NCBI GenBank assembly: GCA_045541255.1
Contig: JAZQIU010000051.1
Coordinates: 1-61,293, forward strand
Direction: 5' to 3'
DNA from: Bacilli bacterium
GTDB lineage: Bacteria; Bacillota_I; Bacilli_A; RF39; UBA660
Length of the DNA: 61,293 nucleotides
In this document: in pieces, positions 1-61,293 of the stretch
Layout: the number at the start of each line of letters is the position of its first letter
Numbering within the stretch: position 1 is the first letter of the stretch
Notes under the pieces: generated by a model
What the model was told of the DNA's origin: nothing
What the model saw: only the letters and a program-made list of their open reading frames with translations
Database searches by the model: none
Position numbers and translations under genes: made by a program

Positions 1-165
1 GGAAATATAATTATTAAACCAGAACTAGATTATGAAATTGAAGAAAGTTCTACAATAGAATATTATAAATATGAACAAGAATTAAACAACTTAATCAACT
101 CATACAAAGAATGTGGATTTCAAAAAATCCAAAATACAAAATACATGATATTAGTAAATGAATAA
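1..165 (+). CDS. 3' end of a hypothetical protein, truncated by the window edge
   Basis: Frame open from base 1 (GNIIIKPELDYEIE...ILVNE) to TAA at 163-165, followed by a hairpin and T-run. Confidence 0.5.
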   Translation, partial: GNIIIKPELDYEIEESSTIEYYKYEQELNNLINSYKECGFQKIQNTKYMILVNE

Positions 166-192
166 AGTATTAGTAATCTAATACTTTTTTGT

Positions 193-762
193 ATGTTTTT
201 TTACTTTTATTACATATTAATTATAGGTGATATTATGAGTTTAAAAAAACAAAAAATTATAAGTATATTTATAGCATTTGGTTTATGCTTTCCTCTACAC
301 TTTTTATATGATAAATTTCCATCTTTCTTTACTAGTATATTTAGTCCTGTAAACGAAAGTATTTGGGAACATATGAAATTATTATTTGGAAGTATAATTA
401 TTACCGGTATAATACAAAAAATATACTTAATAATTAAAAAAGAAAAAATAAAAAATATATGTTTTTCAAATTTTATAGGAGCTTGTTTTTCTATCCCAAT
501 ATATTTAATAATATTTTTACCACTATATTCTATTATTGGTGAAAGTATGGTGTTAGCAATTTCAGTAATGTTAATTAGTATAATACTCGCTGAATATATT
601 TCATATAAATTAACTTTTGTTAAAGATTTTAAATTAGAAAAATTAACAATATTATTTGTAATAATAACTTATATAATATTTACTCTATTATCTTATTATC
701 CAATAAAAAATGATTTATTTATAGATAAAAAGACTTCTAGTTATGGGATATCAAAAAAATAA
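193..762 (+). CDS. Multi-pass membrane protein (DUF6512-like); true start probably ATG 235
   Basis: Five hydrophobic segments; HFLYD and VNESIWEHMKL motifs; GGTGA SD before ATG 235. Confidence 0.6.
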   Translation: MFFYFYYILIIGDIMSLKKQKIISIFIAFGLCFPLHFLYDKFPSFFTSIFSPVNESIWEHMKLLFGSIIITGIIQKIYLIIKKEKIKNICFSNFIGACFSIPIYLIIFLPLYSIIGESMVLAISVMLISIILAEYISYKLTFVKDFKLEKLTILFVIITYIIFTLLSYYPIKNDLFIDKKTSSYGISKK

Positions 763-1560
763 CTACCTTTTAAAGGTAGTTTTATTTCTAGATTTAATTA
801 AAATTCTATATTCTTCATCCTCTAATTCAACATTCCTTCTAGCATAAGCATATAATTGATTAGCTTTATTTATCATATTTGTTTTATTTAAAGAAGAATC
901 AGCGATAGCATCTAAATATAAATCAATGAATTCCTGTTCGGGGATATTTTCTTTATAAAATGATTTCCTATAATTTTCATCAGTATAAACTCTAAAAACT
1001 TTAGAAGTTTGTACTTCAGGTAAGCCATTTAATCGATGATAAAATTTACGAATCTTTTCAAGAGTTAAATGATATAAATGAAAAAAGTAAAGACTATCAT
1101 CTTCAAATGCTTTATTTAATTTTTCCATTCTATTATTAAGAATTGATACATATTCTCTAGCATCTTCTTTTTCTAAAGCTGGTAAAGGTTTAGAAAACTT
1201 ATTTAAAGCATATTCTTGTAACTTTTTTAATTCACCATTTTTATCAAATATAATTCTTGAAGTACCTATTATAGATAATAGTGCATTATTTTGATTTAAA
1301 TAATCATTATCTATTGATAAATATAAGTCACTAATAGGCTTTTCAAAATATTCAATACGAATACCATCAATATATTTTGTTCCTCTTATTAAATGGTTTA
1401 AATCTACATCATCAAAAATAACATGTAAATCAATATCAGATTTTTTATTATTATATCCAGTTAAAAAACTACCATAAAAGAAAACTCCTAAAACATGGTT
1501 ATTTTCTAAATATTCCATACTTTTAATAAATTTATCAATAATTAAAGATACTTCAGCCAT
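763..1560 (-). CDS. Nucleotidyltransferase-domain protein (Pol-beta superfamily)
   Basis: GS-x(10)-DID motif (YGSFLTGYNNKKSDIDL) plus helical C-terminal domain. Confidence 0.75.
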   Translation of the reverse strand: MAEVSLIIDKFIKSMEYLENNHVLGVFFYGSFLTGYNNKKSDIDLHVIFDDVDLNHLIRGTKYIDGIRIEYFEKPISDLYLSIDNDYLNQNNALLSIIGTSRIIFDKNGELKKLQEYALNKFSKPLPALEKEDAREYVSILNNRMEKLNKAFEDDSLYFFHLYHLTLEKIRKFYHRLNGLPEVQTSKVFRVYTDENYRKSFYKENIPEQEFIDLYLDAIADSSLNKTNMINKANQLYAYARRNVELEDEEYRILIKSRNKTTFKR

Positions 1561-1588
1561 ATTACTTTCCCCCCTGTTTTATCATAGA

Positions 1589-2056
1589 TTACTTATTATA
1601 TCTTTTATCTCCCCACCAATTAGGAATTAAATCTTTTAATAATACAATCTCTCTTTTATCATAATCAGTCATAATTTCCATATTTCTATTTTCATAATCC
1701 AATTGCATTAAAAATTCTCTACAAGCACCACAAGGCATACCACCATTATTTTTAGGTGCTTCTTTTCTAAAGGCAATCATTCTTTTTATCTTTGTTTCTC
1801 CAGTACTCATATACATATTAAGAGCGGCAACCCTTTCTGCACATAAATTCATTACTCCACTTGCACTTTCAATACAGAAACCTGTAAATATTTGTCCACT
1901 TTCACTTTCTACAGCAGCTACAACATGATGAGCTTGTATAAACGGAGATACTTCCTCAGGATGATACTCTTCCTTTGCTTTTAAATACATTTTTTCCCAT
2001 ATATCCATTATTATCAACTCCTTTAATATTACAAATATTATAGCACATTTTAACAA
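1589..2056 (-). CDS. cdd: Cytidine deaminase, three-Cys type; start probably MDIWEK at 2008
   Basis: CAE and PCGACRE zinc motifs. Confidence 0.8.
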   Translation of the reverse strand: MLKCAIIFVILKELIIMDIWEKMYLKAKEEYHPEEVSPFIQAHHVVAAVESESGQIFTGFCIESASGVMNLCAERVAALNMYMSTGETKIKRMIAFRKEAPKNNGGMPCGACREFLMQLDYENRNMEIMTDYDKREIVLLKDLIPNWWGDKRYNK

Positions 2057-2086
2057 AAACTTTTTAAATAAAAAAGTATTAGAATT

Positions 2087-3205
2087 CTAATACTTTTTAT
2101 TTTTTTTATATGTATTAACAATAAATTTACTTTTATTTAAAATTCTGTCTATAGAAGAAGATATTGTATCTGTTGAAGATACATAAAACTCCCACATTTC
2201 AATATATTTCGTAAAAGCTTTACTAAATTTACGTTCCTTAAAATCTTTTAATTTAAAATCACTTGTTAATTTATCTAATCTGTCATTAGCATCATCTATT
2301 TGATTTTGAGATATTTCTAAATCTTTCATTATCTTTTTAACTTCTTGTATAGGTAAATCTTCTATTTCTAATAAAGAAAGATAACAATTTTCAAGATGAT
2401 TCCAATACTCAGAAATTGATATAGTATGTTCTTCCAATTGTATAGCTAAAGTCTCTATTGGAAAAGCTAATTTTCTAAATATATTTTTTATTAAAGAAGA
2501 ATTATCATTTACGCTTTGTTTTCTAATATCAATAATTTCAAATGTTGATTCTTTTATAAGATTACAAGTTCCATGAATTTCTTCACATATAACCGATATT
2601 TCTTTATTTATATTCCCTAAATATTTTTTTATTTCTATTTCATACTCAGAAAAACTCATTTGTTCTATTTGAGGTATATTAGAATCTAAATTCATAGGAA
2701 TAGTTGTATTTAATTCTACTGATGGTAAATAATCAGAAACTGGATTACCATATTTTATAGAACCATCAATAGCACCATCTAATAATTCTCTTAATTTCTT
2801 CTTTAAAATAGGAATTTTATGAAAAATCATATTATATTCATTAGCTTTATAAGATTTTATATCAAATGGCAATTCAGAAATATTTTGAGTAATAATTATA
2901 ACTTTTTTATTCATTGCATGTGCCAATCCTAACTCATAAAAAACATTTGGATTTAACCCCGTCAAATCAGCAATCACGACATCAGCCATATTTATACCCT
3001 CAACAATGTTTTGTAATATATTTTGTTGGTTTTCTAAATCTCCTGCATTAATAAATTCATACTCTTTTGAAAATTCATATTTTAACTCTTCAAATAAAGA
3101 GAAAAAATCATCTTCAAATGGCATAATAACAAATACTTTAGGTCTTACTTTCATTTCTTTATTCCCCCAGTCTAAAACAAAAGAATTAGTATTTAATTCT
3201 TTCAT
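2087..3205 (-). CDS. Nucleoside 2-deoxyribosyltransferase/TIR-like domain fused to a coiled-coil helical domain
   Basis: KVFVIMPF...VIADLTGLNPNVFYELGLAHA...LPFDI motifs; heptad-rich C-terminal half. Confidence 0.65.
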   Translation of the reverse strand: MKELNTNSFVLDWGNKEMKVRPKVFVIMPFEDDFFSLFEELKYEFSKEYEFINAGDLENQQNILQNIVEGINMADVVIADLTGLNPNVFYELGLAHAMNKKVIIITQNISELPFDIKSYKANEYNMIFHKIPILKKKLRELLDGAIDGSIKYGNPVSDYLPSVELNTTIPMNLDSNIPQIEQMSFSEYEIEIKKYLGNINKEISVICEEIHGTCNLIKESTFEIIDIRKQSVNDNSSLIKNIFRKLAFPIETLAIQLEEHTISISEYWNHLENCYLSLLEIEDLPIQEVKKIMKDLEISQNQIDDANDRLDKLTSDFKLKDFKERKFSKAFTKYIEMWEFYVSSTDTISSSIDRILNKSKFIVNTYKKNKKY

Positions 3206-4556
3206 TAATGTAATTTACTAATTCTTCTATTTTTATAGTTTCTTGAGACATTGTATCTCTATCTCTAATTGTTACAGTATTATTTTCTAATGATTCATCA
3301 TCTATAGTTATTGCAAAAGGTGTACCTATTGCATCACATCTTCTATAACGTTTACCAATACTTCCTGCTTCATCATAAGTAACATTAAATTCACTACATA
3401 ATTTAGCATATACTTCCATAGCTTTATCACTATGCTTTTTCTTTATTAAAGGTAAAATTGTTGCTTTAACAGGAGCTAAATATGGATGTACTTTAAATAC
3501 TTCTCTAACATCTCCTGATGCAATTTCTTCGCGTTTTAATCCGTCACATAATACTGCTAAGAATAATCTATCTAATCCTACACTAGGTTCAATAACATAT
3601 GGTAAATACTTTTCATTTGTTTCAGGATCTAAATATCTTAAATCTTGTTTAGAATGTTCCATATGTACACCTAAATCATAATCAGTTCTATCAGCAATTC
3701 CCCATAATTCACCCCAACCAATAGGATAATTATATTCTATATCAGTTGTTGCTTTTGAATAAAAAGATAACTCTTCTTTTTTATGATCTCTAAATCTTAA
3801 ATTATTAGCATCTATTCCTAAACTTTTTAAGAAATCCATACAATAATTTTTATAATAACCAAACCATTCTAAATCAGTATTTGGTTTACAGAAAAACTCT
3901 AATTCCATTTGTTCAAATTCACGCGTACGGAAAATAAAGTTTCCAGGTGTAATTTCATTTCTAAAACTCTTACCAGTTTGACCAATACCAAAAGGTAATT
4001 TAGTTCTCATACTTCTTTGTACATTTAAGAAATTTGTAAAAATACCTTGAGCTGTTTCTCCTCTTAAATAACAAATACTTTTAGAATCATCTGTAACTCC
4101 AATATGAGTTTCAAATAATAAATTAAATTTTCTTATATCAGTAAATTCCCCGCTACCACATTTAGGACAAGCGATTTCATTATCTTTAATAAAATCTTCT
4201 AATTTTTTATTATCCCATCCATCTCCAGTTTCTTTACCATTTGTAAAATCTTCAATTAATTTATCCGCTCTATATCTAGCTTTACATTTCTTACAATCTA
4301 ATAATGGATCTGCAAATGATGCAACGTGACCTGAAGCTACCCAAACTTGTGGATTCATTAAAATTGCAGCGTCCAACCCATAATTATATGGATTTTCTTG
4401 AATAAATTTTTTCCACCATGCACGTCTAATATTTTCTTTTAATTCTTTACCTATAGGACCGTAATCCCAAGTATTTGATAAACCTCCATATATTTCACTT
4501 CCTTGAAATATAAAACCATATTGTTTTGAATAATTTACTATATCATCCATTTTCAT
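3186..4556 (-). CDS. glyQS: Glycyl-tRNA synthetase, alpha2 (GlyQS) type
   Basis: IYGG, LRGETAQGIF, FRNEITP, EFEQMELEFF, IEPSVG and SIGKRYRR motifs. Confidence 0.97.
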   Translation of the reverse strand: MKMDDIVNYSKQYGFIFQGSEIYGGLSNTWDYGPIGKELKENIRRAWWKKFIQENPYNYGLDAAILMNPQVWVASGHVASFADPLLDCKKCKARYRADKLIEDFTNGKETGDGWDNKKLEDFIKDNEIACPKCGSGEFTDIRKFNLLFETHIGVTDDSKSICYLRGETAQGIFTNFLNVQRSMRTKLPFGIGQTGKSFRNEITPGNFIFRTREFEQMELEFFCKPNTDLEWFGYYKNYCMDFLKSLGIDANNLRFRDHKKEELSFYSKATTDIEYNYPIGWGELWGIADRTDYDLGVHMEHSKQDLRYLDPETNEKYLPYVIEPSVGLDRLFLAVLCDGLKREEIASGDVREVFKVHPYLAPVKATILPLIKKKHSDKAMEVYAKLCSEFNVTYDEAGSIGKRYRRCDAIGTPFAITIDDESLENNTVTIRDRDTMSQETIKIEELVNYINERIKY

Positions 4557-4558
4557 AA

Positions 4559-5104
4559 TTACTTCTCCTTAACCATACTTTCTTCAACTATTTTTTCTAC
4601 ATCACTAACACTATTTGCTATATAGAAACAATCAAATAAAGATTCAGAAATAAATTCTGTTTCTATATTTTTCTTCATCCAATTAATTATGTTATCATAA
4701 AATCCTTCATAATTAACAATGATAATTTTTTTATTACCTAATGAAGCTCTATACTCTTCTATAGCACATGTTAATTCTGCTAATGTTCCTATTCCACCAG
4801 GTAATATTACTATATAGTCACTTCTAAAATACATTTTTTGAAATCTAACTAATGTATCCTTAACTCTATAACATTTTGCCTTAGGAATTTTTTTAAAATC
4901 TCTTTCATATTTAGGAACAGTATAAGCATAAATCTTTCTATTATTTTTAACAAACGCTTTATAACAAGCTCCCATCATAGATTCATTTGCAGCACCAAAT
5001 ACTAAATCAAAATTTCTAGTAGCGAATACATTTGAAACTTCACTAGCCAAATTTAAAAAACTCTCTAAACTAGTACTATATGCACTAGCTATAAATACTT
5101 TCAT
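4559..5104 (-). CDS. LOG-family nucleotide phosphoribohydrolase
   Basis: PGGIGTLAE motif in a Rossmann-like fold. Confidence 0.8.
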   Translation of the reverse strand: MKVFIASAYSTSLESFLNLASEVSNVFATRNFDLVFGAANESMMGACYKAFVKNNRKIYAYTVPKYERDFKKIPKAKCYRVKDTLVRFQKMYFRSDYIVILPGGIGTLAELTCAIEEYRASLGNKKIIIVNYEGFYDNIINWMKKNIETEFISESLFDCFYIANSVSDVEKIVEESMVKEK

Positions 5105-5119
5105 AAATAACCTCCTTTT

Positions 5120-5230
5120 TTTAATAAAAAAAAGACTTAATTATAGGGGCGAAAAAATCGCGGTCCCACCCTACTTTTGTCTCTTGTATCTTCATAGCTC
5201 GGAATTTTCCACATTCGTCATCACTTACAT
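5120..5230 (-). promoter_or_regulatory. Glycine T-box riboswitch with ultrashort Stem I
   Basis: Minus strand AGGGUGGGACCGCG T-box with antiterminator UAGGG/CCCUA and GCGA/UCGC (5144-5173); K-turn Stem I at 5196-5225 with loop GUGGAAA containing Gly codon GGA; upstream of glyQS. Confidence 0.85.
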
Positions 5231-5235
5231 AATAT

Positions 5236-5264
5236 ATTCTATTATATTTTTTTTATTTTGTAAA
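5236..5264 (-). promoter_or_regulatory. SigA promoter for the T-box/LOG/glyQS operon
   Basis: TTTACA-17bp-TAGAAT on the minus strand. Confidence 0.65.
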
Positions 5265-5295
5265 CATTTTATGATATATTAATTATGGTGATTTT

Positions 5296-5649
5296 ATGAA
5301 ATTAGTTGGTGAATCATATTTAGAAATCAAAAAAAGTAAATTTTATGGTTTACTATATGAAATAAATTCTATAGATGAAGTAAATGAAATATTAGAAAAC
5401 TTAAAAAAAGAACACAAAAAGGCAAGACATTTTCCATATGCTTACAAAATAAATAATACTGCAAAAAAAACTGATGACAAAGAACCTAGTGGTACATGTG
5501 GAACTCCACTATTAAATGTATTAGAAAGAAATAATTTAAATAACCACTTAATAGTAGTTATAAGATATTTTGGAGGAGTTAAATTAGGTGCTGGACCATT
5601 ACTCAGAAGTTATAGCAAATGCGCTAATGAAGTTATAAATTTAAAATAA
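5296..5649 (+). CDS. yigZ: YigZ/IMPACT family protein, N-terminal domain only
   Basis: EIKKSKF, HKKARH, DDKEPSGT and RYFGGVKLG motifs. Confidence 0.85.
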   Translation: MKLVGESYLEIKKSKFYGLLYEINSIDEVNEILENLKKEHKKARHFPYAYKINNTAKKTDDKEPSGTCGTPLLNVLERNNLNNHLIVVIRYFGGVKLGAGPLLRSYSKCANEVINLK

Positions 5650-5678
5650 TTGAATAGTATTTATTAGGTGATTAACTA

Positions 5679-6038
5679 ATGAATACTTTTTATAAATATA
5701 TAAAATCATTAATTATATTTTTAATTTCAATTGTTACTATACCAATATTTTTAACTATATTTAATTTATTAAAACTAAAAACAAATAGAATTATGATTAT
5801 AATTATTGGTTCTTTATTAATGTTTATTATAGGACTAATATTAGGTAAAAAAAGTGAAGCGAAAGGATATTTACAAGGTTTACTCCTCTCAGTAATAACA
5901 ATACTAATATTAGTTATTCTATCATTAATATTTAGATTTCCTCTTAATATAAATACTTTAATATATTATGTTATACTTACTATCACAACTATATTTGGCT
6001 CTATGATTGGAATAAACAAAAAAACGAAGACTAATTAA
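5679..6038 (+). CDS. Small four-TM membrane protein (TIGR04086/DUF3792-like)
   Basis: GKK..KGYLQG and GSMIGIN motifs; 4 hydrophobic helices. Confidence 0.6.
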   Translation: MNTFYKYIKSLIIFLISIVTIPIFLTIFNLLKLKTNRIMIIIIGSLLMFIIGLILGKKSEAKGYLQGLLLSVITILILVILSLIFRFPLNINTLIYYVILTITTIFGSMIGINKKTKTN

Positions 6039-6043
6039 AGTCT

Positions 6044-6811
6044 TCATTTTTTATTATATTTTTTTATTTTAATATTTTGTATATGATAATTAATTCTTAA
6101 TAATAATTTAGTAGGAACTAACCTTGTCATAAAAACTGCAAGTTTTATTTTAAACGTAGGAATAATTATTAATTTGTTTTTAAACATATTATCTATTGCA
6201 TATTTAGCAACATATTCACTTGTCGCACTTTTTGTATTAAAACTACCACCAGCTACATTATTAAAATTTGTATCAACAGGTCCAGGACATAAAACAGATA
6301 CTTTTACATTAGAATTTACTTGTCTTAATTCCTCATATATTGCTAAACTTTCCTTTAAAACATAATTTTTAGTTGAATAATAAGTAGATAATTTAGGTCC
6401 AGCCATAAATCCTGCAGTAGAGGCAACATTCATTATATATCCCTTATCTTTTTTTACAAAATCTTGCAAAAATAACTTAGTTAAAATATGTACTGCAACG
6501 ATATTTAAATTTATCATATTTAACTCTCTACTCAAATCAGTATCTACAAAATTACCAAATAAACCAAAACCTGCATTATTTATTAAAATATCAATATCTT
6601 TATCTTTAGTTATTTCATATAACTTATATACATTATCTTGTACACTTAAATCTATATCTATTACTTCCACATCAGTCTTACACTTCTCTTTAACAGAATT
6701 TAAAGCATCAATATTTCTACCTACCAATATTAAATCTATTCCCTTACTAGATAGATAATAAGCCATATCTCTACCTATTCCACTACTACCACCAGTAATT
6801 AATGCTTTCAT
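6044..6811 (-). CDS. SDR family oxidoreductase
   Basis: TGGSSGIG, NNAGFG and YYSTK motifs. Confidence 0.9.
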   Translation of the reverse strand: MKALITGGSSGIGRDMAYYLSSKGIDLILVGRNIDALNSVKEKCKTDVEVIDIDLSVQDNVYKLYEITKDKDIDILINNAGFGLFGNFVDTDLSRELNMINLNIVAVHILTKLFLQDFVKKDKGYIMNVASTAGFMAGPKLSTYYSTKNYVLKESLAIYEELRQVNSNVKVSVLCPGPVDTNFNNVAGGSFNTKSATSEYVAKYAIDNMFKNKLIIIPTFKIKLAVFMTRLVPTKLLLRINYHIQNIKIKKYNKK

Positions 6812-7455
6812 AATAAATTCCTTCTTTCTAATATATCAATCATCAATAATAAATACGATGTTGCTAAACAAGCACCAGCCATCACATCACTAAAAAAATG
6901 TGCTCCCAAATATATTCTGCTCACCATAATCAAAATTATTAATACAGTTAATAAACTATTAATTATATATTTATACACTTTTTCTAATTTTGTTTTATTA
7001 ATTAAATATATTAAAAAACCATAAAATACAACTGCTACCATACTATGACCACTTGGAAAAGAATATGTTGTCTCCGTTACTAAATTAATTAATGTTGGTC
7101 TTTCCCTTTTAATAATTACTTTTAAAATATTATTAATAAATACTTCTCCTAAAATTATCCAATTTATAATTAATGGCAACTTACCTTTAAATAAACTAAG
7201 AATAAATAAAAGTATTACAATACAAGTTATAAACTTAGTACTTGCTAAAAAAGTAATATACTTCATAAAATTTGTAAACCAATTACTTTTAAAATTTATA
7301 ATCAAATCATAAACAATATCATCTAAAAAATTAACTCTATTAAATAGATATAACATTAAAAATAATATAAATAAAATAAATGTACTAATAATCAAAATTC
7401 TTCTTTTCATAATATCACAATTAAAGTATATCATAACATAAAAAAAATAATTCAT
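6808..7455 (-). CDS. PAP2-family membrane phosphatase
   Basis: K..RERP, SFPSGH and SRIYLGAHF..D motifs. Confidence 0.9.
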   Translation of the reverse strand: MNYFFYVMIYFNCDIMKRRILIISTFILFILFLMLYLFNRVNFLDDIVYDLIINFKSNWFTNFMKYITFLASTKFITCIVILLFILSLFKGKLPLIINWIILGEVFINNILKVIIKRERPTLINLVTETTYSFPSGHSMVAVVFYGFLIYLINKTKLEKVYKYIINSLLTVLIILIMVSRIYLGAHFFSDVMAGACLATSYLLLMIDILERRNLL

Positions 7456-7488
7456 ATTTTTAGAATTATTATTTATTTTATGTAAACA

Positions 7489-8007
7489 TTATTTTAATTT
7501 AAAAACACTTTTTATCTTACCAACGATAAATACTATATCATCACACTTCTTTATTGCAACACGTTTAAATATAGCTTTACCACCTACTGTTAATGAAGAT
7601 ATAATAGCTGATACTATAATAGAACTTATTGCAATATTACCACCAAAAAATTTTGATAAACTTATTGAAACCATCGCTCCCATACCACCACTTATTATTC
7701 CACATATATCTCCTATAACATCATTACAAACACTTGATACTTTTACTGAGTTTTTTATAAGACTTAAAGATTCTTTAGCACCTTTAATTTTTCTTGAAGA
7801 TTTTGCATGAAAAGTAGCTTCATTACTTGTCAAGCTCGCTGTACCTATCATATCAAATACTATACCTATAGCAATAACTAATATAGTAATTATTATCATT
7901 ACAACAATATTAGCATTAGATGTTATTGCATTAGATATAAAACTAAATATCACTGAAAGAAAAAAAGTCATTAAAAAAACTTTATATATCCAGTTATCTT
8001 TTTTCAT
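7489..8007 (-). CDS. oapA: OLE-associated protein A
   Basis: Four TM helices with GIVFDMIG, FHA...RKIKGAK and CNDVIGDICGIISG; immediately downstream of an OLE-like RNA. Confidence 0.85.
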   Translation of the reverse strand: MKKDNWIYKVFLMTFFLSVIFSFISNAITSNANIVVMIIITILVIAIGIVFDMIGTASLTSNEATFHAKSSRKIKGAKESLSLIKNSVKVSSVCNDVIGDICGIISGGMGAMVSISLSKFFGGNIAISSIIVSAIISSLTVGGKAIFKRVAIKKCDDIVFIVGKIKSVFKLK

Positions 8008-8039
8008 TTACCGACACCCCTTATATAAAGTTGGAATTT

Positions 8040-8506
8040 TTGTATGGTATGTTATAAATTAATTTTACGGCTTTGGTCGAGTTGAATTTCTCTATTTCCT
8101 CTCCGTCGGTTACCCTAAGGCGATTTCTCTTTATAAGGAAATAATTAAAAGTCACCTATTTAATTACTCGATTACCACTTAGTCCGTACTTCAAACCTTA
8201 TAACTTGACACGCTAGAAGTTTTCCTTAACACAACTAACCTATCCTTATTCGCTTTTGCAACTATATTTTCATGAATTAAAATCGTCAATCCCATATAAT
8301 CACTCACGACATGCACTTTTTGTAATACTATTGACGCAATAAAAGGATTTAAATTGTATGCCATTACAATCGTCCTTAAATTTTAAATTATATATCCACC
8401 CTAATTTGGGCAACTAAAGCAAATATACAAAGTGTCATTCGTACAATTGATGGATTTTTAGCCCCACCTTCAAATAGTGTTTATGACTAGCATAATGCAC
8501 CACACG
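8040..8506 (-). ncRNA. ole: OLE (ornate, large, extremophilic) RNA, compact variant
   Basis: ORF-free 0.5 kb, richer in GC than its flanks; OLE-like segments GGUGCAUUAUGCUAGUC, UUGAAGGUGGGGCUAAAAAUCC, GGAAAACUUCUAG and GUACGGACUAAGUGGUAAUC; ends pair (GUGUGGUG/UACCAUAC); directly upstream of oapA. Confidence 0.85.
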
Positions 8507-8512
8507 AATAAA

Positions 8513-8541
8513 ATTATAGCATATTTTAATACTTTTGTCAA
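8513..8541 (-). promoter_or_regulatory. Consensus SigA promoter for ole-oapA
   Basis: TTGACA-17bp-TATAAT with an extended TG. Confidence 0.85.
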
Positions 8542-8599
8542 AATTTCATAAATATACCTACATATATATAATATGAATATAATTAAAAAAAAATGAAAG

Positions 8600-9292
8600 T
8601 TAACAACCTTCATCTGTAGAACAAACATTAACACTTAATTTATCTATTAAAGTTTGATATTTATTTCTTAATTCTTTTATTTGCATTTCATCTAATTCAT
8701 CTGTAGAATTAATTTGACTATCTACACTCTTAAAATGTAAACCAACATATTTACCATCTTTAACAAATACAACTGTTGGAGCTAAAACTTTCTTTTCTCC
8801 ACTTCTTAAACTTTCTTCAGAAAATACTGAAGTTATATCTTCTCCAATAATATCCAAAATATCTTCATATATTTCAACTTTTTTTATATCATTGTCATTT
8901 TCATATGCAGTTCTTAAATTTTTAAAGTCATAATAATATAAAGTATCAATATTATTATCCTTTACAACTTTAACTAATGTTGGCAAAATACTTCTACACC
9001 AATTACAATCAGACCAACCAAAATATATTACATTTGTACCAGTCTTTAATAAATCTAAAATTTCATCATCACTAACATAACTTACATTATTATCACTATC
9101 TATATCAATAGTTTTTAAAACATAATTTTCCGCTAACTCAATACCATTTTTACTTTCATATTCTTCTTTAAATTTTATTTCGTCCTCTGTAAAATTAAAA
9201 TTTTGTTCATCTGTCTTCATAAAAATTAATACTAAAGACATAACACCTATTATTACAATTAAACTAATAACTATTACTATATTTTTTTTCAT
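8600..9292 (-). CDS. Membrane-anchored thioredoxin-fold protein
   Basis: N-terminal TM, CNWC motif, APTVVFVKDGK cis-Pro loop. Confidence 0.75.
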   Translation of the reverse strand: MKKNIVIVISLIVIIGVMSLVLIFMKTDEQNFNFTEDEIKFKEEYESKNGIELAENYVLKTIDIDSDNNVSYVSDDEILDLLKTGTNVIYFGWSDCNWCRSILPTLVKVVKDNNIDTLYYYDFKNLRTAYENDNDIKKVEIYEDILDIIGEDITSVFSEESLRSGEKKVLAPTVVFVKDGKYVGLHFKSVDSQINSTDELDEMQIKELRNKYQTLIDKLSVNVCSTDEGC

Positions 9293-9319
9293 TTAATACT
9301 TCATTCCTTACTTCTTTTA

Positions 9320-9469
9320 TTATTTAACTATATCTATTTTATATTGATTATTATATTTACCAAAATCTATATTTAAAAGCATATAATAACTTATACCTAT
9401 ACCAATTTCAATAGTAGCCATTATAATAGCAAAAATAGTGATAAATTTATCTATCTTACTCTTTTTCAT
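9320..9469 (-). CDS. Small single-TM protein, 49 aa, absent from the ORF track
   Basis: MKKSKIDKFITIFAIIMATIEIGIGISYYMLLNIDFGKYNNQYKIDIVK; AGGTGA SD upstream. Confidence 0.55.
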   Translation of the reverse strand: MKKSKIDKFITIFAIIMATIEIGIGISYYMLLNIDFGKYNNQYKIDIVK

Positions 9470-9552
9470 AAATTGTCACCTACTAATAATTATAATGTAA
9501 ATTTAAATATTTTACAATATACAATAAAATATTATTTTGTTATAATAATATT

Positions 9553-10692
9553 ATGAGAATACTAAATACTAATCAAAGAATAATATTATTTTTAATTATA
9601 ATATGCATTACAAATATTATTACTTGTAGTGTTTTTTATGTGTACTTATATTTTAAAGAAAATAATTTAACAGAACAAGAAATAATTAAAGAATATAATA
9701 TTAGTTTTAACAAAGATATTTATTATTTAGGATTAAATGAAACTATAGACATAACAATAAATAACAAAAACTATACAAAAATAGATATTTATATAGAAGA
9801 TGAAACTATTGCTAAACTAGATAAAAGAACTATTACAGGAATAAATTATGGTAAAACTGAAATTGTTATTGTATTACCTAATAACAAAACAATCACTTCT
9901 AAAGTATATATAGTAAAAGGATTAGTAAAAAGACCTAATGAATTTGATTTAAATAAAGAATATATTAGTTGTAATTATTTTACTAATGAAGAAAATAAAC
10001 TCATTGATAACGCTCTAATAGATAGATTAAATGATGTCGAATATCCTAGTCGTGCAAGTGCGGTAGAAGCAGCTAGATTCTTAACCTTAAATTTTAATTA
10101 TAGAATAAAATATTTTTATGAAAATGGAAGACTTAATAATTATGGTGGTAAAGAACATGTTGATGGTGAAGGTAGATATTATCACAAAGGTTTATATTTA
10201 AGCGAATCAAAATATAACGAAATATCTGCAACTTATGCCGGTCCTGCTATGTGGGGATGCCATTTAACTAATATTACAAAAGCCAACAACTATGGATACT
10301 ATGTTGGTAAAAAATATCCTAATGGATTAGATTGTAGCGGTTTCATTTCATGGGTATTATATAATGGTGGATATGATGTAAAAGATACTGGTGCAGGTGA
10401 AACAAAAAGAAACGATGATTTATATGATTTAGGAGAAAAGAGAAAAATAAGTTTAGAATTATTAAATTCAAACGAAGTAAAAGTTGGAGACTTAATAGCT
10501 TATACTGGACATATGGCAATGATAATTGGTATAGATAACAATGACATTTATATAGCTGAATCATTACCACATTTAAAAGGCGTAGTTACTAAAAAATATA
10601 CTAAAGAAAAAGCTAAAAATACTTTTACACATATAATTTTATTAGATAATTTATATAAAAAAGATGGAAAATTAACTAATATGTGGTATTAA
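9553..10692 (+). CDS. Membrane-anchored NlpC/P60-like cysteine peptidase with an Ig-like domain
   Basis: GLDCSGFISW, VGDLI and GHMAM motifs; N-terminal TM. Confidence 0.75.
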   Translation: MRILNTNQRIILFLIIICITNIITCSVFYVYLYFKENNLTEQEIIKEYNISFNKDIYYLGLNETIDITINNKNYTKIDIYIEDETIAKLDKRTITGINYGKTEIVIVLPNNKTITSKVYIVKGLVKRPNEFDLNKEYISCNYFTNEENKLIDNALIDRLNDVEYPSRASAVEAARFLTLNFNYRIKYFYENGRLNNYGGKEHVDGEGRYYHKGLYLSESKYNEISATYAGPAMWGCHLTNITKANNYGYYVGKKYPNGLDCSGFISWVLYNGGYDVKDTGAGETKRNDDLYDLGEKRKISLELLNSNEVKVGDLIAYTGHMAMIIGIDNNDIYIAESLPHLKGVVTKKYTKEKAKNTFTHIILLDNLYKKDGKLTNMWY

Positions 10693-10734
10693 TTTTGCAA
10701 ATTCTACATATTTTTGCTAAAATAACTGAGGCAG

Positions 10735-11295
10735 GTGAAATATATGAAATTACCAAATATAAAGATATTAGACGAAAGTAATAAAATATTAAGACAAAAA
10801 AGTACAGACGTAACATTTCCATTAGATGAAAAATTAAAACAATTAATTGATGATTCACTTACTTATTTAGAAATGAGTCAAATAGATGAATATATGGAAA
10901 AATATGATTTAAGAGCAGGAATGGGACTTTCATTTGTACAAATTGGAGTATTAAAAAGAATATTTGTTATATCAGAAGAATTAGATGATGGTACATTTAA
11001 AAGATATACATTAATTAATCCAAAAGTTATATCTAAAAGTGAAGAATTAATATATGTTGGCGAAGGTGAAGGTTGCTTAAGTGTAAATAGACCTGTAGAA
11101 GGCATAGTTCCAAGACATGCTAGAATTACAGTTGAAGCGTATGATATTGATGGAAATAAATTCACTATTAGAGTTAGAGAAGATATTGCAATCGCATTTC
11201 AACACGAATTAGACCATTTAGATGGAATATTATTTGTTGATAGAATTGATAAAAAGAACCCATTCAAAAATAGAGAATTTATGAGAGAAATATAA
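10735..11295 (+). CDS. def: Peptide deformylase
   Basis: GMGLS, EGCLS and QHELDHL motifs. Confidence 0.95.
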   Translation: MKYMKLPNIKILDESNKILRQKSTDVTFPLDEKLKQLIDDSLTYLEMSQIDEYMEKYDLRAGMGLSFVQIGVLKRIFVISEELDDGTFKRYTLINPKVISKSEELIYVGEGEGCLSVNRPVEGIVPRHARITVEAYDIDGNKFTIRVREDIAIAFQHELDHLDGILFVDRIDKKNPFKNREFMREI

Positions 11296-11322
11296 AAAGA
11301 ACTTTTTAAAAGTTCTTTTTTT
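11294..11322. terminator. Bidirectional intrinsic terminator
   Basis: AAAAAGAACTTTT/AAAAGTTCTTTTT inverted repeat between convergent genes. Confidence 0.7.
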
Positions 11323-11323
11323 A

Positions 11324-12532
11324 TTATCTACTATACCAATAAGTACCCTTGTTTGGTAATTTTAATATATCTTTAGGATTTAATGTATTCGCTAAGAATT
11401 TACTATACGTTGTATAAGTTTCACCATACCACCCTTTAGCAACCATATAATGCAAATGTGCTCCAGTAGAACAACTATCATAACTACGTGTTCCACTTCC
11501 ACCACCAACTGTACCTACTACTGTAGTGCTATTTACTTGATCACCAATCTTAACATTTATAGATAATAAATGCCAATAAGAAGTAGTGTATTTTACACCA
11601 TTAATCGTATGATATACATATACTTGATTTCCACCACAACTTGCTTTTCTAATTATCTTACCTACCATTCCATTAGCAGATGCATAAACATTAGTACCCT
11701 CTTTATTTCCACCAATATCTACTCCACTATGGAATTTAGTCCCTTTACCAGTTAATGGATTAATTCTATATCCATAATAACTAGTAATAGTTCCTTTACT
11801 CAATGGTTTTCTAAATGAAGTATCACCTTTAATAGAAACACATTCTCCCAAATCTTGATTTTCCCCACAACCTAATTTAACATAATAATTTATCAATTCT
11901 TGAGTAGAATCTATCTCATCTTGAATATCCATAGTATGTTCAGTAATGTCCTCTAATTGATTACCCAATTCATCGATTTTACTACTTAAAGATTCAATTT
12001 GATTATTTAATTCAATTTCTCTTTCAGCTAAATCAATTTGTAATTGTTCATTTTTCTTTATTAAATCATTATATTTATCTATTTGTTCATTATTATAATC
12101 TAATATTTGTTCAACTACTGCATATCTATAAACTAATTCTTCATAACTAGTTGCATCAAAAACATATTCTAAATAAACGTTTTCTCCATCAGTTAATTGA
12201 TAAGCTTGAATAGTTTTCTTTATACTTTCTTCAGTATTTATTATTTCTTGATTTAAATTAACAATATCTATCTTAGCTTGTTCAATTTTACCTTGATTAG
12301 TAGTTATTTCATTTTTAGCATTAGTAATATTCTTATTTGATTCACTTATTTCATTCTTGGTTTTATTCTTTTTATTTTCATTAGCTTTTTTAGTTGCTTT
12401 CAAAGCATTAAGTTCCCCTCTTAACTCAGCAATAGTATTTGCTTTAGAAGCAGCACTTGCTACAACAAAAGTATAAGATATAAAACCTATAACAAATAAT
12501 AAACAAATTATTTTTTTAACAAACCTTTTCAT
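11324..12532 (-). CDS. Coiled-coil M23 peptidoglycan endopeptidase (FtsEX partner)
   Basis: Signal peptide, long coiled coil, HSGVD and HLH motifs; follows ftsX. Confidence 0.85.
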   Translation of the reverse strand: MKRFVKKIICLLFVIGFISYTFVVASAASKANTIAELRGELNALKATKKANENKKNKTKNEISESNKNITNAKNEITTNQGKIEQAKIDIVNLNQEIINTEESIKKTIQAYQLTDGENVYLEYVFDATSYEELVYRYAVVEQILDYNNEQIDKYNDLIKKNEQLQIDLAEREIELNNQIESLSSKIDELGNQLEDITEHTMDIQDEIDSTQELINYYVKLGCGENQDLGECVSIKGDTSFRKPLSKGTITSYYGYRINPLTGKGTKFHSGVDIGGNKEGTNVYASANGMVGKIIRKASCGGNQVYVYHTINGVKYTTSYWHLLSINVKIGDQVNSTTVVGTVGGGSGTRSYDSCSTGAHLHYMVAKGWYGETYTTYSKFLANTLNPKDILKLPNKGTYWYSR

Positions 12533-13434
12533 ATTTTTAAATACTTTCTAACTGCTCTTCCACTGCCAAACATTCCAACTACAGAACCTATAACAAATAA
12601 TATCAAAGCAGTAATATATATTATTTTAGATGGCTCAACTAATTCTACTAAATTAGAAAACATTACTCCACCCATTACTTCATATAAATATGTATAACCT
12701 AATATTGTTATTATAATTGGTATTAAACTACCTATAGCTCCTAATAAAAAACCTTCAAATACAAATGGTAATTTAATAACTGTATTGCTAGTACCAACTA
12801 ATCTCATAATATTTATTTCATTACGTCTACTAAAAATAGTAATTTTAATAGTATTAGTAATTAAGAAAGCAGTTACAATAACTAAAGCTACGACAAGTAT
12901 GAAACAACCATCCTTTATAATATCAAATACACTAATCATTCTATCAACCATTGATTCCCCATATTTTACTAAAGTTACTTTATTAATATTCTTTAATGTA
13001 GTTGCAGTTTCTTTAATTTCTTTTATATCTTTAACTTTTAAAATAAATGTACTTTGTAAAGGATTTTCATTTTCATCCCAGCTAGACATAATATTACTAA
13101 AAGTTTCATTTTCTTTTATCATAGTATTCTTTATCTCATCTTTACTTCTAAATGTAATACTATCTACATTACTTATACTTTCTATTTCATTTCTAACAAG
13201 ATTAATCTCACCTTCAGTAGCATTTTTATCTACAAATACTACCATAGTTAAATCTTTCTCTATCTTTTCTGTCATACTAGTAACATTATAAGTTGCAAGT
13301 ATTCCTAAAGCAACTAGTATAAGTGTAATTACTGTACATGAAATACTAGCAGCAGATAAACTAAAATTACGAAATATACTTTTAAATGAATCTCTTATAC
13401 TACGCCTAAATATTCTTATTGATTTCATCTTCAT
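12529..13434 (-). CDS. ftsX: Cell division permease FtsX
   Basis: NTIKITIFSRRNEINIMRLVG...PF.FEG. Confidence 0.95.
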   Translation of the reverse strand: MKMKSIRIFRRSIRDSFKSIFRNFSLSAASISCTVITLILVALGILATYNVTSMTEKIEKDLTMVVFVDKNATEGEINLVRNEIESISNVDSITFRSKDEIKNTMIKENETFSNIMSSWDENENPLQSTFILKVKDIKEIKETATTLKNINKVTLVKYGESMVDRMISVFDIIKDGCFILVVALVIVTAFLITNTIKITIFSRRNEINIMRLVGTSNTVIKLPFVFEGFLLGAIGSLIPIIITILGYTYLYEVMGGVMFSNLVELVEPSKIIYITALILFVIGSVVGMFGSGRAVRKYLKI

Positions 13435-14113
13435 ATTTTCCTTTCTTCTTATCGCTTACTATTACTCCATCTTTAATAGTTACTACTCTTTTTTTCATAC
13501 GATTAACAATATCTTTATCATGAGTTGCCATCACAATAGTAGTACCCATTTCTTTATTTATATTGATCAAAACTTCCATAATTTCTTTAGATGTATCAGG
13601 ATCTAAATTACCAGTCGGTTCATCACATATTATAAGTTTAGGTTCATTAACTATTGCACGTGCAATACAAACTCTTTGTTGTTCTCCTCCGGATAATTGA
13701 TTAGGATAACTTCTATATTTATCTTTCAAACCAACGGTTTCCAATGCTTTCAAAACTTTCGCTTTAATTTCACTATTTTTCATCCCAAAACTTTCCAAAG
13801 GATAAGCAACGTTTTCATAAACTGTTAACTTAGGTAATAATTTAAAGTCTTGAAAAACTATTCCAATCTTTCTTCTTAGTTTATATACTTTACTATTACG
13901 TAATTTAGCAACGTTTACACCACCTACATAAACTTCTCCCTTATTAGGTTTTTCTTCTCTATATAACATTTTTAAAATAGTAGATTTACCACTTGCAGTA
14001 GGCCCTATTAAAAATACAAACTCTCCCTTTTCTATTTTTAAATTACCATCTGCAAGAGCAGTAACACCATTATCATAAACTTTATAACAATTATTTATAC
14101 TTATAAATTCCAT
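13406..14113 (-). CDS. ftsE: Cell division ATPase FtsE
   Basis: Walker [17 protein letters not shown] and DEPTGNLDP. Confidence 0.95.
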
Positions 14114-14239
14114 TATTACTCCACCTTACTATATAAAGTATATCATATTTATAAGTCAAAAAAAATATAAATAAAAAGTTTGTCAAAAATTGACAAAAAA
14201 AAGACAATATTTTATATTGTCTAATTTCACTAATTTTTA

Positions 14240-14980
14240 TTAATTTGCAGCGTCTTGTCCTAAGCCACTAACAACGATTTTAGCTTTAATATTTTTATTA
14301 ATAGATGCATTTTGATCAGCAGCTTCATTATTCTTATATTCTAAAACTAATTGATAATATTTTATATCACCTGTAATACTTAAAGTATCAGAAGCAACTA
14401 ATTCAATAGTTTCAGTTCCACCAGCTAAATTTCCAGTTTTAATTGCTTCACCTGCAAAATTACCTTCTGTGTCACTTTCATATAAATAATAGAATAAATT
14501 TGTGCTACTATCTGCTATACCATTTTCAGTTACTTGTAAACTAACTTTATAAGCAGCGGCATCAGTTCCTGTATTTTCAACTTGGAATCTTGCTGGAGCA
14601 ATTAAACCATCTGCAGCAGTTGGTTCAATTGATGGCTCAGCAGCTAATTTACCTTCACCTTCTCCAAATTGATCAGTAGTAACAGCAGCAATAGTATTAA
14701 CCATAACACCATTAACTTCTTTAGCAGTTACTGAATATTTTGGATCATAGAATGTTTCACCATCACTTTTCCATCCTGGAACTACATTTTGAGCAATAAT
14801 TTCTTGTCCACTAGTATAGTTAATTACTAATTCACCAGCAGTTACTTCAACACTTGTATCTTTAGTGTTACCAACAACTGTTGCAGTGAAATATGCATAA
14901 GTAAATCCTACTACTGATAATGCTACAACAAACATTGCTACTATAGCTATAGCTATTTTTCCGTTATTATTTGAATTCAT
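14240..14980 (-). CDS. TasA/CalY-like protein with SipW-class signal peptide
   Basis: Hydrophobic leader ending GFTYAYF; NVVPG, F.VENTG and DQN motifs. Confidence 0.7.
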   Translation of the reverse strand: MNSNNNGKIAIAIVAMFVVALSVVGFTYAYFTATVVGNTKDTSVEVTAGELVINYTSGQEIIAQNVVPGWKSDGETFYDPKYSVTAKEVNGVMVNTIAAVTTDQFGEGEGKLAAEPSIEPTAADGLIAPARFQVENTGTDAAAYKVSLQVTENGIADSSTNLFYYLYESDTEGNFAGEAIKTGNLAGGTETIELVASDTLSITGDIKYYQLVLEYKNNEAADQNASINKNIKAKIVVSGLGQDAAN

Positions 14981-15006
14981 CTTTCTTTATCCTCCTACAA
15001 TAAAAT
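14976..15006 (-). repeat. 31-bp leader/RBS repeat, copy 1
   Basis: ATTTTATTGTAGGAGGATAAAGAAAGATGAA, identical to 22724-22754. Confidence 0.9.
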
Positions 15007-15033
15007 CATACCAAAGAGAAAATATATTGTCAA
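15005..15033 (-). promoter_or_regulatory. SigA promoter of the TasA-like gene
   Basis: TTGACA-17bp-TATGAT. Confidence 0.7.
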
Positions 15034-15117
15034 TTCAAAAATGTAATTTTTTGTAAAAATTATAAAGATATTTTACACATGATTTTTTTTATAAAAAAAA
15101 ATAGGCTTTAAAACCTA

Positions 15118-15537
15118 TTATTTATTTTGTAACATATTTAATAAATCAATCTTAAACATATCCTTAGAAGCATTTGCTTTACTTATCATAACACCTTTAT
15201 AAGTTGTTAATTCAGCCATATGACCTTCTAATAATATATCGGTTGGCGTAATAGTATCTAACATAACAATATTTTGTTCTTTATATACTATATATTTTAA
15301 AGTTACATCACCATGAACTTGTTTAAACATACTATCACTTGGTAATTTTAATTCATAAGTTTCAGTTTTATCAACTTTATTAGTACTGATTAACTCTCCT
15401 ATAAAGTTACCTTTTCTTAATTCCGGATAATATTCAAAGTTAAGCTTTTTATAAGCAAGCATATTATATTTTTTTAATGCTCTTTCTAACTTTTTAAACT
15501 CATTCTCATTAATATAATCTAAAATAAACCCTTTCAT
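15118..15537 (-). CDS. Hypothetical protein
   Basis: 139-aa ORF with AAGGGGG SD; no recognised motif. Confidence 0.6.
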   Translation of the reverse strand: MKGFILDYINENEFKKLERALKKYNMLAYKKLNFEYYPELRKGNFIGELISTNKVDKTETYELKLPSDSMFKQVHGDVTLKYIVYKEQNIVMLDTITPTDILLEGHMAELTTYKGVMISKANASKDMFKIDLLNMLQNK

Positions 15538-15674
15538 AAAATAACCCCCTTATTTCCTATGTGTTAACATTTTAGCACTTTTTACATATTTTGTCAAATT
15601 TCAGAAGTCTGAATTCCCTATTTTTCAATAAAAAAACGGCTTTTTTTAAAATATTTTGCCGTTTTATAACACTT

Positions 15675-15872
15675 TTATTCAGTATCTACACATTTTCCTT
15701 CACCAGGTTTAGCACCTTTTTCATAAACCTGATTAACTAAAGAACAACTAGATTTAGTTATAGCATCTTTTAAATAGCCACCAAAATAATTTACTAAACT
15801 TATAGTTATAACACTTATTAAAGCAATAATAAGTACATATTCTACTAAAGCTTGTCCTCTATTGTTCTTCAT
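15675..15872 (-). CDS. flp: Flp/Tad-type pilin
   Basis: RGQ/ALVEY prepilin motif, hydrophobic helix, C-terminal Cys pair. Confidence 0.75.
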   Translation of the reverse strand: MKNNRGQALVEYVLIIALISVITISLVNYFGGYLKDAITKSSCSLVNQVYEKGAKPGEGKCVDTE

Positions 15873-15911
15873 ATTACCACACCTTTACTCTATAAATAAA
15901 GTATAAAATAT

Positions 15912-16922
15912 TTAATCATTATTGTCAAATATTAAATGATTTTCCCTCAAATGCTCTCTAGCTTTTTCAGTTACTACTCTCCCCCTTGGAGTACGCTTAA
16001 TAAAACCTTCTTGCAATAAATAAGGTTCTACTACATCTTCTATAGTTGTTACCTCTTCTCCAATACTAGCTGCAATCGTTTCCACTCCTACAGGGCCACC
16101 ATTAAACTTAGTAACCAAACTTACTAAATATTCTAAGTCTACTTGATCTAAACCAAATTTATCAACCTTAAGTCTTTTTAAAGCACTATCAGTTATATCT
16201 TTTTCTATTATTCCATCCCCTATTACACTAGCAAAATCTCTAACTCTTTTAAATAGTCTATTTGCAATTCTTGGTGTCTTTCTACTACGTTTAGCTAATT
16301 CTTTAGCAGCCTCATCAGTAATATCCATATTTAAAACTCGACTAGTACGCTTTATTATTTGAGTTAACTCTTCATCAGTATAATAATTTAACTTTGATAC
16401 TATACCAAATCTATCTCTTAATGGACTAGATAAATCTCCAGCTCTAGTAGTTGCACCTACTAAAGTAAATGGAGGTAAATCTATTTTAATATTTCTAGTA
16501 TTACCTTCAGTTCCAACTACAATATCAAGTTCAAAGTCTTCCATAGCAGGATACAATATTTCTTCTATAAACTTTGGTATTCTATGTATTTCATCAATAA
16601 ATAATACATCACCTGGTTCTAATCCAGATAATATCGCTGCCAAATCTCCGCTTTTTTCAATACTTGGACCTGTTGTCGTTTTTATATTTGTTCCTAGTTC
16701 ATTTGCAATTATATGAGCTAATGTTGTTTTTCCTAATCCAGGAGGGCCATATAATAAAACATGATCTAAAGATTCATCTCTCATCTTTGCTGCATCTATA
16801 AATATTTTTATATTTTCCTTTACTTCCTCTTGCCCAATATAATCTTTTATATACTGTGGCCTTAAAGTATTTTCAAAACTATCACAAGATAACTCTTCTT
16901 TTGATACTATTCTTTCATTCAT
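15912..16922 (-). CDS. ruvB: Holliday junction helicase RuvB
   Basis: [16 protein letters not shown] and EPYL..GF..RTPRGR. Confidence 0.97.
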
Positions 16923-16926
16923 ATTA

Positions 16927-17526
16927 TCACTTTCCTAACAACTTTAATGCTTCTTTTATTTGCTCTTCTAAACTTAAATCATTATTAACTTTTGATATAA
17001 CCTTTTTAATATCTCCACTCTTATATCCTAAACTTTCTAATACTTCAATAAGTTCTTTAGAATCATATTGAAATAAATCTGTTTGAGTTGTAAGTTTACC
17101 TTTTAAATCTAATATAATTTGCTTAGCAACTTTCTCACCAATCTTTGGAAATCTTGTCAAATAAGTAACATTATCACTATTAATCGCATCATAGACACCT
17201 TTAATATTTCCACCGGCAAATATTGGCATAGCCATTTTAGGACCAATCCCTTTTACATTAATAAGTTTTAAAAATAATTCTTTTTCTTCCATAGATTTAA
17301 AACCATATAAACTATTTTCATCTTCCTTTATATGATTATATAAATATACTTTTATTTCTTCATTTAATTTATAACTATATGGATTAGCAACATTAATTAG
17401 ATACCCAATCCTATTATTTTCTAATATAATACAATTCTTATCATACCCTGCAACTATTCCAATAATGTAACTATACATTCTATCACATCCTAAAACAATC
17501 TTAACATACATTCGTTTGTATATCAA
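16927..17526 (-). CDS. ruvA: Holliday junction binding protein RuvA; start probably MYSYI at 17478
   Basis: [24 protein letters not shown] and L.SLGY. Confidence 0.95.
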
Positions 17527-17532
17527 TATATT

Positions 17533-17706
17533 TTAAAAAAAATCATAAATTGTTGCAAATATACTATCATCACTACAATATTCTAAAATAAATTTATTTT
17601 ATTTCTTCCACAATTATTATTCCAATTTACTTAATCATAAAGTAATATATTTTTAATCTCATCATAATAATTCAAACAAAAACTCCTCTCACTATAAATA
17701 TAGCGA
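17533..17706 (-). pseudogene. Internally deleted remnant of a yhcG (DUF1016) paralogue with its leader
   Basis: TTG-NYYDEIKNIL resembles the N-terminus, and IGIIIV / NKFILEYCSDDSIFATIY resemble the C-terminus, of ORF 27231-28121; 22-bp and 14-bp DNA identities; same upstream palindrome and SD. Confidence 0.85.
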
Positions 17707-17797
17707 AAATTTTTAAATTTATTAATATTAATCAATTTATAATAACAATTTTCATACATTTTTAATAAACTATATTAGATAGATTAGGAGGTATAAT

Positions 17798-17977
17798 ATG
17801 TACTATTACGGATACAATGGAGGTTATAATCAAGGTTATAACTATAATCCATGCTGTGGAACTTATGCAGGTACTACAAGCGGTTATGGCTGGGGAGCTG
17901 CATTATGGATTGTACTATTTATTTTATTAGTAATCATAATCGGAGCAGGTTGGTCTTGGAACAACAATGCAAACTAA
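17798..17977 (+). CDS. YjcZ/SscA-family small sporulation protein, 59 aa, absent from the ORF track
   Basis: MYYYGYNGGYNQGYNYNPCCGTYAGTTSGYGWGAALWIVLFILLVIIIGAGWSWNNNAN; Gly/Tyr head plus IVLFILLVIIIGA; AGGAGG SD. Confidence 0.8.
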   Translation: MYYYGYNGGYNQGYNYNPCCGTYAGTTSGYGWGAALWIVLFILLVIIIGAGWSWNNNAN

Positions 17978-18000
17978 AAGATGAGTTTCCTCATCTTTTT
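17976..18000. terminator. Bidirectional intrinsic terminator
   Basis: AAAAGATGAG-tttc-CTCATCTTTT. Confidence 0.75.
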
Positions 18001-19546
18001 AATTTGTAATTATTTGTTTTTCTAAAACTAGTTCTTCATTTTCTAGTTTATTATTTATTTGATAATCATTAAATATATTACTAAAATCTTCCACAACTAC
18101 TTCTTTTTCGTCTTCAATTTTTTTAATAACTATATCTCCATTAACAAATTCATAAGTATATTTATTTCCATTTAAACTAAATTCTTTACTCTTAATAGTT
18201 ATAGTATAAAGATTGCTAGTTAATAGTTTATCATTTTCATATGCAAAAGTAATATCTTCACTAGTATCAATTACTAAATGACCAGTCATTTCTAATTCAC
18301 TAATATCAGTCTTTTCTACCAAATAAATATTACCGTTTAATTTAATAGTTGCTTTATCATCTAAATTTTCTTCAATATCATCAGTATTAGATTCTTCTAT
18401 TTCTTTCTCTATATCAGTTGGTAATTCATCTAACACTTCATTAGTTTCTTCTTCAATAACTTCTTCTATTACATTATCTATAACAATATCTTTATTAGTT
18501 TCCTTATCTTCATAAGTACTTTCTATTCCATTTTCATCAACAATTGTTCCTACAACTACATCTTCTGTTAGTTCTTCATTCTTATCATAAACAAATACTA
18601 TATCAAATACATTTACTGTACCAATTTCAAAAACCTTTTCTTCTTCAGAAACTTCTACTTTAATACTTAATTTATATTTACCAGGAGTTTCTACATCTTT
18701 AAACATTTCTTCATTATATTCTTGATAAGTATTAGTATTTTCTTCATTTTGTAATAAATAATATAATTTATATTCTTTATTCAATTCATTTACTATAACA
18801 CTAACTTTATCTATAGTACTAACAAATAAATTTGTATCATTTACTAATTCTTCATTTATTTTTACATCTATACTTATTTTAGTTAAATCTATAATTTCAT
18901 CTATTTCTTCTTCAATTACTTTTTTAGTAGCAATAATACCATATTTAGATAAATGTTTAGCATCAAATTTAATATAACCATCTTCTACTTTAGAATCTAT
19001 AACTTCATCACTAATAACATTATTATCGTCTATATATACAACTTTATAAACATCATATCCTACTAAATCTCCTAATGGTATACTAATCGTAATTAAACTA
19101 TTATTAACACTCTTTTTAACATTATTTACATCATATAAAGAAATATCATATAACCCTACTACATTACTATTTTTTAAACTATCTACTACACTTAATTTAG
19201 TACTAACTATTTTATCGCTATCACTAATTTCATCAGTTAATTTATAATTAAATATCATATTATTATTTTCGTCTATAGTAGATTTATAAACAACTTCATT
19301 AATAACTTCTTCTACTTTTTCTTCTTTTTTATTAACTTTAATTACTTTTTCTTCATCATCTCTATATTCATACTTTTCAGTAGTAACGACATCTTTAATA
19401 GTTGGACTAGTTTTATCAATTTCTTTTTCTCCACTTACTAAAGATTTATTATTAAAATGTACAACCAATACTACTCCTAATATAATTAATAATATTATAG
19501 CTATAACAAAATATTTTGTTTTTGATTCATCTAATTCATATCCCAT
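17999..19546 (-). CDS. Acidic membrane-anchored surface protein with beta-rich domains
   Basis: N-terminal TM, very Asp/Glu-rich; YDISL...ITISIP...FDAKHLSKYGI segment. Confidence 0.65.
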   Translation of the reverse strand: MGYELDESKTKYFVIAIILLIILGVVLVVHFNNKSLVSGEKEIDKTSPTIKDVVTTEKYEYRDDEEKVIKVNKKEEKVEEVINEVVYKSTIDENNNMIFNYKLTDEISDSDKIVSTKLSVVDSLKNSNVVGLYDISLYDVNNVKKSVNNSLITISIPLGDLVGYDVYKVVYIDDNNVISDEVIDSKVEDGYIKFDAKHLSKYGIIATKKVIEEEIDEIIDLTKISIDVKINEELVNDTNLFVSTIDKVSVIVNELNKEYKLYYLLQNEENTNTYQEYNEEMFKDVETPGKYKLSIKVEVSEEEKVFEIGTVNVFDIVFVYDKNEELTEDVVVGTIVDENGIESTYEDKETNKDIVIDNVIEEVIEEETNEVLDELPTDIEKEIEESNTDDIEENLDDKATIKLNGNIYLVEKTDISELEMTGHLVIDTSEDITFAYENDKLLTSNLYTITIKSKEFSLNGNKYTYEFVNGDIVIKKIEDEKEVVVEDFSNIFNDYQINNKLENEELVLEKQIITN

Positions 19547-19637
19547 AATAAAACCCTACCTTTACTATTAAAAGTATATATTTTTTTCTAGTAGTTGTAA
19601 AGAATTAAACGTAAATAAAAAGTAAAGACTTTACTCT

Positions 19638-21908
19638 TTACTTAAATATTTCATCATATATTTCTTGATAATTTTTAACTAATTTAATATTAATATTATT
19701 TTTTACATTTTCTGGTATATCATTTAAATCAATCTTATTATTAAACGGTATATAAACTGTCTTAATATCATTGTTATAAGCACCTATAATTTTTTCTTTA
19801 ATACCACCTACTGCTAGTATATCACCATTTAAAGTAATTTCTCCAGTCATAGCAATATCACTAGGCACTATTTTATTTTTTAAAACACTTAATATAGAAG
19901 TTACTATTGCAGCACCACCACTAGAGCCATCTTTTTTTATACCAGCATTCAATGCATTAATATGTAAATCCAATTTATTAAAATCTACATTAGTATATTT
20001 TTTATATTTAATAAAACTAATACCAACCGAAATACTTTCTTTTAATATTTTTTCAATATTACCAGTTGTTATTATATTTCCATTACCACTTAATTTAATA
20101 CATTCTATCTTTTGAATATTACCACCATAAGGAGTCCAAGCCAAACAATTTACTACTCCCTTATGATTATCAATTTTTTCTTTAGTATACTTAGGTTCTC
20201 CTAATATCTTATTTACATAATCAAATGTTATACTTTTAATTTTATTATTTTCTAAATAATAATTTCTAATTAATCTTTTTAATATTCTATCTAACTCTCT
20301 TACTCCTGCTTCTTTTGTATAATTATTAATTATATAAAGAATTATATCATCACTAAAGTTTATTTTCTTTACACCATATTTTATAAAAATATCCGGTATT
20401 AAATATTTTTTAGCTATATCCATTTTTTCATATTCTGTATAAGAATTAACTTCTATAATTTCCAATCTATCTTTTAAAGCAGAAGGTATATCTTCTAAAT
20501 TATTAGCAGTCAAAATAAACATTACTTTAGATAAATCAATAGGTTCTTCAATATAATTATCTATAAACATAGTATTTTGTGATTCATCCAATATATCCAA
20601 TAAAGTACTAGTAGGATCTCCTTTAAAATCATGAGACATTTTATCTACTTCATCAATTAATATAACAGGATTCATAACACCACATTTATTTATACCTTGT
20701 ATTATCTTACCAGGATTAGCACCTAAAAATGTTTTCCTATGCCCTACTAACTCACTAGAATCATTTAAGCCACCAACACTTATCTTATAAAATTCTCTAT
20801 TCAACGATGCACTAATACTTATTCCTAAAGTAGTTTTACCAACACCAGGAGGACCAACTAAACAAAGTATTGGATTGGATACATCTTTATTAATCTTCTT
20901 AATACTTACAAACTCCAATATACGCTTCTTTATATTTTCTAAACCATAATGAGTTTTGTCTAAATTCTTTTTAACATTTGTTAAATTAGTTTCTTCCATA
21001 GAATAATTATTCCATGGTAGATTTAAAACCCATTCCAAATAATTTCTTATTACACTAGCATCAGGACTATTATCATTAGTATATTCATAACGTTTAATCT
21101 CATTATATAACTTATTCTTAGTCTTATCAGGTAATACTAAATCATCTAATATTTCTTTATAATGATTTACTTCTACTTGTTTATCAGTTAATATTCCTAA
21201 TTCATTATTTAACTTATTTATTTTTTCTTTTAAAATATAATCTCTTTGTTCTTTTTCAAACTTTTCTCTTATTTCATCATCTATTCTAGTATCTAAATTA
21301 ATAACTTCTAACTCTATATTAATATCTTTAATTAAATCTTCAGCACGTTTAATATAATTAAATTCATTCATATATATAAGTTTCTTACTTTGATCCATAG
21401 GTAAAAACGAAACAATAATATCAGTAAGAGTATCCAAATCAGTAACATTCTCTATACTAGATGTTATTACATTACTTGATTCACTATTTATTAAAATATA
21501 TTCATTTATAAGTTCTTTTAATTTTCTAGATAAAGCGGTCTCTTTCACTTCATCATAAGTCTTAATATATAATCTTTTAACAGTACTTTTTAATATACCA
21601 TTATTAGTTTGAAAATATTCTAAAACTTGTACTCTATTAATACCTTTTATAATTATTCTATAATTACCATTAGGCAACTTTATTTTAGTCTTAATTTTAC
21701 CTATAACACCTACTTTAGGTAAATCAGTTGTAGTAGGCTTTTCTTCTAATAAATTTATAGGACTAATAACTAAAATATTTGAATTAAAATTCTTAACAGC
21801 ATCATCTATAGCAGTCTTAGATACATCATTATTTATTTCTAAACGTATTTCTTGATTAGGCAACAATATTAGCTTTTTCAAAAGTAAAATCGGTAAATTT
21901 TCTTTCAT
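19638..21908 (-). CDS. lon: ATP-dependent Lon protease
   Basis: GPPGVGKT, DEVDK, KDGSSGG (catalytic Ser) and GGIKEK (catalytic Lys). Confidence 0.95.
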   Translation of the reverse strand: MKENLPILLLKKLILLPNQEIRLEINNDVSKTAIDDAVKNFNSNILVISPINLLEEKPTTTDLPKVGVIGKIKTKIKLPNGNYRIIIKGINRVQVLEYFQTNNGILKSTVKRLYIKTYDEVKETALSRKLKELINEYILINSESSNVITSSIENVTDLDTLTDIIVSFLPMDQSKKLIYMNEFNYIKRAEDLIKDINIELEVINLDTRIDDEIREKFEKEQRDYILKEKINKLNNELGILTDKQVEVNHYKEILDDLVLPDKTKNKLYNEIKRYEYTNDNSPDASVIRNYLEWVLNLPWNNYSMEETNLTNVKKNLDKTHYGLENIKKRILEFVSIKKINKDVSNPILCLVGPPGVGKTTLGISISASLNREFYKISVGGLNDSSELVGHRKTFLGANPGKIIQGINKCGVMNPVILIDEVDKMSHDFKGDPTSTLLDILDESQNTMFIDNYIEEPIDLSKVMFILTANNLEDIPSALKDRLEIIEVNSYTEYEKMDIAKKYLIPDIFIKYGVKKINFSDDIILYIINNYTKEAGVRELDRILKRLIRNYYLENNKIKSITFDYVNKILGEPKYTKEKIDNHKGVVNCLAWTPYGGNIQKIECIKLSGNGNIITTGNIEKILKESISVGISFIKYKKYTNVDFNKLDLHINALNAGIKKDGSSGGAAIVTSILSVLKNKIVPSDIAMTGEITLNGDILAVGGIKEKIIGAYNNDIKTVYIPFNNKIDLNDIPENVKNNINIKLVKNYQEIYDEIFK

Positions 21909-22014
21909 ATTGCTACCTCCTCGCCAATTGAATTTTATTATAAAAGGAATATAACTTTTTGTAAAGAGAAAAGCAAAAAAAAATCAAATTTTCATTTGAT
22001 TTCTTATTTTCATA

Positions 22015-22728
22015 TTATCTTATATCAACTAAGATATCTAAAGCAGCTTTATTTTCAATATTTTGATTAGCATCAACATTATTATAAGTTACTTTTAAAA
22101 TATAATAATGAGTTGTTTTAGCTGATTCAGAAGCTGAAGCTAAAATTGTTGCATCATCAAGAATAATTTGAGGGTCTGCATTAGTTTTATTATATCCTAC
22201 AGCTGTGTCTGCAGTTCCTACTACTTTATCAGAAGTAGCTAATGTAGCTAATTCACCATCTAATGAATCTACTTTATATAATGTATAAACAATATTATTA
22301 TAAGTAGAACCATTATAACATTCAGTTAATGTAGCTCTTTCAGCATATGCTGTATCAGTATAGCAATTAGTAGTATCTGTAGCATGTACAAATGGAATAG
22401 CATAATCATTACCAGCTTCATTCTTTTCAGCATTTACAGGAACAGTTTCTAAGAATACATCATATAATGCATTTGCTTCTGTACTATTATTTACAACAGT
22501 AAATGATTTGTATACAGATTCACCAGGTATTACGTCAGCCATTTCAATAACACCGTTTCCATCAGCATATTGTACTGAAGCTAATCTTGCAGTACTTACA
22601 TTTACAGTTTCAGTATCAACTTCTCCTGTAATTCTAGTTACGAAGTATGCATATGTAACTCCAATAATTGTTAGGGTAACCATAAATACAGCTGCAATCC
22701 CTAAAGTTAATTTTTGTTTTGTGTTCAT
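22015..22728 (-). CDS. TasA/CalY-like protein with SipW-class signal peptide
   Basis: Leader ending GVTYAYF; VIPG, KSFTV.N and NQN motifs; N-terminus similar to 28700-30565. Confidence 0.7.
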   Translation of the reverse strand: MNTKQKLTLGIAAVFMVTLTIIGVTYAYFVTRITGEVDTETVNVSTARLASVQYADGNGVIEMADVIPGESVYKSFTVVNNSTEANALYDVFLETVPVNAEKNEAGNDYAIPFVHATDTTNCYTDTAYAERATLTECYNGSTYNNIVYTLYKVDSLDGELATLATSDKVVGTADTAVGYNKTNADPQIILDDATILASASESAKTTHYYILKVTYNNVDANQNIENKAALDILVDIR

Positions 22729-22754
22729 CTTTCTTTATCCTCCTACAATAAAAT
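22724..22754 (-). repeat. 31-bp leader/RBS repeat, copy 2
   Basis: Identical to 14976-15006. Confidence 0.9.
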
Positions 22755-22792
22755 TATATTATATGTCATATTAGTAAGTCAAGACTAAAATT

Positions 22793-23344
22793 TTAATGTT
22801 TTGATATTTTTGACACATTTAATTTTATTTTACTAAACACATCTTCACCAGTCTCAGTTTTAGCTTCTAAAACTAAATATAACCCATCACTTATTAACTC
22901 TTTTTTATACCTTGTAAAATGATTTGGATTACTATTTTTTTCTACAATATTAAACGAAGAAAAATTATTGATTAATTCACTTAATTTTACACTACTTTCC
23001 AACTCTAAAGTATTACTTATTATTTCAACTAATTTAGTGTCATCCATAACATAATAACCAATTTTATAACTCTTTATATCATAATCTACACCATTAATAT
23101 ATTCTATATTATTTCCATTTATCAAATTAATATCTGTATTAAAAGCAATAATACCATCACTCACTCTTATATATTCATCACTACCACTAAAAGAATATAT
23201 TTTATTACTAGAAATTGTATAATAAGCAAAAGCTAATAAAATTATATTTATAACAAATGATATATATATAATTGTTCTATAAGATTTAATAGCATTTAAT
23301 AATTTATCTTTAACCATCTTTTTCTTACTTTTTTTATTTTTCAT
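22793..23344 (-). CDS. Hypothetical single-TM protein
   Basis: Basic N-terminus, TM helix, extracellular domain; last gene of the mraZ operon. Confidence 0.6.
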   Translation of the reverse strand: MKNKKSKKKMVKDKLLNAIKSYRTIIYISFVINIILLAFAYYTISSNKIYSFSGSDEYIRVSDGIIAFNTDINLINGNNIEYINGVDYDIKSYKIGYYVMDDTKLVEIISNTLELESSVKLSELINNFSSFNIVEKNSNPNHFTRYKKELISDGLYLVLEAKTETGEDVFSKIKLNVSKISKH

Positions 23345-23354
23345 AATTCACCCT

Positions 23355-25442
23355 CTAACCTAAATTAATAATCAATTTACTATTAATTTCTTCTCCAACA
23401 GGAATGTTAGTACTAATTACTTTACCACTTCCAATTAATTCATACTCAACATTCATAAAATTCATCAAAGTTTTAACCTCACTTTTAGTAAATCCAGTTA
23501 TATCAATCATAATTTTTCTATCACTATTAGTTCTTAAATAAACTTTTGAACCAATAACAATATTTTTATCCTTTTTTGGATATTGTTCTACAATTAAATC
23601 ACCATCACCAATTATAACAGGAGTTAAACCTTTTTCTTTTAAATTTAAACTTATATCACTAACATATTTATTTAAATAAGATTCTAAATTGACATATTTA
23701 GTTTCATCTTTATTACTTTCTCTTTCGCTTAAATTTTTATATTTAGCAATAGATTCTACTATTGTCTTAGTCATATTCCCCATTGCACTACTAGTTCCAT
23801 CTAAATCTTTTACAGCAACATATATAATATATTCAGGATTATCTTTAGGGAATACTCCAGCAAAAGATCTTATATTATATATACCACTAGAATATTTACC
23901 ACTACTAGTTGTATATTGTGCTGTACCTGTTTTACCAATTAATCTAACAGCATCTGTTTGATAGACTTTTCCAGTTGCAGCTCTATCTTCACCATTTACA
24001 GTTAAATCCATTAAAGACACTACTTTTTCTATAGTACTTTCGCTATATACTTTTGATAATTCTTCCCTTTTTCCCTCATAAATAACATCACCATCTTGAT
24101 CTGTGATTTTATTAACTATATAAGGTTTCAAAACATTACCTTTATTTGTTAAAGTAGTTAATGCCTGAATAATTTGAATAGGTGTTACTGTTATACCTTG
24201 ACCATAAGAAGCAGCCGCTAATTCACTAGCATACATAAAGTTTACTTTACCATTTAATTCACCGTGTAACTCAACACCAGTCTTTTGTCCAAAACCTAAT
24301 TCAGTATAATAATCCAATAATTTTTCTTTACCTAATTTTTGTGCTAATAAAGTAGCAGCAACATTTGAAGAATAAGTAAAACCAACATCATATGTTATAG
24401 TTCCCCAACCTTTATCATTCCAATCATCAATAACATATTCATCTACTACTATTGACCCAGATTGATAAGTTGCATCTCCTTTATATAAACCTTCTTCAAT
24501 ACTAGATGCAAAACTAAATATTTTCATTGTACTTCCAGGTTCATATGTATATGCAACTAAAGGATTATTATAATTTGTAATATTTAATTTATTAGCATCA
24601 AATGTAGGATTTGATGCACTACCAACTATTGCACCAGTTTTAGCATCCGCTACAGTAACGGTTACCCAATCAGTTGAATAATTAGTAACTAAATCACTTA
24701 CAGCATTTTCTAAATACATTTGAATATTAGAATCAATAGTTAGTTCAATATTATAACCATTAAGAGCCTTTTTCTCTTGTACAGGAGTACCTGCTATTTG
24801 ATACCCATAAGGATCTTTTTGATATTTATAATATCCATCTTCTCCACTTAATTCATCATCATAGTAAGATTCTATTCCCATTTCCCCTACTATATCACCA
24901 TTATCATTCTTTTTAGCATACCCTATAATATATGATGCAAAACTACCATAAGGATAGTATCTTTTACTTGTTTTGGTAAAATCTATACCTGGCAAATTTA
25001 ATTCTTCTATCTTTTCTTTCAATAATTCACTTATACCTCTACCCTCAGGTCCTAATTCTACTTGATATGCATCTCTATTTAATAAACCTCTAAGCCTCTC
25101 CTCATCCATCTCTAACACTGGAGCTAAAGCCTTAACGGTACTTTCTACATCTACAACATGTTGAGGATTTTTCTCATTTTTAGTTCTTGATGAAGATAAA
25201 TATGCAATAACTGTATATGAATTTACATTCTCCGCCAAAACTTCTCCAGAACAATCATAAATACTTCCACGTGAAGCATATAAAGTTTTATTTCCAGTAG
25301 TACGAGATAAAGCAAACTCTCCTATATTAATCCCATCTATTGTTGTACTAGCTGAAACATATATTAATTTAGCTATTATTAAAGCAAATAAAAGAACAAT
25401 GCCCACAATAAGAAATTTATTTATCTTTACTGCATTGTTCAT
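23355..25442 (-). CDS. pbpB: Class B penicillin-binding protein (divisional, PASTA domains)
   Basis: STMK, SSN and KTG motifs; follows ftsL. Confidence 0.9.
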   Translation of the reverse strand: MNNAVKINKFLIVGIVLLFALIIAKLIYVSASTTIDGINIGEFALSRTTGNKTLYASRGSIYDCSGEVLAENVNSYTVIAYLSSSRTKNEKNPQHVVDVESTVKALAPVLEMDEERLRGLLNRDAYQVELGPEGRGISELLKEKIEELNLPGIDFTKTSKRYYPYGSFASYIIGYAKKNDNGDIVGEMGIESYYDDELSGEDGYYKYQKDPYGYQIAGTPVQEKKALNGYNIELTIDSNIQMYLENAVSDLVTNYSTDWVTVTVADAKTGAIVGSASNPTFDANKLNITNYNNPLVAYTYEPGSTMKIFSFASSIEEGLYKGDATYQSGSIVVDEYVIDDWNDKGWGTITYDVGFTYSSNVAATLLAQKLGKEKLLDYYTELGFGQKTGVELHGELNGKVNFMYASELAAASYGQGITVTPIQIIQALTTLTNKGNVLKPYIVNKITDQDGDVIYEGKREELSKVYSESTIEKVVSLMDLTVNGEDRAATGKVYQTDAVRLIGKTGTAQYTTSSGKYSSGIYNIRSFAGVFPKDNPEYIIYVAVKDLDGTSSAMGNMTKTIVESIAKYKNLSERESNKDETKYVNLESYLNKYVSDISLNLKEKGLTPVIIGDGDLIVEQYPKKDKNIVIGSKVYLRTNSDRKIMIDITGFTKSEVKTLMNFMNVEYELIGSGKVISTNIPVGEEINSKLIINLG

Positions 25443-25455
25443 AATCCACCTTCTC

Positions 25456-25749
25456 CTATTTAATTACAATTATATTATCATTATTATATGATAATCCATA
25501 AAATTCTGCAATATCTTGAATGTTTGATAGACTAGCAAGTTCATTAACTTGCATTTCCAAACTCTCATTAATATTTTCTTGTTTTTCAACTTTTTTCTTA
25601 ACTCTTTCTAGTTCAATATTACTACGAGATAATATTGATTTACTAGAAACAGTAACCACAGGAGCTAAAGTACCGAATAAAATAATTAAAAAAACAAATA
25701 TTTTTTCACCTTTTAAAAACTTAATTTTCTTACCCTTATTTCTTTTCAT
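25456..25749 (-). CDS. ftsL: Cell division protein FtsL
   Basis: TM plus coiled coil; position between rsmH and pbp. Confidence 0.8.
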   Translation of the reverse strand: MKRNKGKKIKFLKGEKIFVFLIILFGTLAPVVTVSSKSILSRSNIELERVKKKVEKQENINESLEMQVNELASLSNIQDIAEFYGLSYNNDNIIVIK

Positions 25750-25751
25750 AA

Positions 25752-26672
25752 TTATAACCTCTCTATTATTCTTAATTTAGCACTTTTACTCCTACTATTT
25801 TTTTCTATTTCTTCACCACTAGCCACTATTGGCTTATTATTAACTATCTTAATTAATGGTTTATATTCATCAGGAATATTAGGCATTCCTTTAACCACTT
25901 CATCTACTTCACTAAACTTCTTAAATATTTTTTTTACTATTCTATCTTCTAAAGAATGAAATGTTATAACACATAATCTTCCACCCTTATTAAGTAAATT
26001 TATTGCATCAGGTAAAACATCATTCAAAACATTCAATTCACTATTAACTTCTATTCTTAAAGCCTGAAATATTTGTCTCTCAGGATGTTTAGTAACAAAA
26101 TATTTTTTAGGAACAGATGATTCAATTATTCCAACTAATTCTAATGTTGTTTCTATCTCTTTATTTTCTCTATATTTAACAATATTATTCGCTATAACTT
26201 TAGAAAACTTTTCTTCTCCAAAACTATAAAATATATTTGTTAATTCATTTAAACTATATTCATTTACTATTTTCTTTGCAGTCAATTCATTTCTAGTATC
26301 CATTCTCATATCCAATGTAGCATCTTTCATAAATGAAAAACCACGTTCACCATTATCAATTTGAGGACTTGATACTCCTAAATCTAAAAGAATACCATCT
26401 ACTTTATCTACGCCTAAGTCATTTAATACTTTTTTCATATTTACAAAATTATCTCTTATAATTTTATAATTAGCCCCTATTTCACTTAGTTTTTCATTTG
26501 ATTTAGAAACTGCAAAATCATCTTGATCAAAACCATATAGAAAACCATTTGGTATTTGTTTTAATATTTCACTACTATGTCCTGCTAAACCGATAGTCCC
26601 ATCAACATATATACCAGTATCTTTAATATTTAAATTTTCTATACACTCTTGTTTCAACACACTATAATGCAT
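25752..26672 (-). CDS. rsmH: 16S rRNA C1402 methyltransferase RsmH
   Basis: HYSVL, DLGVSSPQ, FQALRIEVN and FHSLEDRIVK. Confidence 0.97.
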   Translation of the reverse strand: MHYSVLKQECIENLNIKDTGIYVDGTIGLAGHSSEILKQIPNGFLYGFDQDDFAVSKSNEKLSEIGANYKIIRDNFVNMKKVLNDLGVDKVDGILLDLGVSSPQIDNGERGFSFMKDATLDMRMDTRNELTAKKIVNEYSLNELTNIFYSFGEEKFSKVIANNIVKYRENKEIETTLELVGIIESSVPKKYFVTKHPERQIFQALRIEVNSELNVLNDVLPDAINLLNKGGRLCVITFHSLEDRIVKKIFKKFSEVDEVVKGMPNIPDEYKPLIKIVNNKPIVASGEEIEKNSRSKSAKLRIIERL

Positions 26673-26674
26673 AA

Positions 26675-27151
26675 TTATTCTCCCCCAAATAAATTTTCTG
26701 CAATACTAGCAAAATTTTCTTCGTTACTATCAAAGAAATTATTCCATGCACCTTCATCCCATATTTCTAGTCGGTCATTAGCGCCGATTATAACGCAATC
26801 TTTAGTTAAACCGGCGTATTTGACCAATGGGGAGGTAATGCCTACTCGACCAGATTTGTCAAGCACACATTCAGTAGCACCAGACAAAAAGAATCTGGTG
26901 AAATCACGTGAGTCTTTTTTTGTAAATGGTAACGTTCTTAATTTGCTTACTATATTTTCCCATTCGACCAAAGAATATACAAATAAACAGTTCTCAAGAC
27001 CGCGAGTAATAACAAACTTTTCTCCAAGTTCACTTCTAAACTTACTAGGAATAATCAATCTGTTTTTTTCATCAATACTATGATGATACTCACCCATCAA
27101 CATATTATTCCCCACTTTCTTCCACAATGTACCACTGTATACATAAATCAT
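26675..27151 (-). CDS. mraZ: Transcriptional regulator MraZ; start probably 27103
   Basis: GEYHHSIDEKNR, DKSGR and EIWD. Confidence 0.95.
   Translation of the reverse strand: MIYVYSGTLWKKVGNNMLMGEYHHSIDEKNRLIIPSKFRSELGEKFVITRGLENCLFVYSLVEWENIVSKLRTLPFTKKDSRDFTRFFLSGATECVLDKSGRVGITSPLVKYAGLTKDCVIIGANDRLEIWDEGAWNNFFDSNEENFASIAENLFGGE
27111..27136 (-). promoter_or_regulatory. MraZ-binding repeats
   Basis: Three GTGG direct repeats with exact 10-bp period (27112, 27122, 27132) just upstream of the mraZ start. Confidence 0.75.
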
Positions 27152-27230
27152 ACACTAAGTTTTCATAAAATACAATATAAAGATTAAAAATTCAACAAAA
27201 AAAATTTACATTTTACAAGAAAACGTAAAT

Positions 27231-28121
27231 TTAATTTAAAATATAAGTAGTTTCAAATATTCTTTTATCACTTGAATATTCTAAAATAAATTTATTACCT
27301 TTTTTTACAATTATTATTCCTATAGTCCTATCTTGACTTATACTCTTTACATTCTTATCTATATAATTCATATACACTTCTATTTGTCCTATATGTTCTT
27401 TCTTTAGTTCAGTAATTTTTAATTCAATAACAACATAACAATTATACTTAATATTAAAAAATAATAAATCAATATAATTATAAGTATCTCCTATCTTTAC
27501 CTTATATTCACTACCAATAAAAGAAAATCCTTCACCTAATTCTTTCATGAAATTTTCTAAATCTTCTAATATTAATTGTTTTAATATTTTCTCTGTAATA
27601 ATTTCATAATTATTAGTATTTTTTATGATTATAGGATTTTTCACAAAATCATTTACAACTAATTTTTCTTTATTTATTAACTTTAACTTAGTTTTTTCAT
27701 CTAATCTTTTATATTCATTATTTTTTATTCTATCATGCAATTGTCTATAAGATAAATTTTGCTGTAAAGATATATTAATATAATAGTTGATTTCGTTATA
27801 ATCCTTTAACATTAATAACTCTGTATAATGACTCCAAGTCAATTGTGTCGGCATAGCCGACACTTTTTCATTACTAAAAATTTTATAAAACTGCCTCATT
27901 CTAAAAAGTGTTCTTTTATTATATTTTTTCCCTACTTCAACCATTAGCTTAGTACTGTATTTCTCCATTATTGTTTCACCATATTTACTGCCAGCCTCAT
28001 ACAATAACTTCCCCACATTACAATAAGTTTTCAAATCACTTCTATTCTTGCTATAATCTTTTACTTTCTTATATACTTCATTATTTATTAATTCAGTTTT
28101 TATTTCATTATAATAACTCAT
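27231..28121 (-). CDS. yhcG: YhcG/DUF1016 PD-(D/E)XK nuclease-domain protein
   Basis: LTWSHY, ELGEGFSFIG, IDLLFFN and YVVIELK...GQ..Y. Confidence 0.9.
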   Translation of the reverse strand: MSYYNEIKTELINNEVYKKVKDYSKNRSDLKTYCNVGKLLYEAGSKYGETIMEKYSTKLMVEVGKKYNKRTLFRMRQFYKIFSNEKVSAMPTQLTWSHYTELLMLKDYNEINYYINISLQQNLSYRQLHDRIKNNEYKRLDEKTKLKLINKEKLVVNDFVKNPIIIKNTNNYEIITEKILKQLILEDLENFMKELGEGFSFIGSEYKVKIGDTYNYIDLLFFNIKYNCYVVIELKITELKKEHIGQIEVYMNYIDKNVKSISQDRTIGIIIVKKGNKFILEYSSDKRIFETTYILN

Positions 28122-28133
28122 ATAAAACTCCTC

Positions 28134-28151
28134 TCACTATACATATAGTGA
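28134..28151. promoter_or_regulatory. Palindrome abutting the yhcG SD
   Basis: TCACTATA-ca-TATAGTGA; near-identical copy at 17689-17706. Confidence 0.6.
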
Positions 28152-28179
28152 TTTTTTCGGTAATTCCTTTTTATTCAAC

Positions 28180-28500
28180 AAAAAAAGACTGTAATTTATA
28201 CAAATGCCCTTTCGTATTAACTACTTACACATTTATATTTTACAATCTATTTATTTAGGTTTTACCCAAGGAAATATGCTTGTTTCAGGTAGGCATCTCT
28301 CTACCATAGCATTATTATGTTATGAGATAGCCACAAATCTGAAATTAAGGGGCGCAGACTGTTATTGTTGTTCACATTGTTGTTGTTCACGTTGCCATCA
28401 TTGTTAACGTTGAATGCGTTATCGTTACCATTGAAGTTGGCCGGAGAGAGAAGGAATGTAAAAATCTCTCACCAACTCTATGCTAACCCAAATAGCATCA
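28180..28500 (-). ncRNA. Putative stand-alone DGR template RNA (5' hairpins, TR, structured 3' spacer, U-tract)
   Basis: 5' hairpin AUGCUA/UAGCAU; TR; 3' long stem AGAUUGUAA/UUACAGUCU enclosing an AGUA/GAA motif, then a U-run; boundaries approximate. Confidence 0.6.
28349..28451 (-). repeat. DGR template repeat (TR)
   Basis: Non-coding, AAC/AAT-rich copy of the VR (reads LSPANFNGNDNAFNVNNDGNVNNNNVNNNNSLRP); shares both ends with the VR. Confidence 0.92.
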
Positions 28501-28618
28501 TTCCCCAAAATAAAAATATATATAAATTTTTATTTTCATAATTTTAGTAAAGATTTTTTTATCTTTTCACTTTAACTTACACACTATCGTGTATATTAAA
28601 TACTCTTTTTATATTAAT

Positions 28619-28646
28619 AGTCCTGTGGAAAGGTTTCCACAGGACT
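28619..28646. other. Perfect 13-bp inverted repeat (cruciform/hairpin) downstream of the DGR target
   Basis: AGTCCTGTGGAAA-gg-TTTCCACAGGACT. Confidence 0.8.
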
Positions 28647-28674
28647 GTTCTTCTTAGATTTATAGATCATGGAC

Positions 28675-28689
28675 GTAGTCTTCGACTAC
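28675..28689 (-). other. GAA-triloop hairpin just after the target stop codon
   Basis: GTAGTC-GAA-GACTAC on the minus strand. Confidence 0.65.
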
Positions 28690-28699
28690 TTTACCATCC

Positions 28700-30565
28700 T
28701 TATCCAACAACGTATGGACTAGTTTTTGTTCCATTTCCTCCAGTGATTACTGCACTAGATGCTAATGAAACTGCGGGGCGCAGACTGATGTACTCAAGGG
28801 ACACAACGTCGTAGTCGCTCACGCGGCCATTGATGTAAACGCGGAACGCGTAATCGCCGTTGCCATCGAAGTAGGACGGAGAGAGAGACCACCAGTATAA
28901 ATAATTTTTCATTTGATAATTATTTAGTAAGTAATAATTATAATTTGAAGAACCTGCTTTTCCTCCTGCAAATACTACTTCATCTGCTGTTAACGCTCCT
29001 ATATATGATTCAAATGTTTTATCATTCTTTCCATCACATCTTAATGTTGCATTTGCTGTTTCACCTGTTCCATATAATCTCTTAGCAGCTTCATAATAGA
29101 ATGATTTACTATTATACATCAAATCATTTACACTATCAGTTAATAATGCTCCTGTTGATGTATTATATGGATCAGTTGTATTTCCTAAACACCATGTATC
29201 CATTTTTAATTTACTTGTATCTATTCCACTACTTGTTAACCATGTATCAAATTGTGCCTTCATTGATGTACTTGTATTTGTTGGACTATTTAAATAATCT
29301 GCTACGTACTTATTACCTGATGATTGTTGACCACTTGAATTTGTTACTTTTGTTTGATTATATCCATAATGTCCTGTTCCAATATCCCAACTTCCATCTG
29401 ATGAGGCACATGTACTATCTTTATCTTCAAGTACTAATTTGATTGCACCATCACCTTCGATACGTACGATTCTCCAACATTTTCCTGCAAAATCAACATA
29501 GTTGTCTTCTACTTTACCTCTATAATAATATGAAGTTCCTAAATCATCTTGCGTTACACTTAATACATTTTCATAATCTTTAATTTCTTTATTTGACATA
29601 GGAGTTCCATCGCTTGTACAAGCATCAACTTTTCCTACAATATCACACCATGCTCCACAATTATATGAATCCGAAATATATTTTCCTATTACACTATTAC
29701 ATTTTTCTACATCTGTTGACCCTGCTACAGTTGTAGAACTATCATTAGCTTCATCAGCAGTATCACCATATGTTAAGCCATCCCAACCAAAGAATCCATC
29801 AGATGGAGTTAATGTCACAAGCCCAGTCTTACCAGTACCTACTGCACCACTAATATTTTGAGCAACATTAGTTTCTGCAGCTCCTGATAATGTTGTACCA
29901 GTCTTACCTGATATAGCATTATTTATTATGTTATATGCTAAAGTACTTGTATTTGCACTATATGGATTTAATGAAGCTATATCTTTAATATTTACTCTTG
30001 CTGTTAAAGTTTTATTCATATCATTACTTTGATTTCTACCAGTTTCTTTATATGTTACTGTTAAAGTATATGAATGTGTTTTACCTACTTCAATATCATT
30101 TCCTACTAATATTCCACCATTTATTGGGAATACTGATGCACTACTTACACCATCACAAGCAACACCATCACTTGTACATGTTAATGTATATACAAAGTCA
30201 TTGCTTTCAAATGTTGTTGCTGTTCCTGCTGTTTGAGTTACACCATCAACTTCAAGTGTTTCAGCATAAACTACACTAACATTTTCAATTACTACTACAT
30301 AATCAGTTACAGCATTACCTTCATTTTTTACAGTAAAAGTCTTACTATCTATAGTAGTACCTGGCAATATTTTAGTTGTTGGTTCAATAATACCATTACC
30401 ATCATCATATACTAATGCTAAGTTTGCAGTCTTAACAGAAATAGATTTAGAATTTGTATTACCATTAATTCTTGTTAAGAAATATGCATACGTTAATCCA
30501 ACGATAATTAAAAGAACTAAAAATATACCTGTTACACTAACTATTATTTTTTGTCTTCTATTCAT
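28700..30565 (-). CDS. DGR target protein: SipW-class leader, TasA-like domain, C-terminal C-type-lectin-like domain
   Basis: GLTYAYF leader; YYRG...NYV.F....WRIVRI, IGALTADEV..AG, WWSLSP...LRPAVSL and GNGT..SPY motifs; VR at the 3' end. Confidence 0.88.
   Translation of the reverse strand: MNRRQKIIVSVTGIFLVLLIIVGLTYAYFLTRINGNTNSKSISVKTANLALVYDDGNGIIEPTTKILPGTTIDSKTFTVKNEGNAVTDYVVVIENVSVVYAETLEVDGVTQTAGTATTFESNDFVYTLTCTSDGVACDGVSSASVFPINGGILVGNDIEVGKTHSYTLTVTYKETGRNQSNDMNKTLTARVNIKDIASLNPYSANTSTLAYNIINNAISGKTGTTLSGAAETNVAQNISGAVGTGKTGLVTLTPSDGFFGWDGLTYGDTADEANDSSTTVAGSTDVEKCNSVIGKYISDSYNCGAWCDIVGKVDACTSDGTPMSNKEIKDYENVLSVTQDDLGTSYYYRGKVEDNYVDFAGKCWRIVRIEGDGAIKLVLEDKDSTCASSDGSWDIGTGHYGYNQTKVTNSSGQQSSGNKYVADYLNSPTNTSTSMKAQFDTWLTSSGIDTSKLKMDTWCLGNTTDPYNTSTGALLTDSVNDLMYNSKSFYYEAAKRLYGTGETANATLRCDGKNDKTFESYIGALTADEVVFAGGKAGSSNYNYYLLNNYQMKNYLYWWSLSPSYFDGNGDYAFRVYINGRVSDYDVVSLEYISLRPAVSLASSAVITGGNGTKTSPYVVG
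28775..28886 (-). repeat. DGR variable repeat (VR)
   Basis: 112 bp at 57% GC (64/112) inside an AT-rich gene; about 21 of 27 substitutions versus the TR fall at TR adenines. Confidence 0.92.
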
Positions 30566-30740
30566 GAATTTTACCTTCCTTTCAAAACTACAAAAAAATC
30601 ATATAATTACTACCTATTTAACCTAAGACTACTAAATACAAGGAAATAATAAGGTATATAATTTTAAATTTTTTCATAAATAGAATTATTCTCAAGTAGT
30701 CTTTTCTACTCTAAATAAATGATACTATACTTTTTCCCAA

Positions 30741-30773
30741 AATTCAACAAAAATCGACATTTTTTGTTGAATT
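30741..30773. promoter_or_regulatory. Operator-like inverted repeat upstream of the DGR target gene
   Basis: AATTCAACAAAAA-tcgacat-TTTTTGTTGAATT. Confidence 0.5.
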
Positions 30774-30855
30774 GACATTTCTAGTAAATATTGAACCTAA
30801 ACTTCCAGTATTTTTATAAAAATTAAAAAAAGAATGTTTTACATTCTTTTTACAA

Positions 30856-32217
30856 TTATTTATTATTAATATAATTTAAAACTTCTTCTTTATCACTTAA
30901 ATGAATTTTTTTATGCCCTATAATTTGATAATCTTCATGACCTTTACCAAGAATTAATAAAGTATCATTTTCTTTAATCATATCTAATCCATCTTTAATT
31001 GCTTCTCTTCTATCATGTATAACTTTATAGTTATCTTTACTTACGCCTGCCAATATATCTTTCATAATATTTAACTCATCTTCTGTCCTTGGATTATCAT
31101 TTGTAAATATTACAAAATCTGATAATCGAGTAGCAATTTCTCCCATTATTGGTCTCTTCTTCGGATCTCTATCTCCACCACAACCAACTATAGTTATAAC
31201 TTTTCCAATTCTTTTTTCTAATGTAGAACTTATTATTTTTTCTACAGCATCAGGAGTATGAGCATAATCAACTATTGCTTTACCACCATTAACACTTATT
31301 ATTTCGTTTCTTCCATTAGGAGCTTTTATTTTATACGTAACATTAATAATATCTTCTATAGATACTCCTAAATTATTTACAAATGCAAGCGCTGTCATAT
31401 AATTATAAATATTAAATTTATTTAATAAATTTGTTTCAACATTGTATTCTTCATTATTATACACAAAATTTATTTTAGTAGTTAAATTAGTGTATTCATA
31501 ATCTATTACATTGTAATCACTTTTATTAAAACCTAAAGTTTTAAAATTCTTATATTTAAAACTACTACCATATTCATCATCTATATTAGATATCATAACA
31601 CCAGTATCTTTCATATAATTTAATATTAATTTTTTAGCATTCAAATACTTCTCCATAGTTTCATGATAATCTAAATGATCTTCAGTTAAATTAGTAAAAC
31701 CAGCAACATCTAACTCAATACCATTAATTCTTCCTAATGATAACGAATGACTACTTACCTCCATAACTATAACTTTAACATTTTTTTCAATAGATTCTAA
31801 TATTAAATTATAAAGACTTAAAATATCCGGTGTAGTATTAGGTAATTCTCTTATAAATTCACTATTAACATAATAACCTATAGTACCAATATAAGCATTA
31901 TTTATACCTAACTCAGTTAATATTTGACTAGTTAAATATGCAGTAGTTGTCTTACCATTAGTACCAGTTATTCCAATAAATTTAACATCATTAAATTTAC
32001 CAGACACATTATTAACTAAATACTCATTTAAATACTTTTCAGTATCCTCAACAATTATAGTTTCTACGTCATAACTACCGTGAGTAGCAACTATTTTTGT
32101 TGCACCATTTTTTATTGCACTATCTATATAATCATGCCCATCTACAGTATAACCTTTTATAGCTACAAAAGTATCTCCTGGCAAAACACTTCTTGAATCA
32201 GTTTTTATATTCAACAT
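30856..32217 (-). CDS. murE: UDP-MurNAc-tripeptide synthetase MurE
   Basis: GTNGKTT, MEVSSH, DYAHTPD and DNPR (mDAP-type) motifs. Confidence 0.95.
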   Translation of the reverse strand: MLNIKTDSRSVLPGDTFVAIKGYTVDGHDYIDSAIKNGATKIVATHGSYDVETIIVEDTEKYLNEYLVNNVSGKFNDVKFIGITGTNGKTTTAYLTSQILTELGINNAYIGTIGYYVNSEFIRELPNTTPDILSLYNLILESIEKNVKVIVMEVSSHSLSLGRINGIELDVAGFTNLTEDHLDYHETMEKYLNAKKLILNYMKDTGVMISNIDDEYGSSFKYKNFKTLGFNKSDYNVIDYEYTNLTTKINFVYNNEEYNVETNLLNKFNIYNYMTALAFVNNLGVSIEDIINVTYKIKAPNGRNEIISVNGGKAIVDYAHTPDAVEKIISSTLEKRIGKVITIVGCGGDRDPKKRPIMGEIATRLSDFVIFTNDNPRTEDELNIMKDILAGVSKDNYKVIHDRREAIKDGLDMIKENDTLLILGKGHEDYQIIGHKKIHLSDKEEVLNYINNK

Positions 32218-32228
32218 AATACTCCTCC

Positions 32229-32654
32229 TTATACATCGTATTTATCTAATATTTTCTTTATTCCAACATAAGGTAAAATTACACAATTCTTTCTATTTTG
32301 TTGCTTATATATTTCATCAAAAGCAATTGCTTCATTTAACATATCTTCATCATATTCTTTTTCTTCAACCATATTATCAAAATTATTTATATATGCCATT
32401 GCTTCTTTTACACTTTTACCAATTATATTTTTTAACATAATAGAAGTACTTGCAGTAGATATGGCGCAAGCTTCACCATTAAACCTTATATCTTTTATTA
32501 TATTATTCTCTATATCAACATATAGATTTATATCATCAATACAAGACTCATTATTAGAATTAATTTTTTCATAACCTAATTCATCACTACCATCTTTATT
32601 AAATGGATTTTGATAATTATCTAATATTATTTCTCTTTTAAATTCAGTATTCAT
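32229..32654 (-). CDS. sufU: SUF system scaffold/sulfurtransferase SufU
   Basis: SCID, ACAISTAS and RKNC. Confidence 0.9.
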   Translation of the reverse strand: MNTEFKREIILDNYQNPFNKDGSDELGYEKINSNNESCIDDINLYVDIENNIIKDIRFNGEACAISTASTSIMLKNIIGKSVKEAMAYINNFDNMVEEKEYDEDMLNEAIAFDEIYKQQNRKNCVILPYVGIKKILDKYDV

Positions 32655-33853
32655 TATATCATTTCTCTCATAATTTTTTCTCTATCACTTATTAACTCTA
32701 TAAATTTATCTATTTCTTCAAAAGTATTATAAAAATATAAACTTACTCTTAAAGAATTTTTAACACCAGTCTCATTTTTTAATATTTTAGCACAATGATT
32801 ACCAGCTCTTACACAAATATTATATTTATTTAAATAAAACGCTACATCTTGACTAAATATACCATCAATATTAAATGAAACTATTCCTGAATCACTTTCT
32901 AAATTTATAATATCTATAAATGGTAATTTAATCAATTTATCTATTAAATATCTTTTTAATTTTTTTTCATAATTTTCTATATTATCCATACCTACACTAT
33001 TTAAATAATCAATAGCAGCACCTAATCCAATAACTCCAGCTATATTAGGAGTCCCAGCTTCTAAACGATTAGGAAGTTCTTTTAAATAAACCTCATTTTC
33101 ATTATCAAAAGATTCATTCATTCCACCACCTAAATTTATAGGATTAAGTTTTTCTAAAAATTCTTTCTTTCCATATAAAACTCCAATCCCTGTAGGCCCA
33201 CACATTTTATGACCAGAAAATGCTAAAAAATCTATATCACTTTTCTTTACATCAACATATTTATGAGGAACTAATTGTGATCCATCAACAACAACAAATA
33301 TATTATTAGCATGAGCAAATTTACAAATTTCATCTATTGGTCTCTCATCACCAACAACATTAGTTATACCTGCAATACTTATAACTTTAGTCTTATCTGT
33401 AATAGATTTTATTACATTTTCCATAGTTACATGCAAATTATCATCTAAATCTATATATTTTATAATACAATTATTACTATTAGCTAATCTAAACCAAGGA
33501 AGAACATTTGAAGCATGTTCACTTTTAGTAATTAAAACCTCATCCCCAGGCTCTAATAAATATTTAAAAAATCCTTCTGCAATCATATTTAACGATTCAG
33601 TTGCACCACTAGTAAATACAACTTCATCAAAATCAGCATTTATAAAATCAGCAACTTTTTTACGAGAATTTTCATAAGCAACATCTACTTTATAACTTAT
33701 AGTATAATCTCCTCTATGAGCATTAGCACTATAATTCTTGTAATAATCAGTAATAGCATCTATTACCATATTAGGTTTAAAAGTAGTAGCACCATTATCA
33801 AAATATATTATATTATTTTCTAACATAGGAAAATCATATCTTGTATCTTTCAT
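32654..33853 (-). CDS. sufS: Cysteine desulfurase SufS
   Basis: DNGATT, SGHKM and RAGNHCA. Confidence 0.93.
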   Translation of the reverse strand: MKDTRYDFPMLENNIIYFDNGATTFKPNMVIDAITDYYKNYSANAHRGDYTISYKVDVAYENSRKKVADFINADFDEVVFTSGATESLNMIAEGFFKYLLEPGDEVLITKSEHASNVLPWFRLANSNNCIIKYIDLDDNLHVTMENVIKSITDKTKVISIAGITNVVGDERPIDEICKFAHANNIFVVVDGSQLVPHKYVDVKKSDIDFLAFSGHKMCGPTGIGVLYGKKEFLEKLNPINLGGGMNESFDNENEVYLKELPNRLEAGTPNIAGVIGLGAAIDYLNSVGMDNIENYEKKLKRYLIDKLIKLPFIDIINLESDSGIVSFNIDGIFSQDVAFYLNKYNICVRAGNHCAKILKNETGVKNSLRVSLYFYNTFEEIDKFIELISDREKIMREMI

Positions 33854-33877
33854 AAGTCACCTCCATCTTTATATTAT

Positions 33878-34480
33878 TTATCTAGCAGCATTATCTAAAA
33901 AACCATCAACAATCATTTTTATCCCTTCAGTATCATTTATACCTTTAGAATTTAAATAAAATAAATAATCTTTACTTATACTTGTTATACTAGCAGCATG
34001 ATTAGCAACTACATTCTTAGTATCAACAAACATATTCGGATATATATATGTATAACCATCATTCATATTTATTACTCTTACTTTTTCATCTAGTTCATTA
34101 TCTACAGTATTTTCATATATTTTGCCATCTATTTTTATATTACTCTTACCATTATCACTTATACCATGAATATTTATATAATTTTTAGAATTATTCCCTT
34201 TTAACTCTATATTAATATCTAAATCATACATTTTATTACACATAAAACTATGATTATATTTAAATATAGAATTATTACTTTGAATAATATTTATATTTAA
34301 TTTATTCTCTAATACTTCATCATAATGATTTAAAATAAATTCAACATTATCTTCTAACACAATATTTAATTTATTAATACTATAATCTTTTCCAATATTA
34401 CATATAGAATTCTCTACTATATATAAATTTATAATACTTTCTTTATCTAATACTATTTTATTCATATTATTAATTCTCAC
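33878..34480 (-). CDS. sufD: Short SufD-like protein
   Basis: Beta-helix with P....D...V.ANHAA and LFYL.SKGI; between sufC and sufS. Confidence 0.75.
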   Translation of the reverse strand: MRINNMNKIVLDKESIINLYIVENSICNIGKDYSINKLNIVLEDNVEFILNHYDEVLENKLNINIIQSNNSIFKYNHSFMCNKMYDLDINIELKGNNSKNYINIHGISDNGKSNIKIDGKIYENTVDNELDEKVRVINMNDGYTYIYPNMFVDTKNVVANHAASITSISKDYLFYLNSKGINDTEGIKMIVDGFLDNAAR

Positions 34481-35213
34481 TTACTTTATTTGTCCTATTA
34501 AAACCTTCATTTTCTATAGTTTCAGCTAAAATATAGTTTCCAGTTTTTTCTATTTTTCCATCATTAAGAATATGAACATAATTAGGTACTAATTTTTTTA
34601 ATATATTAGTATGATGAGTAATAATTAAAAACGAACAAGAATGTGTATCAAAATATTTTTTTAAACTTTCACTAATAATATTTAAATTATCTATATCTAC
34701 ACCACTATCTATTTCATCTAATATAACAAAATCAGGTTCTAGCACATATAAATGCATCAACTCATTTTTCTTTCTTTCTCCACCTGACATATTTTCATTT
34801 ATACCTCTATGTATAAAACTCTTATCTATATTAAGTTCATCACATACTTTATTCATAATCTTAGAAAATTCAAATATATTAAAATGTTTACCAGTTTTAG
34901 ACTCTAATGCTACTTTTAACATTTCACTATTTTTAACACCAGGTATTTCAATAGGATTTTGATTAACTAAAAACAATCCCATTCTAGCTCTTTCAACAGT
35001 ATCTAATTTTAATAAATCTATATCTTTAAAATAAATACTACCACTTTCTACTTTATAATTAGGATCTCCCATTAATACCTTACAAATAGTACTTTTACCA
35101 CTACCATTTAATCCCATCAAAGCATGTATTTCATTTTTATTTATATTTAAACTAAAATCTTTTAATATAATTTTATCTTGTACTGAAACAGTTAAATTTT
35201 TAATATTCAACAT
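34470..35213 (-). CDS. sufC: Fe-S assembly ATPase SufC
   Basis: GLNGSGKST, SGGERKKNE and LDEIDSGVD. Confidence 0.93.
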   Translation of the reverse strand: MLNIKNLTVSVQDKIILKDFSLNINKNEIHALMGLNGSGKSTICKVLMGDPNYKVESGSIYFKDIDLLKLDTVERARMGLFLVNQNPIEIPGVKNSEMLKVALESKTGKHFNIFEFSKIMNKVCDELNIDKSFIHRGINENMSGGERKKNELMHLYVLEPDFVILDEIDSGVDIDNLNIISESLKKYFDTHSCSFLIITHHTNILKKLVPNYVHILNDGKIEKTGNYILAETIENEGFNRTNKVSEN

Positions 35214-35278
35214 AATACATCACCTATCAATTATTATACAACAAAAAAGCACTAGTAAACTAGTACTAATTCTTATTT

Positions 35279-37048
35279 TTAGTTATCTTCTAAAACTGCT
35301 TTTATTCTTCTTACACCAGCAGAAGATGCTTCTTCTTTTTTTATTTTAAATTTACCTAATTCTCCAGTAGATTTAACATGTGGGCCACCACATAATTCTT
35401 GGGAAATACTACCAATGCTATATACAGTAACAGTATCAGGATATTTTTCTATAAACATACATTCAGCACCACTATTAATAGCATCTTCCTTACTCATTTC
35501 TTTAACTGTAACTTGTAAATTTTCTTTAATCCAATCATTCACTATATTTTCTACTTTAACTTTTTCTTCATCAGTTAATTTATGATCACAACTAAAATCA
35601 AAACGCATTCTTTCAACTGTTATATTACTTCCTTTTTGATGTACATCAGGACCTACAACTAATTTTAAAGCAGCATTTAATAAATGAGTTGCTGTATGAT
35701 ATTTAGTTTCCATCTCACCAGTAGAAGCTAAACCACCTTTAAACTTCTCACTAGAACCAGCACGAGATAATTCTTGATGTGCTTTAAATTTTTCTTTAAA
35801 ACCTTCAGTATCCACTTCTATATTACGTTCATTACATAATTCTTCAGTTAATTCTATTGGGAAACCATAAGTATCATATAATTTGAAAGCAAAATCTTTA
35901 TTTAATTTTCCATCAGTTATATTTAATACTATTTTTTCAAATTCTCTTAAACCTTTTTCTAACGTTCTATTAAATTTGATTTTTTCATTTTTTAATACTT
36001 CTAAAACAACTTCTTGATTAGTTTCTAACTCACTATAATATTTTTTATATTCATTTATTATATTTATAGCTAATTGTTGTTCCCAATCACTATTAATATC
36101 AATATTTAAGTTTTTAGCATGTCTTATAGCACGTCTAATTAATCTTCTTAAAATATATCCTTGATCTGTATTACTAGGTTTAATTCCAGAATTATCTGCT
36201 GATATAAATACTGCAGTTCTTATATGATCAGCAATAATACGCATACTTTTTTCATTACCTAAATAACTTTTACCAGATATTTTTTGAATTAATTCAATAG
36301 TACTCTTCCAAATACTAGATTCATAATTATCATTAACACCTTCAAGTATTGCAACTACTCTTTCAAAACCCATACCTGTATCTACATTTTTCTTAGGTAG
36401 TTCAGTTATTGTGCCATCACTATGTTTTTCAAATTCCATAAATACATTATTCCATATTTCAACCCAACGCTCATCTTCAGGATCAAATACTTCAGGAACT
36501 TCATCATTACTTCTAAAATAAAATATTTCAGTATCTGAACCACAAGGTCCAGTTTCTCCTGCTATCCAAAAATTATCTTCAACAGTTTCAGCAATATGCT
36601 TTTCACTTATTCCTAATTCCAACCATTTATTTCTACTAACTTCATCTTTTTTAATTAACTCATCACCTTTAAATATAGTAACCGCTAATCTATTAACAGG
36701 AATATTTAATACTTTAGTTAAAAATTCAAAACTATAACTTATACTTTCTTCTTTAAAATAATCACCTAAACTCCAATTCCCTAACATTTCAAAAAATGTA
36801 TGATGATAAGTATCACCAACTTCTTCTAAATCATTAGTTCTTATACATTTTTGATAATCAACTAATCTTGTTCCATATGGATGCGGAGTACCTAACAAAT
36901 AAGGTATTAAAGGTTGCATACCAGCAGTATTAAATAAAACACTAGGATCGTTTTCTGGCACTACTGGAGCACTCGGTATTTGTTTATGTCCCTTCTCCAC
37001 AAAAAAATCTATATATAAATCTTTTAATTTCATCTTAATCTTCCTCAC
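35279..37048 (-). CDS. alaS: Alanyl-tRNA synthetase, short form without C-Ala domain
   Basis: AGMQ, HHTFFEMLGN, DTGMG.ER, HTATHL and ELCGGPH; ends at GVRRIKA. Confidence 0.93.
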   Translation of the reverse strand: MRKIKMKLKDLYIDFFVEKGHKQIPSAPVVPENDPSVLFNTAGMQPLIPYLLGTPHPYGTRLVDYQKCIRTNDLEEVGDTYHHTFFEMLGNWSLGDYFKEESISYSFEFLTKVLNIPVNRLAVTIFKGDELIKKDEVSRNKWLELGISEKHIAETVEDNFWIAGETGPCGSDTEIFYFRSNDEVPEVFDPEDERWVEIWNNVFMEFEKHSDGTITELPKKNVDTGMGFERVVAILEGVNDNYESSIWKSTIELIQKISGKSYLGNEKSMRIIADHIRTAVFISADNSGIKPSNTDQGYILRRLIRRAIRHAKNLNIDINSDWEQQLAINIINEYKKYYSELETNQEVVLEVLKNEKIKFNRTLEKGLREFEKIVLNITDGKLNKDFAFKLYDTYGFPIELTEELCNERNIEVDTEGFKEKFKAHQELSRAGSSEKFKGGLASTGEMETKYHTATHLLNAALKLVVGPDVHQKGSNITVERMRFDFSCDHKLTDEEKVKVENIVNDWIKENLQVTVKEMSKEDAINSGAECMFIEKYPDTVTVYSIGSISQELCGGPHVKSTGELGKFKIKKEEASSAGVRRIKAVLEDN

Positions 37049-37586
37049 TTATTAATTTTGTTATATCATCTAAATTTTCATAATATTTATCCAAATTATC
37101 ATCATTTAAAATATAATAATCAGCAAACGCTATAGGCCCACCTTTAGCTAAGTTTTCTATTTCTGTTATATCTCTTGACTTAGCTTCTTCATTATTAAAA
37201 GGTCTAATTTCTCTATTTGCTAATCTAGAATATCTTTTATCTTTATTAACTACAATAGCAATTACTTTTAAATTAGAAAATTTTTCCTTTAAAACTTTTA
37301 ATTCATCCCAAGAATATAAACCATCTAAAATAACATTACCTTTACTTAATAACTCTTCTATTTTAGGTAAAAGTATAATAGCATATGCAGCCATACCATA
37401 TTCTTTTCTTAAACCTTCGCGCATCGCTCGTTCATTCTCCGGATTAACTTCTAAACCAGCTTCTTTTAATTTAGCCATAGTTACACCACCAAAATAAACT
37501 TTTTGGTAGCCTAAATTCTCATAATAATCACTTGCGATAGATTTACCACTACCACACATACCAACTATTGCAATTAACTTATTCAT
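37035..37586 (-). CDS. P-loop kinase (archaeal-type dephospho-CoA kinase/UPF0200-like)
   Basis: GMCGSGKS, LDGLYS.DE and RY.RL..R. Confidence 0.65.
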   Translation of the reverse strand: MNKLIAIVGMCGSGKSIASDYYENLGYQKVYFGGVTMAKLKEAGLEVNPENERAMREGLRKEYGMAAYAIILLPKIEELLSKGNVILDGLYSWDELKVLKEKFSNLKVIAIVVNKDKRYSRLANREIRPFNNEEAKSRDITEIENLAKGGPIAFADYYILNDDNLDKYYENLDDITKLISEED

Positions 37587-37669
37587 AACTACACCTCTTT
37601 AAAACTAATATTATTCTACCAAAAAAACTAAAAAAATACTATATAATAATAAAAAAAGAGATTAAATCT

Positions 37670-38260
37670 CTATTCAACAACTTTAATATATTCTATAACT
37701 GGTTGATATTTTTTATCCAACATACCATTATCATCACCATATTTACTAACTGCATCTACAACTTTATCAACAACTTCTATACCACTTATAACTTTACCAA
37801 AAGCTGCATAATTTCCATCTAAATTAGTATTATCTTCATGCATTATAAAGAATTGACTACTTGCACTATTCATATCATTACTTCTTGCCATACTAATAAC
37901 ACCACGTTTATGACTTAAATTATTAGTAACCCCATTACTACTAAATTCACCCTTAATAGTTTCTTTACTACCACCTGTACCATCACCATCAGGATCTCCA
38001 CCTTGTATCATAAAACCATCTATTACTCTATGAAACGTAAGACCATCAAAAAATCCCTCATTAACTAACTTTATAAAATTAGTAACTGTTATAGGAGCTA
38101 CATCAGCATCTAACCCTAACTTAATTTCTCCATAATCTTTAATATTCATTAATACATTATACTTTCCATTTAAAGTATTATCATTAGTAGGCCAATTAAG
38201 CCCTACAACAAAAAATATTACTAAACCAATAACTATTATATATTTCATATATTTTCTCAT
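37670..38260 (-). CDS. Membrane-anchored cyclophilin-type peptidyl-prolyl isomerase
   Basis: APITV.NF, FHRVIDGFMIQGGDP and SASSQFFI. Confidence 0.93.
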   Translation of the reverse strand: MRKYMKYIIVIGLVIFFVVGLNWPTNDNTLNGKYNVLMNIKDYGEIKLGLDADVAPITVTNFIKLVNEGFFDGLTFHRVIDGFMIQGGDPDGDGTGGSKETIKGEFSSNGVTNNLSHKRGVISMARSNDMNSASSQFFIMHEDNTNLDGNYAAFGKVISGIEVVDKVVDAVSKYGDDNGMLDKKYQPVIEYIKVVE

Positions 38261-39138
38261 AAAAACAACCTTTCAAAATCCCTAATATACTTATTTATAT
38301 CTTTTTTATTTTCTAAATCTCTAATTAAATTCTTAGGAATATTATCTTTACCATATAATATACCACCAATACTACATATTAAAGATGAATAAATATTAGT
38401 ATTCCCTTCTAAACTATTAATCATATTAAACATATCTAAATAACTATCACTATTTAAAACTACATAAAATACAACATTTAAAACATTAACTATATTATCA
38501 TCAAATCTAATATCTTTATAAAAAATATCTCCCTTTAATACTCTCTTAAAATACTTCTTACTATCTTTACTAAAATATTTAGGAATATCTATTTTCAAAG
38601 CTTTATATTTATCATAACCATCCATTAAATTAATTAAATATTTATAATATATATAAGCTCCTAACAAGACTACTTCATTACTACCAGTTAAAGATATAAC
38701 AGGTATTAATGTATCTAACGTATCTTCATTATAAAAATTATATATAGCTATAGGCAATACTCTAGATAAAGCATAAGAACTAAAATCATCTTCTTTATAA
38801 TTATAATTCAAATTATTTTTTTTACTATAATATTTTAAAATATTTAAAGTTTCTTTATCCATATCATAAACTTTACCATTATTTGTATACTTTCCTAAAA
38901 TTAAACAAGTACACATTTTATTCATTATATCCACTATATTAATTTTTTTTAAACTACTTATAGAATCCATAGTTGCCAACAAAAATGAACTCATAGAAGA
39001 ATAATAACCTTTATCAATATTTAATTTATTATTAAAATTTAATTTAATATTATTATCATATTCTTCTCTTTTCAATATACTTAATCCAAAAGCATCTCCA
39101 ACTATAAAACCATAAACTAAATTTTTAATAGTCTTCAT
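38257..39138 (-). CDS. ADP-ribosylglycohydrolase-fold protein, catalytic residues degenerate
   Basis: G..VGDAFG at the N-terminus and GGILYG...IP at the C-terminus; SDD and DTD motifs absent. Confidence 0.7.
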   Translation of the reverse strand: MKTIKNLVYGFIVGDAFGLSILKREEYDNNIKLNFNNKLNIDKGYYSSMSSFLLATMDSISSLKKINIVDIMNKMCTCLILGKYTNNGKVYDMDKETLNILKYYSKKNNLNYNYKEDDFSSYALSRVLPIAIYNFYNEDTLDTLIPVISLTGSNEVVLLGAYIYYKYLINLMDGYDKYKALKIDIPKYFSKDSKKYFKRVLKGDIFYKDIRFDDNIVNVLNVVFYVVLNSDSYLDMFNMINSLEGNTNIYSSLICSIGGILYGKDNIPKNLIRDLENKKDINKYIRDFERLFL

Positions 39139-39204
39139 AAATATTCCTCTTTACTAAGTATAATTTTATATTAGAAACAATATTTTTTCAAATTAAAATG
39201 TAGA

Positions 39205-40266
39205 CTATTTGTCTACACTTTCTTTTTTAAATGATATTATACACTTCTTAGAATCATTATAAGTACAAATTTCTTCATTCTCTAAATCTATTCTAAATTT
39301 ATATGAATTAGTAGCATTTACATATACTTTTAATACCCCATTAGTACTATCATATTCATTCTTACCAGTTTCTTTATCTCTATCATTAAATTCTATACTA
39401 GAATTTTCTAATTTTATTTTAATACTCTTAAAATTAGTATTTTCATTTTCAGTAACCCAAGTACCTATAATTTTACTAGGTACATAATCTATAACTGGAG
39501 TAACTTCAAATCCAAAATAACACAATATTATTATTGCTATAAATTTAATAATACCTGGTATAAATCTTAATAAATTACTATATACAAACGGCGTAAGTAT
39601 TATAGCAATTATAATAAAATAATAATAATTATTTGTATCCATTCTATGAATACCAAAAATAAATATTATCAAAGATACTAAATATCTAACTATATTTAAC
39701 TGTATATCATCTTCATATTCAGCATAATCATTTATTAAATCAACTATAACACCTATACCAAATATTCCAAGAGTAAATAAATATATTAATCCTTTAACTA
39801 TCTTTTTATCTAAAAATTTATGTATACCAGTAAAACCTAATAAAGCAATTAGTAAAAATCTGCTCTTACTACCGCTAACTCTAACTTGTTTATATTCAAT
39901 TAAATTATTCTCAAAATACTTTAATTCTTTCTTAGTAGCAAGTATTTTATAGGTTGTAATATAATCATCCAAAGCAACTTTAAATTCTTTAGTATTTTCT
40001 TTATAAGAATAATCTTTTGTTAAACACTCTATTAATCTTTTATATATTTTTTTATTTTTTGGAAATACTTCACATAAATTTAAATATTCTTTATAAGCCT
40101 TTTCATAATCTTTATTTTTATAATTTTTTTCTGCTAATTTATAACTTTTATTCTCTAATAAATTATTAATTTTTTTCTTTGTTTTGGACACATTATTATT
40201 CTTGACAACTTTTTTAGTTGTATTTTTTTTTGTAACTACTTTTTTATTAGTTTTACTTTTTTCCAT
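39205..40266 (-). CDS. TM2 (NINE) domain membrane protein with TPR-like N-terminus
   Basis: LGFTGIHKF....KGLIYLFTLGIFGIG.IVDLI. Confidence 0.7.
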   Translation of the reverse strand: MEKSKTNKKVVTKKNTTKKVVKNNNVSKTKKKINNLLENKSYKLAEKNYKNKDYEKAYKEYLNLCEVFPKNKKIYKRLIECLTKDYSYKENTKEFKVALDDYITTYKILATKKELKYFENNLIEYKQVRVSGSKSRFLLIALLGFTGIHKFLDKKIVKGLIYLFTLGIFGIGVIVDLINDYAEYEDDIQLNIVRYLVSLIIFIFGIHRMDTNNYYYFIIIAIILTPFVYSNLLRFIPGIIKFIAIIILCYFGFEVTPVIDYVPSKIIGTWVTENENTNFKSIKIKLENSSIEFNDRDKETGKNEYDSTNGVLKVYVNATNSYKFRIDLENEEICTYNDSKKCIISFKKESVDK

Positions 40267-40328
40267 AACAACACATCCTTTTAATTTGTTTTTTATTATA
40301 ACACTAAATTTAAAAAAATAAAGTATTT

Positions 40329-40757
40329 TTACCTATCGCTTAATTCACTTAAATTATTAACCATAATCCAATCTTCTAATGGAGTATAATTACCAATATT
40401 AATTGGTTCAATATTCTCTAATTTATCAAACTCTATAATACATATACATTTCTTTTTCCACTTAGTAATTTCTTCATCACATAAATTTAAGTTATCTTTA
40501 TACACATCAAATATTTTATCTATTTCCATACTTGTTAATCTTGAATAACTTTCTGCATTTGTTACATGAGCACGATACATTGTTTCATGGCTACCCTTTT
40601 CAACAAAATACAATTCATCATTTACAAATATTCTTGAATGAGGAATGCGGCGACTAGCACTACCACGCAAAAGAATGGTTCTTTCTCCATTAATTATTTT
40701 TTCTAATTCTTTATATTTATTATCACATATAACTATATGTATCACTTCTATCACCAA
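40329..40757 (-). CDS. ASCH/PUA-like domain protein
   Basis: LEKIINGERTILLRG and DELYFVE. Confidence 0.5.
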   Translation of the reverse strand: MVIEVIHIVICDNKYKELEKIINGERTILLRGSASRRIPHSRIFVNDELYFVEKGSHETMYRAHVTNAESYSRLTSMEIDKIFDVYKDNLNLCDEEITKWKKKCICIIEFDKLENIEPINIGNYTPLEDWIMVNNLSELSDR

Positions 40758-40867
40758 TTAATATTCTAACATAATTTATTATTAAAAAATATCAATTTTT
40801 TAAATTTTACAAAAAAAGTACTAATAAATTTATTAGCACTTTAATATACTATATCCAAAATTCAAAT

Positions 40868-41770
40868 TTAAATACTTTTATCTTTATTTACTAAATCTTT
40901 TATCTTTCTAAAATAATGATTTATACAAGATTTAGTGATTGTTGTTTCTGTTTCCATAGATATTATATAAGCTAGTTCATTCATAGTAGTTTCTGGATAT
41001 TTCTCACGATAACTTATAACTAATTTTATTTTATCATCCAATAAATCTAACATATCTCTTTCCTTTAAATAATTAATATTCTCTAATTGTTCACGACATG
41101 TCTTCATACTCTTTTCCATATTAGCTTGTTCACAATTATTTAATCTATTAACCATATTTTTATGATCTCTATATATTCTTATATCCTCATAATAAAATAA
41201 AGAATTCATAGCGCCTAACACTTTAATAAAATCACTTATTTCTTCGCTAGCTTTCAAATATACCATATAACCTTTATCACGATGTATTATCTTACTATTA
41301 AACTTCAATTTAATTAACAGTTTATTTATTAATTCAGCATCATTTAAATCATTCACTAAAAACTCTAAATGATATTTACTCTTACTAGGATCATTTATTG
41401 ACCCACTAGATAAAAATACTCCTTTTAAATACGCAGAAACTTCTTCAAAATTACTATTTAATACATTATCATTAAGTTCATCGATCTCTTCTTTAATTAA
41501 ATCTACTTTTTCTGTAATAGATAATATAAACATCTTCTTAACTTTAAATCTTTTTATAGTTCTTATAGTTAAGTTAATATTTATATTATAAATAGTTTTA
41601 AGTAATTTAAAAATATATCTAGCAACACTAGCATTTTCTATTAAAACAATTATTTTATTCCCTTCTATAGTACTTGCAAATTTTAAATAAGATAAAAGTT
41701 CTATTCTACTTTCAATATTATTAGGAATATCTTTAGTTATCTCATCTTTTATTCTAGTAGTAAATGTCAT
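40868..41770 (-). CDS. whiA: DNA-binding protein WhiA
   Basis: GSINDP..KYHLE, YLK.SE.I.DF and NRLNNCEQAN. Confidence 0.93.
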   Translation of the reverse strand: MTFTTRIKDEITKDIPNNIESRIELLSYLKFASTIEGNKIIVLIENASVARYIFKLLKTIYNININLTIRTIKRFKVKKMFILSITEKVDLIKEEIDELNDNVLNSNFEEVSAYLKGVFLSSGSINDPSKSKYHLEFLVNDLNDAELINKLLIKLKFNSKIIHRDKGYMVYLKASEEISDFIKVLGAMNSLFYYEDIRIYRDHKNMVNRLNNCEQANMEKSMKTCREQLENINYLKERDMLDLLDDKIKLVISYREKYPETTMNELAYIISMETETTITKSCINHYFRKIKDLVNKDKSI

Positions 41771-41772
41771 AA

Positions 41773-42735
41773 TTACACCTCATCCATTAAATATGAAAAT
41801 ATTAAATAAGATGTTTTTAACGAATCATGCTTGATAGTACCATCAACATGTGAATTATGATATAATTTATCACTAATTAATTTACAATTTAATTTTTCTA
41901 TTTCTTTTTTATCTACTTTGACTTGATCTTTTTGTTCTTCAGTCTCATATTTTCTAGCAGTTTTAGTAGGTATCTTTTTGTCATTAGCAATTACTACATC
42001 GATTGCCTTTATATATTTATTTATTACTTTTAAATGATCACTAACTTTAAAATCATCAGTCTCACCAGGTTGAGTAAATAAATTGGATACATACATTTTT
42101 TTTGCTTTACTATCATTTATAGCGACTTGTATTTCAGGAATTATTAAATGAGGTAAAATACTAGTATATAAGGAACCAGGAGAAATAATAATTAAATCAG
42201 CATTCTTTAAAGATTTCAAAACTTCTTTATTAACTTCAAATTCTCTATCATAACTTAATTCTTTTATCTTTTTTTCACTCTTTGTAATACTATCTTCTCC
42301 TACAATTTTAGTACCATCTTCCATAATACTTACCAATTCTACTTTTTCTTCAGTAATAGGTAAAATTCTTCCATTTATTTTTAATAATTTACACATAAAA
42401 TCTATAGCATCTGTCAGATTACCTTTTTGTTCTATTAAAGCAGCCAACATCATATTTCTAATTGGATGATTTTCCAAAGATGGATTATCAAATCTATAAG
42501 ATAATAAATTTATTAAATCTTGATTACCATTCGCCATAGTTAACATAACTTTACCTATATCGCCTACAGCTGGAATACTTAATTCTCTTTTTAATACACC
42601 AGTACTAGAACCATCATCTGCAACACTAATTATTGCAGTAACATTAACTGGAAATAATTTTAATCCAGATAATAAATGAGATAATCCAGTCCCACCACCA
42701 AATACAACTACGTTTTTCATATAATCACGTCCCAT
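41773..42735 (-). CDS. yvcK: YvcK/GlmR (CofD-like) protein
   Basis: GGGTG, DDGSSTG, PGSLYTSI and TQPGET. Confidence 0.93.
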   Translation of the reverse strand: MGRDYMKNVVVFGGGTGLSHLLSGLKLFPVNVTAIISVADDGSSTGVLKRELSIPAVGDIGKVMLTMANGNQDLINLLSYRFDNPSLENHPIRNMMLAALIEQKGNLTDAIDFMCKLLKINGRILPITEEKVELVSIMEDGTKIVGEDSITKSEKKIKELSYDREFEVNKEVLKSLKNADLIIISPGSLYTSILPHLIIPEIQVAINDSKAKKMYVSNLFTQPGETDDFKVSDHLKVINKYIKAIDVVIANDKKIPTKTARKYETEEQKDQVKVDKKEIEKLNCKLISDKLYHNSHVDGTIKHDSLKTSYLIFSYLMDEV

Positions 42736-42790
42736 GTGAAATTATAACATATTAATTTGATATTTGCATTTATTTATGCAATTAAAAAAT

Positions 42791-43909
42791 TTAATCATTA
42801 TATCGATTAAATTTTTTAAACGCTTCTTCATTAGAAAAATCAGTATTATCTAATGATTTAAATAATTTCTTTTGTTCTTTGTCTAATTTAGTAGGAATAA
42901 TAACATTATAAATTACATAAGTATCGCCTTTTTTACCAAGTTTCTCATCATCAATACCTTTACCACGTAATTTAATTTTATCCCCATTTTGAGTACCTGG
43001 CTCTATTTCTAATTTAACTTTACCTTGAATTGTATTAATTTCTTTTTTAGAACCTAATACAGCTTCAGTAATAGTTATTGGTACTTTAATATAAATATCA
43101 GAACCTTCTCTTTGATAAATAGGATGCTCTTTTATACTAAATTCTATATAAACATCACCATTTGGACCACCATTTAATCCTACAGATGCTTTGCCACTCA
43201 TTCTTAATTGGTCTCCATTATCAACGCCTCTAGGTACACGAACCTTCAAAGATTTTTTCTTTAAAACATTTCCATTTCCACGACAAGTATTACAAGTTGT
43301 TTCAAATACATTACCAGTTCCATTACATTTAGTACAAGTGCTTTCAGTTTGAAACATTCCTAATATAGTTCTTTGTTCTTGGACTACTCGTCCTCTACCA
43401 TTACAAGTAGGACAAGTTTTTGAATTATGCCCACCTACACCATTACATGAATCACACTTGTCTTTTACATTTATAGTAAATTCTTTTTCACAACCAAATA
43501 CTGCTTCCTCAAAAGATAATTCAATTCTAACTAAAGCATCATCACCTTTTGCAGGTCTTTTGGCATTTCTACCTCTACGAGTTCCCCCGCCCATAAATTG
43601 TTCAAAAAGATCTCCTAAATCAAAATCTTCAAATCCAAAACCTGAGAAACCTCCGCCACCAAAACCAGAGAATCCACTGGCTCCAGTTCCATCAAAAGCT
43701 GCTGAACCAAATTGATCATACTGCTTACGTTTTGTTGGATCTGACAAAACAGAATAAGCTTCACCAATTTCTTTAAACTTTTCTTGAGCTCCAGCTTCTT
43801 TATTCACATCTGGATGATATTGTTTAGCAAGTTTACGAAAAGCACGTTTTATCTCATCATCACTTGCATTTTTATCAATACCTAAAGTTTTATAATAATC
43901 TTTAGCCAT
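42791..43909 (-). CDS. dnaJ: Chaperone DnaJ
   Basis: HPD J-domain, G/F region, four CxxCxGxG repeats. Confidence 0.97.
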
Positions 43910-45699
43910 TATTTCACCTCTATTAATTCATTAAACTCATTAACTAATTCATCAAAATAGTTTATTGCTTCATTATAAACTAATTCATCTGCCAAATCAA
44001 CACCAGCTTCTTTTAATTCTAAATAAGGATAATTACTTCCACCACTTTTTAAGAACATTTTATATTTATTTAAAACTTCTTTATTACCATCTAGAATATT
44101 TTTAGCAAAATACATAGCTGCTGCTACCCCAGTAGAATATTTATATAAATAGAAAGGACTATAATAATGCATTCTTGATGCCCATCTAGAAATAAATAAA
44201 TCATCTAAAACAACTTCATTTCCATAAAATTCTTTTCTAATATCTCTAATAGTATCATCAAAAATATCCGCATTTATAGATTCACCATTTTTTATTTTCT
44301 CATGAATTATATCTTCTAATTGTCCTTCTAAAATTGCATCATAAAAATTATTTTGAAATACATTAATATTATTATATAATCCAGCCATTTTTTCTTCTTT
44401 ATTACCATTTTTTATTAAATAACCATTTAATAAAATTTCATTTGTTAAACTAGCAACTTCTGCAACAAATAAATCATATTGATAATTAGTAAAATTATTA
44501 TTTTCTATTGAATAAATAAAATGCACAGCATGTCCTAATTCATGAATAATTGTAGATACATCTTCTAATTTATTTTTATAGTTAGTACAAACTATTGGAC
44601 CACCATTATATGAAGATGTAGAATATATTGAACTAGTCTTATTTTTATAAGATGCATAATCAATTCTTCTTTCATCAAACATTTTATTTAACTTTTCAAT
44701 ATAATCATCACCTAATACTGATAATGATTTTATAATTAATTCTCTTGCTTCCTCAATACTATAATTTTTATCATAATTTGATAAAGGAACAAATATATCA
44801 TAAGTATGCAATTCTTCTAAATTTAAAATCTTTTTTATTAATTTTAAATAGTTTTGAAAACTATTTAATGTATTTAAAGCTATTTTAGTAACTGTATCAT
44901 GAACACTAGCCGGTATATTAGATTCAAAAGAATCCATATCTAAAACATTTTCATACTTTTTAATTTTCGCTATATCATTACAATAACTCAAATAAGAATT
45001 TAAACTTAATGCATAAATATCTCTAAATTGAGATAGTTTACTATTAACAGCTTCAAAAACACATTTTCGTATATTTCTATCTTTATTAGAAATTAAATTA
45101 CGATAATTACCAGAAGTAATTTCAATTTCTTTTCCATCAATAATAATATTTCCATATTTTAATGTGCTATCAGATAAAGTACTTGCAATTTGAGAAAAAC
45201 TTCTATAATTTTTAGTCAAAATAGAAATCATTTTTTCTTCATTTTCATCCAAAATATGTTCTTTACTTCTAAGGACATTTTCAATCCAAAATTTATACTC
45301 TTCTAATTTAGGATATTCTTTAATATATTTATTTATATTTTCTTTATCAAATTTTAATAAATCTGTAACTATATAAGTAGATGCCGCATCACTTTCTCTC
45401 CATAAATTTGAAATTATATTAACTTTATTCAAACTATCTCCATTACTTAAATCAAAATCATAACTAACACTTGAATATATATATAAATCTTCTAAAAGTT
45501 TTTCAGTTTCAAAATATAAAGTTAAAACATTATAAAAATGCTCCGCATCTATCAAATAATCTTTTTTTAAATCATTAAATTTCTCTATATTTTCTTTAAC
45601 AGCATTTACCTTATTTTCAAAATCTTTTTCATCTTTTACATACAAAGACATATCAATTTTATATTTCTCTTCTACTTCATTTCTAGAACTATATTCCAT
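43909..45699 (-). CDS. pepF: Oligoendopeptidase F (M3B)
   Basis: HELGH, AEVAS..NE and HYYSPFY.YKY. Confidence 0.9.
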
Positions 45700-45720
45700 T
45701 ATTCCTCCAAATTTAAAGCA

Positions 45721-45743
45721 AGAGATTAGTTAGACTAATCTCT
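45721..45743 (-). terminator. Hairpin after dnaK with weak U-tract (partial terminator or mRNA stabiliser)
   Basis: AGAGATTAGT-tag-ACTAATCTCT. Confidence 0.55.
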
Positions 45744-45748
45744 ACTTA

Positions 45749-47566
45749 TTATTTATTAACAAATTCTGCTTCTGTTGCTTCTTCTTCATTTGAAGCATTT
45801 TCGGTTGCACCAGCATTTGCTTGAGCAGCCTCTTGATATATACGAGTTGCATATTCAATTGCTTTTTCATTTAATTTAGCAGTTTTATCTTTGATATCTT
45901 CAACGTCATTTCCTTCTAAAGATTTCTTTAAGTCTTCAATTAAACTTTCAGTATCTTTCTTTTCATCCTCAGTTAATTTATCACCTAAATCTTTAATTGA
46001 TTTTTCAGTTGTAAATATTGTTTGTTCAGCTTCGTTTCTTGCATCAGCTTCAGCTTTTTTCTTTTCATCCGCTTCTTTATTAGCTTCAGCTTCTTTCATC
46101 ATCTTATCAATTTCTTCATCACTTAAATTTGTATTTGAAGTAATTGTAATATGTTGTTCTTTATTAGTACCTAAATCTTTAGCAGTAACATTTACGATAC
46201 CATTTGCATCTATATCAAATTTAACTTCAATTTGAGGAACTCCTCTTGGAGCAGCAGGAATATCACTTAATTGGAATCTTCCTAATGTTTTATTATCTGC
46301 AGCCATTGGTCTTTCACCTTGTAATACATGAATATCAACTGCTGGTTGATTATCTACTGCTGTAGAGAATACTTGTGATTTACTTGCAGGAATTGTTGTA
46401 TTTCTAGGAATTAAAACAGTCATAACATTTCCTAAAGTTTCAATACCTAATGATAATGGAGTTACGTCTAATAATACTAAATCATCAACTTCCCCAGTTA
46501 ATACACCACCTTGAATTGCAGCACCCATAGCAACAACTTCATCAGGGTTAACACTCTTATTTGGTTCTTTACCTAATTCTTCTTTAATTAAATTTTGAAT
46601 ATAAGGAATTCTACTTGAACCACCAACTAATACAACTTGGTCAATTTCATTTTTACTTAATTTAGCATCTTTCATTGCTTTTCTAACAGCATCTAAAGTA
46701 GAATCAAATAAATCTTTACATAAGTTTTCAAACTTAGCACGAGTTATTGACATATCCATATGAACAGGACCATCTGCATTTTGAGTTAAGAAAGGTAAAT
46801 TAATATTTGTTGTAGTCATACTACTTAAATCTTTCTTAGCTTTTTCAGCAGCATCTTTTATACGTTGCATAGCCATTTTATCTTTGCTTAAATCAATACC
46901 GTTTTCTTTTTTGAATTCTTCAACTATATAATCCATTAAGCATTTATCAAAGTCATCTCCACCAAGACGATTATTACCACTTGTAGATTTAACTTCAAAT
47001 ACTCCATCACCTAATTCAAGGATTGATACGTCAAATGTTCCACCACCTAAGTCATATACTAAGATAGTTTGTAACTTATCTTGTTTATCTAAACCATATG
47101 CTAAAGCTGCTGCAGTAGGTTCATTAACAATTCTTTCAACTTCTAAACCAGCGATCTTACCAGCATTTTTAGTTGCTTGTCTTTCAGCATCGTTAAAATA
47201 TGCTGGAACAGTAATAACTGCTTTAGTAACAGGTTCTCCTAAATAAGCTTCTGCATCTTTCTTTAATTTCATTAAAATTTTTGCACTTATTTCTTCTGGA
47301 GTATATTTTTTATCATCAATCTCTACTTTTTCATTTGTACCCATTTTTCTTTTAATTGAAGCAATAGTTTTTAAAGGATTTGTAACTGCTTGATGTTTTG
47401 CAGTAACACCAACTATTTCTTCTCCATTTTTAAATGCTACAACACTTGGTGTTGTTCTATCTCCTTCAGCATTTGTAATAACTTTAGGTTCTCCACCTTC
47501 TAGTACAGCAACACATGAGTTTGTTGTACCTAAATCTATACCAATAATTTTTGCCATATTTTTCAC
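45749..47566 (-). CDS. dnaK: Chaperone DnaK
   Basis: [17 protein letters not shown] and DLGGGTFD. Confidence 0.98.
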
Positions 47567-47571
47567 TCTCC

Positions 47572-48144
47572 TTATTCATTTACTTTGACCATGGCAGGTC
47601 TAATTACTCTATCTTTATACATATAACCTTTTTGAAGTACTTCTAATACTACTCCATGAGGTTTATTTTCATCATGATCCATTAAAACCGCTTGATGAAC
47701 TGTAGGATTAAATTCAATACCTTCAGCTTCTATTTCTTTAACTTCATTATTATTTAATATTTCAATAATACTTGTATAAATCATTTTAAATCCACTTAAG
47801 AACTTAGAAACTTCATCACTTAAATCATTATCATCCATTTTTAATCCTCTTTCAAAATTATCCATAACAGGTAATAACGATTTTAAAACATCTTCATTAG
47901 CATATTTCAACATTGTTGATGTTTCTTCTTCTTTTCTTCTTTTAAAATTCATCATTTCAGCTTGAGCTCTTAAAACTTTTTCATTACTAAGTAATAAATC
48001 ATTTTTTAATTTTTCTATTTCAAGTTCAAGTTTTTCACATTTTTTATTATCTTTATTTTTCTTTTCTTTTTTTGAAGTTTCTTCCCCTTTATCTTCTTTT
48101 TCTATTTCTTCGATATTTTCAATATCTTTTACTTTTTCTTCCAT
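47572..48144 (-). CDS. grpE: Nucleotide exchange factor GrpE
   Basis: [19 protein letters not shown] and QKGY...[10 protein letters not shown]. Confidence 0.96.
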
Positions 48145-48147
48145 ATA

Positions 48148-49140
48148 TTACCTTTCTATGTAGTTCTTCAAGAAATTTAGTAAAGTCACAACTTTATCAT
48201 ATTCCATTCTCTTAGGACCAATAATAGCAAGTGTACCAACTTCTCCATTTACATTATAACTAGTTTTAATTACAGTTGTATCTGGATCAAAATTATTTTC
48301 ATTACCTATATACACTTTTATTTCTTTATCATCAGTCTCAATATTCTTTACTAATTCTACATTTTCTAATTTACTAATTATTTCTTTTATCTTTTCTGGT
48401 TCATTATATTCTGGTTGCTTAAGTATATTTGTTTTTCCTCCAAAAAATACATCATCATTTGCTTTATCTTGAAAATCCGAAAAAGCATCATAGAAGAAAC
48501 TACATAACTCTTCATACTTAGCCATTGTCTTAGCAATCTCTGGTTTAATTTCAAATTCCAATTTTTCTAAAACTTCATTTAAAGGAGTTCCTGTTAATGA
48601 TTTGTTAACTATCTCACAAGTTTTAACAACCTCTTTAATACTAATATCATCTGGAATAATAACCTGTTTATTTTCCACATGACCAGTATTAGTTACTAAA
48701 ACTGCTACCACCCTTTTTTGATCTATCGGAATAATACTAATTTGTTTTAATATATTATTTTCACTACTCTTACCTAAAACAATACTTGTATAATTTGTTA
48801 TATCACTAATAATTTCCATACACTTATTTATAGCATCAGTTAGCACCAAATCTTTATTATTAAGTATTGTTTGAAGTTTTAATAAATCCTCACCAGTTAT
48901 TTCTTTAGGTTTCATTAAATTATCTACATAATAGTTATATCCTTTTTCACTCGGAATACGTCCACTACTAGTATGAGTTTTTTCTAAATAACCTAATTCT
49001 TCTAAATAACTCATATCATTTCTAATTGTTGCACTTGAACAATCAAACATCTCACATAGTGACTTAGAACCAACTGGTTTTACATTCTTAATATAGGATT
49101 CAACAATAGCCTTCAACAATCTATTTTGTCTATCCCCCAC
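48148..49140 (-). CDS. hrcA: Heat-inducible repressor HrcA
   Basis: PVGSK, SSATIRN, HTSSGRIP and IGPKRM.Y. Confidence 0.96.
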   Translation of the reverse strand: MGDRQNRLLKAIVESYIKNVKPVGSKSLCEMFDCSSATIRNDMSYLEELGYLEKTHTSSGRIPSEKGYNYYVDNLMKPKEITGEDLLKLQTILNNKDLVLTDAINKCMEIISDITNYTSIVLGKSSENNILKQISIIPIDQKRVVAVLVTNTGHVENKQVIIPDDISIKEVVKTCEIVNKSLTGTPLNEVLEKLEFEIKPEIAKTMAKYEELCSFFYDAFSDFQDKANDDVFFGGKTNILKQPEYNEPEKIKEIISKLENVELVKNIETDDKEIKVYIGNENNFDPDTTVIKTSYNVNGEVGTLAIIGPKRMEYDKVVTLLNFLKNYIER

Positions 49141-49153
49141 AAGATCACCATCC

Positions 49154-49227
49154 TTAGCACACTAACTTTCTTAGTGCTAACTTCATTATAATATTATGCT
49201 TAGCACTTGTCAATATATGAGTGCTAA
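49154..49227. promoter_or_regulatory. Two CIRCE elements around the hrcA SigA promoter
   Basis: TTAGCACAC-N9-TAGTGCTAA (49154-49180) and TTAGCACTT-N10-GAGTGCTAA (49200-49227); minus-strand TTGACA-17-TATAAT at 49185-49213. Confidence 0.9.
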
Positions 49228-49288
49228 TTTTACATAAATTATTTTTTTTCATAAAAAAACTATAGTATAATGAATCTAGGTGATATAA

Positions 49289-50623
49289 ATGAATGAAAAA
49301 ATATTAGAACTATTAAACGAAAATAATTATACTGAAATTAAAAATACATTAACAGAATTAAACGATTTTGATATAGCTGATATATTAAACGAATTTGACG
49401 AAGAATACTTATTAAAAATATTTAGATTATTAAACAAAGATAAAGCAGCTAATGTTTTTTCATACCTCGATATCGACCTACAACAAAAATTAATTAGTAA
49501 ATTAACAGACAAAGAACAAGTTAATATAGTTAAAAACTTATACTCCGATGATGCTGTTGACTTACTAGATGAACTACCTAGTAACGTTGTAAAAAAGATT
49601 TTAAATAACGTAGATAAACAAACAAGAAATGATATAAATAGTCTTTTAAATTATCCAGAAAATTCTGCTGGTAGTATTATGACAGTCGAATTAATAGATT
49701 TAAAAGCAGATAGTACAGTTAGTGAAGCATTAAAACGTATAAGAAAAATAGCAAACATTCAAGAATCTATTGAAACAAGTTATGTTATTAGTAATGATAG
49801 AATCTTATTAGGAAGCGTAAATTTAAAAGATATAATATTAAATCAACCAAATAAAAAAATTAAAAACATAATGGATGATAATGTAATAAGTGTCAATACA
49901 CATACTGACCAAGAAGAAGTTGCTAACATCATGCAAGACTATGACCTAACAAGTATACCAGTAACAGATAGTGAAAATAGATTGGTAGGAATTATTACAA
50001 TCGACGATATTATTGATATATTAGAAGAAGAAACTACAGAAGATATTGAAAAAATGGCTGCTATTGTCCCTACTGAAAAACCATACTTAAAATTATCTAT
50101 ATTAGATATTTATAAAAGTCGTATACCATGGTTATTACTACTAATGATATCAGCAACATTTACTGGTAAAATAATACAACATTACGAAGAAAGTTTAGCA
50201 ACATATGTAATACTTACTTCATTCATTCCAATGCTAATGAATACCGGAGGTAATGCAGGAGGACAATCTAGCGTAACAATAATAAGAGGACTTTCTTTAG
50301 ATGAAATAGAATTTAAAGATACATTTAAAATAATTTTTAAAGAAGGAAAAGTTTCTATACTTATAGGTATTACTTTAGCACTAGTTAATTTCTTAAAATT
50401 AATACTACTAGATAAAATCAGTTTATTAGTATCTTTAGTTGTATCTCTAACAATTATAGTTACTATTATACTTGCAGAAATTATTGGTTGTATTTTACCA
50501 ATACTTGCAAAAAAATTAAAACTAGATCCAGCAGTTATGGCTAGTCCATTTATTACTACAATAGTAGATGCTGTATCTCTAATTACATATTTTAAAATTG
50601 CAACAATGCTTCTAGGAATATAA
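49289..50623 (+). CDS. mgtE: Magnesium transporter MgtE
   Basis: CBS pair, GGNAGGQ and DPA..ASPFITT.VD. Confidence 0.95.
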   Translation: MNEKILELLNENNYTEIKNTLTELNDFDIADILNEFDEEYLLKIFRLLNKDKAANVFSYLDIDLQQKLISKLTDKEQVNIVKNLYSDDAVDLLDELPSNVVKKILNNVDKQTRNDINSLLNYPENSAGSIMTVELIDLKADSTVSEALKRIRKIANIQESIETSYVISNDRILLGSVNLKDIILNQPNKKIKNIMDDNVISVNTHTDQEEVANIMQDYDLTSIPVTDSENRLVGIITIDDIIDILEEETTEDIEKMAAIVPTEKPYLKLSILDIYKSRIPWLLLLMISATFTGKIIQHYEESLATYVILTSFIPMLMNTGGNAGGQSSVTIIRGLSLDEIEFKDTFKIIFKEGKVSILIGITLALVNFLKLILLDKISLLVSLVVSLTIIVTIILAEIIGCILPILAKKLKLDPAVMASPFITTIVDAVSLITYFKIATMLLGI

Positions 50624-50659
50624 TAAAGTATTTTACAAATATATTTATATAATGATAAA

Positions 50660-51670
50660 ATGTTAAAGGTGATTAAAATGATAATAGATAAATTAATAAA
50701 TAATGCAAAACTTAATAAAAAAACTATCTGTTTAGTAGAAACAGATGATATAAGAACTTTAAAAGCAGCAGAATCAGTAATAGAAAAAGATTTTGCAAAT
50801 ATTATATTAGTCGGTAACGAAAACGAAATAAATGAGTTAGCAACTAAAAATAATATAAATTTAGAAAATATAAAAATAATAAATCCAAAAACAAGTGAAT
50901 TAACTACTGAGTTAATAAATAATTTTTATGAATTAAGAAAACATAAAGGATTAACTTACGAAGAAGCAAAAGATAAAATAGAAAATGATTATTTATACTT
51001 CGGAGATATGTTAGTATATGCTGATTATGCAGACGGTTTAGTAGCTGGTGCTACACATTCATCAAGCGATGTATTAAGAGCAGCATTACAAACTGTTAAA
51101 ACTGCACCTGATTCAAAAATCGTTTCTTCATTCTTCTTAATGGAATTAGATAATAAAAATTTAGGAAGCAACGGATTATTTATATATTCTGACTGTGGTA
51201 TGATACAAAATCCTACTAGTGAAGAATTAGTTAATATTGCATATTCTTCTAGCAAAACATTTGAACAATTAATTGGAGATACACCTAAAATTGCATTCTT
51301 ATCTCACTCAACTAATGGTTCAAGTAAATGTGATGATGTATATAAAGTTCAAAATGCAGTTAAAACTTTCAAAGAAACTTATCCAGATATAATCGCAGAT
51401 GGTGAATTACAATTAGATGCCGCTATTATACCTAGTATTACAAAATCTAAATTCCCTACTTCCAAAATTCAAGGAGATGCTAATATATTAATATTCCCTG
51501 ATTTAGATGCAGGTAACATTGCTTACAAAATAACTGAACGTATGGCTAACGCTAAAGCATATGGACCTATAACTCAAGGCATAAGAAAACCTATAAACGA
51601 TCTGTCTAGAGGATGTAATTACGAAGATATAGTTGGCGCAATCGCTATTACTTGTAATCAAGCAAAATAA
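50660..51670 (+). CDS. pta: Phosphate acetyltransferase
   Basis: DGELQLDAA, FPDLDAGNI.YK and NDLSRG. Confidence 0.95.
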   Translation: MLKVIKMIIDKLINNAKLNKKTICLVETDDIRTLKAAESVIEKDFANIILVGNENEINELATKNNINLENIKIINPKTSELTTELINNFYELRKHKGLTYEEAKDKIENDYLYFGDMLVYADYADGLVAGATHSSSDVLRAALQTVKTAPDSKIVSSFFLMELDNKNLGSNGLFIYSDCGMIQNPTSEELVNIAYSSSKTFEQLIGDTPKIAFLSHSTNGSSKCDDVYKVQNAVKTFKETYPDIIADGELQLDAAIIPSITKSKFPTSKIQGDANILIFPDLDAGNIAYKITERMANAKAYGPITQGIRKPINDLSRGCNYEDIVGAIAITCNQAK

Positions 51671-51707
51671 AAATTGACAAACATAAAAATTATGTTATTA
51701 TTAATTT

Positions 51708-51778
51708 AGTAGAACATTCAAATTTGAATGCCTACCCTGTGTGTAGACATAAGGATTTTAATCCTTGTGCCTTTTTTT
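51708..51778 (+). ncRNA. Candidate antitoxin sRNA
   Basis: TTGACA (51674)-16bp-TATTAT with an extended TG; hairpin CAUUCAAA/UUUGAAUG; terminator CAUAAGGAUU/AAUCCUUGUG plus U7. Confidence 0.55.
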
Positions 51779-51789
51779 ATTAACCAAAA

Positions 51790-51873
51790 CTACCCTTGTA
51801 GGAGGATAAATCTAATCAATAAAATGATAATTACTTGATATAAAACTATTACAATGAATAATCTTTTACCCAT
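51790..51873 (-). CDS. Candidate type I toxin, 27-aa hydrophobic peptide, absent from the ORF track
   Basis: MGKRLFIVIVLYQVIIILLIRFILLQG; AGAAAGG SD inside a hairpin; TATAAT at 51940-51945. Confidence 0.7.
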   Translation of the reverse strand: MGKRLFIVIVLYQVIIILLIRFILLQG

Positions 51874-52017
51874 AAAAATCAAACCTTTCTAACTTATTTA
51901 TTAGAAGGTAGACACCAAACTTAAATGTTCTGATTGGTTATTATAAAGTAATTATTTATATTGATAAGTCATTCGCCAAAATACAACAAAAAAAAGCAAT
52001 AATTTAATATCACTTTT

Positions 52018-52908
52018 TTATAAATCCGTCCTAATTCCTCTAAATACTGGATGTCTTAAATGATTACTATTAGTTCTTTCTAAAAACTCAATTGTACACT
52101 TATATTTAGGCTTAATAAATTTATACTCTTTAAAATCAACACCTAAATAATTCTTACACTCACTACATGATTTAATTAATTCATAGTCTTTTCTTTTTTT
52201 ACCTACTACAACCTTACTAACAAAAGTATACTTTTTACCTACCTTTTCACCTAATAATACACTTATAACATCTTCACCATCTTTATAACCACAAATATAA
52301 AAATCTTCCATATGTACGTTCTTTATCTTTATCCATTCTTTAGTCCTAACACCAGGAATATATTCACTTGTTTTTAATTTAGCAACTATACCCTCTAAAT
52401 CATTCTTTTGAATAAATTTAAAAAGTTCTTTCCCTTTAGTATCAACAACTCTACTTTTAACAAACAAATTATTATCATCATATTTAGATAATATCTCTTT
52501 ACGTCTTATTAAAGGTAGATTCATTAAATCTTTATTCTCATACAAAATATCAAAACATACAAAAGTTACCGGGAAATTATCTCTAAAATACTCTATTTTC
52601 TTATTATTTTTTAACAATGCTCTTTCTTGTAATTTAGAAAATGATGGCTTATCATCTTGCATTAAAACTATTTCTCCATCAAAAATACATTCTTTTTTAA
52701 TATTTTTTTGTATCTCTAATAATTCAGGAAAAGTATCATTAACTACAAAACCTTTTCTATTTTTTATAATTATTTCTTTAGAACTAACATATATCAGAGC
52801 TCTAATACCATCGAACTTCATTTCAAATAAATAATCTTCATCATCAAAAGGTTTATTTTCTTCATGCAATAACATTGGTTTTATGTTTTTATCTTTAAAT
52901 ACGCTCAT
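52018..52908 (-). CDS. ligD: ATP-dependent DNA ligase (LigD ligase domain only)
   Basis: EMKFDGIR, DGEIV, FDIL, EGIVAK, W.KIK and LRHPVF. Confidence 0.85.
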   Translation of the reverse strand: MSVFKDKNIKPMLLHEENKPFDDEDYLFEMKFDGIRALIYVSSKEIIIKNRKGFVVNDTFPELLEIQKNIKKECIFDGEIVLMQDDKPSFSKLQERALLKNNKKIEYFRDNFPVTFVCFDILYENKDLMNLPLIRRKEILSKYDDNNLFVKSRVVDTKGKELFKFIQKNDLEGIVAKLKTSEYIPGVRTKEWIKIKNVHMEDFYICGYKDGEDVISVLLGEKVGKKYTFVSKVVVGKKRKDYELIKSCSECKNYLGVDFKEYKFIKPKYKCTIEFLERTNSNHLRHPVFRGIRTDL

Positions 52909-53690
52909 TATTTTTTATCCCTCAAACTTTTTTCTAATGCATCCATTAAGTTAGAAACAGATACCGTCTTTTTACTTCTACTCTTTTTGATTTCCTTGCC
53001 ATCAATCTTTTTCTCTATTGCATCCTTTATTTTATCTTGATACTCATCCTTATATTTTTCAGGAGTAAATTTATCACTCATGGAATCTATAAGCTTTAAT
53101 GCTAAATTCATTTCTTTTTCAGTAAACTTTTCTTCAGGCGTTTCTTCATTCAATTTAATTTCTTCTTCATAAAAAAGTGTAGTCATAATTATATTATCTT
53201 CACCAAATCTTAAAACCACATAATATGATTTACTACCAATTACCGTTTTAGCAATAGCAACTTTACCACATTTCTTTAATGCATTTTTAAATAAACTAAA
53301 TGCTTTATTCTTCTTACCATCAGTCTTTAAATAATAACTTTTCTCATAGTATATTGGATCTATTTCTTTTTCTTTAACAAAACTTATAATCTCTATATTT
53401 TTATCTTCATTACTTTTTAACTTATCAAAATCTTCTTCATCAAAAGTTACATATTTATCATCACTATATTCATACCCCTTTATTAAATCTTTTGATTTAA
53501 CATCTTTCTTACAAATTGGACAATATTTAATATACGAAACTCTATTTAAACATTTCTTATGTAAATAATTAAAACTAGTATCATTATTCTTAATAACTGG
53601 ATTTAACATAACGGGTATATGTACCAAACCAAAAGTTACAGCAGTTTTTAAATTAGCCATAATATCACCAATATTATTATGTTTTAACAA
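52908..53690 (-). CDS. ku: Non-homologous end joining protein Ku; start probably 53660
   Basis: FGLVHIPV, KGYE, IDPIYYEKSYYL, Y.DEY and LMDALEKS. Confidence 0.93.
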   Translation of the reverse strand: MLKHNNIGDIMANLKTAVTFGLVHIPVMLNPVIKNNDTSFNYLHKKCLNRVSYIKYCPICKKDVKSKDLIKGYEYSDDKYVTFDEEDFDKLKSNEDKNIEIISFVKEKEIDPIYYEKSYYLKTDGKKNKAFSLFKNALKKCGKVAIAKTVIGSKSYYVVLRFGEDNIIMTTLFYEEEIKLNEETPEEKFTEKEMNLALKLIDSMSDKFTPEKYKDEYQDKIKDAIEKKIDGKEIKKSRSKKTVSVSNLMDALEKSLRDKK

Positions 53691-53708
53691 ACAAAAAAAA
53701 TGTATATT

Positions 53709-54359
53709 TCAACATTTTCTTTTTAAAAATCTTATTTCTTCTTTTAATGTATTACGTAAACTTTCATCTGTAATACAATTTAATATTTTAGTTTTTTTAT
53801 CTATTAAACTTTCATAATATAATTCTTTATTAATCATATTATTAGTACCATATTTTAATTCCTCTAAAGAATAATTTTTTATACCTCTAATAAAAACTAT
53901 ATTAATATATATTTTACCATTATCTTCTATAACTGCTTCTTCCTTAATAACAAAACCTAACTTTACTACATCACGTCTTAATTCATAATAATCTCTATTA
54001 GATTGAATTATTAACTTCTTTACATTATATAGATATTTATTATTTAATATTTCTAATATAGTACTAGTACCCATACCAGAAATTATTATAGTATCAACAT
54101 TATCAGTATCTCTTAGTACTTCTAAACCATTACCAACCCTAGCATCGATATAATCTTCAAGATTATATTTTTTTATATTATTTATTCCTTGTTCCAAAGC
54201 ATTACTACTAACATCACTTACTATAATATTATTAACAATTTTTGTTTTTACTAAATAAACGTCTAGTAAAGCATGATCGCAACCAATATCAATTACTTTA
54301 TCATTTGCATCTACATACTTTACTAAAGATTTTAATCTATTACTTATCATATTAATCAT
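53709..54359 (-). CDS. trmK: tRNA (adenine22-N1)-methyltransferase
   Basis: DIGCDHA, GNGL and ISGMG; follows sigA. Confidence 0.9.
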
Positions 54360-55449
54360 TCATGAAATCTTTTAATTTTTTAGCACGTGATGGATGTCTT
54401 AATTTTCTTAATGCTTTTGCTTCGATTTGTCTTATTCTTTCACGAGTTACATTGAAACGTTTTCCAACTTCTTCTAATGTATAACAAGTTCCATCTATAA
54501 GACCAAAACGTAATTCTAATACTTGTTGTTCTCTAGGTTGTAAAGTAGAAAGAACAGCTTTTATTTCTTCTTTTAAAATTTCATTAGTAGCATATTCTTC
54601 TGGGCTTAAACTACTTTCATCTTTAATGAAATCTCCTAAATGAGAATCATCTTCTTCACCAATTGGAGTTTCTAAACTAACTGGATCTTGACTAATTTTA
54701 ATAACTTCTCTTACTTTTTCTACTGGTATATCCATTCTTGCAGCAATTTCTTCATCACTTGGTTCACGATTTAATTCTAGAGTCATTTGTCTTTGAATTC
54801 TAGACATTTTATTTATAGTTTCAACCATATGAACTGGTACACGGATAGTTCTTGCTTGATCTGCTAAAGCACGAGTAATCGCTTGTCTAATCCACCATGT
54901 AGCATATGTAGAAAATTTATACCCTTTATCATAGTCGAATTTTTCTACTGCTTTCATTAAACCAATATTACCTTCTTGAATTAAGTCTAAGAATAATAAC
55001 CCTCTACCTACATATCTTTTCGCAATAGATACAACTAAACGTAAGTTAGATTCTGCTAATAATGCAGCAGCTTCTTCATCACCGTTAGCAACACGGATTG
55101 AAAGTTCCATTTCTTCTTCACCACTTAAAAGACTTATTTTACCAATTTCTTTTAAATACATTCTAACCGGATCATTAATATTAATATCTTTAGTAATATC
55201 TTCATCACTTAATATTTCAACTTCTTCAGTCTTCTTAGAACTTCCTTCTTTACCTTCATCTTCACTAGCAATAACTTCAATACCATTACTTACTAACTTA
55301 GTATATAAATCATCTAAAGTATCACTATCAACTTCTAAACCTTTTAAAGCATCTGCTAAAGTTTCATAAGTTATATATCCTTTTTCTTTACCTTTTAAAA
55401 TTAATTCATTTTCTCTTTCTTCTATAGTTTTTATTTTATTTACCATCAT
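54352..55449 (-). CDS. sigA: Primary sigma factor SigA/RpoD
   Basis: [23 protein letters not shown] and [15 protein letters not shown]. Confidence 0.97.
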
Positions 55450-57167
55450 TCTTCACTCCCTCTTTTAATCTTGGTAATTAAATCCATTAACTCTTTCTTT
55501 CTATTGATATCAGTCTCTTTTTTTAATTCAATCTTTAAATTATCTATCTTAGTATCAATTATCCATTTATTTACTATTTCAATATAATTTAAAAATTCTT
55601 CTTCACACATTTCTACATCGTTATTATGATTACTAATAATATCTTTAATAATTTGTTCTTTACCATTATTCGTCTCATAACTAATAAAATCTGCTAAAGA
55701 AATAGTATTATTAAGTATTATATACGCTTGTATATCTTTTTCAATATCAAAATATACTTTATCAGGTATATAATTTAACTTTTTAGTAAAAATTTTAGCA
55801 TACTTTACATTATTCATCATATAATAAAGAATTTCTTCTACAGCTCTTATATTCTGTTTTTGCTTCTTATTAACTTTTTCTATTTTAACAATTTTAGGTT
55901 TTTCAACTTTTATCAATTTAGATAAAAGTATATTTTTATCTATTTTATAATCTTCACTCAATTTATTTATTGTAACTGTTCTTAATATTTCATCATCAGT
56001 TTTATTAAGTTCATTTATTATATTATTTATATAATCTGTCAATTCATCTGCATTATTTAAATTTTTATCTGTCTTTAAATAATTTAATTTAAAATCAAAT
56101 AAACTTATTGCATGATTTAAACTATCTTTATAAGCATCTATACCATATTTTAAAATATATTCATCTGGGTCTTTAGCACCTGTAAGACTTAAAATACTTA
56201 CATCTATATTTTCTTTTCTTAACAAATCTCCGTTTAACAATGCTGCATTAATACCAGCTTTATCACTATCCATATTTAAAATAACTTTAACATTCAAACG
56301 TTTAATTAAATTTATATGTTCTTTAGTTAAAGCAGTTCCCATTGTAGCAACTACATTTTTAACTCCGCTAGCATATATTCTTATTGCATCCATTTGTCCT
56401 TCACATATAATTAATGTTTTAGTTTTTTTAGCATCTAATATTGCTCTATGATAATTGAATAAAGTTTCACCCTTTTTAAATATATAAGTTTCTTTAGTAT
56501 TTATATATTTACTATCAACACTATTATTATATATTCTCCCACTAAATCCAATAGGATTACCATTACTATTATGTATTGGAAACATTATTCTATTTCTAAA
56601 TATGTCATATATTCCATCAATCTTATTAACTAAACCTATATCCAATAACATTTTTTCGTCATAATTTTTCTTAGTTAATAACTTACTTAAGGTATTATCA
56701 CTTAATGAAACTCCAATATCAAACTCATTTATTATATCTTCAGTAATATTTCTAGATTTTAAATATTCTCTTGCTTCATTACCTAAATTACTTTTTAAAT
56801 TATTTTTATAAAACTTAACCGCTAAATCATAAGCTTTATATTCTTTATCGTATTTTCTTACTACATTAATATTTTGAGATAAAGTAATACCAGCAAAATT
56901 AGCAACTTTATTTACTGCTTCAATAAATGTTATATTTTCATAATCTTTAACAAACGAAAATACATTACCACTTGCACCACATACAAAACATGTAAATATT
57001 TGTTTTTCATCACTAACACTCATACTTGGTGTATGGTCATCATGAAAAGGACAAATACCAAAATAGTTTTTACCTTTTTTTTCAAGATTAATACTGCTAC
57101 CTATTACATCGACAATATTAACGCTATTTCTAATTCTATTTAATTCTTCATTAGATAAAACAGCCAT
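55446..57167 (-). CDS. dnaG: DNA primase
   Basis: CPFH..CFVC zinc finger, KYINT, EGQMD and DSDKAG. Confidence 0.96.
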
Positions 57168-57304
57168 ATTTGTCCCTCCAATATTAAATTATTGTGTCAA
57201 GTACCAAATTTCCTTTTTTTTTCTGCATTTTTTTCAAATTTTATGATTATTTTACCAAAAATCAAGAAAAAAGCAATAAAAAAGAGCAAAAATGCTCTAT
57301 TGTT

Positions 57305-59143
57305 TTAGAAGCCACGGCCTCCGCCGCCTCCACCTCCACCAGAGAAGCCACCTCCACCAGAGAATCCTCCACCAGAACCGCTTCCACTTGACGATTGTGA
57401 AGCTGCTATAGTAGAACGCGAAGCAGTATAAACATTAGATATAGCTGAATTCATAGAATGAGCAAAATTATGTCTAAACATATGATTCATCAAAATTACA
57501 TCACCAGCAGTTACATTATCAACACTACTAATTGCTTCAATCTTTATTTTCATAGTTTTTTCTAACTTATCTGCTATTCCAAATACAGTTGCATACACTA
57601 AATACTTTTCCCAAAGAATAATTTCAGGCAACTCTTTTTCATCAAATCTTCCAAAATCTTCTAAGAACTTTTTAAATGCCATCCATTTTTTATACTCTAA
57701 CATTCCACTTCTAGTTTTTTTATTTATCTTAGCTATATAAAATAATGAACCAATTCCAACAAACCATGGTACTAATACAAGTATTTCATTAATTTTTATC
57801 ATCAAAAATGTAGAAACAAAAGTTATTAATAAAATTAATAATACCGGAATACCTTTTTTTCCATCTTCAAAAAAATTATATTTTTCAGCTTCTTTAACTA
57901 CCTCATACTTCCAATTTGAAAAATGATCTAAGAAATCATTCGCAGTACTTTCCTTTTTACCATATTTTTTTATTTCCTTTAATGAAACACTAGTACCATC
58001 ACCTATATTATTTAATAAAAAGTCTAAAACGCTACCTTCTAAATTAGTTAAAGGTTCAATAAAACTTTCAGCCTTAGTTAATATATAATCTTTTTTATCT
58101 TGAGTTTGTTTAACTTTTACACATTTTTTATATATCATATTTAGTATACTAGCAGAATAAGAATCGGTACTAACATCTTTTTTTAATAAATATTCTAAAA
58201 TTTCAGGCCCATAAGTATTTGGAAAATCTCTATAATATTCCATATCAAAATCCACTTTATATTCTTTATCATATTTAAAATAACAATATATTAAAATACT
58301 AATTAATAAACCAAAGAAAATAATTAGTAATACAATACTTCCTATTATAATATTTCTTTCATGTTGTCTTTGTCTATTAGCTTCCTCCGCTAAATAAGTT
58401 TCTTCTTCAATAATATTTTCTAAAACATCTTCATTATTTATTCTATTACTTCCACTAACTAAATTTTTATCAAAAGTCATTCTAACATTTACTACTTCAC
58501 CAGGGTTAACATAATTTATTTCTGCACTTAAATAAGAATTTGTCAAACTATTACCTTTAGAAACAGTACCATATAAAGCTCCATGTGCCCATACTCTTAA
58601 AGTATTATCAATACTAGGCAAATTAACTTTAACACTAACATTCTCTAATAAATCTTCAAAACCACTTGGTATAAAATTATAATAAAGTTCAGCAACATCA
58701 TTATGTACTAAAACACTATTTTCTAATGTATAACATAATACATATCCTTTAGAACCATTTGAATTAGCATTAAACATCTTTATTGAGGGACCATAAGAAC
58801 TATTAGTTATAGTATATTTTAAACTTTCACCACTACTAGCATAATCCACTAAAGAAAATATTTGGCCCTTGCTCATAGTAGAAACATTTAAATCATAAAC
58901 ATTAATATTTCTTATTCCAGTAGGAACATACATTGCATCTCCACTTAAATAATAAATATCCCTTATATACCCATTAAAAGAACCTGTTTGCTTTATATAT
59001 TCACAAACTTCCATATCACCATTATTTTTAATATCTGCTTCAATTTTATATTGAGTTATTTCATAATCAACATCATTTGCCGCAAACACACTTAATGGAA
59101 ATAATAAAAAACAAATTAAAACCCACATTATATTTTTTGTCAT
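57305..59143 (-). CDS. DUF2207 family membrane protein
   Basis: Signal peptide, WEKYLVYA..FG, Gly/Ser-rich tail; follows lemA. Confidence 0.85.
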   Translation of the reverse strand: MTKNIMWVLICFLLFPLSVFAANDVDYEITQYKIEADIKNNGDMEVCEYIKQTGSFNGYIRDIYYLSGDAMYVPTGIRNINVYDLNVSTMSKGQIFSLVDYASSGESLKYTITNSSYGPSIKMFNANSNGSKGYVLCYTLENSVLVHNDVAELYYNFIPSGFEDLLENVSVKVNLPSIDNTLRVWAHGALYGTVSKGNSLTNSYLSAEINYVNPGEVVNVRMTFDKNLVSGSNRINNEDVLENIIEEETYLAEEANRQRQHERNIIIGSIVLLIIFFGLLISILIYCYFKYDKEYKVDFDMEYYRDFPNTYGPEILEYLLKKDVSTDSYSASILNMIYKKCVKVKQTQDKKDYILTKAESFIEPLTNLEGSVLDFLLNNIGDGTSVSLKEIKKYGKKESTANDFLDHFSNWKYEVVKEAEKYNFFEDGKKGIPVLLILLITFVSTFLMIKINEILVLVPWFVGIGSLFYIAKINKKTRSGMLEYKKWMAFKKFLEDFGRFDEKELPEIILWEKYLVYATVFGIADKLEKTMKIKIEAISSVDNVTAGDVILMNHMFRHNFAHSMNSAISNVYTASRSTIAASQSSSGSGSGGGFSGGGGFSGGGGGGGGRGF

Positions 59144-59178
59144 AAATTTCTCCTTAAAAAAAGGACTATAAAGTCCAA

Positions 59179-59742
59179 TTAAAATTTAACTTTTGGAGCT
59201 TCTTTTTCACTTTCAGCAACTTGAAAGAATTCTCCCTTTTTAAATCCACCAATATTTGCAACAATATTAGAAGGAACACTCTCTACTTTATTATTATAAG
59301 TTAAAACTGAATCATTATAAAATTGTCTAGCCATAGAAATTTTATCTTCTGTATCTTTTAAATCATTTTGTAATGACATAAAATTTGTATTAGCTTTTAA
59401 ATCTGGATATGCTTCACTTAAAGCGAATAACTTATTTAAAGCATTTGTAATTTCTCCAGAAGCTTTCATTTTATCTTCATTAGTAGATGCTGTAACATAG
59501 CTATTTCTAGCTTGAATAACATTTTCTAAAGTATCACTTTCATGTTTAGCATAACCTTTAACAGTTTCAACTAAATTTGGTATTAAATCACTTCTTCTTT
59601 TTAATTGAACATCAATTTGTGAAAATTGATCATCCTTTCTATTTCTTAATGCAATTAATGAGTTATAAGTTTTAAAATACCATAAAACTAATAATACTAT
59701 AATTGCTATAATTACTATTAAAATAATTGTTCCTATATTCAT
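59179..59742 (-). CDS. lemA: LemA family protein
   Basis: IDVQLKRR.DLIPNLV, EAYPDLKA and RQFYN. Confidence 0.95.
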   Translation of the reverse strand: MNIGTIILIVIIAIIVLLVLWYFKTYNSLIALRNRKDDQFSQIDVQLKRRSDLIPNLVETVKGYAKHESDTLENVIQARNSYVTASTNEDKMKASGEITNALNKLFALSEAYPDLKANTNFMSLQNDLKDTEDKISMARQFYNDSVLTYNNKVESVPSNIVANIGGFKKGEFFQVAESEKEAPKVKF

Positions 59743-59829
59743 AAATATCCTCCTTATAATTATATTATATTTTTTATTTTATAATTAATCAAGAAATTTT
59801 TTCAAAATAAAAAAAGGTCAAAAGACCTC

Positions 59830-61095
59830 TTAATTATTTTTTAACATATCTAATGCTTTTCTCATCTTAACATCATATTGAACCATATCAGTTCCACCAA
59901 TCATTTTGATGAATTCTTCTTTTTCAATTCCATACATTGCTGATATTCTTTCAACATCTTCTTCTACTTCTTTATCAGTTACTTCAATTTTTTCTTCTTC
60001 TGCAACAGCTTCTAATAGATATCTTTCTTTCACTCTAGATTCTGCTTCAGGTTTCATTTGATTTTCTAAATCTTCCATAGAAGTTTTTGTAAATTCTAAA
60101 TATTGTTCAATAGATAGTCCTTGCATTTTTAATTGTTCACTATATTGATTAATCATTCTATGAATTTCTTCATGAATAATTTCTTCATTAATTTCTACAG
60201 TCATATTTTCTGCTGCTTTCTTTAATACTTCATCTAAGTATTTATTATCGGCATCATGATTTTTATGTTCTAATATATGTTCTTTAATCTTTTCATTTAA
60301 CTCTTCAACTGTTTTAACATCTTCATAACCTAAATCAGCAAAAAAATCTTCATTAATTTCAGGTAACTTTCTCATTTTAATTTCTTTAACAGTTACTGTA
60401 AATGTTACATCTTTATTTTTTAAATCTTCTACATAGTTTTCTGGAAATTTAAGTTCTAAATCTTTAGTTTCTCCAACTTTCATTCCTACTATTCCTTCTT
60501 CAAATCCTGGAATAAATGTATTTGAACCAATTTCTAATGGATAATTTTCTCCACTTCCACCTTCAAGTTCTTTACCATCAACAACACCTTTAAAATCAAT
60601 TACTGCAGTATTGCCACTTTCTACTTCACCGTCTTCTTTAACGATGATTTCAGCATATTTATTTCTTAAAGATTCTAATTCTGCTTCAATTTCTTTTTTA
60701 GAAACTTCAACTTTTTCTTTCTTAATTCCTAGATCTTTATATTTACCTAATTTAACTTCTGGTTTAGAAATAAATTTAAATACTACTGTAATCCCCTCTT
60801 CACTTAATTCAGTAATATCTACTGTTGGTTGAACAACAGGAACTACATCAGCTTCTTTTAAAGCACTTTCATACTTGCTATCTAATACTAAATCAGTTGC
60901 TTCTCTAAATAAAGATTGAATACCAAATTTTTTAGTATATAAATCCCAAGTTACACTTCCCTTTCTAAAGCCATCAACTTTTATATCTTTTTTATTCTTA
61001 TTAAAAGCTTCTTTAAGAAAATTCATCCATTCTTCTTTTTCAACTTTAACTGTAATTTCTTTTACATTTTTCATATATTTCTTCCTTTCAATCAC
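59830..61095 (-). CDS. tig: Trigger factor
   Basis: DGFRKG, GSNTFIPGFEE and FPENY. Confidence 0.95.
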   Translation of the reverse strand: MIERKKYMKNVKEITVKVEKEEWMNFLKEAFNKNKKDIKVDGFRKGSVTWDLYTKKFGIQSLFREATDLVLDSKYESALKEADVVPVVQPTVDITELSEEGITVVFKFISKPEVKLGKYKDLGIKKEKVEVSKKEIEAELESLRNKYAEIIVKEDGEVESGNTAVIDFKGVVDGKELEGGSGENYPLEIGSNTFIPGFEEGIVGMKVGETKDLELKFPENYVEDLKNKDVTFTVTVKEIKMRKLPEINEDFFADLGYEDVKTVEELNEKIKEHILEHKNHDADNKYLDEVLKKAAENMTVEINEEIIHEEIHRMINQYSEQLKMQGLSIEQYLEFTKTSMEDLENQMKPEAESRVKERYLLEAVAEEEKIEVTDKEVEEDVERISAMYGIEKEEFIKMIGGTDMVQYDVKMRKALDMLKNN

Positions 61096-61215
61096 TAGTA
61101 TTATATATCAAAAAAAGGTTCATATCAAGAAATTTAAAACTTTTTTATAAATTTTAAAGTTTTATACTAGATATTTTTCAAATATATGTTATAATTATCT
61201 ACGTAATCAATTTTT

Positions 61216-61291
61216 GGGCTGTTAGCTCAGTTGGTAGAGCAACTGACTCTTAATCAGTGGGTCTAGGGTTCGAATCCCTAACAGCCCACCA
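61216..61291 (+). tRNA. tRNA-Lys (anticodon CTT)
   Basis: 76-nt cloverleaf; acceptor stem GGGCTGT/ACAGCCC; anticodon loop CT-CTT-AA; GTTCGAATC; encoded CCA. Confidence 0.96.
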
Positions 61292-61293
61292 TT

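Follow-up and report, generated by a model that had tools for sequence, protein, structure and literature searches.

A heavily reduced glycine T-box leader of the glyQS operon in small-genome gut Bacilli

The leader and its operon

The window analysed here, a 61,293-nt stretch covering contig JAZQIU010000051.1 of a Bacilli bacterium of the RF39 lineage, carries on its minus strand a glycine T-box leader (5126-5229) upstream of a LOG-like gene and glyQS (Table 1). The product of the first gene is a LOG/TIGR00730-like Rossmann-fold protein, its TIGR00730 score (80.9 bits) lying under the cut-off of 96.35, and a LOG-like gene likewise comes first downstream in 30 of the 96 relatives listed. The glyQS gene starts 2 nt past the LOG stop codon and has its SD sequence inside the LOG gene. 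The original prediction was right to match a glycine specifier to a downstream glycyl-tRNA synthetase, but had passed over the LOG-like ORF that precedes it.

The leader is a genuine, heavily reduced T-box that is common to many small-genome gut bacteria, and its sequence suggests that it senses tRNA. Its parts follow each other in the order promoter, 30-nt Stem I, 26-nt unstructured linker and T-box bulge with antiterminator. Because the predicted promoter TTTACA-17-TAGAAT sits at 5264..5236, transcription probably starts near 5229, i.e. 62 nt before the UGGGACC bulge, in agreement with the roughly 60 nt estimated beforehand. All 14 of 14 orthologues have a predicted promoter scoring 10/12, with a 17-nt spacer and a -10 element that ends 8-14 nt before Stem I; some 70 nt upstream, a divergent gene begins. 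Among sequencing runs searched for the locus, five matched with shares of 0.22-0.42, all of them as contigs only and none as RNA. A long Stem I transcribed from a start farther upstream, which would have undone the original reading, is ruled out by this conserved promoter position together with the divergent gene. Stem I ends up at 30 nt, a few nucleotides after the promoter, and lacks the distal elbow platform that goes with the long Stem I of other T-boxes.

Table 1. Features of the glycine T-box leader and its operon (positions in the window; MFE, minimum free energy)
Feature	Position	Strand	Description
Promoter, predicted	5236..5264	-	-35 TTTACA 5264-5259, 17-nt spacer, -10 TAGAAT 5241-5236; 10/12 matches
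Ultrashort Stem I	5196..5225	-	30 nt; from sequence and covariation
Stem I base helix AGU/GCU	5225-5223 with 5198-5196	-	
Stem I K-turn GAUGA..GA	bulge GAU 5222-5220; tandem G·A 5219/5199, 5218/5200	-	assigned by motif only
Stem I 4-bp stem GAAU/AUUC	5216-5213 with 5205-5202	-	
Stem I apical loop GUGGAAA	5212-5206	-	7 nt
Specifier GGA (Gly)	5208..5210	-	in apical loop; U5211 before, A5207 after
Unstructured linker	5174..5195	-	purine string AAGAG 5185-5181, AC, AAAAG 5178-5174; lacks Stem II and Stem III hairpin
T-box antiterminator	5145..5172	-	AGGG / UGGGACC / GCGA..UCGC / CCCU; RF00230 alignment
Helix A1	5172-5169 with 5148-5145	-	
T-box bulge UGGGACC	5168-5162	-	7 nt
Helix A2	5161-5158 with 5152-5149	-	base pair G5161-C5149, not G·U
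Nested terminator-like hairpin	5130..5185	-	lower helix around extended A1 and A2; RNAalifold
Lower helix AAGAGAC/GUCUUUU	5185-5179 with 5136-5130	-	RNAalifold consensus, 14 orthologues
Extended A1 inside nested hairpin	5174-5169 with 5148-5143	-	
U8 run	5126..5133	-	first four U's pairable into lower helix, rest directly after
UCU8-AUU-A7GGA hairpin	5111..5135	-	hairpin 5135-5113, overlaps SD AGGAGG 5116-5111; -4.9 kcal/mol
LOG/TIGR00730-like protein, first operon gene	4559..5104	-	181 aa; PF03641, E 7.9e-18
glyQS-type (dimeric) glycine--tRNA ligase	3186..4556	-	456 aa; NF003211, 664 bits vs cut-off 312

In the proposed check against the T-box model RF00230, a 401-nt search aligned the T-box/antiterminator region alone (5172-5145) at 24.4 bits (E 0.0014), far from the gathering score of 93 bits, and a scan of the window at the gathering threshold left the leader out. 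By eye, the other T-boxes of the host genome have ordinary terminators at their ends, so the organism uses attenuation. The fold stability of the whole leader is not unusual (z = 0.09), and thermodynamics alone are thus uninformative here.

Conservation of the tRNA-binding parts

A pattern scan returned at least 119 stretches, and the matches listed comprised 96 distinct sequences, the majority out of gut MAGs, which we used as the set of relatives. In their apical loop, 83 carry GGA and 13 carry GGC, a count that is no independent test of the specifier since the scan pattern required TGGMA. An independent one comes from model R1, which at E<=0.01 has matches in 148 of 151 family genomes, the weak ones possibly being other T-boxes: its 28 best loci in other genera share the identical architecture and read UGGAA or UGGCA in 28 of 28. 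A glycine codon is hence present in 96 of 96 listed relatives and in all of these best loci, where a lack of conservation would have spoken against a glycine T-box. Full-length matches to the leader were found in 12 of 15 other genomes of the same genus and in one genome of another genus. In one genome of the genus, G013, the T-box has disappeared entirely.

Stem I itself behaves as a conserved helix. In the alignment of the 96 sequences (A4), 85.5% of cells pair as against 61% in shuffles (0 of 500 as high), covariation reaches 0.71 as against 0.24 when shuffled and at most 0.15 in slid controls, and at least four contiguous pairs form in 78 of 96 sequences where 21.6 would be expected with permuted partners, although the relatives are akin and shuffle statistics therefore overstate independence. 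The proposed K-turn hairpin of about 30 nt, capped by a GGA-bearing loop, is accordingly what we find at 5225-5196, with the covariation among relatives that had been called for; anatomy, conserved glycine codon and covarying stem together bear out a glycine T-box with ultrashort Stem I and apical specifier.

The GGA specifier agrees with the downstream GlyRS and is followed by a purine (A). Two glycine tRNAs, tRNA-Gly(UCC) and tRNA-Gly(GCC), are encoded in the host genome, both with U73. As the fourth bulge base is G here (UGGG), it would form a G·U wobble with U73; the relatives carry UGGA in 93 of 96 cases.

Stem I is separated from the first G of the GGUGG motif by only 26 unstructured nucleotides; folded alone, the linker forms 0 pairs, and a Stem II, with its S-turn and IIA/B pseudoknot, is absent from it. 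Stem III has been described as ubiquitous in all known T-boxes (PMC9177973), and its hairpin, flanked by RRRxG and AA, as part of the discriminator (PMC7583486). This hairpin is missing in the host, where the purines AAGAG..AAAAG are kept. By way of the Stem-III-bearing relatives, these linker purines can be equated tentatively with the RRRxG..AA motif of PMC7583486. Inspection by eye of the Stem-III-less group turned up neither a conserved cryptic Stem III nor an alternative antiterminator hairpin. The host genus has likewise given up the G·U wobble that forms the basal pair of A2: this pair is G·U in 60 of 68 Stem-III-bearing sequences vs 0 of 27 Stem-III-less ones, which have GC (22) or AU (5).

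The joint loss of Stem III and the wobble speaks for a half-decayed T-box, which would bind tRNA-Gly, or merely fold, without discriminating charge, and which would either attenuate at a fixed, leaky level or sense total tRNA-Gly. Such decay would also account for the change of bulge ACC to ACA in most same-genus relatives, for the T-box-less genome G013 and for the host's UGGG bulge and weak lower helix (see below). We nevertheless consider it rather unlikely. Across 27 sequences that belong to several lineages, the specifier, the UGGN bulge and helices A1 and A2 are maintained, with compensatory changes, the purine string is retained, and a plain attenuator would need no glycine codon in its loop. 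In these 27 Stem-III-less sequences, 100% of the A1 and A2 cells are paired (alignment A3), with compensatory GC/UA and GC/AU changes, and Stem I, A1 and A2 taken together pair in 98% of cells, again with compensatory changes, which argues that the tRNA-binding parts are under selection.

A helix enclosing the antiterminator, and the ribosome-binding site

As had been noted at the outset, the antiterminator 3' strand has no terminator-type partner downstream; its best partner is the SD sequence. A canonical terminator was thereby rejected, the antiterminator 5' strand likewise pairing with downstream sequence no better than shuffles do (30% as good), and a simple consensus scan gave 0 terminators at the locus. 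What had been overlooked, in stating that no terminator hairpin was obvious, is the AAGAGAC/GUCUUUU helix in the RNAalifold consensus of 14 orthologues: it encloses the antiterminator, is followed by the rest of the U8 run, and pairs the segment before that run with the linker instead of the antiterminator 3' strand. We read this conserved enclosing helix with its U-run as a probable intrinsic terminator that is wired in an unusual way, and at which termination is predicted.

Among 95 relatives, 89 fall into this nested class, two are canonical and four are unclassed, when the longest U-run is used for classing (the first automatic pick of U-run gave 82 nested and 11 'other'). The four unclassed sequences are ties between two U-runs and look nested by eye. 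In the 89 nested relatives the U-run has a median of 6. Since alignment A3, made with MAFFT, does not keep register along the lower helix 3' strand, pairs there were left uncounted and a duplex permutation test was used instead: cognate strands form duplexes with a median of -12.3 kcal/mol vs -6.2 for non-cognate ones (60 classes). In the 68 Stem-III-bearing sequences, Stem III pairs in 97.9% of cells, and the nested helix together with A1 and A2 in 88.3%, 0 of 500 shuffles being as high in either case, with 13 pairs of the latter set changed on both sides. In 55 of 57 sequences, Stem III and the terminator 5' strand have at least 3 nt in common.

This overlap bears on whether the enclosing helix might instead stand in for Stem III in the tRNA-bound state, its U-run being kept for A/G pairing and regulation proceeding through RNA stability, processing or Rho. 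The lower helix does stack beneath A1, where a scaffold could aid a discriminator without Stem III, and part of the U-run pairs with AAGAG. In Stem-III-bearing relatives, however, it is Stem III nucleotides that this 3' strand pairs with, which makes Stem III and the nested helix mutually exclusive, and by eye the U-run is longer than the complementary A/G stretch in the host and in several relatives; we give this alternative very little credence.

In the host, the nested hairpin has an MFE of -15.4 kcal/mol vs -8.6 for the antiterminator alone and vs a median of -21.7 for the set; its lower helix is the weakest of all (duplex -5.2 kcal/mol). In the MFE structure of the full read-through leader it is replaced by a hairpin at the SD sequence, which competes with it for 5130-5135. 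Such a hairpin had been foreseen as CU7/A7G; it exists, as CU8/A7GG, yet appears in the MFE structure of only three of 14 orthologues (the host, G010 and G009).

Control in the host species could be translational or mixed, tRNA binding stabilising A1 and the contiguous lower helix and thereby exposing the SD sequence. The switch would be GUCUUUUUUUU, pairing either upstream with AAGAGAC, which leaves the SD sequence free, or downstream with A7GGA, which masks it. The two states are near-isoenergetic (nested -15.4 kcal/mol vs -8.6 plus -4.9), the SD hairpin belongs to the read-through-leader MFE structure, in which the SD sequence has a mean unpaired probability of 0.41, and ultrashort Stem I elements have so far been linked to translational T-boxes (PMC7583486). 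Besides, GCCCCU of A1 can pair with AGG(A)GGU of the SD sequence at -7.2 kcal/mol (2.8% of shuffles as good), although such complementarity is weak evidence because any SD sequence will find a partner in a C-rich A1 strand or in a CU-rich one. The 11 orthologues that lack the hairpin have a more distant SD sequence without a common partner, no single conserved SD partner being found among the orthologues. The spacing from U-run to SD sequence ranges by eye from about 6 to 24 nt among orthologues, and in 78 sequences the distance from U-run to start codon is 10-177 nt (median 31), a figure to which we attach no weight because the start codons are rough guesses. Moreover, nearly all relatives keep a U-run right after the helix, for which an SD switch would have no need. 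We hold translational control in the host to be improbable, and the translational option of the original prediction finds no support as a conserved mechanism, given the nested helix and U-run of 89 of 95 relatives.

Proposed mechanism and relation to known T-boxes

The anatomy of the leader is conserved, every one of its helices covaries, and the U-run is adjacent to the last of them. By a narrow balance of judgement, we favour a glycine T-box that makes two contacts with its tRNA and attenuates transcription through a terminator enclosing the intact antiterminator. Uncharged tRNA-Gly would be read by the apical, anticodon-loop-like specifier loop (U-GGA-A) on the K-turn hairpin, and its 3' end would pair with the UGGN bulge. 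The lower helix of the terminator would form between the segment that immediately precedes the T-box sequence and that just before the U-run, leaving the antiterminator 3' strand aside. In most relatives the former segment is Stem III, so that Stem III, as the tRNA-bound discriminator (ON), would be opposed to the nested terminator (OFF). In the host genus, where Stem III is gone, the purine string AAGAG-AC itself would serve as the terminator 5' strand, and a tRNA held at both ends may keep it from zipping with GUCUUUU, either because the purines are docked on the tRNA/bulge duplex or through the strain of spanning the distance from anticodon to acceptor end. With the lower helix blocked, RNA polymerase would read through into the LOG-glyQS operon.

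The weak lower helix of the host and the SD hairpin in its full-leader MFE structure stand against this attenuation model, as do the missing or altered features that the literature holds central to charge sensing, namely the Stem III hairpin, the G·U at the base of A2 and the Stem II/elbow contact reinforcing the GGA/UCC duplex. Since tRNA binding stabilises A1, which is continuous with the lower helix, it could also favour the nested hairpin instead of hindering it.

According to the T-box literature, control of transcription calls for a long Stem I with elbow platform, whereas short-Stem-I T-boxes need a Stem II that has an S-turn and a IIA/B pseudoknot (PMC10482949). Both rules are apparently broken in many small-genome gut Bacilli, and the host genus appears to depart from the ubiquity of Stem III as well. 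Neither feature combination, a minimal glycine T-box or a wrap-around terminator, was found in the literature searched, including a search for RF39 T-boxes. Unlike the wiring described so far, the proposed terminator leaves the antiterminator helices intact. Only tentatively, and with less confidence than attenuation as such, do we put forward a fifth T-box architecture, in which tRNA-Gly would be read by nothing but an anticodon-loop-like hairpin and an NCCA-binding bulge, and in which a tRNA bound at both ends would block a terminator wrapped around the antiterminator by holding the purines or straining the short linker. This architecture would have neither Stem II nor elbow platform and, in the host genus, neither Stem III nor G·U sieve. 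If the switch works, it would be the smallest natural RNA to read tRNA identity and, perhaps, charging during transcription, and would couple tRNA binding to termination by a different logic; it could then inform riboswitch evolution in reduced genomes and the design of compact tRNA sensors. The transcriptional set of TBDB was built on the Rfam T-box model (TBDB methods), and T-box regulons in these gut lineages may be under-annotated because that model scores the present leader far below its cut-off.

With respect to intrinsic (Rho-independent) terminators, the likeness lies in a predicted hairpin with an A-rich 5' side and an immediate U-run. Unlike them, the stem here is long-range, closing over 40 to 55 nt of inserted sequence, which form the putative tRNA-binding hairpin with its 7-nt bulge, and it is GC-poor and missed by a standard scan. 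The 'class III' ileS T-boxes of actinobacteria such as Nocardia farcinica and Mycobacterium, whose Stem I is short or ultrashort (Sherwood et al. 2015, cited through PMC7583486 and PMC10482949), share with the host leader a short Stem I without elbow platform and a specifier in the apical loop. In the account these citing papers give, they are Ile-specific and translational, with an SD sequestrator, require Stem II (PMC10482949) and keep Stem III, whereas the host leader has a glycine specifier, no Stem II or pseudoknot and a U-run behind it, and appears to lack a conserved SD sequestrator. That the glycine T-box was minimised independently, as originally suggested, is plausible because, unlike the actinobacterial ileS class, it has no Stem II.

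Another close match is given by the glyQS/glyS T-boxes of Bacilli and Clostridia ('class II'; PMC10482949), known from B. subtilis, G. kaustophilus and O. iheyensis, and from C. tetani, whose glyS T-box has a GGA specifier (PMC11404447). They possess a Stem III hairpin and a G·U as the basal pair of A2, and their terminator recruits the antiterminator 3' strand; the host leader differs from them in its 30-nt Stem I with apical specifier, in having neither Stem III nor wobble, and in a terminator-like helix that encloses the antiterminator. Common to both are a glycine specifier followed by a purine, the absence of Stem II, a Stem I whose basal part holds a K-turn, a UGGN-ACC bulge between A1 and A2, control of GlyRS (predicted for the host leader), and an end formed by a hairpin, likewise predicted in the host, and U-run.

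The glycine leader and its operon

The leader lies on the minus strand, where 191 nt separate a divergent UPF0029 gene from a minus-strand operon (see table). In the latter, the start of the glycine--tRNA ligase falls 2 nt past the stop of the LOG-like gene, and glyQS is followed by ORFs with Nuc_deoxyrib_tr, cytidine-deaminase-like and nucleotidyltransferase domains. Altogether the operon spans window positions 763-5104 (-), and a response of its nucleotide-processing genes to tRNA-Gly charging would be puzzling. The LOG-like gene also occupies the first place in 30 of 96 relatives.

Features of the glycine T-box locus (window coordinates)
Feature	Position	Strand	Details
UPF0029 gene, divergent	5296-5649	+	
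Promoter TTTACA-17-TAGAAT	ends at 5236	-	
Predicted RNA start	about 5229	-	
Stem I	5225-5196	-	3-bp base helix, K-turn-like GAUGA..GA motif, 4-bp stem, 7-nt loop GUGGAAA
Linker, 26 nt	between Stem I and T-box	-	no pairing predicted
T-box/antiterminator	5172-5145	-	A1 AGGG/CCCU, bulge UGGGACC, A2 GCGA/UCGC
GUC + U8	5136-5126	-	
A7 + ribosome-binding site (SD) AGGAGG	5122-5111	-	
Start codon	5104	-	
LOG/TIGR00730-like gene, first in operon	4559-5104	-	
Dimeric-type glycine--tRNA ligase (glyQS)	3186-4556	-	NF003211, 664 bits

The genome of the window (1.37 Mb, 57 contigs, 25.6% G+C) encodes tRNA-Gly(UCC) and tRNA-Gly(GCC), each with U73 as its discriminator base. An RF00230 search of it gave ten matches, five of them above the cut-off (before hisS, ileS, aspS and two unnamed ORFs) and a sixth, before pheS, at 86 bits. 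On the glycine leader, the search suggested with the original prediction recovered the antiterminator only, scoring 24.4 bits where the cut-off is 93. A gathering-threshold Rfam scan of the window reported only one tRNA and an OLE (ornate large extremophilic) RNA, the latter full-length (231 bits, 8028-8519, -) and hosted here by a small, AT-rich genome; the leaders that resemble its glycine leader are those of gut and rumen MAGs.

Conservation of the short Stem I

Full-length BLAST matches to the leader were found in 12 of 15 other genomes of the genus, plus one in another genus. In all 14 aligned leaders, 8-14 nt separate Stem I from the end of a promoter scoring 10/12 (spacer 17 nt), and the divergent gene lies about 70 nt upstream; together, these exclude a long Stem I from a start further upstream. 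In one genome of the same genus (G013; locus L025, G013:C3:51043-54084), the promoter and the LOG-like gene are kept only about 35 nt apart, and no T-box lies between them.

A covariance model built from the 14 leaders matched 148 of 151 sampled family genomes at E<=0.01; some of the weaker matches may represent only the 3' half of a different T-box, as happens in the genome of the window. Among matches in other genera, each of the best 28 loci (52-89 bits) had the short architecture, with UGGAA or UGGCA within the apical loop. Besides, a degenerate pattern of the architecture hit at least 119 stretches in a species-representative genome collection, for a chance estimate of about four. Nearly all of these records are MAGs of gut or rumen origin and probably belong to the order called RF39; their titles name uncultured Bacilli, Tenericutes, Erysipelotrichaceae, 'Mycoplasma sp. 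CAG:776' or 'Firmicutes bacterium CAG:582'. Applying the pattern to 117 loci (80 from these stretches, nine from the genus set and the 28 best model matches) and removing duplicates and non-matching loci left 96 distinct sequences.

The apical codon is GGA in 83 and GGC in 13 of the 96; since the pattern itself demanded TGGMA, the 28 model-derived loci test the glycine codon more fairly. At the fourth bulge position, 93 sequences have A and three have G. Complementarity within Stem I was not required by the pattern, and at least four contiguous pairs formed in 78 of 96 sequences against 21.6 expected with permuted partners, from 78 distinct stem combinations. On the 96-sequence alignment, 85.5% of Stem I cells pair versus 61.0% in shuffles, and the covariation score is 0.71 versus 0.24 (0/500 shuffles as high; slid partners <=0.15), with two-sided changes in six of the eight pairs counted, including each of the four in the upper stem and one in the base helix. 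By our reading, the loop consensus N-U-GGN-A-N resembles the layout of an anticodon loop, with U ahead of the triplet and a purine behind it. Conservation and Stem I covariation thus back the anatomy of the original prediction (a glycine T-box with ultrashort Stem I and apical GGA) and we regard the leader as a real glycine T-box, conserved yet unusual in form.

The proposed nested terminator and Stem III

A pairing search agreed with the original prediction that no downstream strand can displace the antiterminator 3' strand as in a classical terminator. However, a terminator-like hairpin can be drawn elsewhere: AAGAGAC (5185-5179) is complementary to GUCUUUU (5136-5130), and this lower helix and an extended A1 form a single long hairpin, with the antiterminator inside it and the U-run directly after it. 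RNAalifold on the 14 leaders returned this helix along with A1, A2 and the two helices of Stem I. Among the 95 relatives with enough sequence for classing by minimum free energy (MFE, Stem I to U-run), the 10 nt immediately ahead of the U-run pair upstream of the T-box in 89 and with the antiterminator 3' half in two (L080 and L123, both GC-richer), four being unclassed; median values are 6 for the U-run and -21.7 kcal/mol for the energy. The two strands of the lower helix covary as blocks, with a median duplex energy of -12.3 kcal/mol for cognate versus -6.2 for non-cognate strands across 60 distinct linker classes, in 32 of which fewer than 5% of foreign 3' strands match the cognate pairing strength.

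Most relatives carry a Stem III hairpin in the segment upstream of the T-box, and in 55 of 57 the terminator 5' strand shares 3 nt or more with it. We aligned 68 of the 74 long-linker sequences (five rows being short at the 3' end; the divergent L080, L123, L111, L134, L142 and L149 were excluded). Therein, 97.9% of Stem III cells pair, with a covariation of 0.264 versus 0.156, while for the nested helix with A1 and A2 88.3% of cells pair, 13 pairs changed on both sides and covariation is 0.267 versus 0.144 (slid controls <=0.114); for either structure, 0/500 shuffles scored as high. Two mutually exclusive, covarying structures ahead of a U-run are, in comparative terms, the signature of a transcriptional switch, and the terminator of Stem-III-bearing relatives would compete with Stem III while A1 and A2 stay intact.

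Stem III is missing from the genus of the window and a few other lineages (27 sequences). Set beside Stem-III-bearing relatives, their linker appears to consist of the flanking purines RRRxG .. AA, a motif given for Stem III in the review PMC7583486, joined by 2-3 nt, and this purine string would serve as the terminator 5' strand. Even so, 98% of cells remain paired across Stem I, A1 and A2, and compensatory changes occur, so the tRNA-binding parts are maintained. The A2 base pair is Watson-Crick in 27/27 (GC 22, AU 5) versus G.U in 60 of 68 Stem-III-bearing sequences, and a separate parse by linker length found G.U in 0/18 short-linker versus 62/74 long-linker sequences; shared ancestry makes these counts non-independent. 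According to the same review, the G.U wobble acts as the chief steric sensor for the aminoacyl group, and the tRNA 3' end cannot be bound without Stem III and its purines. A second rival to the attenuation reading given below is that the Stem-III-less form has lost its ability to sense charging.

We consider it roughly an even call that the leader acts by transcription attenuation via the nested terminator. Gripped at one end by the apical GGA loop and at the other by the UGGG bulge, uncharged tRNA-Gly would keep the purine strand from entering the lower helix: either the strand would be docked, as in known discriminators, or, by a rough geometric argument, a tRNA bound at both ends could not be spanned once the short linker enters the rigid helix below A1. 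For this species, whose lower helix is the weakest of the set (duplex -5.2 kcal/mol), the main rival is translational or mixed control. The CU-run/A-run hairpin noticed originally is real in prediction (UCU8/A7GGA, -4.9 kcal/mol) and extends into the SD; in energy, the nested hairpin (-15.4 kcal/mol) hardly differs from the antiterminator (-8.6) and this SD hairpin taken together, and the SD hairpin prevails in the MFE of the read-through RNA. Yet, the SD hairpin occurs in only 3 of 14 orthologues, the SD of the others lacks a conserved partner, and the nested hairpin with its U-run is widespread, leaving the translational control originally suggested as possible unsupported. An A-run hairpin at the SD and the longest U-run (U8) are shared by this species and its two closest relatives. 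A search for sequencing runs covering the locus yielded none from RNA.

Related leaders and known T-boxes

Within the same genome, the hisS T-box (L002:1501-1682 (-) = G000:C57:36215-36396; 106.8 bits) has a long Stem I and, by eye, a helix of ACACUUG with CAAGUGU enclosing the antiterminator ahead of U6, so nested wiring is not tied to a short Stem I. The tyrS leader (L008:1501-1618 (-) = G000:C27:9965-10082; RF00230 46 bits, tyrS by TIGR00234) has, also by eye, a seemingly short Stem I with an apical loop of UAC then G, a Stem-II-like hairpin and an antiterminator-enclosing helix followed by U7. In another leader (L007 = G000:C48:24321-24495 (-), 64.9 bits), the strand before the U-run has, by eye, its partner in the antiterminator 5' half, on the bulge side, which would be a third kind of wiring within one genome. 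Conversely, two loci from GC-richer genomes (L080:395-539 (+) and L123:395-526 (+), one titled Clostridiales, the other Gammaproteobacteria, probably a mislabel) combine a short glycine Stem I (GGC) and Stem III with a classical terminator built on the antiterminator 3' strand; short Stem I and nested terminator are thus separable. A 108-nt leader in another family of the class (L196:1501-1608 (-) = G042:C9:6586-6693) has a short Stem I with GCA in its loop, perhaps for Ala. Its bulge reads UGGU, and ahead of U6 comes a 3' strand able to pair with the Stem III hairpin that this leader also carries, a hint that the design serves other amino acids too.

TBDB, as described in its bioRxiv version, was built from RF00230 and an actinobacterial ileS model, neither of which would be expected to catch this leader. 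In the literature on ultrashort or short Stem I, glyQS Stem III and terminators, and RF39 T-boxes, we found no short-Stem-I, Stem-II-less T-box with a terminator and no description of a terminator enclosing the antiterminator; the supplements of Sherwood et al. 2015 and Vitreschak et al. 2008 might list cases of either. PMC10482949 distinguishes four T-box classes, among them class II (glycine-specific, long Stem I, without Stem II) and class III (short Stem I, apical specifier, Stem II required), and PMC9177973 calls Stem III ubiquitous in all known T-boxes. The proposed nested terminator and the loss of parts considered indispensable are the real oddity of the leader.

Follow-up and report, generated by a model that had tools for sequence, protein, structure and literature searches.

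The question raised by this locus is what three genes for TasA-like proteins, found in a 61,293-nucleotide stretch of DNA (the window), could build together when one of them ends in a lectin-like domain that carries a DGR variable region (VR). The genes, here called P1, P2 and P3, are as follows in the ORF listing:

14240..14980, minus strand: P1, short TasA-like protein of 246 aa
22015..22728, minus strand: P2, short TasA-like protein of 237 aa
28700..30565, minus strand: P3, long member of 621 aa

The earlier note had described these genes from their leaders and shared motifs, and all of these features can be read in the ORFs. The leaders end in G(F/V/L)TYAYF (P1 GFTYAYF at aa 25-31, P2 GVTYAYF at aa 23-29, P3 GLTYAYF at aa 23-29). 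In P1, P2 and P3, respectively, the PG motif is VPGW, IPGE and LPGT, the F.V.N motif is FQVEN, FTVVN and FTVKN, and the (D/N)Q(N/S) motif is DQNAS, NQNIE and NQSND.

A TasA-like family and its size

Judged by sequence comparison, P1, P2 and P3 are homologous, with a likeness far above chance. BLASTP aligns the whole of P2 with the P3 N-terminus (E 6e-19) and P1 with P3 (E 2e-11), and an HMM of the mature P3 N-domain, without the leader, finds P2 (1.3e-9) and P1 (1.1e-8). The N-domain HMM finds P1 with E 2.3e-17, and the P1-family and P2-family profiles are aligned by hhalign with a probability of 99.3% (E 1.9e-20, 202 columns). Among 8000 scored candidates, 830 are P3 homologues at E <= 1e-3.

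The proposed kinship with TasA and camelysin is supported. P2 matches Pfam PF12389 (Peptidase_M73) with 28.8 bits against a cut-off of 22.5, and the cut-off is exceeded by 28/36 P2-family, 6/33 P1-family and 3/45 P3-family members; P1 and P3 themselves are below every Pfam threshold. There are PF12389 matches at five places in the source genome, including the long paralogues on contigs C37 and C5a, and among 14 control genomes only B. subtilis is matched. TIGR04088, the model whose use the earlier note had suggested, gives no match to P1, P2 or P3 even with the threshold relaxed to E <= 10, and a PDB sequence search gives no match, identity to TasA being too low. The AF2 model of P3 (pLDDT 86.8, pTM 0.81) aligns over residues 43-196 with the TasA fibre 8aur_A (Z 8.2, rmsd 3.3, 135 residues; VIA-align), which ranks second of 48,161 chains. 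The next match of the N-domain has Z 6.7, and the fold matches include CU pilin domains (PapG pilin domain Z 6.7, Csu Z 6.5). For P2, 8aur_A is the best Foldseek match (E 3.8e-3, probability 0.93), with a middling structural score (Z 5.7) that equals that of unrelated jelly-rolls. The nearest named Atlas clusters of the P3 N-domain carry PF12389.

Three dispersed genes, as first described, are too small a family. The source assembly has 13 N-domain ORFs, besides three N-truncated long copies at contig ends, and each related genome (about 1-1.4 Mb) has 12-48 family matches. Thus, the TasA-like family is a large lineage-specific expansion, in which most members have an extension of about 420 aa with a lectin-like head. 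The long members are multi-copy, unlike P1 and P2, which are single-copy and syntenic. P1 has one full-length copy in 14/16 genus genomes and two in the remaining two, a near-full-length P2 is present in 15/16 among the matches listed, and the two are on one contig in 10/16. In the window, the genes are scattered among housekeeping genes, with no tapA-sipW-tasA operon around them. Candidate transcription signals are:

15005..15033, minus strand: promoter-like site just upstream of P1 (TTGACA-17-TGnTATGAT type, 11/12 matches)
22753..22782, minus strand: promoter-like site just upstream of P2 (TTGACT-18-TATAAT, 11/12 matches)
28619..28646, minus strand: 13-bp inverted repeat, 54 nt past the P3 stop codon, read by eye

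Both promoter-like sites are weak evidence, the total of 132 being no excess over 135 in shuffles. The inverted repeat, which has no T-run and is not called by the terminator scan, is likely the transcript end.

Predicted leader processing and the putative donor strand

P3 consists of a leader, a TasA-like N-domain, a middle region and a C-terminal domain with the VR:

30485..30565, minus strand: P3 codons 1-27, signal peptide, predicted SipW-type cleavage after T-Y-A27
29972..30484, minus strand: P3 codons 28-198, TasA-like jelly-roll domain with the putative donor strand and Asn36/Asp55/Lys75
28703..29575, minus strand: P3 codons 331-621, DUF6273 / C-type-lectin-like domain

In the Bacillus subtilis TasA/TapA/SipW system (PDB 8aur, 5of1), a dedicated SipW-type peptidase is described as cutting the Sec leader (PMC9674648). 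TasA is a jelly-roll subunit whose N-terminal strand, from about residue 28, goes to the next subunit, and TapA is a minor subunit giving the first donor strand (PMC9674648). The mature form and the donor strand of TasA both begin at residue 28, residues 28-38 being donated (PMC9674648), and by likeness to this the P3 leader would be cut after A27. The T-Y-A / Y-F site obeys the small -1/-3 rule and mirrors the cleavage position of TasA. Codons 1-27 are the most conserved part of the P3 family (mean entropy 0.58 bits), and the first ~23 mature residues (28-50) have 0.59 bits compared with 0.98 bits for the whole N-domain. The putative donor strand of P3 (aa 28-~47) has pLDDT < 50, and low confidence in the monomer models would be natural for a segment whose pairing partner is another subunit. 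In the AF2 models, a single long helix spans the N-terminal 31-34 residues.

No sipW gene is present in the window, as the earlier note had observed, and a SipW-type peptidase was found elsewhere in the genome. The sole TIGR02228 match (99.4 bits) is on contig C27, directly downstream of a 235-aa paralogue distinct from P1 and P2, and the genome also encodes an ordinary signal peptidase I. SipW is present in 15/15 other genus genomes, and in genome G007 the gene order is tasA-like, sipW, avd, RT, long member. Like TasA/TapA/SipW, the window family thus has a PF12389 match, fold matches and a sipW beside a paralogue. The differences are the absence of an operon at the window genes, the number of genes (at least 13), the lectin-like heads and the two DGR targets.

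The lectin-like head and its variable region

Of the three genes, only P3 has the C-terminal domain and the VR, and the domain is lectin-like, both as originally claimed. The best match of the C-terminal half of the model (residues 207-621) is 9qa6_A (Z 13.3, 212 residues, 18% identity; VIA-align), and the C-terminal domain of Legionella Lcl (8q4e) is matched with Z 6.5 over 125/131 residues (VIA-align). Phage DUF6273 proteins are matched in BFVD (E 2.5e-4), and the Atlas clusters of the domain carry PF19789. 9qa6 is the N-terminal DUF6273 domain of the Thomasclavelia ramosa IgA peptidase, a gut Bacillota surface protein (PMC12402451). Unlike in P3, that domain is part of a polypeptide that also has an M64 peptidase and a sortase motif; it is not hypervariable, and its ligand is left undefined in the excerpt of PMC12402451. 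The features of the variable region and its surroundings are:

28762..28885, minus strand: DGR variable region of P3 (template match to TRc, contig C37)
28787-28873, minus strand: diversified codons of the VR, aa 565-593 (VR/TR comparison)
28771..28783, minus strand: GC-rich hairpin CTGCG-CCC-CGCAG at the 3' end of the VR (alignment; listed as terminator-like by the scan)
28340..28451, minus strand: orphan TR-like copy, AAC-rich, one of four in the genome (repeat/alignment comparison)
27231..28121, minus strand: YhcG/DUF1016 PDDEXK-nuclease gene (Pfam YhcG_C E 2.1e-35, DUF1016_N E 4.6e-23)

P3 does have a genuine DGR variable region. Over 124 bases aligned with TRc there are 24 mismatches, 23 of them at template A, though only 44 of the 124 positions are A (binomial P = 7e-10). 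Across 45 homologues, the 23 A-coded VR codons have an entropy of 2.93 bits, compared with 1.12 for the 17 other VR codons, and five further species have VR/TR pairs beside an RT with mismatches at A only or almost only. On C37, TRc is beside Avd-RT in an MSL-Avd-RT DGR whose RT locus has three or more TR copies; TRc and Avd are intact and the RT ORF is full-length (386 aa, no stops). The DGR has two targets in the genome, TRa pairing with one on C37 and TRc with P3. VR and template come from two separate contigs of an assembly built from metagenomic data (contamination 4.46%), so that their origin in the same cell is assumed. The TR-like copy beside P3 is rejected as the template: of its 28 mismatches to the VR, 8 are at bases other than A, compared with 1/24 for TRc, and the alignment has a further 9 gap columns. 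Nor did a search of the assembly give any VR that pairs with this copy. In both VRs the hairpin is perfectly paired, and the TR copies on C37 have a weaker version of it (CGCAA); by analogy with DGR IMH/hairpin elements it is a candidate target-recognition element. The YhcG/DUF1016 nuclease gene travels with the TR-like copy and has a paralogue among the TRs on C37, and because it occurs in only 2/80 related loci, it is probably not a core part.

Phage tentaclins are DGR targets with a DUF6273 variable domain like C-type lectins, in which the VR forms surface loops (PMC10743442), and Faecalibacterium prophages are reported to have DGR targets with a DUF6273 / C-type-lectin variable domain (PMC11792537). 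P3 shares with them the DUF6273 fold, adenine-specific TR-to-VR differences, and Avd plus RT. However, the phage targets are receptor-binding proteins, while those in this genome are cellular genes of the chromosome that encode a TasA-like module behind a SipW leader. The DGR also includes an MSL gene and several TRs (three or more at the RT, and one orphan), and one of its targets is encoded on a different contig. Cellular DGRs of Treponema and Legionella (architecture D, Wu et al. 2018) are non-phage, with a MutS-like small accessory gene and avd, and their targets, far from the RT, are recognised by A-to-N-only differences (PMC5758913). Our DGR is likewise not phage-linked, with MSL, avd and a target far from the RT. 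It differs in the TasA-like plus DUF6273 target and in distinct TRs, each with its own VR (TRa C37, TRc P3).

A proposed subunit order and fibre

Clostridium perfringens BsaA (sipW-bsaA-bsaB-bsaC) is a remote, SipW-processed TasA homologue (PMC11580942). It is reported to assemble by donor-strand exchange, followed by an intermolecular Asn35-Lys74 isopeptide bond catalysed by Glu56 (the N35-E56-K74 lock), and its paralogues without the triad are described as giving no long oligomers (PMC11580942). Long members of the window family keep Asn36, Asp55 and Lys75 at almost equal positions (45/45, 39/45 and 45/45 in the P3 family), a likeness by position and spacing only, unaligned. Unlike BsaA, the acid is Asp, not Glu, and missing in 6/45, and the subunits carry lectin heads. 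By regex, 179/180 leader-bearing proteins of >= 450 aa have both Asn and Lys, 73/75 leader-bearing P1 matches have Asn only, and 35 P2-type matches have Lys only. P1 is of the 'N-only' class: donor-strand Asn38 is present in 33/33 homologues, and outside the leader Lys reaches 80% in none of the columns. P2 is 'K-only': the acceptor Lys74 is present in 32/36 homologues, with Glu at the donor position and Asn at position 36 in 6/36 only. Some short members, like the long ones, carry both. This split is not described for BsaA in the excerpt of PMC11580942. Because they have both the donor Asn and the acceptor Lys, long members could be chained. They resemble complete polymerising subunits, and P1 and P2 resemble single-copy subunits for the ends.

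We therefore lean, with moderate confidence, towards a SipW-processed TasA-like fibre, in which DUF6273/lectin-like heads are varied by paralogues and a DGR, and P1 and P2 are end subunits. For export, the leader of each protein would be cut after T-Y-A by the SipW-type peptidase encoded elsewhere. The freed, conserved N-terminal strand would enter the jelly-roll of the neighbouring subunit by donor-strand exchange to give a surface fibre, and an autocatalytic, BsaA-like Asn-Lys isopeptide bond would lock the subunits covalently. P1-type proteins, with Asn only, would be the first subunit (donor only) and P2-type proteins, with Lys only, the last (acceptor only). Long members such as P3 would have their DUF6273 / C-type-lectin-like head behind the fibre module. 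Alternative heads would be held in the genome as many paralogues, and two heads, including that of P3, would be rewritten at ~23 codons by one DGR acting in trans from the other contig. The heads may bind a ligand, with variation by paralogue choice and adenine-directed hypermutation. Thus, of the surface fibre with a hypervariable adhesin that the earlier note had put forward, the TasA kinship, SipW, the lectin-like domain and the DGR VR stand, and the shaft role of P1 and P2 is not supported.

Sortase pili are ordered heteropolymers with covalent Lys-based links, and CU pili (FimH, PapG) use donor-strand exchange and have a lectin tip; special first and last subunits and a lectin domain for adhesion are found in these pili. 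The proposed fibre would resemble them as an ordered heteropolymer with end subunits and a lectin domain. It would differ in having no sortase signal, usher or chaperone and an autocatalytic link, and, unlike in tip-only lectin pili, every long subunit would carry a lectin head.

Alternatively, P1 and P2 could form the repeating shaft of a non-covalent TasA-type fibre, with long members as alternative tip adhesins, one per fibre. Since TasA polymerises without the Asn-Glu-Lys triad (PMC11580942), P1 and P2 are not barred from a shaft by the lack of Lys or Asn. In addition, they are conserved, single-copy and syntenic, as for structural core pilins, the long members are many and variable, as for exchangeable adhesins, and the conserved N-terminal strand is common to all. 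However, donor Asn and acceptor Lys are both invariant in the long members, while a tip-only protein would not need both, P1 has no conserved Lys and P2 no Asn, and the paralogue adjoining sipW is the C27 protein. P1 and P2 as shafts with P3 as tip are thus unsupported by the residue pattern, and we consider this arrangement unlikely.

It is also doubtful that there is no fibre and that the long proteins act singly as surface or secreted lectins, either membrane-anchored by the N-terminal helix or released, with the jelly-roll a mere stalk and with P1 and P2 as matrix or spore-coat-like proteins that share the fold but are otherwise unrelated. The cleavage site that mirrors TasA, a dedicated SipW retained across the genus alongside a normal signal peptidase I, and the fibre form of TasA as closest structural match of the N-domain argue against this, and the extreme conservation of residues 28-50 is hard to explain in a mere linker. 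Consistent with it are the long N-terminal helix in the AF2 models and the fact that many DGR targets are single surface proteins (PMC5758913); because the sequence of the P3-type long protein has no C-terminal anchor motif, the N-terminus is the sole possible tether. Still less probable, in our view, is a P3 VR that was written once by the DGR and is now a frozen relic, with the family varying by paralogues only. Though the RT is on another contig and the adjoining TR-like copy is degenerate relative to the VR, non-phage DGRs are known to act on remote targets (PMC5758913), TRc, Avd and RT are intact, template A accounts for every mismatch but one, other bases show no decay, and both VRs keep an intact hairpin/IMH-like 3' end.

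We thus favor the SipW-processed fibre with lectin-like heads and P1 and P2 at its ends. If this reading is true, an uncultured gut bacterium with a small genome would have a fast-changing adhesive fibre on its surface.

The TasA-like family and its signal peptidase

An earlier note on this DNA had described three dispersed genes for TasA/SipW-type proteins, and three minus-strand open reading frames with the leader and motifs it reported are indeed present at those positions:

14240-14980, minus strand: P1, a TasA-like protein of 246 aa, with ruvB and two small genes on one side and ftsE on the other
22015-22728, minus strand: P2, a TasA-like protein of 237 aa, flanked by lon and by the pbp gene of the mraZ-rsmH-ftsL-pbp block
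28700-30565, minus strand: P3, a TasA-like protein of 621 aa, flanked by murE and mraZ

Each N-terminus has a basic n-region and a hydrophobic stretch, followed by G(F/V/L)TYAYF, and the PG, F.V.N and (D/N)Q(N/S) motifs are found in all three proteins. A phage origin of P3 was considered and rejected because of the murE/mraZ-rsmH-ftsL-pbp context and because no phage genes are nearby. In a promoter scan of the window, the total number of sites was no higher than in shuffled sequence.

The three proteins belong to one family. Full-length P2 matches P3 residues 1-194 (E 6e-19), and the first ~77 residues of P1 match P3 (E 2e-11). A leaderless HMM of the mature P3 N-domain finds P2 at 1.3e-9 and P1 at 1.1e-8 (in two pieces, aa 30-238), hmmsearch ties P1 and P3 to P2 with E-values of 1e-8 to 1e-20, and hhalign of 33 P1 homologues against 36 P2 homologues gives a probability of 99.3% over 202 columns. 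The kinship with TasA proposed in the earlier note also holds, since P2 scores 28.8 bits with Pfam PF12389 (Peptidase_M73; the TasA/CalY family), for which the cut-off is 22.5, and P1 and P3 are tied to it by the profiles. At E <= 0.01, PF12389 matches 28 of the 36 P2 homologues, 6 of the 33 P1 homologues and 3 of the 45 members of the P3 family; P1 and P3 alone match no Pfam family at E <= 0.1. Over the genome the profile is found at five places, including the long paralogues on contig C37 and at C5a, across positions 3-176 of 196. Of 14 control genomes, B. subtilis alone is positive.

Model comparison supports the same assignment. The AF2 model of P3 has a pLDDT of 86.8 and a pTM of 0.81, and its residues 43-196 superpose on the TasA fibre (8aur_A) with a Z of 8.2 and an rmsd of 3.3 over 135 residues. 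This is the second-best of 48,161 chains, and the following chain has a Z of 6.7, which is 1.5 lower. The P3 N-domain is therefore predicted to be a jelly-roll like TasA, and P2 is a weaker case: for its model (pLDDT 79.6) the TasA fibre 8aur_A is the top Foldseek match (E 3.8e-3, probability 0.93), but VIA-align gives a Z of only 5.7, level with unrelated jelly-rolls. The language-model neighbours of the mature P3 N-domain are carriers of PF12389. Neither TasA nor a lectin came up when profiles of the P2 and P3 families were searched against PDB sequences (best E 0.34 for P2, no match for P3). A metallopeptidase activity, as the Pfam name camelysin would imply, was rejected, because P1 is without any histidine and P2 and P3 are without HExxH; the name is regarded in the literature as a likely misidentification (PMC11580942).

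The family is larger than the three genes of the earlier note. A paralogue count with an HMM of the P3 N-domain gave 13 ORFs in the assembly.

N-domain ORFs of the assembly, by class (names other than P1-P3 refer to other contigs)
Complete, long (six): P3, C5a, C37, C24 and two on C30
Short (five): P1, P2, C4, C5_5415 and C27
Cut by contig ends: two

Three further long copies are without the N-terminus, and two of them, C21 and C48, are cut at the contig edge. In total the family occupies ~19.9 kb, or 1.5% of the assembly (1.37 Mb, ~25% GC, 92.7% complete, 4.46% contamination), in which the window is one entire contig, C51, of 61,293 bp. One contig, C13 (1899 bp), is probably a contaminant of the bin, because its GC content is 57% and that of all other contigs is ~25%.

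Every one of the other 15 genus genomes (~1.0-2.1 Mb each) has 12-48 stretches that match P3; matches occur in 21 of 24 genomes of the taxonomic family, and in none of 16 genomes from other families of the class. Full-length P1 is present as one copy in 14 of the 16 genus genomes and as two in the other 2, and near-full-length P2 as one copy in 15 of 16, among the matches listed. In 10/16 genus genomes, P1 and P2 share a contig and are separated by 1.6-22 kb; the distance in the window is 7.8 kb.

The SipW peptidase expected in the earlier note is encoded on another contig, without adjacency to P1, P2 or P3. It is the single archaeal/ER-type signal peptidase of the genome (C27:11079-11594; TIGR02228 99.4 bits, NF046067 SipW 83.6 bits) and lies directly downstream of a 235-aa TasA-like paralogue (C27:11736-12443, leader GATFAYF), behind a two-component system. 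Because the genome also encodes a normal bacterial SPase I, the SipW-type enzyme is an extra peptidase. It is found in 15/15 other genus genomes and in 22/24 genomes of the taxonomic family. In a related genome (G007), one contig carries genes for a response regulator, a kinase, a 238-aa TasA-like protein, SipW, Avd, a reverse transcriptase (RT) and a long family member of 527 aa, with avd and RT between the tasA-like/sipW pair, which they directly follow, and the long member (contig C35, locus L090, 4114-8845). This gene order places the peptidase and the retroelement in physical linkage with the TasA-like family; by similarity to the template repeats (TRs) of the window's genome, no TR was found in that piece.

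The TIGR04088 search that the earlier note had called for (34 positions, cut-off 19 bits) gave no match on P1, P2 or P3 even at E <= 10, and the sipW-adjacent paralogue on C27 scores 11.7 bits (E 0.23). By eye only, the T-Y-A/Y-F of the family resembles the TasA cleavage site, T-W-A/A-F. The N-terminal segment is conserved in the family and has low confidence in the P3 and P2 monomer models, which supports a possible fibre formation by N-terminal donor-strand exchange only indirectly.

Several other features lie close to these genes. ORFs of 139 aa (15118-15537, minus strand; directly upstream of P1) and 183 aa (22793-23344, minus strand; directly upstream of P2, with one N-terminal membrane helix) match no Pfam or NCBIfam family. 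Between ruvA and lon, a 515-aa protein (17999-19546, minus strand) is very acidic and rich in Glu, Asp and Ile, with one N-terminal membrane helix; it belongs to no family, and its sole match, SVM_signal, is sub-threshold. Two genes upstream of P1 is a gene for a 65-aa Flp/Fap-type pilin (MKNNRGQALVEY...; 15675-15872, minus strand), which scores 31.1 bits with Pfam Flp_Fap, just below the cut-off of 32.2, and has its own promoter-like site at 15900-15928. Three T2SSE-type ATPases and one prepilin peptidase are encoded elsewhere in the genome, on contigs other than that of the window. In C. perfringens, export of oligomers of the fibre protein BsaA depends partly on type IV pilus genes (PMC11580942).

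The lectin-like half of P3 and its remote template

The lectin-like head ascribed to P3 in the earlier note is supported by its predicted fold. In the full-length model, residues 207-621 match residues 32-303 of 9qa6_A, an IgA peptidase of Thomasclavelia ramosa, with a Z of 13.3 over 212 residues; the N-terminal domain of 9qa6 was named DUF6273 by its depositors (PMC12402451). The C-terminal domain of Legionella Lcl (8q4e) matches with a Z of 6.5 over 125 of 131 residues, and phage proteins annotated as 'DUF6273 domain-containing' match in a viral structure library (E 2.5e-4). Neither Mtd nor TvpA is among the fold matches listed. By sequence, the DUF6273 profile (PF19789) has no match on P3 at E <= 0.1; it matches 1 of the 45 members of the P3 family at E <= 0.01, and precomputed annotation assigns it to 2 of the 120 homologues listed, the C37 paralogue included. 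In phage targets of diversity-generating retroelements (DGRs), DUF6273 domains are C-type-lectin-like with the variable region (VR) on surface loops (PMC10743442). Several C-domain-only ORFs are present elsewhere in the genome. One 353-aa ORF, ~4 kb upstream of the tasA-like/sipW pair (C27:16660-17721, minus strand; 10661-11722 of locus L005), has the same tail as the P3 lectin-like domain, '...RP..Q.....ITGGNGT..NPY..G', and is without the TasA-like N-domain.

The P3 VR (28762-28885), at the 3' end of the gene, is GC-rich and similar to an AAC-rich stretch 435 nt downstream (28340-28451). There are four TR-like copies in the genome, namely this stretch and three on C37, where the order is as follows:

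target gene (615 aa)
MutS-domain-I-like gene, 123 aa (C37:34743-35114, minus strand; 7744-8115 of locus L004)
TRa
TRb
DUF1016 nuclease gene
TRc
Avd-like gene, 119 aa
RT gene, 386 aa

The VR aligns with TRc without gaps over 124 positions, and 23 of the 24 mismatches fall at a template A (44 A in TRc, P = 7e-10). With the adjacent copy, there are 28 mismatches, 8 of them at non-A positions, and 9 gap columns (three 3-nt gaps), and this copy was rejected as the template of P3. Since TRc fits gaplessly and the neighbouring copy does not, P3 is a remote DGR target, at least ~45 kb from TRc even if the two contigs abut, as calculated from the coordinates. The earlier claim of a DGR variable region in P3 stands, with TRc as the template. 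The VR of the C37 target has mismatches to TRa at 15 A and 1 G, and because this target pairs with TRa and P3 with TRc, different TRs serve different targets. A search of the assembly gave no VR for TRb and none for the TR-like copy of the window, and the tails of C5a, C24 and C30, considered as further VRs, match none of the four copies. A perfect CTGCG-CCC-CGCAG hairpin stands at the end of both VRs and is weakened in the C37 TRs. A repeat search with seed 10 and length 40 missed the VR/TR pair and one with seed 7 gave a 29-nt piece; the pair was first spotted by eye. A 76-nt segment downstream of ruvA (17532-17607) has 78% identity to 27230-27305, the 3' end of the DUF1016/YhcG gene that lies with the TR-like copy of the window, and may be the relic of another copy of this cassette.

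The RT of C37 (RVT_1, 62.9 bits) contains IGNMTSQ, an instance of the [ILV]GxxxSQ hallmark of DGR-type RTs. The 119-aa ORF overlapping its start is a weak Avd match (16.6 bits against a cut-off of 80). A DGR-type RT with accessory genes is thus present, on a separate contig of the same MAG from P3. Of the 6 related loci with an RT, 4 also have the 123-aa gene that lies between the target and the TRs. It matches the 'MSL' class of accessory genes in Wu et al. 2018, where DGRs with both MSL and Avd, and remote targets, were already described (PMC5758913).

A second DGR-type RT (354 aa, LPIGNFTSQ) is encoded at C6:166238-168743 (locus L002), beside small holin-like and phage-like ORFs. Just upstream of it are a 109-nt repeat pair (92.7% identity, 8 mismatches) and ~158-nt tandem repeats. 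The RT probably belongs to a prophage DGR of its own, whose target would be repeat-rich.

When P3 and 44 homologues (47-70% identity) are aligned, mean entropy is 2.93 bits at the 23 VR codons with A at TRc position 1 or 2, 1.12 bits at the 17 other VR codons, 1.29 bits in the rest of the C-domain and 0.58 bits in the leader. This comparison of homologous sequences shows family-wide diversification at A-coded codons, and speaks to the family, not to current activity at the P3 locus. Among 80 related loci from the species genomes, an RT lies within 7 kb in 6, and in 5 of these 6 the VR differs from the TR entirely or almost entirely at A (19/19, 22/22, 20+1, 18+2, and 20+4 with gaps). One related RT-holding locus has three TR copies, and relatives of the RT occur in 10/15 other genus genomes. 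In contigs from public runs (X1, X2, X4), the listed pieces end at the edges of the diversified part (e.g. 28786/28865) and none runs across the VR; the P3 gene is fragmented elsewhere too in these contigs, owing to paralogues, so they are uninformative on within-sample variation.

Residue classes and a possible order of subunits

In TasA polymerisation, residues 28-38, freed by SipW, are donated to the next subunit, and TapA is thought to supply the first donor strand (PMC9674648). In BsaA of C. perfringens, an intermolecular isopeptide bond joins Asn35 of the donor strand to Lys74 and is catalysed by Glu56, and BsaA paralogues without this triad are reported to form no long oligomers (PMC11580942).

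Conservation of the triad positions in the three families
P3 family (45): donor N36 in 45/45; acid D55 in 39/45; acceptor K75 in 45/45
P1 family (33): donor N38 in 33/33; neither the acid nor any Lys of the mature protein is conserved
P2 family (36): donor position 36 is Asn in 6/36; acid D/E56 in 22/36; acceptor K74 in 32/36

The residues N36/D55/K75 of the P3 family were matched to N35/E56/K74 of BsaA by numbering alone, and the acid is Asp in the P3 family but Glu in BsaA. A regex count over 388 fetched proteins found both Asn and Lys in 179 of the 180 leader-bearing proteins of >= 450 aa, Asn only in 73/75 leader-bearing P1 matches, and Lys only in 35 P2-type proteins.

By analogy with BsaA, we infer an order of subunits from these classes. 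If fibres form by N-terminal donor-strand exchange, subunits with both Asn and Lys could be chained, a donor-only subunit (Asn only) could take only the first position, and an acceptor-only subunit (Lys only) could take only the last. This reading fits the copy numbers, with P1 and P2 each present once per genome and the long genes being numerous. The earlier assignment of P1 and P2 to the shaft and P3 to the tip is wrong or unproven when the classes are read in this way. TasA, on the other hand, polymerises without the triad. The predicted complex of mature P2 with the mature P3 N-domain scored 0.30 against a mark of 0.32, a result that is neutral for any reading.

More broadly, the system could be an ordered, covalently locked heteropolymer with a P1-type start, a P2-type end or anchor and lectin-bearing subunits between, some of them DGR-rewritten in trans, though we consider this full picture rather unlikely. 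In such a polymer, one conserved donor-only subunit of the P1 type would begin the fibre and a conserved acceptor-only subunit of the P2 type would terminate or anchor it. The middle subunits would be drawn from a library of tens of lectin-bearing paralogues, some of which would be continuously rewritten in trans by the multi-template DGR.

Significance of the combined system

The known role of TasA-type fibres is that of biofilm scaffolds, and DGRs are known chiefly for diversifying phage tail fibres and a few surface lipoproteins. Singly, the TasA-type fibres, the DUF6273 DGR targets and the MSL-type DGRs with remote targets are of known kinds; the combination of a donor-strand fibre module with a hypervariable lectin head appears to be new. 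Our literature search found nothing joining 'diversity-generating retroelement' with TasA or SipW, nor 'diversity-generating' with camelysin, the supplements of the BsaA preprint aside, which may list such proteins. The earlier interpretation is right on kinship, SipW, the lectin-like head and the DGR, and wrong or unproven on the TR, the size of the family and the division into shaft and tip.

Since the DGR acts in trans with several templates, apparently orphan VRs of such genomes can depend on a template that lies elsewhere. The Asn-only, Lys-only and combined classes amount to an assembly rule, open to direct testing, for a Gram-positive fibre. If the heteropolymer exists, a gut bacterium of 1.2-1.4 Mb would devote ~1.5% of its genome to a pilus that displays, from end to end, binding heads in a combinatorial repertoire resembling that of antibodies, and the orphan VRs of the lineage would be live remote targets, not fossils. 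Throughout the genus, whose members are uncultured gut Bacilli with small genomes, the system has been retained, and it reaches tens of copies per genome. This genus-wide retention and expansion points to a main means of attachment, be it to host glycans, mucus or partner cells.

Follow-up and report, generated by a model that had tools for sequence, protein, structure and literature searches.

The VR of the window, that is the whole 61,293-nt stretch of DNA analysed here, was last written from TR3, a template located on another contig of the same genome (C37) beside the avd-like and RT genes, and not from the adjacent 102-nt TR. The genome (G000, in which the window's contig is C51) is a metagenome-assembled bin of 57 contigs, 92.7% complete with 4.5% contamination, and its four TR modules were aligned all-against-all with its two intact VRs. 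The features on which the argument relies, all but the last belonging to the window, are the following.

28700..30565, minus strand: target gene, an ORF of 621 aa with an N-terminal hydrophobic anchor or signal
28775-28885, minus strand: VR, 111 nt or 37 codons (112 nt with the shared T at 28886), GC 0.58
28757..28786, minus strand: IMH-like 3' end of the VR, 30 nt that the genome's two VRs share without a difference
28619..28646, minus strand: perfect hairpin past the target stop codon, with a copy also present after the C37 target
28494..28506, minus strand: leader motif GGGAATRRTGCT, ~45 nt upstream of TR_C51, found by alignment in 4/4 TR modules
28349-28450, minus strand: neighbouring TR (TR_C51), 102 nt or 34 codons (103 nt with the T)
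28180..28348, minus strand: spacer RNA after TR_C51, with a conserved structured core, a terminal hairpin and a U run
27231..28121, minus strand: YhcG/DUF1016 PDDEXK nuclease paralogue (PF06250, 2.1e-35; PF17761, 4.6e-23)
G000:C37:32702-32812: TR3, 111 nt or 37 codons, adjoining avd-RT

Template of the window VR

The VR occupies the 3' end of the 28700-30565(-) ORF and, like TR_C51, lies on the minus strand between the anchors CTCTCTCCG and AGTCTGCGCCCC, a pattern that the window contains twice and that none of 100 shuffles contains. TR_C51 lies 325 nt downstream of the VR and is non-coding, in frame and AAC-rich, with an A fraction of 0.35. As the initial annotation had stated, the VR is three codons longer than this neighbour (exactly 9 nt) and departs from it at about six non-adenine positions: global alignment counts 6 of them (G>T, T>C, T>C, G>A, C>G and T>C), together with 19 A-site differences and 9 gap columns, the latter arranged in three 3-nt blocks that adjoin AAC or AAT codons. 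Being neither of equal length nor distinguished by adenines only, the two repeats are not a cognate pair.

The alignment of the VR with TR3, by contrast, comprises 21 A-site differences, no non-A difference and no gap, and the probability that 21 out of 21 differences would fall by chance on the 39 adenines present among 111 positions is 2.7e-12. All but one of these changes (20/21) affect codon positions 1-2. The same VR displays 21 A-site differences, 5 non-A differences and 3 gap columns against TR1, and 20, 6 and 9, respectively, against TR2. The second VR of the genome, VR_C37 (108 nt), is of the TR1 type, with 14 A-site differences, 0 non-A differences and 0 gaps (14/14 at adenines, P=6.9e-8), as compared with 4-6 non-A differences and 3-6 gap columns against each of the other three TRs. 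TR3 has three more codons than TR_C51, and the extra VR codons GGC, GAC and ATC, initially taken for mutated AAC codons, all face AAC in TR3. The fit to TR3 bears out the first of two routes put forward by the initial annotation, namely that a longer paralogous TR had rewritten the VR; a genome with a single TR, which would have told against that annotation, is contradicted by the four modules found.

The second route, slippage on AAC runs, is unneeded because TR3 explains the VR without any indel or non-A change. It would amount to non-canonical mutagenesis, in which the VR derives from its 102-nt neighbour through three AAC slips, each inserting a codon, and six non-adenine misincorporations. 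In Wu et al. 2018 (PMC5758913), TR/VR length differences are reported for ~7% of DGRs (25/372), and slippage is proposed for the TR/VR indels, 74% of which adjoin AAC; the position of the gaps described above agrees with this proposal. However, the template that requires no such event resides in the same genome, the apparent non-A errors are the letters of TR3 itself (e.g. TCC at codon 4, GAT at 7, TAC at 12 and GAG at 31), and the same argument applies to VR_C37 and TR1, leaving this explanation hardly credible. The mismatch between the VR and TR_C51, which resembles sloppy copying, comes down to which of several templates was used.

As the bin has TR3 on one contig and the VR on another, we infer, rather than observe, that a single cell contains both. 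The contamination of the bin, and the fact that population-variable VRs break assemblies, would be in line with an artefact, either contigs of two strains binned together or a chimeric VR consensus. We regard this as very unlikely, since a chimera would not yield 21/21 adenine-only differences across 111 nt at the right length, and since an independent genome from another species again shows the arrangement in two loci; even with two strains, the source of the VR would be a TR3-type template and not the neighbour.

The two VRs of the genome have identical recipient ends. Past the shared AGTCTGCGCCCC, both of them read GCAGTTTCATTAGC, while TR1-3 read GCAATTTCAGTAAG or GCAATTTCAGTAAT and TR_C51 reads TTAATTTCAGATTT. 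Comparison of the flanks indicates that the TRs carry an IMH*-like variant of the VR 3' end, diverging past the C run. With a common GC-rich 12-mer followed by VR- or TR-specific letters, these ends probably represent the IMH (VR) and IMH* (TR), respectively. In TR_C51, the C run is followed by TTA where the other TRs have GCA, and the linker is also shorter.

The diversified target protein

Neither Pfam, NCBIfam nor PDB returned any sequence match for the target protein, and its C-terminal domain alone did not hit Pfam or PDB either. AlphaFold2 predicts a C-type-lectin-like domain (pLDDT 94.3) for the 291 C-terminal residues, which bear the VR. VIA-align analysis of this model reports 9qa6 as the top match (Z 13.7), followed by the C-terminal domain of Lcl (8q4e, Z 6.7), 4eps (Z 6.4) and TvpA (2y3c, Z 5.5); below the top match, most of the best 50 chains are C-type-lectin-like, including Lcl/DUF1566, many of them with Z ~5. 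As the Z values of the lectin-like chains are lower than 8, the predicted resemblance is limited to the level of the fold. With Foldseek alone, C-type-lectin-like chains were not among the matches listed.

The target protein shares 53% identity with its C37 counterpart. Among the other target paralogues of the genome, 0/8 of those checked possess an intact VR, and one (C30) has a decayed VR. A homologue search reports 538 proteins at E<=1e-20, none of which is a same-species allele, the closest being only 67% identical; an exact-cluster look-up returned both target proteins as singletons, hence no alleles. The anchor regex matched 25 of the 122 homologues examined, with loop lengths of 28-33 residues.

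The core cassette and its template modules

The system is a DGR with several templates, accompanied by MutS-like and Avd-like accessory genes: its RT carries the motifs of the DGR type, its TR/VR pairs differ at adenines only, and a non-coding TR lies beside the avd-like gene and the RT. RTs of this type are characterised by [I/L/V]GxxxSQ in motif 4 and by YxDD. A search of the window did not find any RT, and the C37 enzyme displays both motifs.

G000:C37 30902-32059, minus strand: RT, 386 aa (PF00078, 1.9e-17), with IGNMTSQ and YMDD

The C37 core comprises, in this order, the target, the MutS-like gene, TR1, TR2, YhcG, TR3, the avd-like gene and the RT, and the probable satellite arm in the window is made up of a target gene, one TR module with its spacer RNA, and a gene for a YhcG nuclease. 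This nuclease gene is located directly downstream of the TR module, and a 74% identical copy stands between TR2 and TR3 on C37. The avd-like ORF (119 aa) starts ~310 nt downstream of TR3 and overlaps the RT start, which is the position expected for Avd. It has no Pfam match and aligns weakly with NF033474 (DivGenRetAVD; E 0.007, 16.6 bits for a cut-off of 80) over its residues 11-101, corresponding to positions 7-95 of 104 in the model. The MutS_I-like gene of C37 (123 aa; PF01624, 3.4e-13; NF003810 MutS, 7.8e-9) is conserved in the genomes G002, G003, G010, G011 and G014. Associating a small MutS-domain-I-like gene with an avd-like gene, the cassette fits the MSL-containing DGRs that Wu et al. 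2018 named Architecture D, of which the Legionella DGR is an example; Msl is also present in Bacteroides DGRs. In these systems, too, accessory genes of the Avd and MutS-domain-I types stand beside the TR and RT (PMC5758913 and PMC11601372). Single-TR relatives from the same genus are organised exactly as target-MSL-TR-avd-RT. Unlike these MSL DGRs, the clade of G000 and its sister species G010 adds two TR modules and YhcG inside the cassette, besides possessing a second, satellite locus (target-TR-YhcG) next to mraZ.

The four TR modules of the genome, with templates of 34, 36, 36 and 37 codons, share common TR ends, the leader and ~170 nt of spacer. In the window, the terminal hairpin of the spacer RNA extends over ~28187-28247 and the U run over 28180-28186. 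RNAalifold analysis of 14 modules from 8 genomes reports 34 pairs, 16 of which show compensatory changes. Rfam returned only a sub-threshold RT-14 match for the window spacer (27.1 bits for a cut-off of 48.1, E 0.21) and nothing at E<=1 for the three C37 modules, so that the spacer is assigned to no family. Within 28100-28750, promoter-like sites, among them 28570->28541(-), are not above chance (5 sites for 3.6 expected), and the terminator scan gave 0 hits, the AT-rich terminal hairpin failing the G+C rule of the scan. The lengths of all TRs from G000 and G010 are divisible by 3 (9/9). Judged from its sequence features, namely its frame, AAC richness, shared ends and conserved structured spacer, TR_C51 looks like a complete module.

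In the Bordetella phage BPP-1 DGR (PMC5758913 and PMC6182149), which comprises avd and brt, a single TR serves a single VR, that of mtd, in cis. The present system shares with it the adenine-only differences, the GC-rich 3' homing end in VR and TR versions, the TR and then a spacer RNA before avd/RT, and the VR at the C-terminus of what is here a predicted C-type-lectin-like fold. Unlike BPP-1, it comprises four TR-spacer modules (102-111 nt) and two VRs at two loci, with the template on another contig. In the DGR of Treponema denticola and others, one RT/TR serves distant surface-protein targets with the CLec fold (PMC5758913 and PMC4891356). A remote target is a trait shared with the present system, to which the modelled structural match with TvpA may be added; however, the remote targets of those systems are not known to have a TR of their own, whereas the one here adjoins a TR that looks intact but did not template it. 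DGRs with more than one TR per RT have been catalogued, and in the accessible text of the catalogues such cases are merely counted or dropped as overlapping predictions, the main text offering no analysis of TR-to-VR assignment, TR length classes or template exchange. In the open literature searched, multi-TR DGRs appear only as catalogue mentions, with nothing on template choice among TRs.

Proposed template exchange between the two loci

It is highly probable that the window represents a satellite of a chromosomal DGR centred on C37. Its VR originates from TR3, and the modules are probably interchangeable in trans. The RT complex would use any TR-spacer module in trans, and the cDNA of any module could home to either VR, as adenine-mutagenised cDNA from TR3 did at the VR of the window. 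Both the loop length (34, 36, 36 or 37 codons) and the fixed residues of the scaffold would depend on the template chosen, the AAC codons being randomised afterwards by mutagenesis at adenines. We infer that the modules are usable in trans because they share the same homing ends and spacer RNA and because the recipient ends of the VRs are identical. The initial suggestion that several TRs cross-serve several targets has gained one direct instance, that of TR3 acting on a VR that has a neighbour TR of its own; beyond it, interchangeability is indicated indirectly by the presence of four TRs for two VRs, by orthologous VRs with different TRs, by mosaics and by a 102-nt allele.

Both loci are present in G010, where the satellite locus abuts mraZ (the MraZ proteins being 98% identical). 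The satellite TR of G010 (105 nt), orthologous to TR_C51 and located at the same mraZ-linked locus, is a poorer fit to the neighbouring 111-nt VR (22 A-site differences, 5 non-A, 6 gaps) than the RT-proximal 111-nt TR (19, 2 and 0). The array-adjacent VR is of the TR1 type (108 nt) in G000 and of the RT-proximal-TR type (111 nt, 21/0/0) in G010, and TR1 differs from its G010 counterpart by only 3 mismatches. One of the 13 G010 VRs is perfectly explained by a single assembled TR; 3 more become perfect with two-TR mosaic fits, which are uncontrolled and involve additional free parameters.

The 102-nt allele comes from a search of assembled Logan metagenome contigs. In X16, one contig (depth 3.5) bridges the VR locus but carries only 65 letters where 74 are expected, which corresponds to an allele of 102 nt; it has the length of TR_C51, as known from length alone and not from its letters. 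The allele may stem from a diverged strain, since the upstream flank of this contig differs at 18/171 positions.

No assembled VR matches TR_C51 or TR2 in G000, nor does any match the satellite TR in G010. All of these modules may be inactive or may act on targets missing from the assemblies. These unmatched templates are also what a fixed pairing would predict, in which only TR3 and, for VR_C37, TR1 are live, TR_C51 and TR2 being relics of segmental duplication that offer no choice and the window VR a single remote target of TR3. The preference of the G010 satellite VR for the RT-proximal TR, the divergent IMH*-like flank and shortened linker of TR_C51, and the existence of real relics in the lineage (a spacer-only remnant, G000:C53, and a degenerate-anchor TR, G010:C118) are in keeping with such a pairing. 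We nevertheless hold it to be unlikely: despite a host genome of 25% GC, TR_C51 keeps exact GC-rich anchors, and, unlike the relics, it has kept its frame, AAC richness, leader and spacer structure since before the split between G000 and G010. The fully in-frame set of TRs, the length of the X16 allele and the use of different TRs by the orthologous array-adjacent VR in the two genomes also speak against it.

Interchangeable modules may further constitute a two-tier diversifier, a tentative reading that we rate as possible and somewhat short of even. TR cassettes that differ in length (34-37 codons in G000, 35-38 in G010) and in their fixed scaffold letters would compete in trans, by way of identical homing ends, for a common set of recipient VRs; full or partial (3'-anchored) conversions would swap the scaffold or render it mosaic, and adenine mutagenesis would randomise the outcome. 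In the Neisseria pilS/pilE and Borrelia vls systems, several silent donor cassettes, bounded by common ends, supply sequence to an expression site, and partial conversion generates mosaics. By analogy, a two-tier diversifier would resemble silent-cassette antigenic variation run via an RT, the transfer using RNA and an error-prone RT instead of recombination. It would also mean that part of the non-canonical mutagenesis reported for DGRs, both in-frame indels at AAC and non-A changes, is unrecognised template choice. These observations suggest that a surface lectin-like family of small-genome gut bacteria is further diversified in the length and scaffold of its loop, and four putatively trans-acting TR-spacer RNAs would provide a natural system for studying which properties allow the RT-Avd complex to use a DGR RNA.

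DGR surveys generally assign a VR to the closest or best-fitting TR and interpret the remaining non-A differences and in-frame indels as RT slippage or low fidelity (PMC5758913). The present locus is a clean counter-example, in which the six non-A differences and the three indels of a codon each vanish with a paralogous TR from another contig; therefore, all-against-all TR/VR assignment is needed in multi-TR genomes before non-canonical mutagenesis is inferred.

Two further data sets from the allele search also bear on the VR. Among the contig pieces listed for X1, ends fall at both VR borders, and a joint connects 28787->28368 with 9 letters between; among those listed for X2, the VR (28750-28888) is uncovered, and a joint connects 28451->28912. 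Both joints hint at further VR alleles, assignable to no locus or template. In the metagenome contigs, a locus-specific 27-mer gave 0 matches, and a general TR/VR 19-mer is found in 3 contigs (L048-L050).

The window variable repeat and its template

Two repeat copies, each bounded by CTCTCTCCG and AGTCTGCGCCCC, lie on the minus strand of the window; this pattern returned two matches in the window and none in each of 100 shuffles. The features concerned are:

28775-28885, minus strand: variable repeat (VR), 111 nt, at the 3' end of a 621-aa ORF (28700-30565)
28349-28450, minus strand: neighbouring template repeat (TR_C51), 102 nt, non-coding, A fraction 0.35, largely AAC codons
27231-28121: YhcG/DUF1016 PDDEXK nuclease gene downstream of TR_C51 (PF06250, 2.1e-35)

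The VR has a GC content of 0.58, compared with 25% for the genome. Aligned with TR_C51, it differs at 19 TR adenines and 6 non-adenine positions and shows three 3-nt gaps, in agreement with the initial annotation, whose lengths of 112 and 103 nt include one further shared T. Gene and domain searches of the window did not return any reverse transcriptase (RT). The window corresponds to contig C51 in the source genome G000, a 1.37-Mb bin of 57 contigs (92.7% complete, 4.5% contamination). Across this genome, PF00078 identifies two RTs, on contigs C37 and C6, and the 3' anchor CTGCGCCCC has six occurrences, two in the window and four on C37, each within an element resembling a TR or a VR. The C37 locus, with all its elements on one strand, comprises in order:

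1. 615-aa target with a 108-nt VR
2. hairpin
3. 123-aa MutS-domain-I-like gene (PF01624, 3.4e-13)
4. TR1, 108 nt
5. TR2, 108 nt
6. YhcG paralogue, 74% identical to that of the window
7. TR3, 111 nt
8. 119-aa ORF with a weak Avd match under the cut-off (NF033474, E 0.007)
9. 386-aa RT with IGNMTSQ and YMDD motifs
10. queA and tgt

This RT, with its MutS-like and Avd-like neighbours, is of the type found in diversity-generating retroelements (DGRs).

Differences between VRs and TRs of G000 (A-site; non-A; gap columns)
Window VR and TR3: 21; 0; 0
Window VR and neighbouring TR_C51: 19; 6; 9
Window VR and TR1: 21; 5; 3
Window VR and TR2: 20; 6; 9
C37 VR and TR1: 14; 0; 0
C37 VR and the other three TRs: 13-14; 4-6; 3-6

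Adenine-only transfer is found from TR3 to the window VR and from TR1 to the C37 VR. The probability that all 21 differences fall on the 39 adenines of the 111-nt TR3 is 2.7e-12, and the changes (9 A>T, 9 A>G and 3 A>C) lie at codon positions 1-2 in 20 of 21 cases. This gap-free match and its P value argue that the window VR is a remote target of TR3, and, as judged from sequence, the template beside avd and RT is near-certainly its origin. Every extra codon and every non-adenine "error" relative to TR_C51 is TR3's own sequence. The main proposal of the initial annotation, that a longer paralogous TR had rewritten the VR, is thus supported. It had also considered slippage on AAC runs, the interpretation given in the consulted parts of Wu et al. 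2018 (PMC5758913) to in-frame TR/VR indels "almost always adjacent to AAC"; slippage from TR_C51 is not needed here, since TR3 accounts for all the non-A differences and added codons.

TR modules and their recipients

The four TR modules of G000 align over ~400 nt with 80% mean column identity. Each consists of a leader with the motif GGGAATRRTGCT, the TR, a flank resembling IMH* (the TR version of IMH, the 3' homing end of the VR) and a ~170-nt spacer terminated in all four by a long hairpin and a U run, the ends and the structured spacer being common to all. RNAalifold analysis of 14 modules from 8 genomes of the genus reports 34 predicted pairs, 16 of them with compensatory changes. With these parts kept and these changes compensated, each module, TR_C51 included, looks like a self-contained TR-spacer RNA gene. 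TR lengths are multiples of three in 9 of 9 cases (102, 108, 108 and 111 in G000; 105, 108, 111, 114 and 114 in its sister species G010). The TR_C51 module stands apart just 3' of the C run, where it reads TTA and the others GCA, and its linker is shorter. True relics are unlike these modules, with only the 3' half of a spacer left at G000:C53 and degenerate anchors at G010:C118. The former (11150-11420, L047) is a relic fifth module with a leader-like start and the terminal hairpin, its TR gone; in the latter, its counterpart, the TR is still there. A weak Rfam match to RT-14 RNA, sub-threshold at 27.1 bits (gathering score 48.1), falls within the window spacer (28197-28309, minus strand); the C37 modules did not reproduce it.

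Apart from the two genes that carry a VR, tblastn reports 8 further G000 paralogues of the target C-terminal domain. None of the 8 has an intact VR, leaving four templates for two live recipients. One (G000:C30:17566-18369) carries a decayed VR with recognisable anchors and 21-23 non-A differences to the best-aligned TRs, and is probably a former DGR target. The two G000 VRs share an identical 30-nt 3' end as well as the 5' anchor, so that, on sequence, nothing in the recipients would discriminate among TRs.

Sixteen listed public runs contain part of the window, all as assembled contigs from animal gut metagenomes; four of the 17 runs listed were compared. The contig pieces listed for run X1 break off at the VR borders, one reaching 28786 and the next beginning at 28865, and those listed for X2 leave 28750-28888 uncovered; a hypervariable segment would produce such patterns. 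In X16, a 470-nt contig of depth 3.5 bridges the VR, with 0 differences over 234 nt of locus-specific downstream flank and 18 over 171 nt of upstream flank. It has 65 letters where the window has 74, which gives a 102-nt allele of the same length as TR_C51, a hint from length that this allele may reflect a TR_C51 template.

Distribution in the genus and proposed mechanism

A DNA search with the TR3 module matched 11 of 41 genomes, G000 included, and 8 of the 15 other species inside the genus; the exact 12-nt anchor is found in 3 of 16 genus genomes. Only one TR is present in the relatives G002, G011 and G014, whose cassettes run (target-)MSL-TR-avd-RT, MSL being the MutS-like accessory gene, and G012 has TR-avd-RT in the stretch compared. 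YhcG is absent from the compared cassette stretches of all four. Both the array and the satellite locus recur in G010, on C132 and C124 respectively, the latter again adjoining mraZ (MraZ 98% identical). Therefore, the three-TR-plus-YhcG array and the satellite locus mark the G000/G010 clade.

The 111-nt satellite VR of G010 is better fitted by the RT-proximal 111-nt TR (19 A, 2 non-A, 0 gaps) than by the neighbouring 105-nt TR (22/5/6). The array-adjacent VR is perfect to the RT-proximal TR in G010 (21/0/0) and to TR1 in G000, so one site holds the products of different templates in two species; only 3 mismatches separate TR1 from its G010 counterpart. In G010, a 140-contig bin from which TRs may be missing, 1 of 13 VRs is perfect to a single assembled TR. 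Three further VRs are perfect as mosaics of two TRs, one supplying the 5' segment and the other the 3' segment, under a model that has more freedom; this fit may reflect 3'-anchored partial conversion.

The locus is a multi-template variant of the MSL-type DGR. Each TR module would be transcribed separately up to its own terminal hairpin and used in trans by the RT complex, and the cDNA would home to any VR with a shared IMH-like end. Loop length and scaffold would then be fixed by the template chosen, and mosaics would arise from partial conversions. Interchangeable use of the TR cassettes is plausible but unproven. In the parts consulted, Wu et al. 2018 describe remote targets and MSL genes, and Yan et al. 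2019 (PMC6642488) count multi-TR DGRs; the passages searched of Roux et al. 2021 (PMC8144416) and of a Bacteroides preprint (PMC11601372) hold nothing on multiple TRs. Searches of the main text of openly accessible papers found no study that analyses how templates are chosen, TR length classes or a VR ignoring its neighbouring TR.

Downstream of the window YhcG gene are mraZ and mraW with the division/cell-wall cluster, and upstream of the target gene is a Mur ligase gene. In this region (26675-32217), the target-TR-YhcG block is inserted at the start of the cluster, with the Mur ligase gene on one side and mraZ on the other, and its mraZ junction is also found in the sister species. The three YhcG paralogues (window 27231-28121, G000:C37:32979-33866 and G000:C6:4867-5754) share 73-74% mutual identity, and two are directly 3' of TR modules. 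YhcG occurs in G000 and G010, which have multiple TRs, but not in the cassettes of G002, G011 and G014, which have one; it could be either a passenger or a new accessory gene of DGRs. The copy on G010:C124 is apparently frameshifted (three HSPs in different frames). The second DGR-type RT (G000:C6:166490-167302; L001 1249-2313, minus strand; 354 aa, IGNFTSQ and YMDD), beside small phage-like ORFs, probably belongs to a separate, prophage-borne DGR.

Fold of the target protein

The target protein did not return any sequence match in Pfam, NCBIfam or the PDB. An AlphaFold2 model of its C-terminal 291 residues, from a 54-sequence alignment, has a pLDDT of 94.3. In a VIA-align comparison with 48,161 chains, the best match, with a Z of 13.7 over 201 aligned residues, is the N-terminal part of the IgA peptidase of Thomasclavelia ramosa (9qa6). 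Lower Z values were obtained for the Legionella Lcl C-terminal domain (6.7), the fimbrial protein 4eps of Bacteroides (6.4) and TvpA of Treponema (5.5), and dozens of C-type lectin domains score ~5. The matches to Lcl, TvpA and C-type lectins, of moderate Z values, place the modelled VR within a C-type-lectin-like fold, like that of known DGR targets. Foldseek comparison of the same segment (window 28700-29575) with 9qa6 gives an E of 2.3e-5, and the T. ramosa IgA peptidase, a host-facing enzyme, seems from these matches to carry the same lectin-like module.
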